Shown here: piece by piece, positions 1-64,000 of the stretch
Layout: the number at the start of each line of letters is the position of its first letter
Numbering within the stretch: the first letter of the stretch is position 1
NCBI GenBank assembly: GCA_002269645.1
Contig: NIVC01002252.1
Location: 62,001-126,000, forward strand
Direction: 5' to 3'
DNA: 64,000 bases
Source of the DNA: Macrostomum lignano
Lineage: Eukaryota
Made by a program: the position numbers and the translations under genes
Notes under the pieces: generated by a model
What the model was told of the DNA's origin: nothing
The model's input: only the letters and a program-made list of their open reading frames with translations
Database searches by the model: none

Positions 1-294
1 TCTTTTCTAACTGTGTAAGTACTCATTTGCGGTAGCTAACTACCTTAAATTTAATTATTTTTTCGGACTTACAAGCTACCATTTTCTGTCTCAGCTGGGC
101 AAGACCGAATCTGGAGCTAAATTTTAACTGAGGCAATTCCAAAGACCAAGGGAATTCCACACTATATATATATAAAGTCCATATATATGCATAAGCCATT
201 AATTTTTACCTTTGAATTGTCTTATCTGTTCTAATTGCACTAATTGGTTTGAATCTCAGAGTTTTGAAAACACAAGACCTAACTAGAAAGCGAC

Positions 295-2214
295 ATGCCA
301 GAAGAAGTTGGCAGATCACTGTGGTCAGCATCAGTTCTACTTCTCTGCTTGTTCTCAGTCTGCAAGCTTAAACCGTAAGTTCAGAAAAGCTCTTTTCCCT
401 TTAACTGTTGCTGAGAAGCTCGAACGAGCGTATATTTTTTGAAAAAAAGAACATTATTCTAGTTATTTGTGATAATATTTTTGATATACGTCATAAGTTA
501 TATACGATATATGACATACATGTATTTGATATATGTCATACGTCTAGTTTATGTTTGCGCTAGTAGTTTTGATTAAGTTTATTTGAATTGCTGTGACTCT
601 TAGAATCTGACGTGCATGTAATAATCTAGCGTACGCGCTATAACAAAAAGTAGATAAATGCCACAAATTAAGTATCGAATCGTTATAAAAGTTTCAAAAA
701 ACCAACCTGCTCGTCAAAAACCTGACAGGTGCCTATCAGAGAATCATTACTGCCCAATGGCCACCGAATTTACGGTTCTGCTTGATGATTACAGCCACAG
801 AAATGCGACATTCATTCCGAGAAGTCAAGATGGAATTAACGATGGTCCTATTGTAACGGGGCGCTGCAAGTGGACCGTTAAAATCAAAGCGCCAGAAAAT
901 CAGCAAGTTTTGGTGCAAAGACTTCCCGGAATTCCAGCTAAAAATTCTATCAAGCGAAATTCTAGCCTCCTACAGAATGTACTAATCTCCAACCAAAAAG
1001 GACTCAACGACGAGATACGTAGCGCTTCATTTTCTGTGCATTCAGCGCAAAAAAGGTAAGCATGTACAAAAAACTCCTATCAAAAAATTTCCTAAATAAT
1101 TTTTGCGCATCTTTCTTGTCATAATTTAGAAGCAAGTTTGAAATTTCAATCACCTGGGAGGCGGGCAGCTTAAAATCTTACGGCGACTTAGACAATGTTA
1201 GAGTCATGCTACCAATACCTGGATACTGCAGTCGCACCATGCTGGCCTTCAATGGGAAGTGCTATGCTATGAGTGCAGTTGAACAAAATGTCACCGACGC
1301 CATGTCCAGCGTCAGGGGCGATGCTCAGCTGGCCAGCTTCTCAAGCATGACTGACATCTGCGAGTTCGTTGCAGCCAGTGAGAAAATGTTTGGTTCAAAT
1401 GTCAGAGCCGGTGTTTTATTTCATTTATTGTACACATTGAAAATAAAAAAATAACTTTTTCAGACAAAGCAAGAGCAAATGAGTATCCATACAGACGGCC
1501 TCTCCATCTGAGCCAGCGGGTCCGTCTCGGCATGTTTCTCGATTCAGCCGATGCGACAGTGCTGTCCGTGGTCAGGAGTGACAGCGGCTGCCTGCTGAAG
1601 CCTGTAGCTAACTTGGATGAATTCAGGTGAGACTCAAGCTCAATTATTGATTTACTCGCATACCCGATTGTAATAAAATGTATCTTCGAAACTTTTTCAG
1701 AGTAACTGGCGGAGTGACAGGTTCATGTCTGTCTCTCAGAGCGACCGAGTCAGACACGGTGATAGTCGAGCTCGGCGACTGCAGCAGCCCGATGCTGTCG
1801 CTACTGAGCTTCCCGGAGACTGCGCGCTCCGTGCCGAGCTCAGCGCACTGCAATGGCAGCGAGCTGATTGGCCTGATCCACCAACTGCTCAGTCCTGCTG
1901 CAAGTCTGTTCTCTGCAAGTCTGAGAATTTCTGCTGTCACGACTAGTCCAGATATTAAAGCTGCAGCCATACCATTTGAACTCATAATTGTTTCTGGGTG
2001 TGTGGGACTTCTAATTTGTGTCGCAGCCATTTTGATATACTTTTACTTGAAGCGTCGTTCTGGTCGAAATGCTCAACATTATGGAAACGGAGGACAACCG
2101 GCCACCCAAACTATGCAGGAAAACCAGTTACCACTATTGGAATCACCTCTCGAGAGACGTGAATCAAATCAAGTTGCAGAGTCTACTACAGATCGTCAAG
2201 AAAGTTTAGTGTGA
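295..2214 (+). CDS. CUB-like/CTLD-like type I membrane protein, array copy 1 (exons 295-374, 729-1055, 1130-1377, 1464-1626, 1701-2214; ~443 aa)
   Basis: All introns are GT-AG with matching phases (2,2,1,2). Signal-like MPEEVGRSLWSASVLLLCLFSVC; CUB-like RCKWTVKIKAPENQQVLVQ; CTLD-like CSRTMLAFNGKCYAMS..QLASFSS; TM LIIVSGCVGLLICVAAILIYFYL followed by KRR; ends in ESLV. Confidence 0.85.
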
Positions 2215-2633
2215 CATCGAAATTCAGTCGAAATTTGGAAAAGATACTCTCGGTACCGGTATATCAATAGAGAGTAAACAACGAAAATTGCTTTCCACTT
2301 TAACTGTTCAGTATATGAAAATTCGCATTTAGTCACATTGTGGAACAATTCTACTACCGTGCAAACGACGAAAAATAAAGGTACGTAAATAGAATGCACA
2401 GGCGACAATATTTTTAGGCAGCTATTTTTAGCTATGACAAAGTTCTATACCTATATGCGAATGTGTCATAAATATATATATAGAAATTACTAAACGCAAG
2501 CACGTACCATGTACAATGTACTTTTGTATTTTGTTCCTAAAAGAGGGTATCAAACCAATGATATAAATAAGTATCATGATGTTCTAACATCACCCTAGAA
2601 AAAATGCATCAGTGACACTCTGTATGCACTTGT

Positions 2634-4300
2634 ACCGGCAGCATTTGCTTCTTGCTACTTTAACAATACTTTTACCATTGTAAGTACCACTCAAAGAAAT
2701 AACCAAATCAAGCTTATATATGCAAGCGAAACAAGCATACTTGTCCTCATCATGCTTTTTATATTGCATCATTATTTTAGAGTCGAGTCAGCCAACCACT
2801 ACTGCGTGAACGGACAAACCCTAAGCATTGAACTGGACGATTTCTACCACCGAGACGAGACAATAATTCCTCAGGTTCTTGACGAGCCGAGGCACAAACT
2901 GATGAAGCCAAAGGACTGCAGGTGGGAGGTCCTACTGACATCCTCAAATCCAGACCTGCAGTTTGTCCTCGAAGGATTGCACAGCAATGGTAGAAGCAGA
3001 GAGATCAAAGACAAATTCGACAGTAAAAATGAAAGCGCCAGTGTTGTTATGGACTCGAGAACGCGTATTGTTGCAGGCATGTTTCAGGTGCAGCCACTGA
3101 ATAAGAGGTGAGTGCGTGAGACGCAAGAAATAAAATTTTGATCCTGATAAAAAAATTAACTGAAGTGATTCATTTATTTTAACTCTTTCAATTTCAGCAA
3201 GCACTTCTTTCTCACAGCAAGTTGGGATCCTAGAACGCAAAAGCCGCAAGCAGAAAACTTAAGAATATTGTTACCACTGCCTAGATATTGTAGTCGGGAC
3301 ATGCTCAGCTTCAATGGGAGCTGCTATGCTGTGAGCGCAGTTAAACAAAATTTGACCAAGGCCATGTCCAGCATTGGAGGCGATGCTCAGCTGGCCAGCT
3401 TCTCCAGTCTTGCTGAGATCACTGAGTTCGTTGCTGCTAGTAAGTGCGACGTGCATTAATACTCAAAGTTAATTTTAAAATGGTAAAAGCTAATCGGCAT
3501 TTCTACGAGTATAATCAACCAGACTCCCTAAATCCTTGGCTAACTTGCAGATAACAAAAAGCTGCAGGAGTTCCCGTACAGACGGCCCCTGAGCCTGGGC
3601 CAGCCGGTCCGTCTCGGCATGCTTCTCAACCGATCCAGTGCGTCCGTGATGTCTGCGGTCCGGAGTGACAGCGGCTGTCGGCTGGAGTCGGTTTCAGGCA
3701 GCGGTGAATTCGGGTAAAGTTTGGCTCTGCCATTTTTATTAATAAATGCAAATTAATAACTTGAAGAAGTGATTTTTTTAAATTTACTTTTTTTACTTTT
3801 AAATGCATTTTAGTGCTTCTGGTGACACAATAAAAGGTCCGTGCTTGTCTCTTAGGCTTACGAAGTCGAATAGAGGGGTGGTTGAGTTCAGCAACTGCAG
3901 CAGCCGGATGCTTTCGCTGCTGAGCTTCCCGGAGACTGCGCGCTCCGTGCCGAGCTCAGCGCACTGCAGCGGCAGCGAGATGGCAAATCTGATTGAGCAG
4001 CTGGCGAGCCGTCTATACAAAAATTCGTCAAGTCCAGTTCCTAATGAGGCTGCTACTCCGCCGTGGTGGGCTTTCCGCAGTTTCTCTTTTTTCTGGGTCG
4101 CTATCACCTTGTCGAGCTTAGCATTGGCAGTAGCTGTTTCGGTCTGGCGGAACTGCCGACAGCAGTCGCTGACGAAGTCAATTGACGCCGTGGAATCTGA
4201 CAAGTACTCTGACGAGTCACTAATAAATAGTGAAGAAGCTGAGCAACAGACGGTCACTCTTGCATCTGTAAACAACTCCGTGGACATGCGGATCAAATAG
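2634..4300 (+). CDS. CUB-like/CTLD-like type I membrane protein, array copy 2 (exons 2634-2689, 2781-3107, 3198-3439, 3551-3713, 3814-4300; ~424 aa)
   Basis: Same five-exon structure and phases as copy 1, with identical exon 2 (327 nt) and exon 4 (163 nt) lengths. Signal MHLYRQHLLLATLTILLPL; NHYC..CRWEV; TM FSFFWVAITLSSLALAVAVSVW. Confidence 0.85.
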
Positions 4301-5406
4301 TTTTCATGTAACTTTTGCGTTGCTTTTGTCAGAATATGGCGAAAATTGTACCAATTCACATTTAAATGACTCTCGATGGATATATTTTTAACTGGCTTTG
4401 CATAAATATTCAGCTATCCGCTTATAAAACAAGTGGGAAAATTGATGCATATTCCCAGAATCGTACTTCAAAACTGACTATTTTTAACAAGCATGCTATC
4501 TGCTTACATGTACGGATGTACCTGATTTATATCTAGTCAAGAAATTATTTAATCAATAGTTTCTATTTACAATATGCTCGTTCGTTTTCACAATTTTTAA
4601 TTACTTTATTATTTGTAAATAGTGTATTTAAGTACAAAAAATAGTACATCTGAAATGAAATTACCAGAAAAAAACTGCGTAGAATTTTACCAGACTTTAG
4701 CATACTTCAAAAGTACTTTTCTGTTGTCTGATCTCATTAGTGTACCTAACGCAATGCATAATGGCTTTTCGTGAATTCCAGAGTGATAAAAATTATACTT
4801 AATGTACGACCTACGAGCTATGTGCTTTATTTTCTTCATTTGAAGTGAGATTTAGATATATGGATTGACTATTAGCTCGTAATTTCTCTTGACCTGTTGT
4901 CGAGTTTCAAGTTGACAACAATCGTTCCGCCTAGCTATTTTCTTTTAATATTGTACGTGGAAAATTTGGGTAGCCAAATAGTCTCTGTAAACCTTGGTAA
5001 ACAGTTTTTATTACTGATTAACACCTAGAATATACATGTACTTTTACAACTGGTTGCTATATTGCAAAATCGAAAGGGAAAAGCAGCAAGGCAACAGAAA
5101 GCCGCTAAAGCATAGGCAATATGATGAATAAAGATAGAGAGCCACTGTACAGTCTGTGATCGTGTTGAATGGGTTTTCCGTGGCCTCACCGCCATATACG
5201 CTCTTTTCTATTTTTAGAAATGACTGATCTACGCTCGTACAGTCGGCTGTTCCTTATACAGTACGAGTAAATTTGGGTGTTAGTTAGTTCCATGTACGAG
5301 CTATAAATAAAGGAACTAATTTTTTTTATCTTGCAGCTTCCTATCGGTTGAGCTAAATCCATCGCAGCTTTCTACAGAAAGAAACAATTGCTATGATAGT
5401 TGAATC

Positions 5407-7234
5407 ATGGCGTCGCGTTATCTTTCCCTTGTTGCCATTGCTCTGGTTTTGTCTAAGTAAGTTAAAACCTAACTGCGTTAAAAATGTTTGCTTTGATAAA
5501 TATATTTCATTACCAGTAACAAAATTACTCGTACTGTGTCCAGGTACCACTGCATCACTAAGGAGATTGAGCTAAACGACGACAAGAGAGAGTTAATAAT
5601 CAGTGTAGATTTGAGAAACCACAGACCACAGAGTTGGGAGGTGAGATTGAGCTCTAGAAGCTCCAATCAACAGGTACTGCTTGAAGGAACTGACCTCACT
5701 GACAGCGCTTATGCTGTCAGCTATTCGCTGGGAACCGACTCAAGAATAGCGACTAGTGGACTATTTCACATCTTTGCTCTCCAACAGGATTAAGTTTTGG
5801 CATAACTTTATTTAGTATACATCGATTATACCGCAGACAATGTGATTCTGTATATGCAGTATTTGACGTCAACTATTCCAGACTGAAACTGCGCATAGAG
5901 GCAAAGCTGATGCAAAGCGGCAAATGGCAAAGTTCGACCATCTTGAGACTTCAGCTGATAAACCCTGAAAAGTGCGCCGCTGACATGCTCAGTTATCGAG
6001 GCTGGTGCTATGTTGACAGTTCAGTACCGCAGAATATTACAGAAGCGATGTTGAGCATTAGAGGCAATGCTCAGCTGGCCAGCTTTTCCAGCCTGAATGA
6101 GATGCAAGAGCTCATCCGTGCTAGTGAGTTTTTAAAATACACTAATCATATATCTAAGGGCTACGAGCTACTAATACCCTGCTCATTTTCTTACAGACAA
6201 CAAGCCACTATTAACTCCTCCGTTCAAGCGACAAATCGACCTTAAGCAAGCAGCTCGTATCGGCATGTTCCGAGGCGATTCCAAGGCGCCAATAATGTCT
6301 CTAATCAATGGTGGCAGCCACTGCGAATTGCAGCCAGTTCAGCAGTACAAGGATCTCATGTGAGCATTCAATTGACGTGAAAACGTGAAGATTTTCGGCA
6401 TTACCTTTTTAACTTTTATTTCTTCTTTTTAGTGTAAACAATAAAACAAATGGTATATATTGGTCTATACGGGAGGTAACATCTGATGGCGCTGAGATGG
6501 AACTGAATGATTGCAACAGTCCAATGCCATCACTAATAAGTTTCCCACAGACAGCCAATTCTGAATCGCTGCATTTCTCCGACTGTCATAGCGACAGCAT
6601 TATTCACCTTGTTACCGAACTGGTCGGTTCTTTTGCGAACAACAGATCAACGTTGCTCACAGGCGGCACCATTCCAACCAACTATGATGATAGAAATGGC
6701 AATGGAAGTGCTCAATGGGCAAGCGGCGCTATTGGTAACTCTACGGCGGAATATAGATCGGAGAAAAATACTCTAGGATTATTGGGAACTAGCATCTTAA
6801 CTGTCATTTCTTTACTTGCACTTATTTTTGCTGTCGTCTATTGCTTTCGCAACCATTTTTGTACAAGGACACATGTTGCGTCTACTGAGAGGGAGCTGGA
6901 ATCAACGCATGATTTAAGACAGAGTGAACGAATGGAAGTTGCCCATAGGCAAAACTCCGCCCAAGATGTAGTCTCATTGGAACCGAACTCCGCCCAAGAT
7001 TTAGTCGCTTCGGAACGGAACTCCGCCCAAGATGCAGTCGCTTCGGAACGGAACTCCGCCCAAGATGCAGTCGCTTCGGAACGGAACTCCGCCCAAGATG
7101 CAGTCGCTTCGGAACGGAACTCCGCCCAAGATGTAGTCGCTTCGGAACGGAATTCCGACAAAGATTCAGTTACTTCAGAGCAGAAGAATTTCCCATTTAT
7201 TATAAACTCGAATATGCATGATGCATTGTGCTAA
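5407..7234 (+). CDS. Divergent array copy 3 (exons 5407-5456, ~5517-5789, 5882-6123, 6197-6359, 6433-7234); intron 2 donor appears mutated, so possibly a pseudogene or a truncated secreted form
   Basis: Signal MASRYLSLVAIALVLS; exons 3 and 4 have the family lengths (242 and 163 nt); TM LGLLGTSILTVISLLALIFAVVYCF. At the expected phase-2 donor the sequence is GA|TTAAGT instead of GA|GTAAGT, and read-through meets TAA at 5791. Confidence 0.7.
6950..7170 (+). repeat. 33-bp coding minisatellite (NSAQDAVASER, ~6 units) in the cytoplasmic tail of copy 3
   Basis: Direct repeats of aactccgcccaagatgcagtcgcttcggaacgg, in frame with the exon 5 ORF. Confidence 0.9.
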
Positions 7235-8343
7235 TGTAGAAACTGTCCAGGGTTCACGGTGGGACTCGTTTTAGCACAGTACGAGTATTCTGAAAATATC
7301 TGCTGAAAGGCAGAAAATGCAAAATTATGGCGCTCTTTATCACTCTTTATAAAGTGGTCAGTAAAATGCCACCCAAATTTGCTCCTCTAGTCATTCACGA
7401 ATTTTATTTGCAGAAACCGAACGTTCAAATTTAAGTAAGAGAATTTTTACTTCCCAAACTTCAGTATTATAGTTTTTACTACATTATTGCCCTTCATAGT
7501 GTCATATATTATAAATAAGATTTTTCGACTGGCTTAAAATAGTTTTTTATACATGTATTTAGTTCAGGTTTCTATTTTAACTAACGATTCGTATGTCTCT
7601 TTAATATTTTAGAAAATATTTTTATTCATGCTAGATACTATTTTTCCTACAGTATACGCAAATGCAACTGTTATTTCATGCTTGAAAAGTTCATCTTGAT
7701 CGCTTGATCGAATCCAGTTTTTCAACTTTAAAACTAAATATACAGCGTTTAGTCATTGAGACTACAAAACTTATGTACAAAGTTTGATTTCATTAACCTT
7801 AAAAAACTGCTTCTGTATATGCTATTTGCATGTACTAACCATGCAGAGCCTTAGAATGGGGAATTCTTTATCGACATTAGATTGAGCTGGAGAATCAGTG
7901 TACTCTTATCTCAGCTGAGTTCCCTGCTTTATGGCTTAGACAACCCTGTAGCTCGTGTACAGTCTGAATGTACTTTCTTACTAGGTACTACCACACTGCT
8001 TCACAATGGACATTGCTAGATGATGAACATATGCAAGTGCAACTAGCTATTTTTATCGATGATGTACATTTATTTGGTCGTATACGTGACTCACTCTTTC
8101 CCATCATCGAAAAGCAGTACCATGGAATTCACGTGGCACATCCCACAAATCCATGGCAAACCCGAGGCTACTCTGTGGTGATTCCTGGGTTATACCGGGG
8201 AAGAACTGCACCTGATGCATATATACTTAAGCAATATTTGCATTAAAACGTGGCCCTACATTACATTTCTGCTTTTGTATCCGGATTAGCATCTAGGCCT
8301 ATATCGCTATTGGTCAGAAGCGCTCTGAGTAGCTACAAGGAGC

Positions 8344-11300
8344 ATGTTCGATTATTTAAAAAAATTATCAGCAGTCCTTCTTCATGACAACCCTTTGACA
8401 TCATATATACTGCTGATCTTACTAGTGGCTTTCTTCACCCAGCTGTGAGTGATATTTGATACATATATTAAGGTCGAATGTATAGAGTAAGTGGGGTTGT
8501 AGCCTAGTGGTTAGAGCGTCGGACTCACGACTAAACGGTCGGGGGTTCGATTCTCGCTCCACTCGGAACAATTTGTGTCGCTTGAACAAGACACTTAACT
8601 CTAAATTGCTTTAGTTCACCCAGCGGTAAAATGGGTGCCAAAATTAGGGTAGGGGGGGGGTAATTGGGGGTGTGTGTGTTAGGAACCCCCCAGTCCTTGC
8701 ACTTTGGGGCTGGGTAGTCATTTATTGTGATTATTATCAATGTTATAATTATATTGCCGTCTAATTATAGTAATCGTGAGTTGGCATATGTACAGTTAGT
8801 ACTCACCTATTCATGTCTGCAGATGCCAGTCAGACAATCACCACTGCAGCCCACTGGGCCAGCACGTTCTACCACTCGACAAAAGAATGAACAAAGACGA
8901 GACTCTGATACCGGAGCTGCAGGATGTTGACAGCGTGAATCGATTCGATTACAACCGCTGCCGATGGAGATTCAAGAAGAACTCGAGACCGCAGACTGGC
9001 GTCCAGTTAGTTGTGCAAGGACTGCCTCTGGCCACTGAATTCAGCCGCTGCGTCAACAAGGCCGAAATTCAAATTAAGAGTTCGTTGGGATGGAAAAAGA
9101 AAATTGAAGCCGGATCCATTCACGTGTTTTCGCTATTTAAGAGGTACTGCTAAATTTTTGCAATCTCGTAGATACTAATGTGTTTTAAAATAGTAAATGT
9201 CATATAAGTGGTGTGAAAATCAAATATAAATTCATATATCTGTTCGCTCACTTCAGACAGTCGTTAGACATCGAAGCGTACTGGAAGGCCAACACTCCAG
9301 CAGTGGACAGATGCGCCATGAAAGTGCGAGTGCTGGTTCCGATTCAACAAGACTGCAGTCCAGACATGCTCGGATTTCGTGGCAACTGCTTCGCCCTGAG
9401 CACACAGAAACAAAATTTAACAGACGCAATGTCCAACATCGGAGGCGATGCTCAGCTGGCCAGCTTCTCCAGCATGGCTGAGGTATCCGAGTTCATCGCG
9501 GCAAGTGAGTAATATGATGATTTAAACAAAATTGCAACAATATAAAATTACTGCAATTTGCATATAATTATTGCTTATGTACACTGGTTTAAGACACAGC
9601 CAGGCAGCACAAGTACCCACACGAGAGGCCTCTGAGCCTGGGTCAACCGGTCCGTCTCGGCATGTTTCTCAACGCATCCGCTGCTGAAGTTCTGTCACTG
9701 GTCAGGAGTGACAGCAGCTGTCAGATGCAGCCTGTTGCGAAGCTGTCCAATTTTTCGTAAGTTTTGTGTTCTCGTAGCGTCATTTCGTTACAAACCAGTT
9801 TGATTGGCCTTCATAAGCACTTTATAAAATCGCTGTAAATTTCAGAGCGACTGGCATAGTGACAGGTCCGTGCTTGACACTGAGGGTGAATAAGTCCGAC
9901 GCAGCGGTGATCGAGTTCGGTGACTGCAGCAGCCCGATGCTGTCGCTGCTGAGCTTCCCGGAGACTGCGCGCTCCGTGCCGAGCTCAGCAGTGCACTGCA
10001 GCGGCAGCGAGCTGGCGACTCTTCTGGATCGGCTTCAGAGTCGCTTTGCGGATGCCGAGTCCAGTCCAGAGTTTTCTGCTCAAGGGAAAAATAATTCGGC
10101 TAGAGAAGGAAATGAGTTATTTTTCCAGAAGAATCAGGATTTTATCTATCCCGCCATTATCGTTGGCGCACTGCTGCTGATTGCTGTCTTTGTGGTGATG
10201 GCGTTCGCGATGAAGCTTCGACGGCGTCGCAAGCTGAAATACCTGCTGAATTACGAACCCCAAGAATCTAAACAGCTACGAGTAGATCACACGCAAATTG
10301 CTGAGCCACCAAAAAATTTTGGGAATTATGCTGATGATTACGTGGCCAGTACGTTGTATCAATTGTCATGAAGTCTTTGTTTCAAGTCCTGTTCTCTGAA
10401 TGAAGTCTTTGTTCAAGCCCGATGTCTCACAATTTCAGAGCGACACCCTCAAGCTGACGACATCACAGCGCCTGCTCTGCACACCTCGTCCAGCATTGAC
10501 AGCCTGGACCTGCTGGCCGCAGCCAAACGGCCGCAGCTTCGTCAGCAAGAGGTCCCCAGCAGTTTGTCATCCACAGCAGACCTTTACTTGGCCGCCAGGC
10601 TGGCCGGGGATGAGAGCAGCGAAGATTTCTCAGATTTGGTGCCGAATTCGTCGGACAGGTTCGGACACTCCGATTCCGAGTCTTTGTCCTCCTCTCTGTT
10701 GGACTCAGCTGTTGGTGGCGCCTCTGGAGAGGTGAGTTGGTTTCTGGCTTCATCTGCGAGTCTGTTTGCCACTCTGTCTCACTCTAAACCTCTGCCTACC
10801 TGTCTATCTCACCCTTTATTTCACTGTCTACCTCTCTGTCTCATACTATACCTCAACTTCTACTTTTCTATCTCACCCTGTTTCCTTGTCTACCTGTATT
10901 TCATCTTGCGCACCTGTCTACATATACCTCTCTAATCTATGTGTTAAGCTGCTGATGAAAAGATTTGACCCACACGTTTATTTATAAATCCTGCTGGAAA
11001 AAGACGACAGCTCGCAGCACTTTAACTACGCGTTCCCTGTCTGATGAATAACCTTTATTAGTACCTCTGAATTAGTTTTAGATAAGGTATATTTATTTAC
11101 GAGCTACAAATTTTATGTTAATGCTGTTAGCTAGATTAGCAATCCAGTTCGTATAATTATTTCCCTTAATCCCTTGCATTTCGCACCTGCAGCCCATTAG
11201 CAATAGTCAATCGGCATCCAACGTTAGCCGCACCAAACAAACGGAGCAGCAGCAACGGAATGAGAAGCCTGATGACTCACGAGAGGATCGGAGCGAGCTG

Positions 11301-11519
11301 CCCCAAGCTAACAACACCAAATATTTGCGGCGCCTTTACCGCCAAAAAATCGATCAATCTGACGCCCGGCATCCTCAGACACCAAAGATCGCGGCTGCGG
11401 TTCGGACATGCAGCGTCCGTTTCGACAACCGAAACTCGAATTTCGAGAAGACCCAGCTGACAGCGGCGAGATCGAAGGTCAGCGACTGGATCGGGGAGAA
11501 CTGCCTCCGGAAGGAATGA
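8344..11519 (+). CDS. Array copy 4 (exons 8344-8444, 8823-9143, 9257-9504, 9594-9756, 9846-10371 short form ~452 aa; or 9846-10348, 10439-10731, 11193-11519 long form ~651 aa)
   Basis: Phases match the family; hydrophobic leader YILLILLVAFFTQL; TM FIYPAIIVGALLLIAVFVVMAFAM followed by KLRRRRK. Two further open exons downstream are phase-compatible (A|gtacgt..tttcag|AG; GAG|gtgagt..ctgcag|CCC). Confidence 0.8.
8492..8750 (+). mobile_element. tRNA-derived SINE with CORE-like central domain, in intron 1 of copy 4
   Basis: A box TAGCCTAGTGG and B box GGTTCGATTC; then tgtgtcgcttgaacaagacacttaactct...gtaaaatggg, resembling the CORE/MIR consensus; ends in an (att)-rich tail. Confidence 0.7.
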
Positions 11520-12797
11520 AAAAACATTTGCGAGCTGTGTTTAGGAACTGACGGCTGATTGTGGGACCAGGAATCGAGTTTGGTCCTCTGTAGCCAAGAA
11601 ATGGACTTCTAGATCTATAGATTGTATTTAGTATATTGGATGGGCTGTGATAATTATATGTATTCATATCTCGTCTAATTTATTTTAAATGTAAAATATG
11701 GCCCAAAACCTCTAAAGATGGTGTCTGGACTGGAATTGTTCCCAGAGGGAAGTCGTCAAAGGGATTTTTTGCTAAAACTCTGATCATGGCTTCGTAACGT
11801 TTTGGTAGGAACCAAGTCAACCTCAAGCCGGCTAGAATGACTGAACAGGGGGTACCCAATGCAGGGATTCGATAAAAACAGGCTTTCGCATGAACCGAAG
11901 ACACGCTTACACAAGCTTAACCCGTGTACATTGAAACTGATCTGACTACGTCACCTATGCTATTCAACAGACTGGGACATTCAGCCAGTTTTCCTCCTCC
12001 GTTCACGCGTTTGACATTGAGACAGTTGCCCTATAATTGAATAAATAAAAAATACCTTAATTTTTTCATTAACTCGTTAAACTTCTCGCGGTTAAGTTCT
12101 TTATAGCAATACTTTAATAATTGCAATCAAAGCTCGTATCGGTAACTGTCCAAATTTATCCATTATTGCAGAAACTTATAAATCGTTCGTCACTCGTTCA
12201 GGTGTACCCGAAATGATTTGTGGTAGATACTCGTAGTTGAAGATGTTCTGCTAAAATCTTGCATAAGTTTATGAGCAGTTTGAAGTCGAAAACATACGTT
12301 AGATTGCTAGAATATACTAGTCTGTATTGTTCTGAGACACAGTTTGACCTTGTTTACAGATTTTGCAGAAATTTTAGTCGGTAGCTACTGAAGCAGCATC
12401 TCAAAAAAGAGAACTTGCTCTGAACAGTTGACACGTACGTGCTCTCAAACTATAGTACGAGCATAGCTAGATCCCACTGACAATAACGACAATAACGAAA
12501 CTCTTGGGTTCTGTGTGAGCCGTCTAAAAAAAGTCATGAGGCTCGAGTTTTTGTTGTGCACTAGCAACCGGCGCCCCCCCCCCCGCTGGGTAGCCAACTA
12601 AAACTGAATCATGTTTTTGAATAATCTACAGGTAGCTTCTGATCTTTCAGTCTTGACAGCTCAGAAATTCCCTTCGTAAGCCTTGACATCTCAGCAATTC
12701 TCACCAAGAGTCACAGCAGTAATATAAGTTACCCCCCCCCCCGGGGAGCCTTGATATCTCAGAAATTCCCCTCGTAAGCTTTGCAGCAGCTGCACGT

Positions 12798-12960
12798 TTA
12801 GCACCGGCTGTGAGCAGTACGACTCGGCGCGGCGATATATTGTCCATTGGTGACTCCCTCGTCGCCGATCTTAAAGGCGGCGAGCAGCAGGCCAGCGTGC
12901 GCCACGTCTACTTGCTGCTTCAGCGAGTCTGTCAGCGTCCAGGTCTCAGCGTTGTAAAGC
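12798..12960 (-). mobile_element. Fragment of a non-LTR retrotransposon (RTE-like clade), region C-terminal to the RT domain
   Basis: LYNAETWTLTDSLKQQVDVAHAGLLLAAF matches the LLYxxETWTL motif typical of RTE-clade ORFs; short and degenerate. Confidence 0.65.
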
Positions 12961-13427
12961 CATAGACCCAAGCACCAAACTGTCAGAGCAGAGATTTCCA
13001 GGTCACCGCTGCACCTCAGCAACTCCGTGGCCGAGCTGGAGGATCTCGGCCTTCAGAGGTGCCTGATCACAGCGGATCGCTTCTCCGCTTCCAGCAACTC
13101 CTGGTCCAGGTCACCATTCCCATGGTCTCTCCTTCCGCCCTGGTGTCGCCGCTCGCCGTCCTCGTGTCGTCGATCGAACGCTACCTCGGTGAGTTCTTCG
13201 TTGTTTCGTAAACCGCCGACTCTGAATCCTCCATGGAGCCCTGAGCCCTGCGCCTGAGATTTTGTCAGTCTCTCTTGCAACGCAAGCTTGTCGCCAAAGC
13301 AGAATACATTCGATGTCCTTCGATGCTAAAAATTACGAGCTAAATAATACATTTACTCCCAGCTCTTGTCGCGACTCTTCAATACCCTTCATTTTCTAGT
13401 CGACGTATTTGTACTACTCTTCTCAAA

Positions 13428-13570
13428 GTCCAGTCGGTCAATCACTACTGCGTGAACGGGCAAACCTAAAGAATTAAAATGGATGACATCTATCATCGAG
13501 ACGCGATAATGAGGTTCATCAGGTCCAGGACGAGCCGATCAGGCACAAGCTGCACAAACCGTTAAACCGC
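13428..13570 (+). pseudogene. Relic exon 2 of the CUB-CTLD family (copy 2-like)
   Basis: VQSVNHYCVNGQT*RIKMDDIYHRD aligns to copy 2 ESANHYCVNGQTLSIELDDFYHRD, with an in-frame TAA and a frameshift; no downstream exons. Confidence 0.75.
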
Positions 13571-14072
13571 CGCCCTTGATACAGACAACACCGCCTACCC
13601 AATACAGCCTGATAAAGGCCACTGACAGTGCCAGTAGCTCTTGGGTTCAGGTCGCTGACCCTGTTCTTAAAACTGCATCTGACCTTTGACACTCCTGACA
13701 CCGCCAACCCTGACACTGCCGATCCCCATCTTCAGAAAATTGGCTGAATCCCTAAAATGTCTGTTGTTTGTTAAAGAGATTAGTTTTCGTCAGAATCACA
13801 CACCCACAACAATTTATTTTAGTCCGCAAACTTGGAACCAAAAAAACTGCACATATGAGAGTCCCGTTTACACGGTAGAATTCGCAGTAGAGTACACTGT
13901 ACGCTCGTTATTGAGTAACTAATGCTATTTTTAGACCTAACGTCATGCTTAAAGACGATTAGCTACTTAATGCATTTTTATATGAATCACAACCTTCATG
14001 TCTAATATCATGCGAGATAGATCGAAAACTTTCTTGATACTTCAAAGTAAATTTGTGTTTTCCGGATAAATT

Positions 14073-14495
14073 ATGGTAAGCCCCACTAATATTGTCAACC
14101 AATTGTTAGCAAAAATATTCAAAGAAATTCAAACATTTGAAATGCAAATATAAATTCGTCTGAGTTTTATGCCTCACAAAATAAACAGGCAAATACGTAA
14201 GAAATTCCCGTTAAATTTTATTTCAAAACTGTCGCTTTCGTTCGCTGTGTTCCTCTTGACGTTCTGTCCGAAAGTGAATCAACAAACTTTGCAATAAAGT
14301 AAATTTCGTAATCGTACTATATATCATGTTTTTATTACCAAATCTAATTGCTCGCATCGATCATAAAAAACTAAACTTGCAACAATTAATTTTTGTAAGG
14401 TCTACGGAGGACAACCATTACTGTCTCCATGGAGATCGTCAGTCACAGTGCAAATACACGATTATTATAACCGAGACGCAACTATCGTTCCCATC
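14073..14495 (+). pseudogene. 5' relic of a copy 5-like paralog (ATG micro-exon, decayed signal exon, start of exon 2)
   Basis: ATG|gtaagc at 14073; signal exon with damaged sites (tttt-atttca; cc|gaaagt); DNHYCLHGD then a 2-nt frameshift before SVTVQIHDYYNRDATIVP. Colinear with 16577-16995. Confidence 0.7.
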
Positions 14496-14538
14496 AAAAA
14501 TGCTCTTTCAAGCAGATTCTGTTTAAGTAGGGACCAGA

Positions 14539-15312
14539 CTAAAGTTTAGTAGTTTCAAGTAGCAACTCAGACGTCTGGTCCTCTGCGCCTTTTGTAGCCG
14601 CCCTAGCTACCATTCCCAGTCTCTGCTCCTCCCTGCTGAGCTGATAGAGAAATCGAATACAGCCTGCATCGCCGTATAATAACGACAGCTGCTGCAAAGG
14701 CAGGAGCATGACAGGAGAAGAAACAGCACACTCTATGATTGCTGCTGGCAGGTCAGCCTCCCGGTCTGTCTCTCGCTGAGAAATTGTCCCATTGTCAGCT
14801 GGTGGAATTGCTGAGATGAAGCTCAGCAGCTGATTGATTTTGCTGGACAGCAAGCTGACGTTGCAGGGCGCGGAGTTCGGTACGGAGCGCGCAGTCTGCG
14901 GGAAGCTCAGCAGCGACAGCATCGGGCTGCTGCAGTCGCCGAACTCTATCACCGCTGCTTCGGACCCTCAATGACAAGCACAGACCTGTCACTCTGCCTG
15001 TCACTCTGAAATTTACAGCGAGAATACGTGAATGAATCCGGCTTTAATTGTCTCTTTCTATCCCAACGAACTTTTGATTTGAGTTTCGGCTTCGTTGACG
15101 CACCGGCTGAATTCAGTGGCCAGAGGCAGTCCTTGCACAACTAACTGGACGCCAGTCTGCGGTCCCGAGTTCTTCTTGAATCTCCATCGGCAGCAGTTGT
15201 AATCGAATCGTTTAACGCTGTCAGCATCCTGCAGTGCCTGTATCAGAGTCTCAAATTTGTTGATTCTATTGTCAAGAAGTAGAACGTGCTGGCCCAACGG
15301 TCTGCAGTGGTG
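14539..15312 (-). pseudogene. Inverted, internally deleted paralog (copy 4-like exon 2 fused to exon 5)
   Basis: Exon 2 is close to copy 4 (GQHVL..RFDYNCCRWRFKKNS); exons 3-4 are absent; a 7-nt deletion frameshifts the CLSLRV/EFGDC segment; the TM region is frameshifted. Confidence 0.85.
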
Positions 15313-15450
15313 ATTAATAATAATAGTAATAATAACAGTAATTGATTATGGGCTGCAACCGACATCTCTGAAGGCTGCGTACGGCTGTTCAGTCCAGGGA
15401 CTGGGGGGTTGCCACACACACACCCTCAATTACCCCTGCCCACCACCCTT
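15312..15450 (-). mobile_element. 3' part of a SINE related to 8492-8750
   Basis: Reverse complement gggtaattgagggtgtgtgtgtggcaacccccagtccctggac matches 8658-8702, followed by an (att)n tail. Confidence 0.55.
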
Positions 15451-16079
15451 GATACAGACTACTGACACTGCCCGTGCCTACCTCTCTTGATACAGGCTAT
15501 TGACACTGCCCCTAATTCCTAAATTCACGCTCCTGATCCTGCTCTTAAACATGGAGCTAAAAAACTGTTTTCATTCAACTCTCGTTAACATGGAACTAAA
15601 AAACTGCTCATAGCAGAGTCCCTTTTTACAAGGTAGGAGCTAGTATTCGCAGTTGAGTACACTCACCTCAGTACATTCATTGTTGTAAAAAATACTATTT
15701 TTAGACTGCTGTCAGAGCCATGAAAGACGATTGGTTAATGTTTAAACATACATTTGTATATATGACACCCTTTTAAACAGCTTGCGAGAAAATTTCAAAA
15801 CCAGCTCGATGATATTTCAAAAATTGTGCTCTTCGGATTCAAAAGGAATCATGGTAAGCTGGATTATCAATATATTGTAAACCTACTATTAGCAAAAATA
15901 TTCAAAGAAATCCGAACAATTTAAAAGCAAACATAATGATCTGCTATACAATGTTATACAATGATCTTGTATAACAGAACAAAATCCTTTCTTACGCGGT
16001 AGTATTTGCAGTTGGTACACTCACCTCTGTACGCTCGTGCATTGTAGTCAATAGCTACATAATATATATACGAGCTATA

Positions 16080-16474
16080 TGTTTTGGTTAATAATTCAAA
16101 TTTAACGAACGTCGCCGAGGAAGGAAGGCAAAGGCACGACACGGGCGAGGGGGACGAAACACGGGCGAAACAGGCCCTTGTGATTGGTCGAATATATTTT
16201 AGTGAGCTCAGTTCGAAAGCGATTAAAAGACCAATGTGGCTTTAAAGGGGGAAAATAAAACAGAATAAAAAATTGAGCTTGCAAACGCGAGACAGGGTAG
16301 CTGGGCCAGAGCAGCCCCGTGCGGCCCAAAAACCCCCAAAGGTCGGGGTGGTGGGACTCAAGCACCCACTCCCCCCCGCCAGAATAGCACGCACAACGGA
16401 GAGCCCACACAGCTGCCCGGGGCGGCCCTCCCCGACGTGTTCGCTAACTCAGAGTAGCTACGCTACTCACCACA
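16080..16474. mobile_element. Possible solo LTR (~395 bp)
   Basis: GC-rich island in AT-rich DNA, beginning TG and ending CA, flanked by TATA on both sides (possible 4-bp TSD), with internal AATAAA motifs. No coding region. Confidence 0.35.
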
Positions 16475-16576
16475 TATATATAGCTTGTATCAAACGCCTT
16501 TTAAACACCTTGTGAAAAGTTTTAAAACCAGCTTGATTATATTAAAAAACTGTGCTCTTTGTATTTAAATGGAATA

Positions 16577-18581
16577 ATGGTAAGCTACATTGTCAGTGTC
16601 AATATTTAAACATATTATAAGTAAAATTATTGAAAATCTGAGCCATAGAAACACAAATATACAACTGATGTCTAACATCCATCTGAATAAAATCTCCAAG
16701 ACTAAACTGCAACGAAAATTCCCTAAAATTTTAGATTTCAGCACATCTGTGGCTTTTATTGACTGTAGTCTTCATGACGTTTTATCCGTAAGTGAATTTT
16801 CATGCAACTTATAAAATCTTTTAAACTAACACAGTTTTATTTCCTTTTCGAGTACAAAAAACGAAATAAAAACAAAGCTTGCAACAAATAATTTTGTAAC
16901 CCAGTTCCGCCGAAGAAAACCACTACTGCCTCCATGGAGAGTCGGTCACAGTTCAAATAGACGACTATTATAACCGAGACGAGACCATCGTTCCCATGAT
17001 TCTGGGCGAGTCAACTAAAGGCCAGCGTAAGCCCAAGCAATGCAGGTGGGACATCAGACTGAAGACAGCGAAACCAGGCATGCAACTTGTGATTGCAGCG
17101 GTGCCCAGCAAGAAAGACCGATCGACTGCTGCCGATGGGAAAGCCAGAATGTCGGTCGATTACTTGAACCGCAATTTCATCATCGTTACGACCGGCATGT
17201 TTCAAGTTCTACCAGCGACAGAGCAGTGAGTACAGCTCAAGTTGATGCTGTTTTTCACGTTGAATCGTTGAATTCGATGAATCAAAGAAAACTTGGTGAC
17301 TTCATTTCAGTCAGCGCTTCACAGTCGACCTCAGCTGGGATCCAGGGATGCAGAAACCGGGCTTCGACAACCTGAGGATATTGCTGCCGATTCCGGGACA
17401 GTGCGGCCGAGACATGCTGTGGTTCAGTGGCAGCTGCTATGCTGTCAGTGCAGTGCGGCAGAGTATGGCTGACGCTACGGATAGCGTTGGAGGCGATGCT
17501 CAGCTGGCCAGCTTCTCCAGCATGGCTGAGATCAGCGAGTTCATCGCTGCCAGTGAGTTATCAGTAGTTGTGTTTGTAGCTCGTAACAGAACTGAACTCA
17601 ATTAGGCAACTAAAACACTCGCGTCTCTTGCATTGCAGACACGGCAAGGCAGAATGAGTTTCCCTACCGAAGTCCTCTGAGCCTGCGCCAGCCAGTCCGT
17701 CTCGGCATGTTTCTGAACGCATCCGCTGCCACCGTGCTGACCGCCGTCAGAGGTGACAGCGGCTGCGTGCTGAAGTCTGAAAAGCTCGCAAACATTACGT
17801 AAGCTGTTGAATTTGTACACAGCTTGAACTCATCAAAAGACATCAGAAGACATCAAACTATTTTCTTGTACAGTGGACAATATTTCTTCACTCTTTCAAT
17901 TCGATTCATTTCAAGTCCGACGTGCTTTTCAGAGCGACTGGCCGAGGGAAAGGTCCGTGCCTCTCTCTCAGAGTGACTGAGTCCGATAAAGCAGTGGTCG
18001 AGTTCGGCGACTGCGGCAGCCCGATGCTGTCGCTGCTGAGCTTCCCGGAGACTGCGCGCTCCGTGCCGAGCTCAGCAGCGCACTGCAAGGGCAGCGAGCT
18101 GGCGACTCTTCTGGATCGGCTTCAGAGTCGCTTTGCGGATGCCGAGTCCAGTCTAGCGTTTTCTGCTCAAGGGAAAAATAATTCGGCTAGAGAAGGAAAT
18201 GAGTCATTTTTCCAGAAAAATCAGGCTTTTATCTATCCTGCCATTATCGTTAGTGCACTGTTGCTGATTGCTGTCTTTGTGCTGCTGGCAGTCGCGATGA
18301 AGCGTCGACGGCGACAGCGTTCTCAGCCGAACGCATCAAATTCTGAGTCTGTTGTCCTTCCTCTATCTGGTGTCCACCGTTCAGCCTCCACTCGCTCCGA
18401 TCGCCACGAGAAGGGCACAAAGGGAAGCAACTCGGTCGGCGCATCGTTAGAAGATGATCACTGGAAGGTCGCTACGGAAAAACTACTTTCCAATGGTAAT
18501 CAACCTCTGTTAGATGGTCCGCCAAGTTTAACTCGTGAATCGCAGACTCTGGGTGTCATTGATTTGAACCTTGCTGTATGA
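16577..18581 (+). CDS. Array copy 5 (exons ..16577-16579 ATG only, 16735-16787, 16905-17225, 17311-17552, 17639-17798, 17933-18581; ~475 aa); chimeric
   Basis: M|ISAHLWLLLTVVFMTFYP|SAEENHYC; phases consistent; TM FIYPAIIVSALLLIAVFVLLAVAM followed by KRRRRQR. Confidence 0.85.
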
Positions 18582-19681
18582 TTTGTAAAGTCACATGAGT
18601 GTGCATGTTTTGGTTTTGCACCAAGCCTGCTCTGTAAACTTTTATGTAAATAACTCAAGTATGTGATAAAATTATATCCAGATTCCCACAGTTTTAATGC
18701 GTTTCTCTCATTCGAGTATTTCAATGGATTTTCTATCAATGGTCGCATTCATAATTGGTTGTTTCAGCCAGAGTTTTCTGTACATACTCACCTCTTGACA
18801 TGCTTGATTTGAAAAGAATTTTAAGTACACACATCTACCCATGTGTCTTACTATGAATTTCGGATATAATATATTAATATAACTTTCTATGACAGCTCAC
18901 TGCTGATGTTTGAATTCATTTTCTTCAGAGGGATTCTTGAGAGATAGAAAAGTACATGTACGGCTCGTATAATGGACAGGTCAGCTCCGTCACGGAAATT
19001 CATGTAGAAAAAGGCACGGTGGGAGTGCAGTCTAAAGGGATTTTCATTCTAACCTTGCATTGCAATCTTAATACAGGTGTAGCTTAGGTCGAACGAATTC
19101 AAACCTCATATCTGGAAAGTTTTTTTTTCAGAACAGCTGCTTAGAAAACAACAAAAGTGGATACGGCAGAAAGATTTGAAGCTATTTTCAACTTTTCTGC
19201 CACTGAGTACACATGCTGTATGCCGCCGGCAAGTATTAAATGCGGTGTGCACATCGTGCGCAACACAATATCGTACTAACTCTGTAGCAGTGTACTCTAC
19301 GTTTTCATAACACTTTTCTGTGGATCTTTTTTATAAATAAAGTATATATGATGACGGTTCAATACCTTGTTAATAGGAAGCAAACCAAATCTCAAGCCTG
19401 AGAATGCCTGAACAAGGTACTACCTATAGGCACAGGCTTAACCCGTGAGCATTATTGAATCCGATCTCACTGATTAAGCAATTGCTATTTGATATTTTAC
19501 AGCCCTTTTACGGAAAATGTGTCATTCTGTGAGCTGGTTTTCGGCCATAGGCATGCTTAGTTCACTGCTCTCGATGTAAGTGCAGCATCTCAACTGTTAA
19601 AATTTATCAATGTACTAGAACTGGCTAATGTATCAATCACTATGATAAGTTAATCTTTCTGTCCCACTTTTGCAGAAAATA

Positions 19682-19817
19682 TACTCAGCAGCAGTCAAAA
19701 GCTCCACCTGTACAAATCACGCGTAGTTAGATAGAAAACTTCTCATTTAAAACGCACGGTAAAAGGTCAGTAAAATATCTTTGATTGATGGTTGGAACTT
19801 TTGACTGTTGTTGAGTA
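19682..19817. mobile_element. MITE-like element A (TIRs ~27 bp, TA-flanked)
   Basis: Left end tactcagcagcagtcaaaagctcc; right end reverse complement tactcaacaacagtcaaaagttcc; TA on both sides. Confidence 0.6.
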
Positions 19818-19819
19818 TA

Positions 19820-20094
19820 TACTCAGCAACATTGAAAAGTCGCCACTCTATGCGCCAGTGAGCAATTTCTCTTGGACTATTCTGAAATAAAAGACACGAG
19901 AAAACTGAGTAGTAGCTTTAATCCGTCCAACCTTCGCACACCGCTCCCCCCACTTCATTCCTCAACCAAAGTCTGCCGCGTGGCATAGCTGAGTTGCGTC
20001 ACTCGCAAAGATTGAGAGACTTTACCTGCACTCTCGAAAGTGGCGACCACAGACGGAAAATTCTGGGATGGCGAATTTTCGATGTTGCTGAGTG
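19820..20094. mobile_element. MITE-like element B (TIRs ~26 bp, TA-flanked)
   Basis: Left end tactcagcaacattgaaaagtcgcca; right end reverse complement cactcagcaacatcgaaaattcgcca; TA on both sides, consistent with a Tc1/mariner-type TSD. Confidence 0.65.
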
Positions 20095-21186
20095 TATATT
20101 CAGCCCGTTGTCTCACGCGTTTTCCGCTGCTGAAATTAAGGCTGCTACCCTAAAAGTGCATAAATAATGTAGGCCTGAGTTTTTAAGTCGTTGCCGCTAA
20201 ATTCTTTTCAAAGGATATTTTACAGAAATACTGCAACCGGCAGCTACTGAATCAGCATCTCAAAAAGAGAACTTACTCTAAACAGTTGACATGCGCGCGG
20301 CCTATCAAATTATCGTAGCTAGATTCCGTGTATATACCGTCGTTTGAGTTGGACTTCTAATGGACTTTTGGGGATGCTTGTGAGCAATCTAAAACCAGAC
20401 ATGAGGCTCAAGTTTTAATAGTACATTTATGTAGTGGCTTGCTTTTAATACTTCTTTATCGGAAACTCTCGTTTTGAGAAACTACGAGCACTTTGAGAAG
20501 TAGAGAAGATCGAGCTTGCCTGTTAGCCGAATATATCGGAATTGCACTTGTAAAATGATGAGAGAAAAGCTGCGTTATACGAGCTGGAAAGGCTAAAAGG
20601 CTTAAAATCTCACGCTTTAAACCGATCTCACAGATTATCATCCAATGTTAAAGGACCGATATAAGGAGTATATACGAGCTATGTAAGGGTGAATGTATAT
20701 AAATTTGAAATAATAAATTAAAAAGGGAACCATATAATAACAAAATACTTGGCAATTCGTGTTGTCGCTTGTAAGTCGTTACCACACACCAAGTTTCAGC
20801 AAATATGCACTTTACATTACCTTGCTCATGGTACGAATAATCATTTGGAACTCAGCAAATTACTGTATTACAGTGACAGATGGCCTTGGAGCAATCCAAA
20901 TTGAGAAAATTTTGAGTAGATATTAAGTCGATGGTTTTTCAGACCATCAGCAGTCTAAACAGAATCTGGTAGCTAAAAATATTTTTAAAGTCTTCAAATT
21001 TCTTTAATCACCTAGTTGCATACTTTATCGAATATTTAAACTGACTGATTTTGTACATTTTGGCAGTAACTAATCCTCTTTCGTTACTCAGGTATTAATG
21101 GCCACACCTGAAAAGATCCTAAGGTTATATTTTGACGATTGTCTGGAAGGCTTTGACGATAAGATGCAGTCAATTTGAGTGCATAG

Positions 21187-23253
21187 CTTTGGCGCAGGTC
21201 CTCTGTTGTTTTCTTCCTGTGTATTTGCCTTTATGTGCCGTATTCGAGTCAAGTGGCAAGTTTTCCCTTAGCTGTGTGAGGCATGGTTGTTCAATAATGT
21301 TGCGAGCTCGAATTTCGCAACTGAGCATGATCGTGCTCAGGATTAGGATCATGTTTCAGGTGTAAAAAATGGAACGTACTCAACGCATTGGCTTCGTATA
21401 TGCATTCCAAAAATTTCGCAGCGAATCACTATTGCATACGGGACCATACGTCAAATCGACTAATTGATGAGTTCTACAACCGGGACGAGTTGCTCATACC
21501 ACGCGTTCTTGGCACGTCCTCTCAGGGCCAGTTCCAAATAAAATGCAGGTGGGACATCAGATTGAAGACAGAGAAGCCCGGCATGCAACTCGTGATTGCA
21601 GCGATGCCCAACAAGAACAACCGATCAACAACTACAGATGAGGAGGTCAAAATGTCGGTCGACTTCATAAACAGCAATTTCGTCAGCGTTACGACCGGCA
21701 TGTTTCAAGTTCTACCAGCGGCAGAGCAGTGAGTACAGCTCAAGCTGATGCTGATTGTCTCGTTAGCGTTCCATGAATCAAGGAAAACTTGGCGATTTCA
21801 TTTTAAGTCGGCGCTTCACCGTCGACCTCAACTGGGATGCACGAGTGCAGAAACGGAGCTCCGACAACCTGAGGATATTGCTGCCGATTCAGGGACAGTG
21901 CGGCCGAGACATGCTGTGGTTCAGTGGCAGCTGCTATGCTGTCAGTGCAGTGCGGCAGAGTATGGCAGACGCTACGGATAGCGTTGGAGGCGATGCTCAG
22001 CTGGCCAGCTTCTCCAGCATGGCTGAGATCAGCGAGTTCATCGCTGCTAGTGAGTCATTATGAGCTGTCTTCGTTGGACTCGCTTTTAAGTACGTACGAG
22101 CCGCCTCAAGCACACAAATCCCATCTCATTGAATTGCAGACACGGAAAGGCAGAAAGAGTTTCCCTACCGACGGCCTCTGAGTCTGAAACAGCCGGTTCG
22201 CCTCGTCATGTTCCACAATGCATCAGCTGCTGCCGTGTTGTCCGCGGTCAGGAGTGACAGCGGCTGCCTTCTGCAGCTTGTGTCGAATTCGTTTAACTTT
22301 TCGTAAGGCTTTGAGTCTGTTGGAATTTTGTTTTGGTTGCGTTTTAATTTCACTTCTGTTTGTCTCCATCTTGTGTGCATGACAAAGTGTGGAACCAGTC
22401 CGAAAATTGGTGGCCCTCGGCGCTCGCTGATAGGCTGGACCTATTCGTTGTCACCTTCGATTGTTTGTGTTCGAATTTCTCTTGGCCCTTTATCACTTAA
22501 GCCGTCCAAACACGCTGTTGATTTATCCAAATCCAAATCCGATATCCAAATCTTTTACACAGTCAGAATTTCGGTTTGGATTCGGGATTTACGTCAGGGA
22601 CATCATGCTGGCTCATGCAGAATCTTGATCTAGTATGAGCCAAATAAAGCGCATGAATTGCAGCACGATATTAAAATATTTCCAGACTGACTGGCCGAGA
22701 GAGAGGTCCATGCCTGTCTCTAAGGGTGACTGACGAAGACTCAGCGGTGGTCAAGTTCGTGAACTGCAGCAGCCCGATGCTGTCGCTGCTGAGCTTCCCG
22801 GAGACTGCGCTCTCTGTACCGAGTTCAGCGCACTGCAGCGGCAGCGAGCTCATGAAGCTGGTTCAACTGAAGCTGAGCTACCAAGTCAGCACAACTCTGA
22901 GCCCTAGCCAGATTCATTCTCGGATAACTCGGATAGCGGTTCTCTGTTCCGTTGGCTTGGGTGTCCCCTTGCTGATTGGCGTCCTTGTCGGCTTGTCGTG
23001 CGTGCTATACCGGCGACGAAGGAGTTTCGATATCCGAGGAAACAATCCGGAAGAAGACCAACAACAAGACCCTGCAAGGGCCGTTTCAGCAATCTCAGAT
23101 AACAATCCGGTAAGACAGCGAAACCCAATAATGTCCGGGTTCAGACGTCTGCCTTCATTCCGTCAAAGTCGCCGAGAAAGAGGGGACCGTGGAATTGCAT
23201 TAGCGGAACAAAATGGAAACGCAGCGCTTGACCCCAACGCTAATAAACCATAA
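21187..23253 (+). CDS. Array copy 6 (5' exons uncertain; exon 2 ends 21728; then 21808-22049, 22140-22302, 22686-23253)
   Basis: NHYC..KCRWDIRLK; exons of 242 and 163 nt; TM IAVLCSVGLGVPLLIGVLVGLSCVLY followed by RRRR. A candidate signal exon LWRRSSVVFFLCICLYVP lies at 21187-21239, but the start codon is unresolved. Confidence 0.75.
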
Positions 23254-24650
23254 TCGTCTTTGCGGCATTCAGATATTTAATATTCGAATTGAATAAGGAT
23301 ATTAAACATGAATAAAGCTATAATAATATAACTGATCGCACTTACTGAAGCTAATATATAAATTAACCTTCCCAATTTATACATTTTGGGTGATTACTGC
23401 ATATCGTTGAACTGTTTACTTAATATGCTTGAATTGCCAAAGCTTGTGATAGACAAAGTCAATGTTTAAAACTCGATCGTACATGTATTGAATATTTTTA
23501 TGGTGCAACACTTCGACACAAATGTTTACAATGATTTTAAAAATAACATTTACAGCTATTTACTTTCTGCACCACGATGCTTTGGAGTTGCTTAATGAGC
23601 GTGCGAGTATGCAGTTTATTTTTTGGGTAAATGTTTAGTTCTAAATACATTTAAAAGTATTCGCTAATGCCCTCTGACCCCTCTCTTCTTGTTTTTATAT
23701 TTATACTGCGTATAGCTATATATTACATATCTAACATTTCTAATGTAAGCATGCAGTTTTTTATTTTGTATTAGCTTTTGCTGAAAGCAATACCTCCTAG
23801 TTTTCCGAAACTTGCCGCCCGTTGTCTTGAAGAGCTTATAACTGGCTGACAATGTCTACAAATTATGACTTTTTCGCTTTTTTAATTGATTTTACTCTAG
23901 CCTTTACAGACTTCTATTCAGATCATTACTGATTCTTGGCAGTGTATATTTTTGTTTTTGAGATTTTAGCTGACAGTTATTACCGGTTATTAAGCTTATT
24001 ATTCGAATTAAGAATTCAAATTACTGATGCGCTTTAATTTTCAGTTATGTATTTTGAGGTCTTACTTTTATAAACCAAATAAACCTCACTGGAGTAAATG
24101 TGTATCACTACATAAGCTACACATTAGCTAACATTATAGTACATTAAATCTGGAGTCAAATTTTTACATTTGCATGAAAGCTTTCATGCCAAATTGAACC
24201 CTAGCTACAGATTTTGTACGCGTTTGGCGAACGCTGCTTTGTACAGTACGTGTAGAGTTATTTTTGGACCAGATAAAGGGGAACTTTGATTCAATGCAAG
24301 CGTCCCCCGTGTTCAGGTGTACATTGCAGTGTACATGTTTCTAAAAATAGAAAGCGAAAACACAAAAATATACTTGACTCTAAATGTTCCGTATTAGAAT
24401 GTTTTAATGCGTCATGATTTAATGCAAAGTTCCTACCTTGATTGACTGAAATATCTTAGCTAAAAAGGCTGCAAATTCAAAGAATCTTTCAGGAATCTAC
24501 TCGGTAGTTATCAAAAGAAAAAAAAGAAATTTTGCTTCTAACTAACGCTTTCCTGGTGAGCAACCTATTTGAAGCAGATTTTCATGCTTCATTGGCACTA
24601 GCTGCGAGGAAAATATCAATATAATCCAGCCTATATGTTTTGCATTTCAG

Positions 24651-26259
24651 ATGCGTGTTCTACCGTGGCATCTACTAATACTCGAACTTACATGTCCTCG
24701 AAGGAGTGTCCAGCAGCGAAGGAACTGACAGTTCAGCCTCGGCTAACCAAACAGAGATACCGCTAGAGATTATGGGAATCGATGCTCATGCTTACCAGCA
24801 TGTTGACGCTGGCACGTTGCGTGTGATCTCGCTGAATAAAATGTAAGAATTTCCTTTGGTAAAACACAGATGGGCGCGTTTTCACCCGGTTCTTGCATTA
24901 TTACCAAATTTGCTGTTACCTTCTCGTCACGCCCTAACAGGGAGTTCTTCTCCGTCAGAGCGAACTATAATCCTAGGAAGCAAAAAATGCAGCTGAAAAA
25001 GCTAAGGATTGCTATGCCACTTCCCACAGTCTGCAGTCGAGGCATGCTCGGCTTCAACGGCAGCTGCTACGCTTTGAGTGCGGTCAGACAGAATTTAACA
25101 GCCGCAATGTCCAGCATCAGAGGCGATGCTCAGCTGGCCAGCTTCTCCAGCATGTCTGAGATCAGCGAGTTCATCGCTGCCAGTGAGTTGAGGTGATTGC
25201 TATACTCAGCAACAGCTAAGCCTCCTCTGTGGAGCAGTGTGATAATGTTGAGCATTAGTGATTTATCTGTCACAAGAGTTCATTGATCAGGATCTTAGCC
25301 ATGGGAAGGGAGAGGGGGTCCGCGCACGTCCTTCACACGTCCTTGACTTACGTGTCACCTTAAGTACAGCTCAACCAAGTGCAATCAACTCTGACTTAGC
25401 TTAATCCAATATAAAACTTAATGAAAATTATATTTATATCCATTCGGATATTCCAGACAAAGCAAATCTGAATGAGTTCCCCTACAGGCGGCCCCTGAGC
25501 CTGGGCCAGCCGGTCCGTCTCGGCATGTTTATCAACGCAGCCGATGTCCAAGTGCTGTCCTTAGTCAGAACTGATACCGGCTGTCAGCTGCTACCTGTAG
25601 CTGACTTTGATGAATTCCAGTGAGATTCAAACTCAAGTAAGGTTTATTGATGTATTCAATTGTAATAAAGTACTATTGGGTGACTTTTCAGAGTGACTGG
25701 CAGAGTGACAGGTCCGTGCCTGTCTCTGAGAGTGGCCGCATCAAGCAGAGCGGTGGTCGAGTTCAGCAACTGCAGCAGCCCGATGCTGTCGCTGCTGAGC
25801 TTCCCGGAGACTCCCAGTTCATTGCTGTGCTTTGAGCACTGCAACATTACCGACACTGTGACCAATGAACCGATCCAGTTTGAGATGTCGACTCCTCAGT
25901 ACGCATCTGAGTACGCGATGAATGCTCTGAATTGGAGCACCAGCGCTAATGACACAGTGGCATATTTTGATGGCGACTCAGCGCTTGGTGTTGACTTTCG
26001 ATACCTTATCTTCATCCTAATAGGAGTGAGCTGCATTAGCACGACTTTATGGCTACTATCTAAATTGTGTCAGTCAGCAGCAAACCAGTCTGACTATTTT
26101 CTAACAGTCAGAGCATTAACCTGTAGTGCCAAAGTTTTATTATTTAATAAAAGTACAATCAAGGTGACAATATTCAGATTTTGTGTTAGAATTCCATTTA
26201 TTAGTGCATATTTTAATTTTGATTTTTATGTATCAAGCAAACAGTTTGTATTGGCATAA
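24651..26259 (+). pseudogene. Array copy 7, 5'-degenerate (24651-24842, 24941-25182, 25457-25619, 25692-..); probable pseudogene or N-terminally truncated gene
   Basis: Exons 3-5 are intact, with family lengths and TM FRYLIFILIGVSCISTTLWLL. The CUB exon lacks the NHYC half and has TAA at 24676 in the frame of the downstream donor; no convincing signal exon was found. Confidence 0.6.
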
Positions 26260-26679
26260 TGTGTACAGCGACAGCAAAAAAACATTTTTGTAAACATTCA
26301 AAGTATCTAATCAGTTTGCGCAAAAATATTAAAAATGTATTAATGTTATCAATCCAGCATGCATCTTTGGATATACGCTCGTAGAAGTAACGTTCGAAGC
26401 TTGCAGCAAAATACACTAAAAATAAGTTTAGCGCACTGGCCTACTCAGATTCAGTAGTGTAGAACGCTCTCGATTTTTTAACTCTCAAGTCTTTTGCGGA
26501 CTTTTTACTTATTAAAAAACTTTTATGAACAACAATGTAGGGAAAAGATCGTAAAATGTAAAAATAATATATGACAGAATCAGCAATGGGAATGAATGAA
26601 AAAGAACTCTTTAGCCTAGCTCAGACTCTGCCACACAGCACTGAAGTTAAGCAATGCAAATTGTGTTTTATCTGCTAGC

Positions 26680-26830
26680 ACCCTGGTGCTGGCGCCCCTG
26701 GTGCTGGTGCCCCTGGTGCTGGTGCCTCTGGTGCTGGTGCCCCTGGTGCTGGTGCCCCTGGTGCTGGTGCCCCTGGTGCTGGTGCCCCTGGTGCTGGTGC
26801 CCCTGGTTCTGGCGCCCCTGGTGCTGGCGC
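26680..26830. repeat. 15-bp tandem repeat (ctggtgctggtgccc, ~10 units)
   Basis: Direct reading of the sequence. Confidence 0.9.
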
Positions 26831-27001
26831 TAAAGCCCTTGGTTACGCCCCCCGATACTAAAACGATTGACGGTGTTTTTTCATACTCAGGTAGTTCTAC
26901 TAAGTCTTCAATTGGAACGCTTTAAGCCACTGTGCCGCATGACAGCTCGAATTAGTTACGAGGAACCTCCTTCCGTTTCTCATAGTCAAACTGTTAGTCT
27001 G

Positions 27002-42582
<15,581 letters not shown>

Positions 42583-42994
42583 TGTAGTTTGTAATTTGAA
42601 ATTTCGTATAACAGCAAAGTTTCTGTGGTTAATTGGACTTCTAATTCAGCTTTATACTAATATGTTCGTTTTACACTGAAGCATTGAAGATGCCTTGAGG
42701 CAGATAGCAGACCCTACACAGTCAAGCAGCAGAATCCTCTTGGAACGGAAAGAGAGAGAGAGAGAGAGACATCTTGTTGTAGATGTGCAGCTTAAGATAC
42801 GCGTAAATGTCCGCAGTTTATGACCGGAAGAGCGATATTAATTTTCTTTTGATGCTGACAACAACCTTGGCACCCGACCATCTGGCAAATAAGTCTGCCT
42901 GCTGCACTTATACACAGATTACTGATGCAATTTTTTTTTATTGTTCATATTTTAACTTGGCAATGCGCAAAATATTCACCAAATATAAAAATTG

Positions 42995-43930
42995 CAGAAT
43001 CGGTCAGGGACAGGTGAGAATCGGTCAGGGACAGGAGAGAATCGGTCAGTGACTGGTGAGAAACGGTCAGGGACAGGTGAGAATCGGTCAGTGACTGGTG
43101 AGAAACGGTCAGGGACAGGTGAGAATCGGTCAGTGACTTGTGAGAATCGGTCAGGGACAGGTGAGTATCGGTCAGTGACTGGTGAGAATCGGTCAGTGAC
43201 TGGTGAGAATCGGTCAGGGACAGGTGAGAATCGGTCAGGGACAGGTGAGAATCGGTCAGTGACTGGTGAGAATCGGTCAGGGACAGGTGACAATCCGTCA
43301 GTGACAGGTGAGAATCGGTCAGGGACAGGTGAGAATCGGTCAGGGACAGGAGAGAATCGGTCAGTGGCAGGTGAGAATCGGTCAGTGACTGGTGAGAATC
43401 GGTCAGGGACAGGTGAGAATCGGTCAGTGGCAGGTGAGAATCGGTCGGTGACTGGTGAGAATCGGTCAGGGACAGGTGAGAATCGGTCAGTGGCAGGTGA
43501 GAATCGGTCAGTGACTGGTGAGAATCGGTCAGGGACAGGTGAGAATCGGTCAGTGGCAGGTGAGAATCGGTCGGTGACTGGTGAGAATCGTTCAGGGACA
43601 GGTGAGAATCGGTCAGTGACTGGTGAGAATCGGTCAGTGACTGGTGAGAATCGGTCAGGGACAGGTGAGAATCGGTCAGTGACTGGTGAGAATCGGTCAG
43701 GGACAGGTGAGAATCGGTCAGTGACTGGTGAGAATCGGTCAGGGACAGGTGAGAATCGGTCAGTGACTGGTGAGAATCGGTCAGTGACTGGTGAGAATCG
43801 GCCAGGGACAGGTGAGAATCGGTCAGCGACTGGTGAGAATCGGTCAGTGACTGGTGAGAATCGGCCAGGGACAGGTGAGAATCGGTCAGTGACTGGTGAG
43901 AATCGGTCAGGGACAGGTGAGAATTGGTCA
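42995..43930. repeat. 21-bp minisatellite (ggtgagaatcggtcagggaca / ..gtgact)
   Basis: Direct reading; open frames arise because 21 is a multiple of 3. Confidence 0.95.
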
Positions 43931-45354
43931 GGGAAGGTTGATTTGCGAATTTTTTAAATTATATTTGATTAGTTTTGATAGTTGAAATAAAATAAACATT
44001 TGCAAAGCCAACCTGTAAAATTTAATTGGCAAATAAACGGACGTAGCGATATTTGCAGCGAGAATTCGGTGAGAATTAAATAAACTGCATTTTATATTTT
44101 TTTGTTTTATTTTATCAAATATAATAGTTTTTATTTTGCTTTTTGCCAATTTTGTTGGCAGTAGTTTTGTAACACAAAAACACGCACAAGGAACCACAGA
44201 AATAGTAGTATACGAATAATTAATAGTACTATAAGTAGTTTGTAGAAATTCAAAGCTGTTTAAGCGGAAACAAAGACCAGGTTTGTTTTTAAAAAAAATA
44301 AAGAATTTAAAATTGAATAACAGTACTCGTAAAAGCACGGGAGAACGAATGCAGCATAACAAAAATATGACACAAACAAACCAAGATTCTTACCAGTTGA
44401 TGCAAGTTACAAATGACCTTTCATATACTATTACTCATAGTAGCGAGTAAGTATGCAGCAGGGGTCGGAGAACTTGTTCATCACAAGAGCCAGAAAAAGA
44501 ATCCACCTCATTACTGCGGGCCAGGTGAGAGGAAATAAAAGGGAATAGAGGAGAGAGAGAGGGGGGGGAAAGAGATGAGATATGGGATTAGAAGGGATGA
44601 TAGAGCCCGATAGTACCTAGCTGGAGAGGAGAGGGGAGAGAAGAGGGAGAGAGATGAGAGAATGGAGGAGAGATGAAGGGAGGGAAGAGACAAAATCTGA
44701 GCGGGGCGGATTGCCATTGTAAAGTTTCAAAGGACTCAAAGGCCGAATAGAGAGGGTTCGCGGGTTTCCCGACCCCTACTACAGATGATGCTGACACGGG
44801 GTGAAGTTTACTCGTAGCGCAGCAGACCAAGAAAATGTCAATTTATTAAATAATGATAATAATTATCGTAATTGAAATAATCGAAAAATTAACAGTCTTT
44901 GACAGTTTTAGCTTGCCGACTACTTACAGTGGTGTGAAAGGACAACAATTACCACAAAAATGGTTTAATAAGAAAGCAATGAAAGCAATGTGGGACACAT
45001 ATGACAGATCGTGTTATTTTTTGCTTTTTTGTAACGTTTTTTTCAACACCGGATAGATAGATTAAAATAAAAATTTTTTGTAAAAAACCACTGGCCAATA
45101 GAGGGAGAAAAAGGATGAGAGAAGCGCACAGATGCTTATCAACCAATTATAGTCGAAAATCAAATGAGAGGTAAAGTTACAAAAAATATGCAAAAAAATT
45201 ACCGCAAGACCAGCTTTCCAGTAGGCAGTCGGAACAATAGTATGGTGAAGTACTCGTAATTTTTTCCGATGCTTCTTTACAAAAAAGATGAAATGGAATT
45301 TATTTTTATGAAATAGAAAATTTGCATGCTTCACAAGTACGTTAAGGATCTTAA

Positions 45355-45510
45355 AGAGTTAAATCGTGTGTACATTGGGGGGTAGGGATTGAGGTCAGCA
45401 GTGATCGTGTGTACATTAGGGGTAGGGGTAGAGGTCGGCAGTGACCGTGTGTACATTGGGGGGGGGTAGGGATTGAGGTTGGCAGTGACCGTGTGTACAT
45501 TGGGGGGTAG
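45355..45510. repeat. Short degenerate ~41-bp tandem repeat
   Basis: gtgtgtacattgggggtagggattgaggtcggcagtgacc repeated about 3-4 times. Confidence 0.7.
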
Positions 45511-46591
45511 AGAATGAGTACATAAGTACATTGAAACGTAGATTCCAGTCAGCACAATATTCTATTTTAGAACGGGAATATCAAGAATGAAAAATGAGAT
45601 GATTTTTTTCAAAGTTATAATTACAGAATAAAGATGAAACTGACTACTGTACTTTATAAACAATGATGCTACGAAAGCTTATCCGTCTAGAAAATAACTA
45701 AAGCTTACAAGAGTTTACACGCGCAAGTTAAGCAGTAATAAAAAACATTAATTAAATGGAAAACAATAATATAAACTAGGTAGAAAACTTTAATATAAAG
45801 TGATGAAACACTAAGTTAGAAAAGAGACATTAAACGCAGACTTTATCGAACTGGCTTAGAGGTTTAAATTTTACGACAGTTTTTCTTTTAAAAAAGTAGA
45901 GATACTGATAAAATTAACTAATCAAGTGACTGAAAAGATGGCCTCAAAATTAATTTGGAACGCCTGTGACACTTAAGTGAGAGAAGTGCTGTATTATACA
46001 CAAAGCAGACATTGTATTCTAAACTAACATGTCCTGTGTTTAGGTATATAGTTTCTTTAGGCTTTTTGCATACAAAGTTTATGAGTTCGACTGACACTTT
46101 GGTATTGTCTTTAAAGTAAAAATCAAATTTTTTAACTTTTTCATATTTTTGCAATGTATCAAATTAATTAATTAACAATAAGTACAAACATTTTACTTTG
46201 TGTAACAATTACCAAAAAAGCAAAGTTAAAAAAAGTTATTCCAATACTTTTTCATTAACTATTTATGTATGAAATATCGACAATCGATAAGACCAACAGA
46301 TTAGTTAAACATCGAGTATCGATTAACGATAATTATCGATAATTATTAAGATAAAAAATTAGCTAAGGATCCAGTAGCGATTAACAATAAATATCGATAA
46401 TCGTTAATTTTAACAATACTTAGTGTTAGCATTAAATATCAATTAACGATAAGTACCGATTATCGATATTTTCAAAAAAATTGATCTTACTTACGATGAA
46501 GATGAAATTTCGATTAAAGATAAGTACCGATAATACTTCGATTATCGATAATTAAGTATTACGATTAATTTGCATAAAAATGAACATCGCC

Positions 46592-55050
<8,459 letters not shown>

Positions 55051-56489
55051 TTTTTGATGATGATAATTCGAATTGGCTAAGATTAGCGCTATTAGCTACT
55101 GATTCGGATTGATTTGGTAGTAGTATGCTGAGAATATCGTCGTAATTGGTGATTTGTTGATAAGCGAACTGTCGGGTCAAAGGCATAGGGAGAGAGGCAA
55201 CTGCTGCTGGTGTAGCGAGCGCTCGGTCCTGCGGGAGGCGAGTTGCACAGATGAAATCGGTACCGATCAGGCCAATAGGTGTCCCCAGAGTTGTTTCAGA
55301 GTCTTGGCAGGTAACACAGGTAAAATAGGAAAGAAGTGACTCTAGACGACTCGTCTCTGAGGCGTCGCAAGTAAGTCTGGGGTCGTAGAATGTCGTATTT
55401 GAGGCGTGCTAGAGGCGCTATACAGTCGCAATTTGCATTTATAACAACTCTATCTAGTCTACTTGAGTTAGTAGAAAGTGAAGCGTTAACACAACGAATC
55501 TTGGATGACTTTTTCACGACTCAACAGTCGCTTTTCCGTTGCATTGCAGTCGTTTGAGTCGTTAAAAAGTCCTAAGAGTCGCCCCAGAGTTGCTTAAGTC
55601 ACTTATAGTTGAGTTGTTTGCAATATAACTGAAGGGCGGTTTTGTACTCCTGGGTGTTTTAGTTAAGACTGTTAAATTAAGTGGTTTTAAAATTAATAAA
55701 ATTGCATGAAAAACAAACGATATACTTCATATTTATTGAGAACTATAATCACATTCTTTTAACTGCAACACACCAAAAAGACCATTGTGGAATAAAATAA
55801 GCGCAAAAGTTCACCGAATATTGGTTATCTTAAATCCAATAGAAATTTTTTGATAATTTAAACAAAAAAAGATTTAAATTATAGTATTTTTACGCACCTG
55901 CTCATTCGTCGACGCTTAAACTGCGACAATTAAAAAGAATAGAAAAAATAAATAAACGCAGAATAGAAATTAAAATACAAAACTGAATTTGTTTAAATAA
56001 GCCTCAGGGACCCTGGAGTTTCAGACACAAAAATTGAGCAACACTCAAGAAAATGCTAACGTTCTTGAACACTACGCAATTGTGGACCCTGGATTCTTAA
56101 AAAGATTTCGGTGAGAGAAAAAAAACAAGAAGCAAAAGCAAAGGATTTCTACTTAGTCACCACCCACTCAGTCCTGAGTTCTGCTTCAACCGCCCACGTC
56201 TCGATTAGGAGAAACAGCTGACGAGCTTCCCGCAACCCTCCTTGTGCAGCCGATGCTTATTGGCTGGCTGAAATTTCTAGAATTATCTCTAGGCAAAGGC
56301 CTATGAGTCACACAAGGCCTACCATTAGTGCAGAGGAAGCAGACAGAGGAGCAGACAGAGGGAGAGGAAAATAGAAAATTCCTGAATTTTCTATCGCATC
56401 GCCAATGCCGCCAATACTACACAGCCAAAACCCTCGACGCGATATCCAGCCTTACTAAACTGTCTAGCAGGTGATTCTCACAGTATAAC

Positions 56490-57535
56490 AGATGATGCTC
56501 ACGTACAGTATAACGAATGATGCTCACTGTCTAACAGATGATTCTCACTGTCTAACAGATGATTCTCACTGTCTAACAGATGATTCTCACTGTCTAACAG
56601 ATGATGTTCACTGTCTAACAGATGATTCTCACTGTCTAACAGATGATGTTCACTGTCTAACAGATGATTCTCACTGTCTAACAGATGATTCTCACTGTCT
56701 AACAGATGATGCTCACTGTGTAACAGATGATGCTCACTGTCTAACAGATGATGCTCACTGTCTAACAGATGATTCTCACTGTCTAACAGATGATGCTCAC
56801 TGTCTAACAGATGATGCTCACTGTCTAACAGATGATGCTCACTGTGTAACAGATGATGCTCACTGTGTAACAGATGATTCTCACTGTCTAACAGATGATG
56901 TTCACTGTCTAACAGATGATTCTCACTGTCTAACAGATGATGTTCACTGTCTAACAGATGATTCTCACTGTCTAACAGATAATTCTCACTGTCTAACAGA
57001 TGATGCTCACTGTGTAACAGATGATGCTCACTGTCTAACAGATGATGCTCACTGTCTAACAGATGATTCTCACTGTCTAACAGATGATGCTCACTGTCTA
57101 ACAGATGATGCTCACTGTCTAACAGATGATGCTCACTGTGTAACAGATGATGCTCACTGTGTAACAGATGATGCTCACTGCCTAACAGATGATGCTCACT
57201 GTCTAACAGATGATGCTCACTGTGTAACAGATGATGCTCACTGTGTAACAGATGATGCTCACTGTCTAACAGATGATGCTCACTGTGTAACAGATGATGC
57301 TCACTGTCTAACAGATGATGCTCACTGTCTAACAGATGATGCTCACTGTCTAACAGATGATGCTCACTGTCTAACAGATGATGCTCACTGTCTAACAGAT
57401 GATGCTCACTGTCTAACAGATGATGCTCACTGTCTAACAGATGATGCTCACTGTCTAACAGATGATGCTCACTGTCTAACAGATGATGCTCACTGTCTAA
57501 CAGATGATGCTCACTGTGTAACAGATGATTCTCCA
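56490..57535. repeat. 21-bp minisatellite (gatgatgctcactgtctaaca, ~49 units)
   Basis: Direct reading of the sequence. Confidence 0.95.
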
Positions 57536-58374
57536 TAATTGAAAATTATTCTCACATTCAAATTAAAAGAGAATAAATTTGCATAAAAACTTACCAGGAT
57601 AGAACAGCAAACGAACGATGACCCGCGCTAGTTAGTATTAAACTAAAAAATCAGCTCCTTTGTTTTGCTTCTCTTTGAGATCTATTAACTCTGCTTTCCG
57701 CTTTGCAGCTGAAAATATGAAAAAATTAATAGATGAAAAAATGCTTAAAAACTGAAGCTGAGCTTAAGAACGTTTTAGAACGTTGTTTAAGAGAATTAAC
57801 GGGCTGCCTAAACATATATATATATATATATATATACATTATAACATTACCAATGTCTTACATTACCGCCTATTCTCATTGGCTAACAAAGAGGTGGGGT
57901 GATTACCAGGCCAAGCTCAGTTGAGAGAGAGAGACAGCTTTCCAGGAAACCCCCCTCCCCGCCGCCCTCAAAGCCAGACACGCAGAGCTGACCTTGAGAA
58001 TAGACCAATGAAATTGCAGCTCCTAGCTTTTGGGTGTACGGGTCGATTTCCTGGAATATAGACACACACAGGGAGAGGGGAAGAGAGGGGGTTGCCCACG
58101 TGGTTTCTTCAAAAAATTGTCGTACACACACAGCATGGCCGCCTTAGCTATAACCAGACGCGTAGACCCTATGCAGAGTCAGAGAGAGAAAACATATAAA
58201 AGTGCACATACGCTACGGATGTACAGATGTGGGACGTGGGACTAAATCAAGGCAGAGTTCATTGGGCCCGCCTACGCAGATGGGACGGCAGCAAAGCAGA
58301 ACACAGCATCCGGCTAACTGCTAACTTGAATCAGACTCTAATACAAATACTGAGCTAGAAATTAAGACGTAGTG

Positions 58375-58610
58375 GGGTACACATTAAAGACACACTGAGG
58401 TACACATTAAAGATACACTGAGGTACACATTAAAGATACACTGAGGTACACATTAAGACAGTGCAAGTACACATTAAGACACACTGAAGTACATATTAAG
58501 TCACACTACAGGTACACTGAGGTACTCATTAAGTCACAGTGCAGGCACACATTAAGTCACACTGTGGGTACCTAACTCACTGAGGTACACATTAAGTCCC
58601 TGAGGTACAT
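58375..58610. repeat. Degenerate ~23-bp repeat (cactgaggtacacattaaagata)
   Basis: Direct reading of the sequence. Confidence 0.75.
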
Positions 58611-59249
58611 AGCAAGACAGATACTTTACGTGGATTTATAAAGATATGAGGTGGACTATAAGACAGAGTCGGTGCAAAAATATTTTATTCAGTATAGATA
58701 AGAGAATGTCAGTGGATCAGGCCAGAACCATGTGACACGAAAATATTCAACATTATCAGTATATTCGTAAGTTTATTACGGTAAAGTACGAAGTCACATA
58801 CTCTCTCTATTTCTCTCTCGCTCCAGTGGTCTGTACAAACTAGCTAACTACACAATAGGGCGAAGAACGTGGACACAGCGTGCAAGCAAACATTGGGGAC
58901 ATTGGGGACAGTGCAACAAGGGACAGTACTAGCACTACTAGTATAGAGAACGGAACTCGAGTGTAAAGGGTTGAAGGTTTGAAAAAAATATAAATTTCGT
59001 CATTTACTAAAAGTACATCGCCTGAAATGCCTGGAACTCTAGGCGGCTGCATACTAGGGGGAGAAGCCCACGTGGTTTAAATCTCGAGGCCAAAATTCAC
59101 ATGACATCCAGACTGGTCTGTCTGTGACTAACTACAAGGTAGCTCACATGATTAGATTGATCCAGGGAAGTACAGACCAGGTGTACCGTACGAGCGTACA
59201 GAAAGACATTTATGGCTCATGCTAGGCATGGCTGCGAGATTTTTAAATA

Positions 59250-62200
59250 AGTCCTGACCCACTGATGACTGATTGACAACAATGGGTTAAAGGTAGTCAT
59301 GACCCACTGATGACTGATTAACAACAATGGGTTAAAGGTAGTCATGACCCACTGATGACTGATTGACAACAATGGGTTAAAGGTAGTCCTGACCCACTGA
59401 TGACTGATTAACAACAATGGGTTAAAGGTAGTCCTGACCCACTGATGACTGATTAACAACAATGGGTTAAAGGTAGTCATGACCCACTGATGACTGATTG
59501 ACAACAATGGGTTAAAGGTAGTCATGACCCACTGATGACTGATTGATAACAATGGGTTACAGGTATAGTCATGACCCACTGATGACTGATTGACAACAAT
59601 GGGTTACAGGTATAGTCATGACCCACTGATGACTGATTGACAACAATGGGTTACAGGTAGTCCTGACTCACTGATGACTGATTAACAACAATGGGTTACA
59701 GGTAGTCCTGACCCACTGATGACTGATTGACAACAATGGGTGAAAGGTAGTCATGACCCACTGATGACTGATTGACAACAATGGGTGAAAGGTAGTCATG
59801 ACCCACTGATGACTGATTGATAACAATGGGTTAAAGGTAGTCCTGACTCACTGATGACTGATTAACAACAATGGGTTAAAGGTAGTCATGACCCACTGAT
59901 GACTGATTGACAACAATGGGTTACAGGTATAGTCATGACCCACTGATGACTGATTGACAACAATGGGTTAAAGGTAGTCCTGACTCACTGATGACTGATT
60001 GACAACAATGGGTTACAGGTATAGTCATGACCCACTGATGACTGATTGACAACAATGGGTTAAAGGTAGTCATGACCCACTGATGACTGATTGACAACAA
60101 TGGGTGAAAGGTAGTCATGACCCACTGATGACTGATTGACAACAATGGGTTACAGGTAGTCATGACCCACTGATGACTGATTGATAACAATGGGTTAAAG
60201 GTAGTCCTGACTCACTGATGACTGATTAACAACAATGGGTTACAGGTAGTCCTGACCCACTGATGACTGATTGACAACAATGGGTTACAGGTATAGTCAT
60301 GACCCACTGATGACTGATTGACAACAATGGGTTAAAGGTAGTCCTGACCCACTGATGACTGATTGACAACAATGGGTTACAGGTAGTCCTGACCCACTGA
60401 TGACTGATTGACAACAATGGGTTAAAGGTAGTCCTGACCCACTGATGACTGATTGACAACAATGGGTTACAGGTAGTCATGACCCACTGATGACTGATTG
60501 ACAACAATGGGTTAAAGGTAGTCCTGACTCACTGATGACTGATTGACAACAATGGGTTAAAGGTAGTCCTGACTCACTGATGACTGATTGACAACAATGG
60601 GTTAAAGGTAGTCATGACCCACTGATGACTGATTGACAACAATGGGTTACAGGTATAGTCATGACCCACTGATGACTGATTGACAACAATGGGTTAAAGG
60701 TAGTCATGACCCACTGATGACTGATTGACAACAATGGGTTACAGGTATAGTCATGACCCACTGATGACTGATTGACAACAATGGGTTAAAGGTAGTCCTG
60801 ACCCACTGATGACTGATTGACAACAATGGGTTACAGGTAGTCCTGACCCACTGATGACTGATTGACAACAATGGGTTAAAGGTAGTCCTGACCCACTGAT
60901 GACTGATTGACAACAATGGGTTACAGGTATAGTCATGACCCACTGATGACTGATTGACAACAATGGGTTAAAGGTAGTCATGACCCACTGATGACTGATT
61001 GACAACAATGGGTTAAAGGTAGTCCTGACCCACTGATGACTGATTGACAACAATGGGTTAAAGGTAGTCCTGACTCACTGATGACTGATTGACAACAATG
61101 GGTTAAAGGTAGTCCTGACTCACTGATGACTGATTGACAACAATGGGTTAAAGGTAGTCCTGACTCACTGATGACTGATTGACAACAATGGGTTACAGGT
61201 AGTCATGACCCACTGATGACTGATTGATAACAATGGGTTACAGGTATAGTCATGACCCACTGATGACTGATTGACAACAATGGGTTACAGGTATAGTCAT
61301 GACCCACTGATGACTGATTGACAACAATGGGTTACAGGTAGTCCTGACTCACTGATGACTGATTAACAACAATGGGTTAAAGGTAGTCATGACCCACTGA
61401 TGACTGATTGACAACAATGGGTTACAGGTATAGTCATGACCCACTGATGACTGATTGACAACAATGGGTTACAGGTATAGTCATGACCCACTGATGACTG
61501 ATTGACAACAATGGGTTACAGGTAGTCCTGACCCACTGATGACTGATTGAAAACAATGGGTGAAAGGTAGTCATGACCCACTGATGACTGATTGACAACA
61601 ATGGGTTACAGGTAGTCCTGACCCACTGATGACTGATTGACAACAATGGGTGAAAGGTAGTCCTGACCCACTGATGACTGATTGACAACAATGGGTTACA
61701 GGTAGTCCTGACTCACTGATGACTGATTAACAACAATGGGTTAAAGGTAGTCATGACCCACTGATGACTGATTGACAACAATGGGTTACAGGTATAGTCA
61801 TGACCCACTGATGACTGATTGACAACAATGGGTTAAAGGTAGTCCTGACCCACTGATGACTGATTGACAACAATGGGTTACAGGTAGTCCTGACCCACTG
61901 ATGACTGATTGACAACAATGGGTTAAAGGTAGTCCTGACCCACTGATGACTGATTGACAACAATGGGTTACAGGTAGTCATGACCCACTGATGACTGATT
62001 GACAACAATGGGTTAAAGGTAGTCCTGACTCACTGATGACTGATTGACAACAATGGGTTAAAGGTAGTCCTGACTCACTGATGACTGATTGACAACAATG
62101 GGTTAAAGGTAGTCATGACCCACTGATGACTGATTGATAACAATGGGTTACAGGTATAGTCATGACCCACTGATGACTGATTGACAACAATGGGTTACAG

Positions 62201-62775
62201 GTATAGTCATGACCCACTGATGACTGATTGACAACAATGGGTTACAGGTAGTCCTGACTCACTGATGACTGATTAACAACAATGGGTTAAAGGTAGTCAT
62301 GACCCACTGATGACTGATTGACAACAATGGGTTACAGGTATAGTCATGACCCACTGATGACTGATTGACAACAATGGGTTACAGGTATAGTCATGACCCA
62401 CTGATGACTGATTGACAACAATGGGTTACAGGTATAGTCATGACCCACTGATGACTGATTGACAACAATGGGTTACAGGTAGTCCTGACCCACTGATGAC
62501 TGATTGACAACAATGGGTGAAAGGTAGTCATGACCCACTGATGACTGATTGACAACAATGGGTTACAGGTAGTCCTGACCCACTGATGACTGATTGACAA
62601 CAATGGGTGAAAGGTAGTCCTGACCCACTGATGACTGATTGACAACAATGGGTTACAGGTAGTCCTGACCCACTGATGACTGATTGACAACAATGGGTTA
62701 CAGGTAGTCCTGACCCACTGATGACTGATTGACAACAATGGGTTACAGGTAGTCCTGACCCACTGATGACTGATT
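59250..62775. repeat. 45/47-bp minisatellite, ~3.5 kb
   Basis: Unit ggtagtcatgacccactgatgactgattgacaacaatgggttaaa, with a +ta variant. Confidence 0.97.
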
Positions 62776-63439
62776 AAGACAAAAATCAATTTTAAGTTAT
62801 CTACTTGCCGCTGTGAGTAGTATACTCTGCTAAATAAAGAAACTATATACCATTAGGTGTCAAAGAATGAAAGAAAAAACACAGTTTTTACCTGGCGTCT
62901 AATATTCAATTGAGAATAATATTAGCCGTAACTAAGGCGCAATTATATAGTTTGACTATGTTTCATAACTACGACTAATTGTTTCTTTAGCATAAAGATT
63001 TGTATGAATTTTCACATGGGTAAATAATAACAAATATTATTATGTAAAGCAATAAGAAGGCACAGCACAACATACAGAAAAGCAGAGACAGATCACATCT
63101 CGACAAGAGAGATTTTAACAGAGTCAGTGCTATTAATGGAAATAATTATTGCTTAATATAGAATAAAAGTTGGGGGTGTATTATCTCAATTGCACCCAGT
63201 TACTAAATTACACTTATTGAAGTAACAATGCGATGACAATAAAAAATAACAATTTCGTATAATTATGGGAAATAATATATAATATATTTATTAGCACCGA
63301 ACAATGATGGAAGGTACGCGTAATTAAAATGAGTAATTCACCACAAGATAATTTCATATAGTCTGCTTCTGTTTACGAAAAGAAAATAATTTAAAGAACT
63401 TTTACATTATGGCTTGATAAAACAGATGAAAGTGAAATG

Positions 63440-63790
63440 AGTTTCTGTGAGAGGGTGGGTGCGAGGGTAAGAGGGTAGGTGAGAGGGTGAATGAGAGGGT
63501 AAGAGAGTAGGTGAGAGGGTAAGAAGGTGGGTGAGAGGGTAAGAGAGTAGATGAGAGGGTAAGAGGGTGGGTGAGAGGGTAAGTGAGAGGGTGGGTGAGA
63601 GGGTAAGATGGTGGGTGAGAGGGTAAGAGAGTAGGTGAGAGGGTAAGAGGGCGGGTGAGAGGGTAAGAGAGTAGGTGAGAGGGTAAGAGAGTGGGTGAGA
63701 GGGTAAGAGAGTAGGTGAGAGGGTAAGAGAGTGGGTGAGAGGGTAAGAGAGTAGGTGAGAGGGTAAGAGGGTAAGAGGGTAAGAGGGTGT
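63440..63790. repeat. 20-bp purine-rich repeat (gagggtaagagagtaggtga)
   Basis: Direct reading of the sequence. Confidence 0.9.
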
Positions 63791-64000
63791 GTAGCACTGT
63801 TGCGCTCAAGAACAGGTAACTGCAAGCTAATGAAGCCGGATACAAAACAACAAACTACTGCAATTCAAAATCTCACAACAGATAATAACCACCCCCTCCC
63901 TAAAATCGCAACTGGTAAAAAATTATTCTTAAATCTTTTCTAACGCAGCCTTGACCTCAGCGCTACCGCTGTCGGTCCTGAGCATAATGAAGCTCTGCTT

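Follow-up and report, generated by a model that had tools for sequence, protein, structure and literature searches.

Gene conversion among copies is a well-known mode of gene-family evolution. Tandem clusters of immune-type receptors with conversion-driven concerted or patchwork evolution include rodent Ly49/Klra, the NKG2 receptors with a C-type-lectin-like domain (CTLD), KIR, and MHC class I/II with its 'micro-conversion'. The array from Macrostomum lignano described here resembles these systems in its tandem paralogs (partly of the same CTLD fold), mosaic ancestry, pseudogene fragments within the array, and short tracts of low synonymous divergence beside highly diverged, presumably ligand-facing segments. 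It differs from them in that the putatively homogenised patches are very short (26 and ~71 nt) and coincide with motifs of the structural core, variation is located in a distinct N-terminal domain and the stalk, and the host is a free-living flatworm.

The CLEC proteins of Caenorhabditis elegans combine CTLD and CUB(-like) domains and occur in lineage-specific tandem clusters. The M. lignano array is likewise a lineage-specific invertebrate expansion, arranged in tandem, in which a CTLD is paired with a CUB-type beta-sandwich; its proteins, however, are single-pass membrane proteins with cytoplasmic tails, and the relation in sequence is at the fold level only. The variable exons of the clustered protocadherins carry conserved sequence elements (the promoter CSE and exonic CTCF sites). 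Both there and in M. lignano, short DNA motifs are conserved among tandem paralogous exons beyond the need of the protein, so that the protocadherin elements serve as the model for a nucleotide-level explanation of the blocks discussed below. In contrast to the protocadherins, every M. lignano copy carries a constant part of its own, distant family members lack the motifs, and the array gives no evidence of a bound factor or of promoter choice.

Exchange of cassettes at homology blocks is known from the Plasmodium var homology blocks, from lamprey VLR copy-choice via short homologies, and from chicken pseudo-V conversion. As in those systems, short conserved blocks flank variable segments in M. 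lignano, partial inverted cassettes lie nearby, and modules of different ancestry meet within a conserved block. Unlike in those systems, the fragments in M. lignano have decayed into pseudogenes with stops and frameshifts, the junctions number only three, and the array shows no sign of programmed or somatic rearrangement.

Array and encoded proteins

The window (the whole stretch analysed, 64,000 nucleotides) contains between positions 295 and 26259 seven tandem paralogs on the same strand (c1-c7) and an inverted pseudogene. Each copy encodes a signal peptide, a highly divergent N-terminal beta-sandwich, a CTLD, a stalk, a transmembrane (TM) helix and a tail. The family consists of type-I membrane proteins and is specific to M. 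lignano; a search for homologues found none outside this species. The Pfam models Lectin_C and CUB both scored below threshold on the M. lignano proteins, which places the relationship at the fold level only. The label 'CUB', used in the earlier note, is thus not reproduced by Pfam; it does agree with the automatic names in UniProt, where many family members are 'CUB domain-containing' and where the name refers to the fast-evolving N-terminal beta-sandwich.

Copy c1 (295-2214, plus strand, as are all copies) has five exons (295-374, 729-1055, 1130-1377, 1464-1626, 1701-2214) and encodes 443 aa in a single open frame, in the order signal peptide, N-terminal domain, CTLD, stalk, TM, tail; its splice sites are canonical GT/AG and its intron phases match those of the other copies. 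Copy c2 (2624-4300) also has five exons (2624-2679, 2781-3107, 3198-3439, 3551-3713, 3814-4300; 424 aa). The most divergent copy is c3 (5407-7233; exons 5407-5456, 5544-5789, 5882-6123, 6197-6359, 6433-7233), with TT instead of GT at the exon-2 donor and a 33-nt coding tandem repeat in the tail; the UniProt model P0010 matches it, with the model start in exon 3. Copy c4 (8344-11519) has seven exons (8344-8444, 8823-9143, 9257-9504, 9594-9756, 9846-10348, 10439-10731 and a last one ending at 11519) and a long cytoplasmic tail. Its exons 5-7 are confirmed by P0006, with the exon-7 acceptor tentative, and P0014, ~95% identical to its exons 1-3, is a homeolog or allele.

Copy c5 (16577-18581) has exons at 16735-16787, 16905-17225, 17311-17552, 17639-17798 and 17933-18581, and perhaps an ATG micro-exon at 16577; its exons 2-5 match P0004 at 100% identity. 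In copy c6 (21422-23253) the exons that follow exon 1 lie at 21422-21728, 21808-22049, 22140-22302 and 22686-23253. Copy c7 (24679-26259) begins with a 5' truncated exon 2 (24679-24842), followed by 24941-25182, 25457-25619 and 25692-26259; P0001 is a homeologous copy of it with a full N-terminal domain.

The inverted pseudogene (14542-15345, minus strand) joins a c4-like exon 2 (89% identical) directly to exon 5, without exons 3-4, and is disrupted by a stop codon and by a deletion of 8 nt that shifts the frame. Decayed pieces of variable exons on the plus strand (13427-14494) comprise a c2-like exon-2 fragment (13427-13552) and a c5-like 5' module with the start of exon 2 (14040-14494).

The N-terminal exon is very divergent, as had been described before: amino-acid identity between copies is 20-38%, with 61% for c5-c6. 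Synonymous sites in this exon are saturated, and the single usable pair, c5-c6, gives a dN/dS of 0.35, a value that does not point to positive selection.

Three blocks with reduced synonymous divergence

The earlier note had reported near-identical DNA blocks in the copies. This was confirmed, with starts correct to within 1-2 nt, and all three blocks coincide with CTLD core motifs. Block 1 (1317-1342, 26 nt, GGCGATGCTCAGCTGGCCAGCTTCTC) encodes GDAQLASFS on the 'GAxLASI' strand and recurs at 3379, 6063, 9444, 17492, 21989 and 25122. Of these seven plus-strand occurrences, for which the chance expectation is none, six have 0 mismatches and that of c3 (6063) has two. The block aligns with the GAxLA motif of CD69 and DC-SIGNR, and its LA.F holds the sole invariant or near-invariant columns of a 22-member family alignment. 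Block 2 (1518-1534, 17 nt) encodes PVRLGM, the equivalent of the 'WIGL' strand, and recurs on the same strand at 3605, 9648, 17693, 22194 (3 mismatches) and 25511; the six occurrences have 0-3 mismatches. Taken alone it is weak and not convincing.

Block 3 (1781-1851, ~71 nt) encodes CSSPMLSLLSFPETARSVPSSAHC, the last CTLD core strand and the linker to the HCxGSE cysteine. Further plus-strand copies lie at 3897-3967, 9926-9999, 18013-18086, 22766-22836 and 25772-25812 (first half). An eighth copy, overlooked previously, is that of the pseudogene, which retains the first ~53 nt on the minus strand (14881-14933). Block 3 is near-identical in c1, c2, c4 and c5, with a 3-nt insertion in c4 and c5; c6 has four changes in the second half, and c7 retains only the first 41 nt. 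The second half is common to c1, c2, c4 and c5 only, where it is identical, and is not protein-constrained, since c6, c7, the pseudogene and the homeologs P0001-P0003 vary in amino acids there. Only block 1 of the three is kept in c3.

Divergence was estimated by the Nei-Gojobori method among c1, c2, c4, c5, c6 and c7. The proportion of synonymous differences is 0.52 in the CTLD flanks and 0.10, 0.20 and 0.16 in blocks 1, 2 and 3; the nonsynonymous values are 0.25, 0.00, 0.05 and 0.07, respectively. Synonymous divergence is thus locally reduced, 3-5x below the flanks, and not equal to that elsewhere. Among columns with an invariant degenerate amino acid, a single codon is used in all six copies at 20 of 27 block columns vs 6 of 32 elsewhere (Fisher 2.4e-5), a test that is circular, the blocks having been chosen by eye. 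In a test independent of the block definition, p was 0.024 for the single longest stretch of columns with one codon and 0.0027 for the two longest stretches.

Ordinary purifying selection at the protein level, acting on the CTLD core with added contributions from chance and from a preference for codons translated accurately at critical residues, is very unlikely to account for this pattern and is already disfavoured by the present data. The blocks do fall on the peptide motifs that the family conserves most strongly, and 26 of 38 block codons are the commonest family synonym. However, invariant residues outside the blocks vary at third positions, with more than one codon in 26 of 32 columns. 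Codon usage in the family is only mildly biased, and the codons fixed in the blocks have a mean family-wide frequency of 0.37, several being the rarest synonym; codon bias is excluded as the cause because rare codons (TCG, CGC, GCG, TCC, CGT) are also fixed. The same residue is fixed with different codons at different block positions (Ala as GCT, GCC or GCG; Ser as AGC, TCC, TCG or TCA). Furthermore, similar peptides are specified by other codons in c3 and in the distant subfamily: in block 3 of c3 the peptide is much alike, and 9-10 of 11-12 shared degenerate codons are changed. The view that protein constraint alone is insufficient was therefore upheld.

Mosaic ancestry and exchange tracts

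Copy c5 is a mosaic: its exons 2-3 are c6-like, and its block 3, stalk and TM are c4-like. Its nearest neighbour is c6 in exon 3 (98%) and c4 in stalk/TM (87%), so the segments do not all give one tree. The c5/c6 conversion-like tract (17360-17545, plus strand; c6 counterpart 21857-22042) covers ~180 nt of exon 3 at 98-100% identity, with a global p<0.0005 by permutation. Downstream of it, intron 3 is all but unalignable and the next 58 codons (106-163) are just 71% identical. A second tract, shared by c4 and c5 (17992-18290, plus strand; c4 ~9905-10226), runs from block 3 through the stalk and the TM at 92-100% identity, and upstream of it the two copies are 58-78% identical. The array thus holds at least two tracts of conversion or recombination, as had been proposed. 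The identity runs at block 3 in c4-c5, c2-c5 and c1-c5 have global p of 0.02-0.04 in the permutation test. The abrupt drop in similarity after HCxGSE described earlier holds generally, with the exception of c4-c5, which stay 87-100% identical for ~200 nt further.

Three junctions fall at block 3: the start of the c4/c5 tract, the abrupt end of family homology in c7 at 25812, mid-block, and the decaying pseudogene. They suggest that the blocks may act as anchors promoting shuffling, one of the readings in the earlier note, but the most identical stretch is the expected crossover site anyway.

That the identical stretches and mosaics are consensus chimeras of tandem paralogs, produced in assembly, is extremely improbable. 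It is true that M. lignano has a genome rich in repeats and polyploid in part, and that the array adjoins 37 kb of satellites. Against this, the blocks are short, keep one codon register across seven copies and have unique flanks that assemblers would not confuse, and the independent database models P0004 (c5, including the mosaic junction), P0006 (c4) and P0010 (c3) match exactly.

Proposed gene conversion and a candidate nucleotide element

The identity of the blocks among copies most likely arose from paralogs copying pieces of one another. On balance, and with modest confidence, we favour gene conversion and unequal recombination between paralogs, kept only where the protein tolerates homogenisation. 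In this scenario the copies would duplicate, decay and often exchange sequence with one another through ectopic gene conversion and unequal crossing-over. An exchange that overwrote the diverged segments, which presumably face a ligand, would be lost, and one confined to the three structurally invariant CTLD core motifs would be harmless and persist; these motifs are the strand with GAxLASF, the counterpart of the WIGL strand, and the final core strand, which carries cysteines. Selection would in this way trim the exchange tracts, and the blocks themselves would be kept identical by conversion. Because only core-confined exchanges persist, the blocks would stay near-identical at all codon positions and turn GC3-rich, while the flanks approach synonymous saturation. 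Crossovers between paralogs would resolve at block 3 because it is the longest identical stretch, which would explain why the CTLD and the stalk/TM differ in history. In the blocks nonsynonymous differences drop roughly in step with synonymous ones, as expected if the blocks coalesce more recently. The sample comprises seven copies of one haplotype from one species.

The span of identity around block 1 is 164 nt in c5-c6, 61-66 nt between c5/c6 and c7, 46 nt between c4 and c5/6/7, and 31-38 nt in most other pairs without c3. These differing tract ends count for the conversion reading, and the varied lengths suit nested exchanges better than a single fixed element. On the other hand, the edges of block 1 are sharp and agree within 0-7 nt in most pairs, and its 26 nt with poor flanking homology are short for conventional conversion and look more like a fixed element. 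The blocks could accordingly be functional at the nucleotide level, as a cis-acting RNA or DNA element of the subfamily whose sequence is under purifying selection; this is a tentative and rather doubtful alternative, whether the element binds a protein or small RNA that co-regulates the copies, enhances splicing or forms a structured part of the mRNA. It would account for the survival of block 1 in c3 (24 of 26 nt kept, with exon flanks 44-63% identical to other copies), where 7-8 of 9 degenerate codons are shared vs 40-53% elsewhere (P ~0.001-0.01, uncorrected). Block 1 also holds a perfect 12-nt palindrome, AGCTGGCCAGCT, with a CAGCTG core. Block 3 contains an inverted repeat of 8-11 nt (GCTGCTGAGCT / AGCTCAGC(AGC)) and CGGAG/CTCCG; a hairpin is predicted in c2, c4, c5 and c6, with stem changes in c6 that are G-U-compatible. 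The block 3 of the inverted pseudogene, 3.5 kb downstream of c4, could if transcribed yield antisense RNA to all copies.

Thermodynamics, covariation and Rfam gave no signal of RNA structure in the blocks: folding z-scores were -2.4 to +0.8, mostly indistinguishable from shuffles, the RNAalifold covariation term was +0.08, and Rfam returned no match. The second half of block 3, as noted, is confined to four copies, and in c3 block 3 is wholly lost at synonymous sites (pS 0.82-0.94) with the peptide pattern kept. In distant family genes on other scaffolds, synonymous sites show free variation in the equivalent of block 1 (QLASFNSS); the family as a whole therefore has no such nucleotide element.

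The proportional drop of dN and dS, the raised GC and the clustered identity would also be expected of a GC-rich functional DNA or RNA motif. GC3 at invariant residues is 0.81 within the blocks vs 0.69 outside, a modest contrast between cells that are not independent; in block 3 of c3, the copy that escaped homogenisation of this block, GC3 is 0.44. The pattern fits GC-biased conversion.

Organization of the receptor genes and their domains

Seven paralogous receptor genes (copies c1 to c7) are located in tandem at 295-26259 of the window, all on one strand. The gene models were assembled manually, guided by GT/AG sites and the conservation of intron phases. Each copy consists of a short signal-peptide exon, an exon of ~320 nt that encodes most of the N-terminal domain, and three further exons for its remaining part, for a conserved domain of ~150 residues, and for the stalk, the transmembrane (TM) helix and the cytoplasmic tail. 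Two additional tail exons are present in c4 and are backed by the database protein model P0006, which is 100% identical to the c4 tail. Two other database models, P0004 and P0010, are 100% identical to c5 and c3, respectively. Exon 2 of c7 is truncated at its 5' end. In c3 the donor site of exon 2 (5782-5795) reads GA/TTAAGT, as compared with AG/GTAAGT in the other copies, and the database model P0010 begins in exon 3. Loss of the N-terminal domain from c3 is possible, or the copy may be a pseudogene. The cytoplasmic tail of c3 also contains a 33-nt in-frame tandem repeat (6953-7170, 6.6 units), which encodes roughly NSAQDAVASER.

The interval between c4 and c5 contains two decayed fragments of the variable exon on the plus strand (13427-13552 and 14366-14494) and, on the minus strand, an inverted pseudogene (15345-14542) with a c4-like exon 2 fused to exon 5. 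The pseudogene carries a stop codon and a frameshifting deletion of 8 nt. The 5' module of c5 is present in triplicate at 14.0, 15.8 and 16.5 kb (14073-14081, 15851-15859 and 16577-16585), and two of the three are orphaned or joined to a decayed exon 2. No in-frame ATG occurs in the signal-peptide exon of c5; from the sequence, one could be supplied by an upstream micro-exon (...ATG/GTAAGC at 16577) or, alternatively, by a spliced leader ending in AUG.

Homologs were found only among proteins of Macrostomum lignano. An exhaustive phmmer search yielded 27 clusters at 50% identity, and all clusters looked up belong to this species; the family appears to be restricted to Macrostomum. The literature search found no account of this receptor family, nor of conversion in M. 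lignano gene clusters.

The conserved domain was recognized as a C-type-lectin-like domain (CTLD) by structure comparison, made on the AF2 model of P0011, a paralog from outside the window (mean pLDDT 69, with 80-95 over the ectodomain); the model of a closer relative, P0002, was too poor for this purpose (pLDDT 47). The top 50 Foldseek matches of P0011 in the PDB are all CTLDs, including dectin-2, mincle, DC-SIGNR and CD69, with E values of ~1e-5, a probability of 1.00 and TM(target) values of 0.55-0.67. Similarity is also present at the level of sequence profiles, including the motifs C..W/F..F.G.CY..S and GAxLA(S)I. With hmmsearch against PDB sequences, the family profile A6 matched CD69 (E=1.1e-5) and the DC-SIGN family (~1e-4), and 41/41 matches were CTLDs; the profile A1, built from the window only, gave 13 weak matches, all of them CTLDs. 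The Pfam model Lectin_C (PF00059) had no match among 14 family proteins even at E<=1-10; the CTLD of these receptors is very divergent. Inspection of the translated copies showed F/L-G/S-D/N (EFGDC) at the WND position and neither EPN nor QPD. The Ca2+/sugar-binding signature, EPN or QPD together with WND, marks true C-type lectins rather than the fold as such. Judged from these residues, the domain is therefore probably not a Ca2+-dependent sugar binder.

The N-terminal domain forms an 8-strand beta-sandwich (residues 31-130) in the P0011 model, and a NHYC...C(R/K)W pattern is conserved in it. At least 12 family members bear the automatic UniProt name 'CUB domain-containing'. The Pfam model CUB (PF00431) gave 0 matches at E<=10 in 14 proteins, and no CUB chains were among the PDB matches of profiles A1 and A6, so that the designation as CUB was not confirmed. 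The pronounced divergence of the N-terminal exon stated in the earlier note was confirmed, with amino-acid identities between copies of 20-38% (61% for c5-c6). Its synonymous sites are saturated, and the sole pair usable in the positive-selection test, c5-c6, has a dN/dS of 0.35. These receptors are an uncharacterized family whose members combine a divergent CTLD with an N-terminal domain that evolves fast, and their genes form a tandem array that recombines.

Near-identical DNA blocks on the CTLD core

Three short stretches of near-identical DNA recur in the copies. Block 1 (26 nt) occurs seven times with 0-2 mismatches and block 2 (17 nt) six times with 0-3 mismatches. Block 3 (~71 nt) is near-identical in c1, c2, c4 and c5 and slightly altered in c6, and c7 and the inverted pseudogene each keep half of it. 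When the CTLD region of six copies (c1, c2, c4, c5, c6 and c7) was aligned by codons, it gave a mean proportion of synonymous differences of 0.52 in the flanks, as against 0.10, 0.20 and 0.16 in blocks 1, 2 and 3; for c1, c2, c4 and c5 alone the value in block 3 is ~0.05. The corresponding nonsynonymous proportions are 0.25 in the flanks and 0.00, 0.05 and 0.07 in the three blocks. The blocks proposed in the earlier note are therefore real, and synonymous divergence within them is reduced rather than equal to that of their surroundings. That they were created during assembly of the genome sequence is highly unlikely.

A single codon is used in 20 of 27 invariant degenerate-residue columns inside the blocks and in 6 of 32 elsewhere (n=59, Fisher 2.4e-5), a test which is circular because the blocks were picked by eye. 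Runs of single-codon columns were also assessed by permutation, independently of the block definition; the longest run had p=0.024, and the two longest taken together had p=0.0027. Block 2 is weak when taken alone.

Block 1 encodes GDAQLASFS, which aligns with the GAxLA(S)I strand of CD69 and DC-SIGNR, and the sole invariant columns of the 22-member family alignment fall within it. PVRLGM, encoded by block 2, is the counterpart of the WIGL strand, and block 3 encodes the last core strand with its cysteine and the linker to the next cysteine. By these assignments the blocks coincide precisely with the structural core of the domain.

Such a position invites an explanation by protein constraint together with codon bias, but this combination is very unlikely to account for the blocks. 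Invariant residues elsewhere have freely varying third positions. Codon usage of the family is only mildly biased, several of the fixed codons in the blocks are the rarest synonyms (TCG, CGC, GCG), and the fixed codon for a given amino acid can change from one block position to the next; measured against codon usage in the family itself, the codon-bias explanation was rejected. The block-3 peptide of c3 is similar (CNSPMPSLISFPQT), yet only 2-3 of 11-12 degenerate codons are shared. In three distant members of the family, located on other scaffolds, QLASFNSS is encoded by codons that vary freely at synonymous sites. The view that protein constraint alone would not suffice is thereby upheld.

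Exchange between copies and competing explanations

Different segments of the same gene have different nearest neighbors, as shown by identity and a GENECONV-like permutation of polymorphic sites. In exon 3, a run of ~180 nt shows 98-100% identity between c5 and c6 and is globally significant in the permutation (p<0.0005). The same two copies are essentially unalignable in intron 3, 71% identical over the next 58 codons (106-163) and unalignable in the stalk. Copies c4 and c5 show 58-78% identity upstream (58% in exon 3) and 92-100% from the start of block 3 through the stalk and TM helix over ~300 nt, with 87% in the stalk. Copy c5 is thus a mosaic with a c6-like front and a c4-like back. In c7, similarity to the family is lost altogether in the middle of block 3. 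The abrupt loss of similarity described after HCxGSE holds in general, with the exception of c4 vs c5.

The span of identity around block 1 differs among pairs: 164 nt for c5-c6, 61-66 nt for c5/c6-c7, 46 nt for c4 with c5, c6 or c7, and 31-38 nt for most other pairs without c3. Copies c1, c2, c4 and c5 do not differ in the second half of block 3. Amino-acid changes in this half are present in c6 and c7, in the pseudogene and in the database models P0001-P0003, which are homeologous, and argue that there is no strong protein constraint in this part. GC3 is 0.81 at invariant residues in the blocks, 0.69 at invariant residues outside, 0.58 at variable residues and 0.44 in block 3 of c3; it is 0.62 in the c5/c6 tract vs 0.47-0.56 for this tract in other copies. 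The contrast is modest; GC-biased conversion would be expected to shift GC3 this way, and so would a functional motif rich in GC.

Patchwork concerted evolution is the likeliest explanation of the blocks and is favored with moderate confidence. Ectopic conversion and unequal recombination would take place throughout the array; exchanges would persist if limited to the invariant core of the CTLD and be lost otherwise, while flanks, N-terminal domain and stalk would diverge or be swapped as modules. Crossovers would resolve in block 3, the longest identical stretch.

A serious rival, possible although less probable, is a subfamily-specific functional DNA or RNA element, above all in block 1. Its strongest point is that block 1 is very short and has the same edges in nearly all pairs. 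Moreover, c3 retains 24 of its 26 nt despite flanks that are ~50% identical, and 7-8 of 9 degenerate codons of c3 match in block 1 vs 40-53% elsewhere. Block 1 contains a palindrome (AGCTGGCCAGCT), and block 3 an inverted repeat (GCTGCTGAGCT...AGCTCAGC) around CGGAG...CTCCG. Folding, covariation and Rfam gave no signal of an RNA element, with low power of the structure tests because the copies are nearly identical. A hairpin in block 3 was rejected, since eight copies folded singly had z-scores of -2.4 to +0.8 and structures inconsistent among copies. RNAalifold detected no covariation (covariation term +0.08), and Rfam had 0 matches at E<=1 in 1-27000 of the window. Metagenome scans for blocks 1 and 3 had no match. 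The distant family genes on two other M. lignano scaffolds (L001 and L002) have no nucleotide-level block in common with the window; the sole match is an unrelated repeat.

Three of these distant genes share an identical 21-nt run, CTGATGGAGCCGGGATTCTGC (L001 14419-14439, L001 18996-19016 and L002 11829-11849). It encodes LMEPGFC at the start of the CTLD, while the equivalent of block 1 varies freely in these genes. By a rough estimate, a run of 7 codons in three sequences is not significant.

The earlier suggestion that the blocks might serve as anchors promoting shuffling is compatible with three junctions at block 3 and stays conjectural. No sign of programmed rearrangement was seen. In a more far-reaching form, the blocks would be cis-acting sequences kept for their own sake, either as recombination anchors (perhaps aided by the palindrome or inverted repeat) or as targets of antisense or small RNA from the inverted pseudogene cassette, letting the array swap variable N-terminal and stalk/TM modules in the germline or even somatically. 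This is improbable; if true, it would mean that a flatworm diversifies a family of CTLD receptors by shuffling cassettes.

If concerted evolution by conversion alone is at work, the array is a clean textbook example and not a new principle. M. lignano is a transgenic-capable model flatworm, and the array could offer a compact and testable system in which to ask how receptor diversity in a spiralian is shaped by conversion, selection and domain boundaries. It could also bear on whether micro-conversion or a hidden nucleotide function lies behind very short patches of DNA conserved among paralogs, and on what ligand such receptors bind (immunity, self/non-self or gamete recognition).

Repeats and other features around the genes

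The 9-mer TACGAGCTA occurs 9 times vs 0.37 expected, always in intronic or intergenic sequence within the gene cluster, at 4812, 4873(-), 5295, 6162, 11098, 13334, 16069, 17577(-) and 20673. The occurrence at 5295 is followed by TATAAATA and precedes the start codon of c3 by 112 nt. The 9-mer may have a regulatory role, for instance in a promoter, or may belong to a small repeat.

The interval from c5 to c6 contains a repeat (19815-20098), probably a transposable element, that matches an inverted pair on L002 (5506-6010 and 7494-7997) with 89-94% identity. Intron 1 of c4 contains a tRNA-like stretch at 8490-8570 (GGTTAGAGCGTCGGACT...GGTTCGATTC) that looks like a tRNA-derived SINE; ARAGORN makes no call here and found no tRNA genes.

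Downstream of the array (26681-64000) the window consists almost entirely of tandem repeats and is nearly pure satellite DNA from 27 kb on. A 39-nt unit is repeated 228 times with 99% identity at 31859-40729, and a 45-nt satellite with a 364-nt higher-order structure occupies 59250-62775; a dozen other satellites and microsatellites are also present. Directly downstream of c7, a 15-nt repeat, CCCTGGTGCTGGTGC, is present in 9.8 units (26681-26827) and is predicted to give a Pro/Gly/Ala-rich repeat if translated in one frame.

What the first reader, a model, noticed from the sequence alone, without database searches (positions are those of the whole stretch)
295..26259. Tandem cluster of about 10 CUB-like + atypical C-type-lectin-like receptors: candidate immune, allorecognition or cell-surface recognition locus
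Seen: seven colinear + strand genes share intron phases (2,2,1,2) and exon lengths (exon 3 242/248 nt, exon 4 160/163 nt), plus three relics. Each encodes a signal peptide, an NH[YH]C..C.W module, a C..[DT]ML.F.G.CY..QLASFSS..RLGMF..CL.LR..C module, a stalk, a TM helix and a tail. Established: CxWxIxAP-like strands mark CUB folds; CxxxW-F-G-CY..A..LAS and a late C..C pair mark CTLDs. These copies lack the helix-1 Cys of the outer disulfide and the EPN/QPD and WND motifs, so they are probably not Ca2+/sugar-binding lectins. Inference: dense duplication, rapid ectodomain divergence and birth-and-death are typical of recognition receptors (nematode CUB-CTLD clec genes, NK-complex CTLDs, Hydractinia Alr). 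I cannot assign this architecture to a named family.
Basis: partly seen in the sequence, partly recalled or inferred. Interest (0 to 1): 0.85.

Follow-up and report, generated by a model that had tools for sequence, protein, structure and literature searches.

The report
Flatworm-specific CUB plus lectin-like receptor cluster
This stretch of the flatworm Macrostomum lignano genome holds a tandem array of membrane-protein genes, found so far only in this species, whose outer part is predicted to fold as a CUB-like domain followed by an atypical, probably non-sugar-binding C-type lectin-like domain; what they bind and do is untested.

Summary
Window 295-26259 carries seven co-linear + strand paralogues with the stated exon lengths (exon 3 242/248 nt, exon 4 160/163 nt) and intron phases (2,2,1,2), plus three relics.

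The source is Macrostomum lignano: a UniRef protein is 98-99% identical.

The domain reading is supported.
- AlphaFold2 models of close paralogues give CUB domains as top PDB matches for the exon-2 domain (E 2e-4, TM about 0.5-0.57).
- Only C-type lectin-like domains (CTLDs) match the exon 3-5 module (134 hits at E<=1e-3, TM 0.52-0.68).
- A family profile hits only CTLD sequences in the PDB (best E 6.5e-6).
- Pfam detects neither domain.
- The helix-1 Cys, the strand-5 Cys, and the EPN/QPD and WND motifs are absent.

Corrections:
- Only g1, g2 and g4 are evidently intact.
- g3 has a TT splice donor and g6 an AA acceptor.
- No exon 1 was found for g5, and g7 is 5'-truncated.
- The CUB domain, stalk and tail diverge fast; the CTLD is conserved and partly homogenised by gene conversion.
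- dN/dS is below 1 in every exon.

All relatives whose source was checked, out of 1.84 billion representatives searched, are M. lignano proteins. An immune or allorecognition role is untested. This is a new variant of a known kind, of moderate interest.

The parts
295..2214 (+). g1: intact 5-exon gene of 443 aa. Signal peptide, CUB-like domain (exon 2, 729-1055), CTLD (exons 3-5), stalk, TM helix (aa 367-389) and a Ser/acidic tail.
   Evidence: splicing, phases 2,2,1,2; HMM hits E 4e-18 to 3e-40; TM helix, N-glycosylation sequons.
2624..4300 (+). g2: intact 5-exon gene of 424 aa with the same architecture. UniRef A0A1I8IAB5 (P0010) equals its exons 1-3 plus a read-through.
5407..7234 (+). g3: the most divergent copy (500 aa if spliced). 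The intron-2 donor is TT rather than GT, the C.W cysteine is lost, and the tail carries 6.6 copies of a 33-bp coding repeat (6953-7170). Probably defective.
   Evidence: P0006 is identical to its C-terminal part.
8344..10371 (+). g4: intact 5-exon gene of 452 aa. Intron 1 holds a tRNA-like, SINE-like fragment.
13413..13541 (+). Relic: an exon-2-like fragment (..SVNHYC..).
   Evidence: P0001 residues 522-563, 45% identity, E 2e-6; weak.
14374..14501 (+). Relic: an exon-2-like fragment with a frameshift (NHYC in one frame, ..YYNRDATIVP.. in another).
   Evidence: weak HMM hits; the sequence as read.
14821..15315 (-). Relic: an inverted duplicate of g4. Exon 2 (89% identical to 8836-9134) is joined directly to the start of exon 5 (84% identical to 9830-10014). 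Exons 3-4 are deleted.
16905..18581 (+). g5: exons 2-5 are intact (456 aa from exon 2). No signal-peptide exon was found upstream. UniRef A0A1I8I910 (P0004) is 98-99% identical.
19517..23253 (+). g6: exon 1 at 19517-19575 (MCHSVSWFSAIGMLSSLLS), a 1.8-kb intron, then exons 2-5 from 21422. The in-frame acceptor position (before 21411) reads AA instead of AG. Using the AG before 21422 causes a frameshift.
   Evidence: P0009 is identical to exons 2-3.
24694..26259 (+). g7: a 5'-truncated copy. Only the second half of exon 2 remains (about 24694-24845). Exons 3-5 are intact. The tail reads into low-complexity sequence.

Best explanation
The region is a Macrostomum lignano tandem array of paralogous type I membrane glycoprotein genes. 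The family has so far been detected only in this species.

Each intact gene encodes, in order:
- a signal peptide (exon 1);
- a membrane-distal CUB-like beta-sandwich, held by one disulfide (NHYC ... C.W), encoded by exon 2 plus the start of exon 3;
- a long-form C-type lectin-like domain (exons 3-5);
- a short helical stalk, one TM helix and a poorly conserved Ser/acidic-rich cytoplasmic tail.

The CTLD keeps the N-terminal hairpin cysteines, a WIGL-like VRLGMF strand and cysteines at the positions of the inner pair. It has lost both cysteines of the canonical outer disulfide and both Ca2+/sugar motifs.

Most likely mechanism (inferred). The proteins act as Ca2+-independent cell-surface binding receptors for protein or other non-sugar ligands. 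The conserved CTLD would supply a common binding or oligomerisation module. The fast-diverging CUB domain would supply copy-specific specificity. No conserved signalling motif is evident in the tails.

The array evolves by tandem duplication, inversion or deletion (relics, damaged copies) and exon-scale gene conversion, under overall purifying selection. Which process the receptors serve (defence, mating or gamete recognition, or adhesion) is not shown.
For: Organism: P0004 is 98-99% identical to window 16996-17799. P0009, P0010 and P0006 are exact products of g6, g2 and g3.

Architecture: the spliced models carry a signal peptide, a TM helix and N-glycosylation sequons.

CUB:
- The AF2 model of paralogue P0007 has block-mean pLDDT of 52-86, mostly 76-86, across the N-terminal domain.
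- The 17 best Foldseek PDB matches all contain CUB domains (neuropilin a1, Neto2, PCPE-1, meteorin, spermadhesin). E is 2e-4 to 2e-3, and TM normalised to single-CUB targets is 0.43-0.57.
- C6, C44 and W46 of the N-domain alignment are invariant or nearly so. Distant paralogues retain a second Cys pair and an F.SD-like strand.
- Thirteen members in two independent proteomes carry UniProt's automatic name 'CUB domain-containing protein'.

CTLD:
- The AF2 model of P0002 residues 41-256 is 89-92% identical to g5 in exons 3-5. It has pLDDT 79 and pTM 0.77.
- Foldseek gives 134 hits at E<=1e-3, and the top 50 are all CTLDs (LOX-1, NKR-P1B, langerin, mincle, CD69, Ly49G), TM 0.52-0.68.
- The family profile against PDB sequences gives 58 hits, all CTLDs, best E 6.5e-6.
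- In those alignments the helix-1 Cys column aligns with Ser. No EPN/QPD or WND motif occurs in any member.

Evolution:
- Per-exon identity is 23-40% for the CUB domain and 45-72% for the CTLD, apart from g3 and the near-identical g5/g6 and g4/g5 exons.
- dN/dS is 0.16-0.70.
- dS forms a mosaic. For g5/g6 it is 0.08 in exon 3 against 0.72-0.79 in exons 2 and 4. For g4/g5 it is 0.17 in the first part of exon 5 against 0.9-1.9 in exons 2-4.
- Relics are documented.

Lineage restriction: the exhaustive profile search of 1.84e9 representatives gave 47 hits. Every family member whose source was checked is from M. lignano.

Transcription: distant members come from the RNA-seq-derived GenBank annotation of assembly Mlig_3_7 (PMC5730564). 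They also sit in tandem pairs with the same exon plan.
Against: - Pfam finds neither CUB nor Lectin_C in any member, even at E 10.
- Profiles of the N-domain alone hit nothing in PDB sequences. The CUB assignment therefore rests on a medium-confidence model with TM about 0.5, plus automatic names.
- Disulfide pairings could not be checked, since no coordinates were available.
- There is no expression evidence for the window's own copies. They appear only in the earlier UniProt proteome (A0A1I8 accessions), not in the RNA-seq-based one.
- Four of the seven copies have defects.
- Ligand, cell type and function are entirely inferred.
Confidence: 0.6

Rival explanations
1. The window's array is mostly a decaying, non-functional pseudogene cluster left over from a family whose functional members lie elsewhere in the genome.
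For: - g3 has a TT splice donor, and g6 has AA at the in-frame acceptor.
- No exon 1 was found for g5, and g7 is 5'-truncated.
- There are three further relics.
- This subfamily is absent from the RNA-seq-derived GenBank annotation and present only in the earlier UniProt proteome with A0A1I8 accessions.
Against: - g1, g2 and g4 are complete, with canonical splice sites and open frames of 424-452 codons.
- All exons of all pairs show dN/dS of 0.16-0.70, and the cysteines and core motifs are invariant.
- The GenBank annotation excluded transcripts that overlap repeat annotations (PMC5730564), so absence from it is weak evidence.
- Single-base defects could be errors in a long-read assembly.
Confidence: 0.2
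2. The proteins are genuine Ca2+-dependent carbohydrate-binding C-type lectins that act as pattern-recognition receptors for microbial glycans.
For: The CTLD fold is present, and many top structural matches are sugar-binding CRDs such as langerin, mincle, DC-SIGN and dectin-2. Invertebrate CTLD expansions are often linked to immunity (general knowledge).
Against: - No EPN/QPD tripeptide and no WND motif occurs in any of about 40 members. The corresponding strand reads EFGDC, EFSNC or KFTC.
- The equally good matches to non-lectin CTLDs (CD69, LOX-1, NKR-P1B, Ly49G, type II antifreeze protein) show that the fold does not imply sugar binding.
Confidence: 0.07
3. The N-terminal domain is not a CUB homologue but an unrelated or convergent beta-sandwich. 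Only the CTLD belongs to a known superfamily.
For: - There is no sequence-level match to CUB in Pfam or in PDB sequences.
- TM is only about 0.5 with rmsd about 5 A.
- Other jelly-rolls (PP2 lectin, cupins, the C-terminal domain of Clostridium perfringens enterotoxin) appear lower in the same list.
- The window's copies have only one of the two CUB disulfides.
Against: - The 17 best structural matches all contain CUB domains, at probability 0.69-1.00.
- The Cys ... C.W spacing fits the first CUB disulfide, and distant paralogues keep a second Cys pair at the CUB-like position.
- The recurrent automatic name 'CUB domain-containing protein' appears on members from two proteomes, whereas the other odd names occur at most twice.
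Confidence: 0.15
4. The family serves reproduction (sperm-egg, sperm-female-tract or mate recognition) rather than immunity.
For: Macrostomum-specific genes are over-represented among germline genes: 48.5-54% against 35-44.5% overall (PMC5816591). From general knowledge, spermadhesins are CUB proteins, and reproductive proteins often form fast-evolving lineage-specific families.
Against: There are no expression data for these genes, and dN/dS below 1 gives no sign of sexual-conflict-type positive selection at exon scale.
Confidence: 0.2

Closest known systems
Non-lectin C-type lectin-like domains of receptors such as CD69, LOX-1, NKR-P1 and Ly49 (vertebrate NK-complex type)
   Same: The predicted fold is the same (TM 0.53-0.66). 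The sequence motif C..W..F.g.CY.fS...A.LA is shared. Both lack the Ca2+/sugar motifs and presumably bind protein ligands. Both occur as tandem multigene clusters.
   Different: Those receptors are type II membrane proteins with no CUB domain, and they keep the canonical C1-C4 disulfide. Here the orientation is type I, a CUB-like domain precedes the CTLD, and both C1 and C4 are lost. No orthology was found: no vertebrate NK receptor appears among the profile hits.
Type I single-CTLD membrane proteins (layilin, chondrolectin, CD302); comparison from general knowledge
   Same: Both have a signal peptide, an extracellular CTLD, a single TM helix and a short cytoplasmic tail.
   Different: Those proteins are conserved single-copy genes, lack a CUB domain and are recognised by Pfam Lectin_C. 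The flatworm family is a lineage-specific expansion that Pfam does not recognise.
Nematode clec genes that combine CUB and CTLD domains; comparison from general knowledge
   Same: Both combine CUB and CTLD domains in lineage-specific, tandemly duplicated families that are often discussed as immune effectors.
   Different: The nematode proteins are mostly secreted, often have several domains, and Pfam detects their domains. No nematode protein was recovered by the exhaustive profile search. The resemblance is therefore one of architecture, not demonstrated common descent of the gene family.
CUB-domain co-receptors (neuropilin a1/a2, Neto2, PCPE-1)
   Same: They are the best structural matches of the N-terminal domain, and their CUB domains serve as protein-binding modules in a membrane-protein ectodomain.
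   Different: There is no sequence-level similarity. The window's copies carry only one CUB disulfide. Whether the acidic Ca2+ site of ligand-binding CUBs is present was not examined.

Membership tests
C-type lectin-like domain (CTLD) superfamily | Characteristic alpha/beta double-loop fold (beta0-beta1-alpha1-alpha2-beta2...beta5) | tested here: met
   AF2 model m94077cad3d7c has pLDDT 79 and pTM 0.77, with secondary-structure order b-a-a-b-b-b-b-b-b. Foldseek against the PDB gives 134 hits at E<=1e-3, and the top 50 are all CTLDs, TM 0.52-0.68. The model is of paralogue P0002, which is 89-92% identical to g5 across these exons.
C-type lectin-like domain (CTLD) superfamily | Sequence-profile similarity to known CTLDs | tested here: met
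   The family profile A5 against PDB sequences gives 58 hits, all CTLDs, best E 6.5e-6 (DC-SIGNR, CD69), covering beta0 to alpha2. With the shallower profile A2 all 15 hits were CTLDs at E 0.03-1. In the other direction, Pfam Lectin_C does not reach E 10 on any member.
C-type lectin-like domain (CTLD) superfamily | WIGL motif in strand beta2 | tested here: met
   VR[LI]G[ML]F is conserved in the window's copies, and the distant paralogues P0050 and P0057 read KVWTGYF and KLWTGAY. The assignment is by position in the alignment and model, not by a scored motif.
C-type lectin-like domain (CTLD) superfamily | Canonical outer disulfide C1 (helix 1) to C4 (strand 5) | tested here: not met
   The C1 column of DC-SIGNR and CD69 aligns with Ser (..AMSS-I..). 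The strand-5 position reads LLSFPE, with no Cys. Two other invariant cysteines (g2 C251 and C314) may replace this disulfide, but the pairing is not verifiable here.
C-type lectin-like domain (CTLD) superfamily | Inner disulfide C2-C3 and the long-form N-terminal hairpin disulfide | tested here: inconclusive
   Cysteines are present at the expected positions: g2 C159/C170 for the hairpin and C273/C291 for the inner pair. C159, C170 and C291 are invariant; g3 lacks a Cys at the C273 position. No model coordinates were available to confirm the bonding.
Ca2+-dependent carbohydrate-recognition domains (true C-type lectins) | EPN or QPD tripeptide and WND motif forming Ca2+ site 2 | tested here: not met
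   Neither motif occurs in any window copy or in about 25 further members. The corresponding segment is ..G.C.SLR...VEF(G/S)(D/N)C...
CUB domain | About 110-residue beta-sandwich (jelly-roll) fold | tested here: met
   AF2 model me701c9632b60 has block-mean pLDDT of 52-86, mostly 76-86, over residues 1-120. The 17 best Foldseek PDB matches all contain CUB domains, E 2e-4 to 2e-3, TM to single-CUB targets 0.43-0.57, rmsd about 5 A. Support is moderate in strength.
CUB domain | Sequence-profile match (Pfam PF00431 or PROSITE) | tested here: not met
   Pfam CUB is not found at E 10 in 16 N-domains or in full-length members. The N-domain profiles A6 and A7 hit nothing in PDB sequences. The only positive sequence-level signal is the source's own automatic name 'CUB domain-containing protein' on 13 members.
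CUB domain | Two conserved disulfides (C1-C2 near the C.W.I strand; C3-C4 mid-domain) | tested here: inconclusive
   The first pair is present as a pattern: NHYC, then 32-40 residues, then C.W. C6 and W46 are invariant and C44 nearly so. The second pair is absent from the window's copies but present in distant paralogues (P0018, P0029, P0050, P0057, P0058).
NK-complex CTLD receptors | Type II membrane orientation with an N-terminal cytoplasmic tail (ITIM, or a charged TM residue) | tested here: not met
   The window's proteins have an N-terminal signal peptide and a C-terminal TM helix followed by a basic stop-transfer stretch, so they are type I. No ITIM or ITAM consensus is shared by the tails, as read from the sequences.
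Nematode CUB-CTLD clec family | Detectable common descent (sequence relatedness) with nematode clec proteins | tested here: not met
   The exhaustive hmmsearch of 1.84e9 representatives returned 47 hits. Every family member whose source was looked up is from M. lignano. The remainder are bacterial Ig-repeat proteins (spurious) and one classical CTLD fragment, P0053.

The most novel reading that the evidence does not exclude
The family could be a flatworm-specific self/non-self or mate-recognition receptor system. The hypervariable membrane-distal CUB domain would be the specificity determinant. A conserved, disulfide-rewired, Ca2+-independent CTLD, kept uniform by gene conversion, would be the common signalling or oligomerisation module. 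That would make it a recognition-receptor design that arose independently of vertebrate NK receptors and cnidarian Alr.
Probability: 0.12. Interest if true: 0.75.

Novelty: new variant of a known kind. Interest (0 to 1): 0.4.

Why it matters
Flatworm innate immunity and cell-surface recognition are poorly charted, and M. lignano is a transgenic model in which such genes can be tested. The family shows how far CTLD and CUB sequences can drift and still keep their fold: Pfam no longer detects them, and the canonical outer disulfide is gone. It also offers a compact case of exon-wise gene conversion alongside birth-and-death in a receptor array.

Some perspective is needed. Lineage-specific expansions of CTLD and CUB proteins are common in invertebrates. 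In addition, 35-45% of M. lignano genes are Macrostomum-specific (PMC5816591). The existence of such a cluster is therefore not in itself surprising.

Tried and rejected
I therefore used paralogues from UniRef, with single-exon translations as extra alignment rows.
- The first fragment alignment, A3, misplaced three exon-2 pieces and was discarded.
- Pfam scans of single members found nothing relevant.
- N-domain-only profiles against PDB sequences gave no hits.
- Hits of the family profile to bacterial Big_6 Ig-repeat proteins (P0040, P0049, P0054) were judged spurious matches driven by their repeats.
- Searches for a g5 exon 1, by ORF and donor scan, by tblastn with paralogue exon-1 peptides and by blastn with the g6 upstream region, all failed.
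- ARAGORN and Rfam do not recognise the tRNA-like element in g4 intron 1.
- Literature searches found no paper describing this family.
- Hydractinia Alr was considered and rejected as a relative. From general knowledge it is built of Ig-like domains, and nothing here is Ig-like.
- A processed-retrocopy origin for the minus-strand relic was rejected, because it retains 16 nt of intron 4.

Full report
**Source and nature of the sequence.** The window is eukaryotic: about 43% G+C, with GT-AG introns. A search with the spliced product of the first gene returned only Macrostomum lignano proteins. One of them, UniRef A0A1I8I910 (P0004), is 98-99% identical to window 16996-17799. Three others (P0009, P0010, P0006) are exact partial products of the window's genes g6, g2 and g3. 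The window is therefore from the free-living flatworm M. lignano.

**Checking the observation.** I spliced the first gene by eye and confirmed an open frame of 443 codons with intron phases 2,2,1,2. tblastn with this protein and with the M. lignano homologues located six further + strand copies and several fragments. Hand-built models give exon 3 lengths of 248, 242, 242, 248, 242, 242, 242 nt. Exon 4 is 163 nt in every copy except g5, where it is 160. The alignment shows invariant cysteines and the quoted motifs.

A family HMM run on the six-frame translation finds every exon at E 1e-18 to 1e-47 and nothing beyond 26.3 kb. It also finds three relics:
- 13413-13541 (+), an exon-2-like fragment.
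- 14374-14501 (+), an exon-2-like fragment with a frameshift.
- 14821-15315 (-), which blastn shows to be an inverted copy of g4 exon 2 (89% identity) fused to g4 exon 5 (84% identity), with exons 3-4 deleted.

**How many copies are intact.** Only g1, g2 and g4 have everything: a signal-peptide exon, canonical splice sites, a TM helix and a tail. The other four have problems:
- g3 has TT instead of GT at the intron-2 donor, and it lacks the C.W cysteine.
- g6 has a paralogue-like exon 1 at 19517-19575 (E 6e-6 against the exon 1 of P0005). The position where an acceptor would restore the frame reads AA. The only AG nearby causes a frameshift into stop codons after 15 codons.
- For g5 no exon 1 could be found.
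- g7 lacks exon 1 and the first half of exon 2.
Some of these defects could be assembly errors. Together with the relics, they fit a birth-and-death array.

**What the domains are: sequence evidence.** Pfam recognises nothing in any member, even at E 10. A profile of the window's ectodomains searched against PDB sequences returned 15 weak hits, all of them C-type lectin-like domains. With a deeper profile that includes distant paralogues, this rose to 58 hits, again all CTLDs. The best is E 6.5e-6 (DC-SIGNR/CLEC4M, CD69, DC-SIGN, BDCA-2, type II antifreeze protein). The alignments run from the first Cys through C..W.F.G.CY.S and the A.LA strand into helix 2. In these alignments the canonical helix-1 cysteine aligns with Ser.

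**What the domains are: structural evidence.** The tools would not accept spliced window proteins, so I modelled paralogues, adding the window's exon translations as alignment rows.
- Model 1 covers P0007, the whole ectodomain. Its pLDDT is 66 overall; block means run 71-86 over residues 1-200 apart from dips to 52-62 near residues 31-40 and 71-90, and the second half of the CTLD is poor. Its 17 best PDB matches all contain CUB domains: neuropilin-1/2 a1, Neto2, PCPE-1, meteorin, MAP-1 and spermadhesin. E is 2e-4 to 2e-3, and TM normalised to single-CUB targets is 0.43-0.57.
- Model 2 covers residues 41-256 of P0002, which is 89-92% identical to g5 in exons 3-5. Its pLDDT is 79 and pTM 0.77, with a b-a-a-b6 core followed by a C-terminal helix. 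It gave 134 PDB hits at E<=1e-3. The top 50 are all CTLDs (LOX-1, NKR-P1B, CEL-I, Reg3a, langerin, mincle, CLEC5A, dectin-2, CD69, Ly49G and others), TM 0.52-0.68.
The CTLD assignment is thus secure by both fold and sequence.

**How firm the CUB assignment is.** It rests on a medium-confidence model plus three weaker lines:
- The Cys...C.W pattern is conserved.
- Distant paralogues retain a second Cys pair and an F.SD-like strand.
- UniProt's automatic name 'CUB domain-containing protein' recurs on 13 members from two independent proteomes. The other automatic names (PilZ, VASt, ZP and so on) occur at most twice and look like noise.
N-domain profiles alone find no PDB sequence.

**Atypical features of the CTLD.**
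- The N-terminal hairpin cysteines (g2 C159/C170) are present, and so are cysteines at the inner-pair positions (C273/C291).
- Both partners of the canonical outer disulfide are missing: Ser replaces the helix-1 Cys, and the strand-5 position reads LLSFPE.
- Two other invariant cysteines (C251 and C314) may substitute for that disulfide. This is an inference, because no coordinates were available.
- The WIGL strand reads VRLGMF in the window's copies and KVWTGYF in distant paralogues.
- No EPN/QPD or WND motif exists in any member, so Ca2+-dependent sugar binding is unlikely.

**Family distribution.** A word-indexed search of 5.8e9 proteins with the alignment found 18 proteins, all from M. lignano. 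An exhaustive hmmsearch of 1.84e9 cluster representatives found 47 hits at E<=1e-3. Every family member whose source was looked up is from M. lignano. The other hits are bacterial Big_6 repeat proteins, judged spurious, and one classical CTLD fragment, P0053, which has a sub-threshold Pfam Lectin_C match.

Distant members (PAA accessions) belong to the GenBank annotation of assembly Mlig_3_7. That annotation was derived from a genome-guided RNA-seq transcriptome (PMC5730564), so at least those members are transcribed. Their loci show the same exon plan and also tandem pairs (L001, L003, L004). The window's own subfamily appears only in the earlier UniProt proteome with A0A1I8 accessions. This is weak evidence for low expression, because the GenBank set excluded transcripts that overlap repeats.

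**Evolutionary pattern.**
- Per-exon identity among the window's copies is 23-40% for the CUB exon (61% for g5/g6). It is 45-72% for the CTLD exons, apart from g3 and the near-identical g5/g6 and g4/g5 exons, and 19-37% for the stalk, TM and tail (62% for g4/g5).
- Nei-Gojobori dN/dS is 0.16-0.70 for every exon of every pair tested. Selection has therefore been purifying overall, and there is no exon-scale signature of positive selection.
- dS is strikingly mosaic. For g5/g6 it is 0.08 in exon 3 against 0.72-0.79 in exons 2 and 4. For g4/g5 it is 0.17 in the first part of exon 5 against 0.9-1.9 in exons 2-4. This indicates exon-scale gene conversion or recombination between neighbours.
'Rapid ectodomain divergence' is therefore true of the CUB domain and the stalk, but not of the CTLD.

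**Likely mechanism.** What is shown or predicted: type I topology, many N-glycosylation sequons in the ectodomain, a CUB-like fold, a CTLD fold, and loss of the lectin motifs. What is inferred: these are Ca2+-independent binding receptors. Their conserved CTLD would provide a common interaction or oligomerisation surface. A predicted helix directly follows the CTLD and could act as a neck. The variable CUB domain would give each copy its specificity. The tails are Ser/acidic-rich with a basic juxtamembrane stretch and share no ITIM, ITAM or endocytic consensus. Signalling, if any, would therefore need a partner. Nothing here discriminates between defence, reproduction and adhesion.

**Comparison with known systems.**
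- By fold and lost motifs, the CTLD works like the non-lectin CTLDs of CD69, LOX-1 and NK receptors. Those are type II proteins, have no CUB domain and keep the outer disulfide, so this is not a member of that group.
- By topology it resembles layilin, chondrolectin and CD302 (general knowledge). Those are conserved single-copy genes that Pfam detects.
- By domain combination it resembles nematode CUB-CTLD clec genes (general knowledge). No sequence relationship was found.
- No paper describing the family was found.
I class it as a new variant of a known kind.

**Verdict.** The domain interpretation is supported: strongly for the CTLD, moderately for the CUB domain. The functional label is untested, and several details need correction. 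Interest is moderate. Lineage-specific CTLD and CUB expansions are common in invertebrates, and 35-45% of M. lignano genes are Macrostomum-specific (PMC5816591). Even so, the disulfide-rewired CTLD, the variable-CUB and conserved-CTLD split, and the experimental tractability of the organism make the family worth a follow-up.

Noticed in passing
window 46595-51627 (- strand): An alpha-kinase (eEF2-kinase-like) gene lies here. The ORF at 49658-50125 matches Pfam Alpha_kinase at E 4.5e-44, and the ORF at 51193-51627 matches at E 3.2e-10. A probable further exon at 46595-47104 resembles, by eye, the SEL1-like C-terminal repeats of eEF2 kinase; Pfam found nothing in it. Its introns are filled with tandem arrays.
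   Followed up: partly
window 26681-63769: The right-hand 37 kb is dominated by some 20 distinct micro- and minisatellite arrays. The largest, at 31859-40729, is a 39-mer repeated 228 times at 99% identity. Another, at 59250-62775, is a 45-mer repeated 78 times with a 364-bp higher-order period. The receptor cluster ends where this repeat-rich block begins.
   Followed up: partly
window 8490-8575 (g4 intron 1) and 15391-15449 (-): A tRNA-like sequence with A-box and B-box-like motifs is followed by a G-rich tail. Part of the element recurs in inverted orientation next to the minus-strand relic (83% identity over 60 nt). ARAGORN and Rfam do not call it, so it is probably a tRNA-derived SINE fragment.
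   Followed up: partly
window 6953-7170: The cytoplasmic tail of g3 contains 6.6 copies of an in-frame 33-bp repeat that encodes NSAQDAVASER (92% matches).
   Followed up: no
window 17311-17552 vs 21808-22049; 9846-10031 vs 17933-18118: Synonymous divergence is mosaic from exon to exon between neighbouring paralogues. For g5/g6, dS is 0.08 in exon 3 against 0.7-0.8 in the flanking exons. For g4/g5, dS is 0.17 in the first part of exon 5 against 0.9-1.9 upstream. This points to recent gene conversion.
   Followed up: yes
L001 10809-21024; L003 3436-12771; L004 6213-21247: Distant members of the same family in the GenBank Mlig_3_7 assembly also lie in head-to-tail pairs with the same four-part exon plan. 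L002 holds a single copy within 10 kb on either side.
   Followed up: partly
proteins P0021/P0065/P0066, P0006/P0063/P0064, P0001: Each window gene has two or three near-identical (>90%) counterparts in the UniRef M. lignano proteome. P0001 is a mis-fused model spanning three tandem genes of a parallel cluster. Both fit the duplicated large chromosome reported for the DV1 line (PMC5730564). In the g4 counterpart P0021, about a dozen of the roughly 13 differences, by eye, fall in the signal peptide and the first 85 or so residues (first half of the CUB domain).
   Followed up: partly

Follow-up and report, generated by a model that had tools for sequence, protein, structure and literature searches.

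Gene conversion between neighbouring paralogs as the probable origin of a mosaic receptor-like gene in Macrostomum lignano

A stretch of 64,000 nucleotides of the flatworm Macrostomum lignano (contig NIVC01002252.1), referred to here as the window, contains seven same-strand tandem paralogs and associated gene debris, the array occupying its first 26 kb. One of these paralogs, copy 5, resembles copy 6 in its middle part and copy 4 in part of its last exon. The question raised by the locus is how these separate resemblances arose, and which gene gave sequence to which. As a whole, they are probably best explained by interlocus gene conversion, with copy 5 a donor to its neighbours rather than a patchwork of them. 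The process is an ordinary and known one, gene conversion in a tandem family; the family itself is uncharacterised. In the literature searched, neither this receptor family nor gene conversion in M. lignano has been described.

The array and its encoded proteins

All of the copies are on the + strand. Copy 1 begins at 729 and copy 2 at 2781, the divergent copy 3 is at approximately 5900-6700, and copy 4, which has a multi-exon tail, extends from its exon 2 at 8823 to approximately 11519 (the protein P0007 is an exact match except for an intron). Copy 5 runs from ATG to stop at 16577-18581 and copy 6 from exon 2 to stop at 21422-23253 (P0013 corresponds to its exons 2-3), with copy 7 beginning at 24941. 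Between copies 4 and 5 are a copy-2-like 5' fragment (13392-13541), a frameshifted relic of the 5' end of a copy-5-type exon 2 (14366-14495, + strand; 81% identical to 16868-16997), and an inverted copy-4-type pseudogene (14818-15330, - strand), in which exon 2 is fused to exon 5 and there are stop codons. The portion of the window from 27 to 64 kb is mostly satellite arrays, which is consistent with the description of the M. lignano DV1 genome as rich in repeats and partly duplicated, duplicated blocks with 95% identity or more accounting for 180 Mb (PMC5730564).

Based on frame translations and GT-AG boundaries, the start codon of copy 5 is at 16577-16579 and its stop codon at 18579-18581 (+ strand), with coding exons at 16735-16788 (signal peptide), 16905-17225, 17311-17552, 17639-17798 and 17933-18581. 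Every intron is GT-AG, the open reading frame is intact (475 amino acids), and the intron phases are conserved in copies 1, 2, 4 and 6. The copy 5 protein has, in order, a signal peptide, an ectodomain, a stalk, a transmembrane (TM) segment, RRRR and a tail. For the family, the predicted architecture is that of a single-pass type-I protein in which the signal peptide is followed by a CUB-like domain, a domain like that of C-type lectins (CTLD), a stalk, the TM and a variable cytoplasmic tail.

The domain names come from predicted structure. A Pfam search of copy 5 and ten relatives returned zero domains, leaving the CUB and Lectin_C models unmatched. The fold was read from an AlphaFold (AF2) model of the paralog P0014, not of copy 5 (pLDDT 65, pTM 0.60). 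Foldseek matched the N-terminal half of this model to the CUB domains of neuropilin, Neto2, meteorin, C1r and spermadhesin (weak, E 3e-4 to 6e-3) and the C-terminal half to the CTLDs of rhodocetin, BDCA2, Reg3a and convulxin (weak, E 3e-3 to 7e-3, with TM (target) of 0.5-0.6). All nine of the sub-threshold matches in a PDB profile search were likewise CTLDs (E 0.4-1.1). On these weak but consistent Foldseek matches and the nine CTLD matches from the PDB, the predicted protein is described, with respect to fold only, as a type-I membrane protein with CUB-like and CTLD-like domains. Several relatives carry the UniProt name 'CUB domain-containing'; the automatic UniProt names (PilZ, vitellogenin, VASt and others) were disregarded because they contradict one another.

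Searches with the spliced copy 5 protein and with a family profile gave 8 and 19 matches, respectively, among 5.8 billion sequences, all from M. lignano. A further protein search gave 45 matches among 1.84 billion representatives, and the ten that were looked up were all from M. lignano. Judged from these searches, the receptor-like family is a Macrostomum-restricted orphan.

Two blocks shared with neighbouring copies

The block common to copies 5 and 6 is at 17039-17560 (+ strand; partner 21542-22057) and includes the 3' half of exon 2, intron 2 and exon 3, with an older layer of approximately 85% identity. The first-pass annotation of the window described 17041-17560 as nearly identical to copy 6, including intron 2. 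The block is real, but this wording overstates the similarity for most of it; aligned with 21544-22057, it has 460 matching and 53 mismatching positions and 8 gapped columns (88.3% identity). The exon 2 part is identical at 158 of 185 positions (85%), intron 2 at 66 of 78 aligned sites with one indel of 7-8 bp, and exon 3 at 229 of 242 positions. It is at the end of exon 3 that the similarity is greatest, with 186 of the final 190 bp identical (98%), in good agreement with the earlier count of about three differences over about 200 bp. This putative recent conversion tract is at 17364-17560 (+ strand; partner approximately 21861-22057), has 3-4 differences, and ends at the exon 3 donor site.

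The edges of the block are sharp, with 54% identity upstream of 17040 and an unalignable intron 3 downstream (48%). The first 45 bp or so of exon 4 are still rather copy-6-like (40/45), yet lie beyond the unalignable intron, an arrangement that a simple, unbroken old tract would not produce. In terms of the predicted protein, the block opens halfway through the CUB-like domain and stops within the first third of the lectin-like domain.

Copies 4 and 5 are identical at 300 of 321 positions (93.5%), with zero indels, between 17995-18315 and 9908-10228, a similarity that had been correctly recognised along with its one-codon insertion and its stalk/TM. The 62 bp upstream are 74% identical, and from 18316 onward identity is approximately 33%, which is random, so the tails do diverge right after the RRRR, as was first observed. 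The sharing takes in about 320 bp in the middle of exon 5, not the whole of its 649 bp. Since the first 80 bp or so (17996-18076) belong to an island of 92-97% identity across all copies, the portion specific to copies 4 and 5 is approximately 18070-18313 (+ strand; partner approximately 9983-10226; maximal start 17990), containing the extra codon, the stalk, the TM helix and the RRRR stop-transfer. The extra codon (copy 5 reads SSAAHC and copy 4 SSAVHC, where copies 1, 2 and 6 read SSAHC) is found in only copies 4 and 5 in the window. It was rejected as an exclusive marker of these copies for the family as a whole, since the insertion recurs, as NSTAHC, in a 6-type gene in P0001, from a different locus. 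Copies 4 and 6 do not have these blocks in common, as stated previously, being 62% identical in exon 3 and 52% identical in the exon 5 block.

The island at the 5' start of the block common to copies 4 and 5 (island 2; VVEFGDCxSPMLSLLSFPETARSVPSS; 17996-18076, + strand) is present in all copies and in the pseudogene, with 92.5-97% nucleotide identity. Another (island 1; GGDAQLASFSSMAEISEF; 17490-17545, + strand) is at the 3' end of the block common to copies 5 and 6 and has 92-98% nucleotide identity in all copies, including the divergent copy 3.

Synonymous divergence was assessed segment by segment as Nei-Gojobori synonymous differences per synonymous site (pS). Between copies 5 and 6, pS is 0.81 in the 5' half of exon 2, falls to 0.23 in its 3' half and 0.16 in the 5' part of exon 3 (0.5-0.9 for other pairs), and reaches 0.05 (0.049) in the 3' part of exon 3, versus 0.43-0.63 for other pairs. 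In exon 4 it returns to the background, at 0.42. Between copies 4 and 5, the stalk/TM has a pS of 0.11, versus 0.6-0.9 for other pairs. The suggestion that copies 5 and 6 are young whole-gene duplicates was rejected, as introns 3 and 4 cannot be aligned, exon 4 is at background divergence, and the 5-type and 6-type versions of exon 4 are each conserved across loci.

A GENECONV-like permutation test (666 polymorphic sites, 2000 permutations) gave fragment scores of 124 for copies 5 and 6 and 118 for copies 4 and 5, against a permuted maximum of 31 (global p<5e-4). The separate trees per exon that had been proposed beforehand as a check are incongruent, with conflicting groupings at 99-100% bootstrap. 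By neighbour joining (NJ), copies 5 and 6 group in 100% of bootstraps in the 3' half of exon 2 and in exon 3, and copies 4 and 5 in 99% in the stalk/TM; the NJ trees of the 5' half of exon 2, exon 4 and the 5' part of exon 5 support neither of these groupings. The claim that segment-specific mosaic relations among the copies reflect recombination between paralogs is therefore upheld by the synonymous and intron 2 similarity and by the conflicting trees.

Origin of the blocks and direction of transfer

It might be supposed that there was no exchange and that the blocks are merely the most constrained parts of the protein, given that the two islands are conserved in all copies. This can be assigned almost no probability, because the similarity of the blocks is pair-specific and reaches synonymous sites (pS of 0.05-0.23 inside both blocks versus 0.4-0.9 for other pairs in the same segments) and intron 2, where protein constraint does not account for it, and the other copies cannot be aligned with one another in the stalk/TM. 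An assembly chimera, in which the assembler jumped between paralogs or homeologs within copy 5, has to be considered in a genome with the repeats and duplicated blocks of DV1 (PMC5730564). However, identity between the blocks and their partners is 85-98% (2-15% divergence), not 100%, and the protein P0003 (UniProt A0A1I8I910), which may share the assembly of the window, matches copy 5 exactly across both blocks, being identical from exon 2 to ADAESSL. The composite structure is also shared by 5-type genes elsewhere (P0002, and the 5-type portions of P0001 and P0009), the gene order 4'-5'-6'(-7') recurs in the fused models P0009 and P0001, and the copy 4 counterpart in P0009 bears the same stalk/TM. 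An assembly switch is thus an unlikely source of the blocks, and a jump within copy 5 itself is very improbable. A single unequal crossover that made a hybrid of copy 6 and copy 4 is even less credible. Such an event would suit a tandem same-strand array, and the gene debris and inverted fragment between copies 4 and 5 speak of past rearrangement, but a hybrid has one breakpoint and flanks that follow its parents. Here there are four internal boundaries, two for each block, more than one crossover forming a hybrid could leave, and the 5' end of copy 5 (before 17041), its exon 4, the start of its exon 5 and its tail resemble neither partner.

The boundaries at 17041, approximately 18070 and 18313 are inside exons, and only the one at 17552-17560 coincides with an exon end. 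Intron-mediated shuffling of exons or domains was excluded, as three of the four boundaries are within exons. Nor do the breakpoints coincide with domain borders, the block common to copies 5 and 6 taking in half of the CUB-like domain plus the beginning of the CTLD-like one. For the same block, the proposal that ectodomains, TM segments and tails recombine as modules fails, since it begins midway through one domain and ends inside the other. The proposal fits the other block better, where the stalk, TM and RRRR moved as a unit between differing ectodomains and tails.

Under gene conversion, both blocks would have been made by non-allelic (interlocus) exchange between paralogs 4.5 and 7.9 kb away, with internal patches of approximately 200, 240-320 and 520 bp copied non-reciprocally and old, saturated divergence left on either side. 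At least three age layers may be distinguished by pS, at approximately 0.05 for the exon 3 tract, 0.11 for the stalk/TM, and 0.2 from the 3' half of exon 2 to the 5' part of exon 3. The ends of the patches appear to sit where the paralogs keep enough nucleotide identity for pairing, these being a CRW motif at 17041, island 1 and island 2, and the islands may act as sites of pairing or resolution. A 5-type gene would have passed the stalk/TM to copy 4, copy 5 would have passed the exon 3 tract to copy 6, and the copy 5 lineage would itself have gained a different 5' end at 17041. A check for the GC-bias signature of conversion found that GC3 is not clearly raised in the pair-specific blocks.

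The direction of these events is suggested by genes outside the window. The 6-type genes at other loci (P0009, P0001) have exon 3 states of their own in their proteins: GKCGRDMLQFNG, MTDATDS, FISAN and EVSWDPRRQAPS. Exon 3 of copy 6 in the window has 5-type residues, including FSG; its exon 4, stalk/TM and tail stay 6-type. FSG is derived relative to the FNG or FRG of all other members and is found only in copies 5 and 6 and in the P0009 counterpart of copy 5. The presence of these 5-type states in copy 6 points to conversion from copy 5 to copy 6, and copy 6 is likely to be a 6-type backbone with 5-type patches for which copy 5 was the donor. For the other block, all 5-type genes have the stalk/TM and the 5-type tail joined together. 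The copy-4-type pseudogene has its nearest match in copy 4 over exon 2 (89%) and over the 5' part of exon 5. It has neither the extra codon nor the shared stalk, and beyond the HC motif it departs from all the others. Together, these observations suggest that copy 4 is the likelier recipient of the stalk/TM segment. This event is polarised only by the pseudogene, the 3' part of which could have been overwritten, and in stalk/TM protein distances copy 4 and the 5-type proteins are arranged almost as a star. Both directions, resting on proteins or on the pseudogene, are moderately secure.

The 5/6 subfamily is reticulate across many loci, with P0011, P0015 and P0016 being more patchworks, and so 6-type orthology is not certain. 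The 5' half of exon 2 of copy 5 is common only to its P0009 counterpart (39 of 41 amino acids) and is saturated relative to other 5/6-type genes, and P0004 has a 6-type 5' half and is 5-type downstream. From these comparisons, the copy 5 lineage is itself recombinant at 17041.

The earlier view of copy 5 as a recipient mosaic, built from domain modules, with its middle coming from a copy-6-like gene and its exon 5 from a copy-4-like one, gains something from this recombinant 5' end, where the 5' half of exon 2 (pS 0.81) is unlike other 5/6-type genes, and from the star-like stalk/TM tree. Inside the window the pattern is symmetric, and donor and recipient are indistinguishable from it alone. 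Nevertheless, the 6-type genes at two other loci have distinct exon 3 residues where copy 6 of the window is 5-type, all 5-type genes have this stalk/TM with the 5-type tail and the copy-4-type pseudogene does not, and the edges of the blocks cut through the CUB-like and lectin-like domains. A recipient role for copy 5 is for these reasons unlikely, and the polarity of the exchanges is probably opposite to that first proposed.

Comparable systems and the conserved islands

Interlocus gene conversion is well known from tandem receptor and lectin clusters, including KIR, the C-type-lectin-like Ly49/NKG2 receptors, the MHC, RHD/RHCE and the glycophorin hybrids. As in those systems, the patches here are short and probably non-reciprocal, the paralogs are nearby and on the same strand, and phylogenies are segment-specific. 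Also as in those clusters, similarity reaches introns and synonymous sites, and chimeric receptors re-pair ectodomain, TM and tail. Unlike them, this is an orphan, uncharacterised flatworm family in which the assignment of donor and recipient is drawn solely from proteins encoded at other loci. In the var genes of Plasmodium, mosaic recombination is anchored on conserved homology blocks; here too, a handful of short, strongly conserved nucleotide stretches are common to highly diverged paralogs, and the exchange boundaries are found there. What is seen in M. lignano amounts to a few events, and the likeness does not extend to high-frequency or programmed recombination or to antigenic variation. 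Many of the clec genes of C. elegans encode proteins with CUB and C-type-lectin-like domains, and the likeness lies in the predicted CUB-like beta-sandwich with a CTLD-like fold after it and in membership of a large, fast-evolving, lineage-specific, tandem family. They differ in that the Pfam CUB and Lectin_C models are unmatched here and the M. lignano proteins are membrane-anchored, with variable cytoplasmic tails.

The breakpoints and relative ages show how, in an organism used as a model for regeneration, neighbouring genes of a lineage-specific surface-receptor family exchange sequence and so diversify. In practical terms, per-gene trees and orthology calls will mislead, and RNAi or in situ probes and knock-out guides will cross-react, unless placed outside the blocks and islands.

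The islands at the patch ends hint at limits on conversion between highly diverged paralogs. Where paralog pairs encode the same amino acid, the fraction of identical codons is 0.91-0.94 in island 1 and 0.88-0.94 in island 2, compared with 40-65% elsewhere. Protein constraint contributes to this, as the islands encode the most conserved peptide motifs. No RNA family was identified by Rfam anywhere in the window, and the islands thus correspond to no known RNA element. One plain reading is that conversion between diverged paralogs can begin or be resolved only in stretches that have kept their identity; on a second, the islands are held uniform by constraint at the nucleotide level or by frequent short conversions. 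It is conceivable, but improbable, that the islands are maintained recombination joints for re-pairing parts of the ectodomain with the stalk/TM and signalling tails. If true, they would constitute a germline diversification system comparable to the var homology blocks. The GC3 of island 2 is 0.82-0.86 in all copies.

Tract edge and conserved islands

The recent tract shared by copy 5 and copy 6 terminates exactly at the exon 3 donor site. Intron 3 is unalignable between the two (17553-17638 against 22050-22139, 48% identity), despite which identity reaches 98% over the final 190 bp of exon 3 and, beyond the intron, exon 4 still opens with ~45 bp that match at 40 of 45 positions.

Two islands, at 17490-17545 and 17996-18076 in copy 5, have 92-98% nucleotide identity across every paralog, including at synonymous sites, a conservation that extends to the pseudogene and to copy 3, divergent as it is. 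Around them, in contrast, exon sequence is close to saturation. Counterparts of the first island include 1317-1367, 3374-3421, 6061-6092, 9441-9499, and 25120-25182. Those of the second, which has a GC3 of 0.82-0.86, include 1765-1844, 3884-3960, 9911-10000, 14946-14877, 22763-22829, and 25755-25812.

The start codon and exon 5 acceptor of copy 5

There is no in-frame ATG in the copy 5 signal-peptide exon (16735-16788) and a TAG sits immediately upstream of it. The Met must be supplied either by a 3-nt 'exon' (ATG|GT) at 16577-79 or by a spliced leader. In the latter case, the 3'-terminal AUG of the leader would be trans-spliced onto copy 5 at 16734/16735; such an AUG is present on all reported flatworm spliced leaders (PMC12582326).

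Within exon 5, an in-frame alternative acceptor at 17972, 39 nt downstream of that at 17933, is chosen by the public M. lignano models P0003 (A0A1I8I910), P0009, and P0001. Its use drops 13 amino acids (ATGRGKGPCLSLR), among them a family-conserved cysteine, and this stretch is retained in the relatives P0002 and P0004. The difference in acceptor is due either to alternative splicing or to a mistake in annotation.

Comparison with other loci, copy 7, and gene debris

Protein P0009, from a second locus, and P0007, which matches copy 4, were compared with 9937-13189 and 16900-17800. P0009 is ~98% identical to the window in its copy 4 part and only about 83-90% identical in its copy 5 part, thus the divergence between the two loci is very uneven.

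The exon 2 region of copy 7, in the upstream part of that copy (24300-24950), matches the 7-type sequence of P0001, a fused model from another locus, and carries an in-frame stop in the one frame read. Exons 3-5 of this copy are intact. Copy 7 may be 5'-defective, or else its gene model may be incomplete.

Debris between copies 4 and 5 consists of a copy-2-like 5' fragment (13392-13541, +), a frameshifted copy-5-like exon 2 fragment (14366-14495, +), and a pseudogene of copy-4 type that is inverted and has lost exons 3-4 (15330-14818, -). Upstream segments are also duplicated (13829-14153 with 15587-15936; 15769-15935 with 16497-16661).

Satellite arrays

Tandem satellites make up more than half of the window (27300-64000). 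These include 228 copies of a 39-bp unit with 99% identity (31859-40729), a 22-bp array (52543-54571), a 45/364-bp array (59250-62775), and GATA, GACA, and ACT microsatellites. Flanked by satellite arrays on both sides is a 59-aa stretch (40975-40799, -) with 98% identity to an interior segment of P0006 (A0A1I8JHF2), which belongs distantly to the family and bears additional C-terminal sequence.
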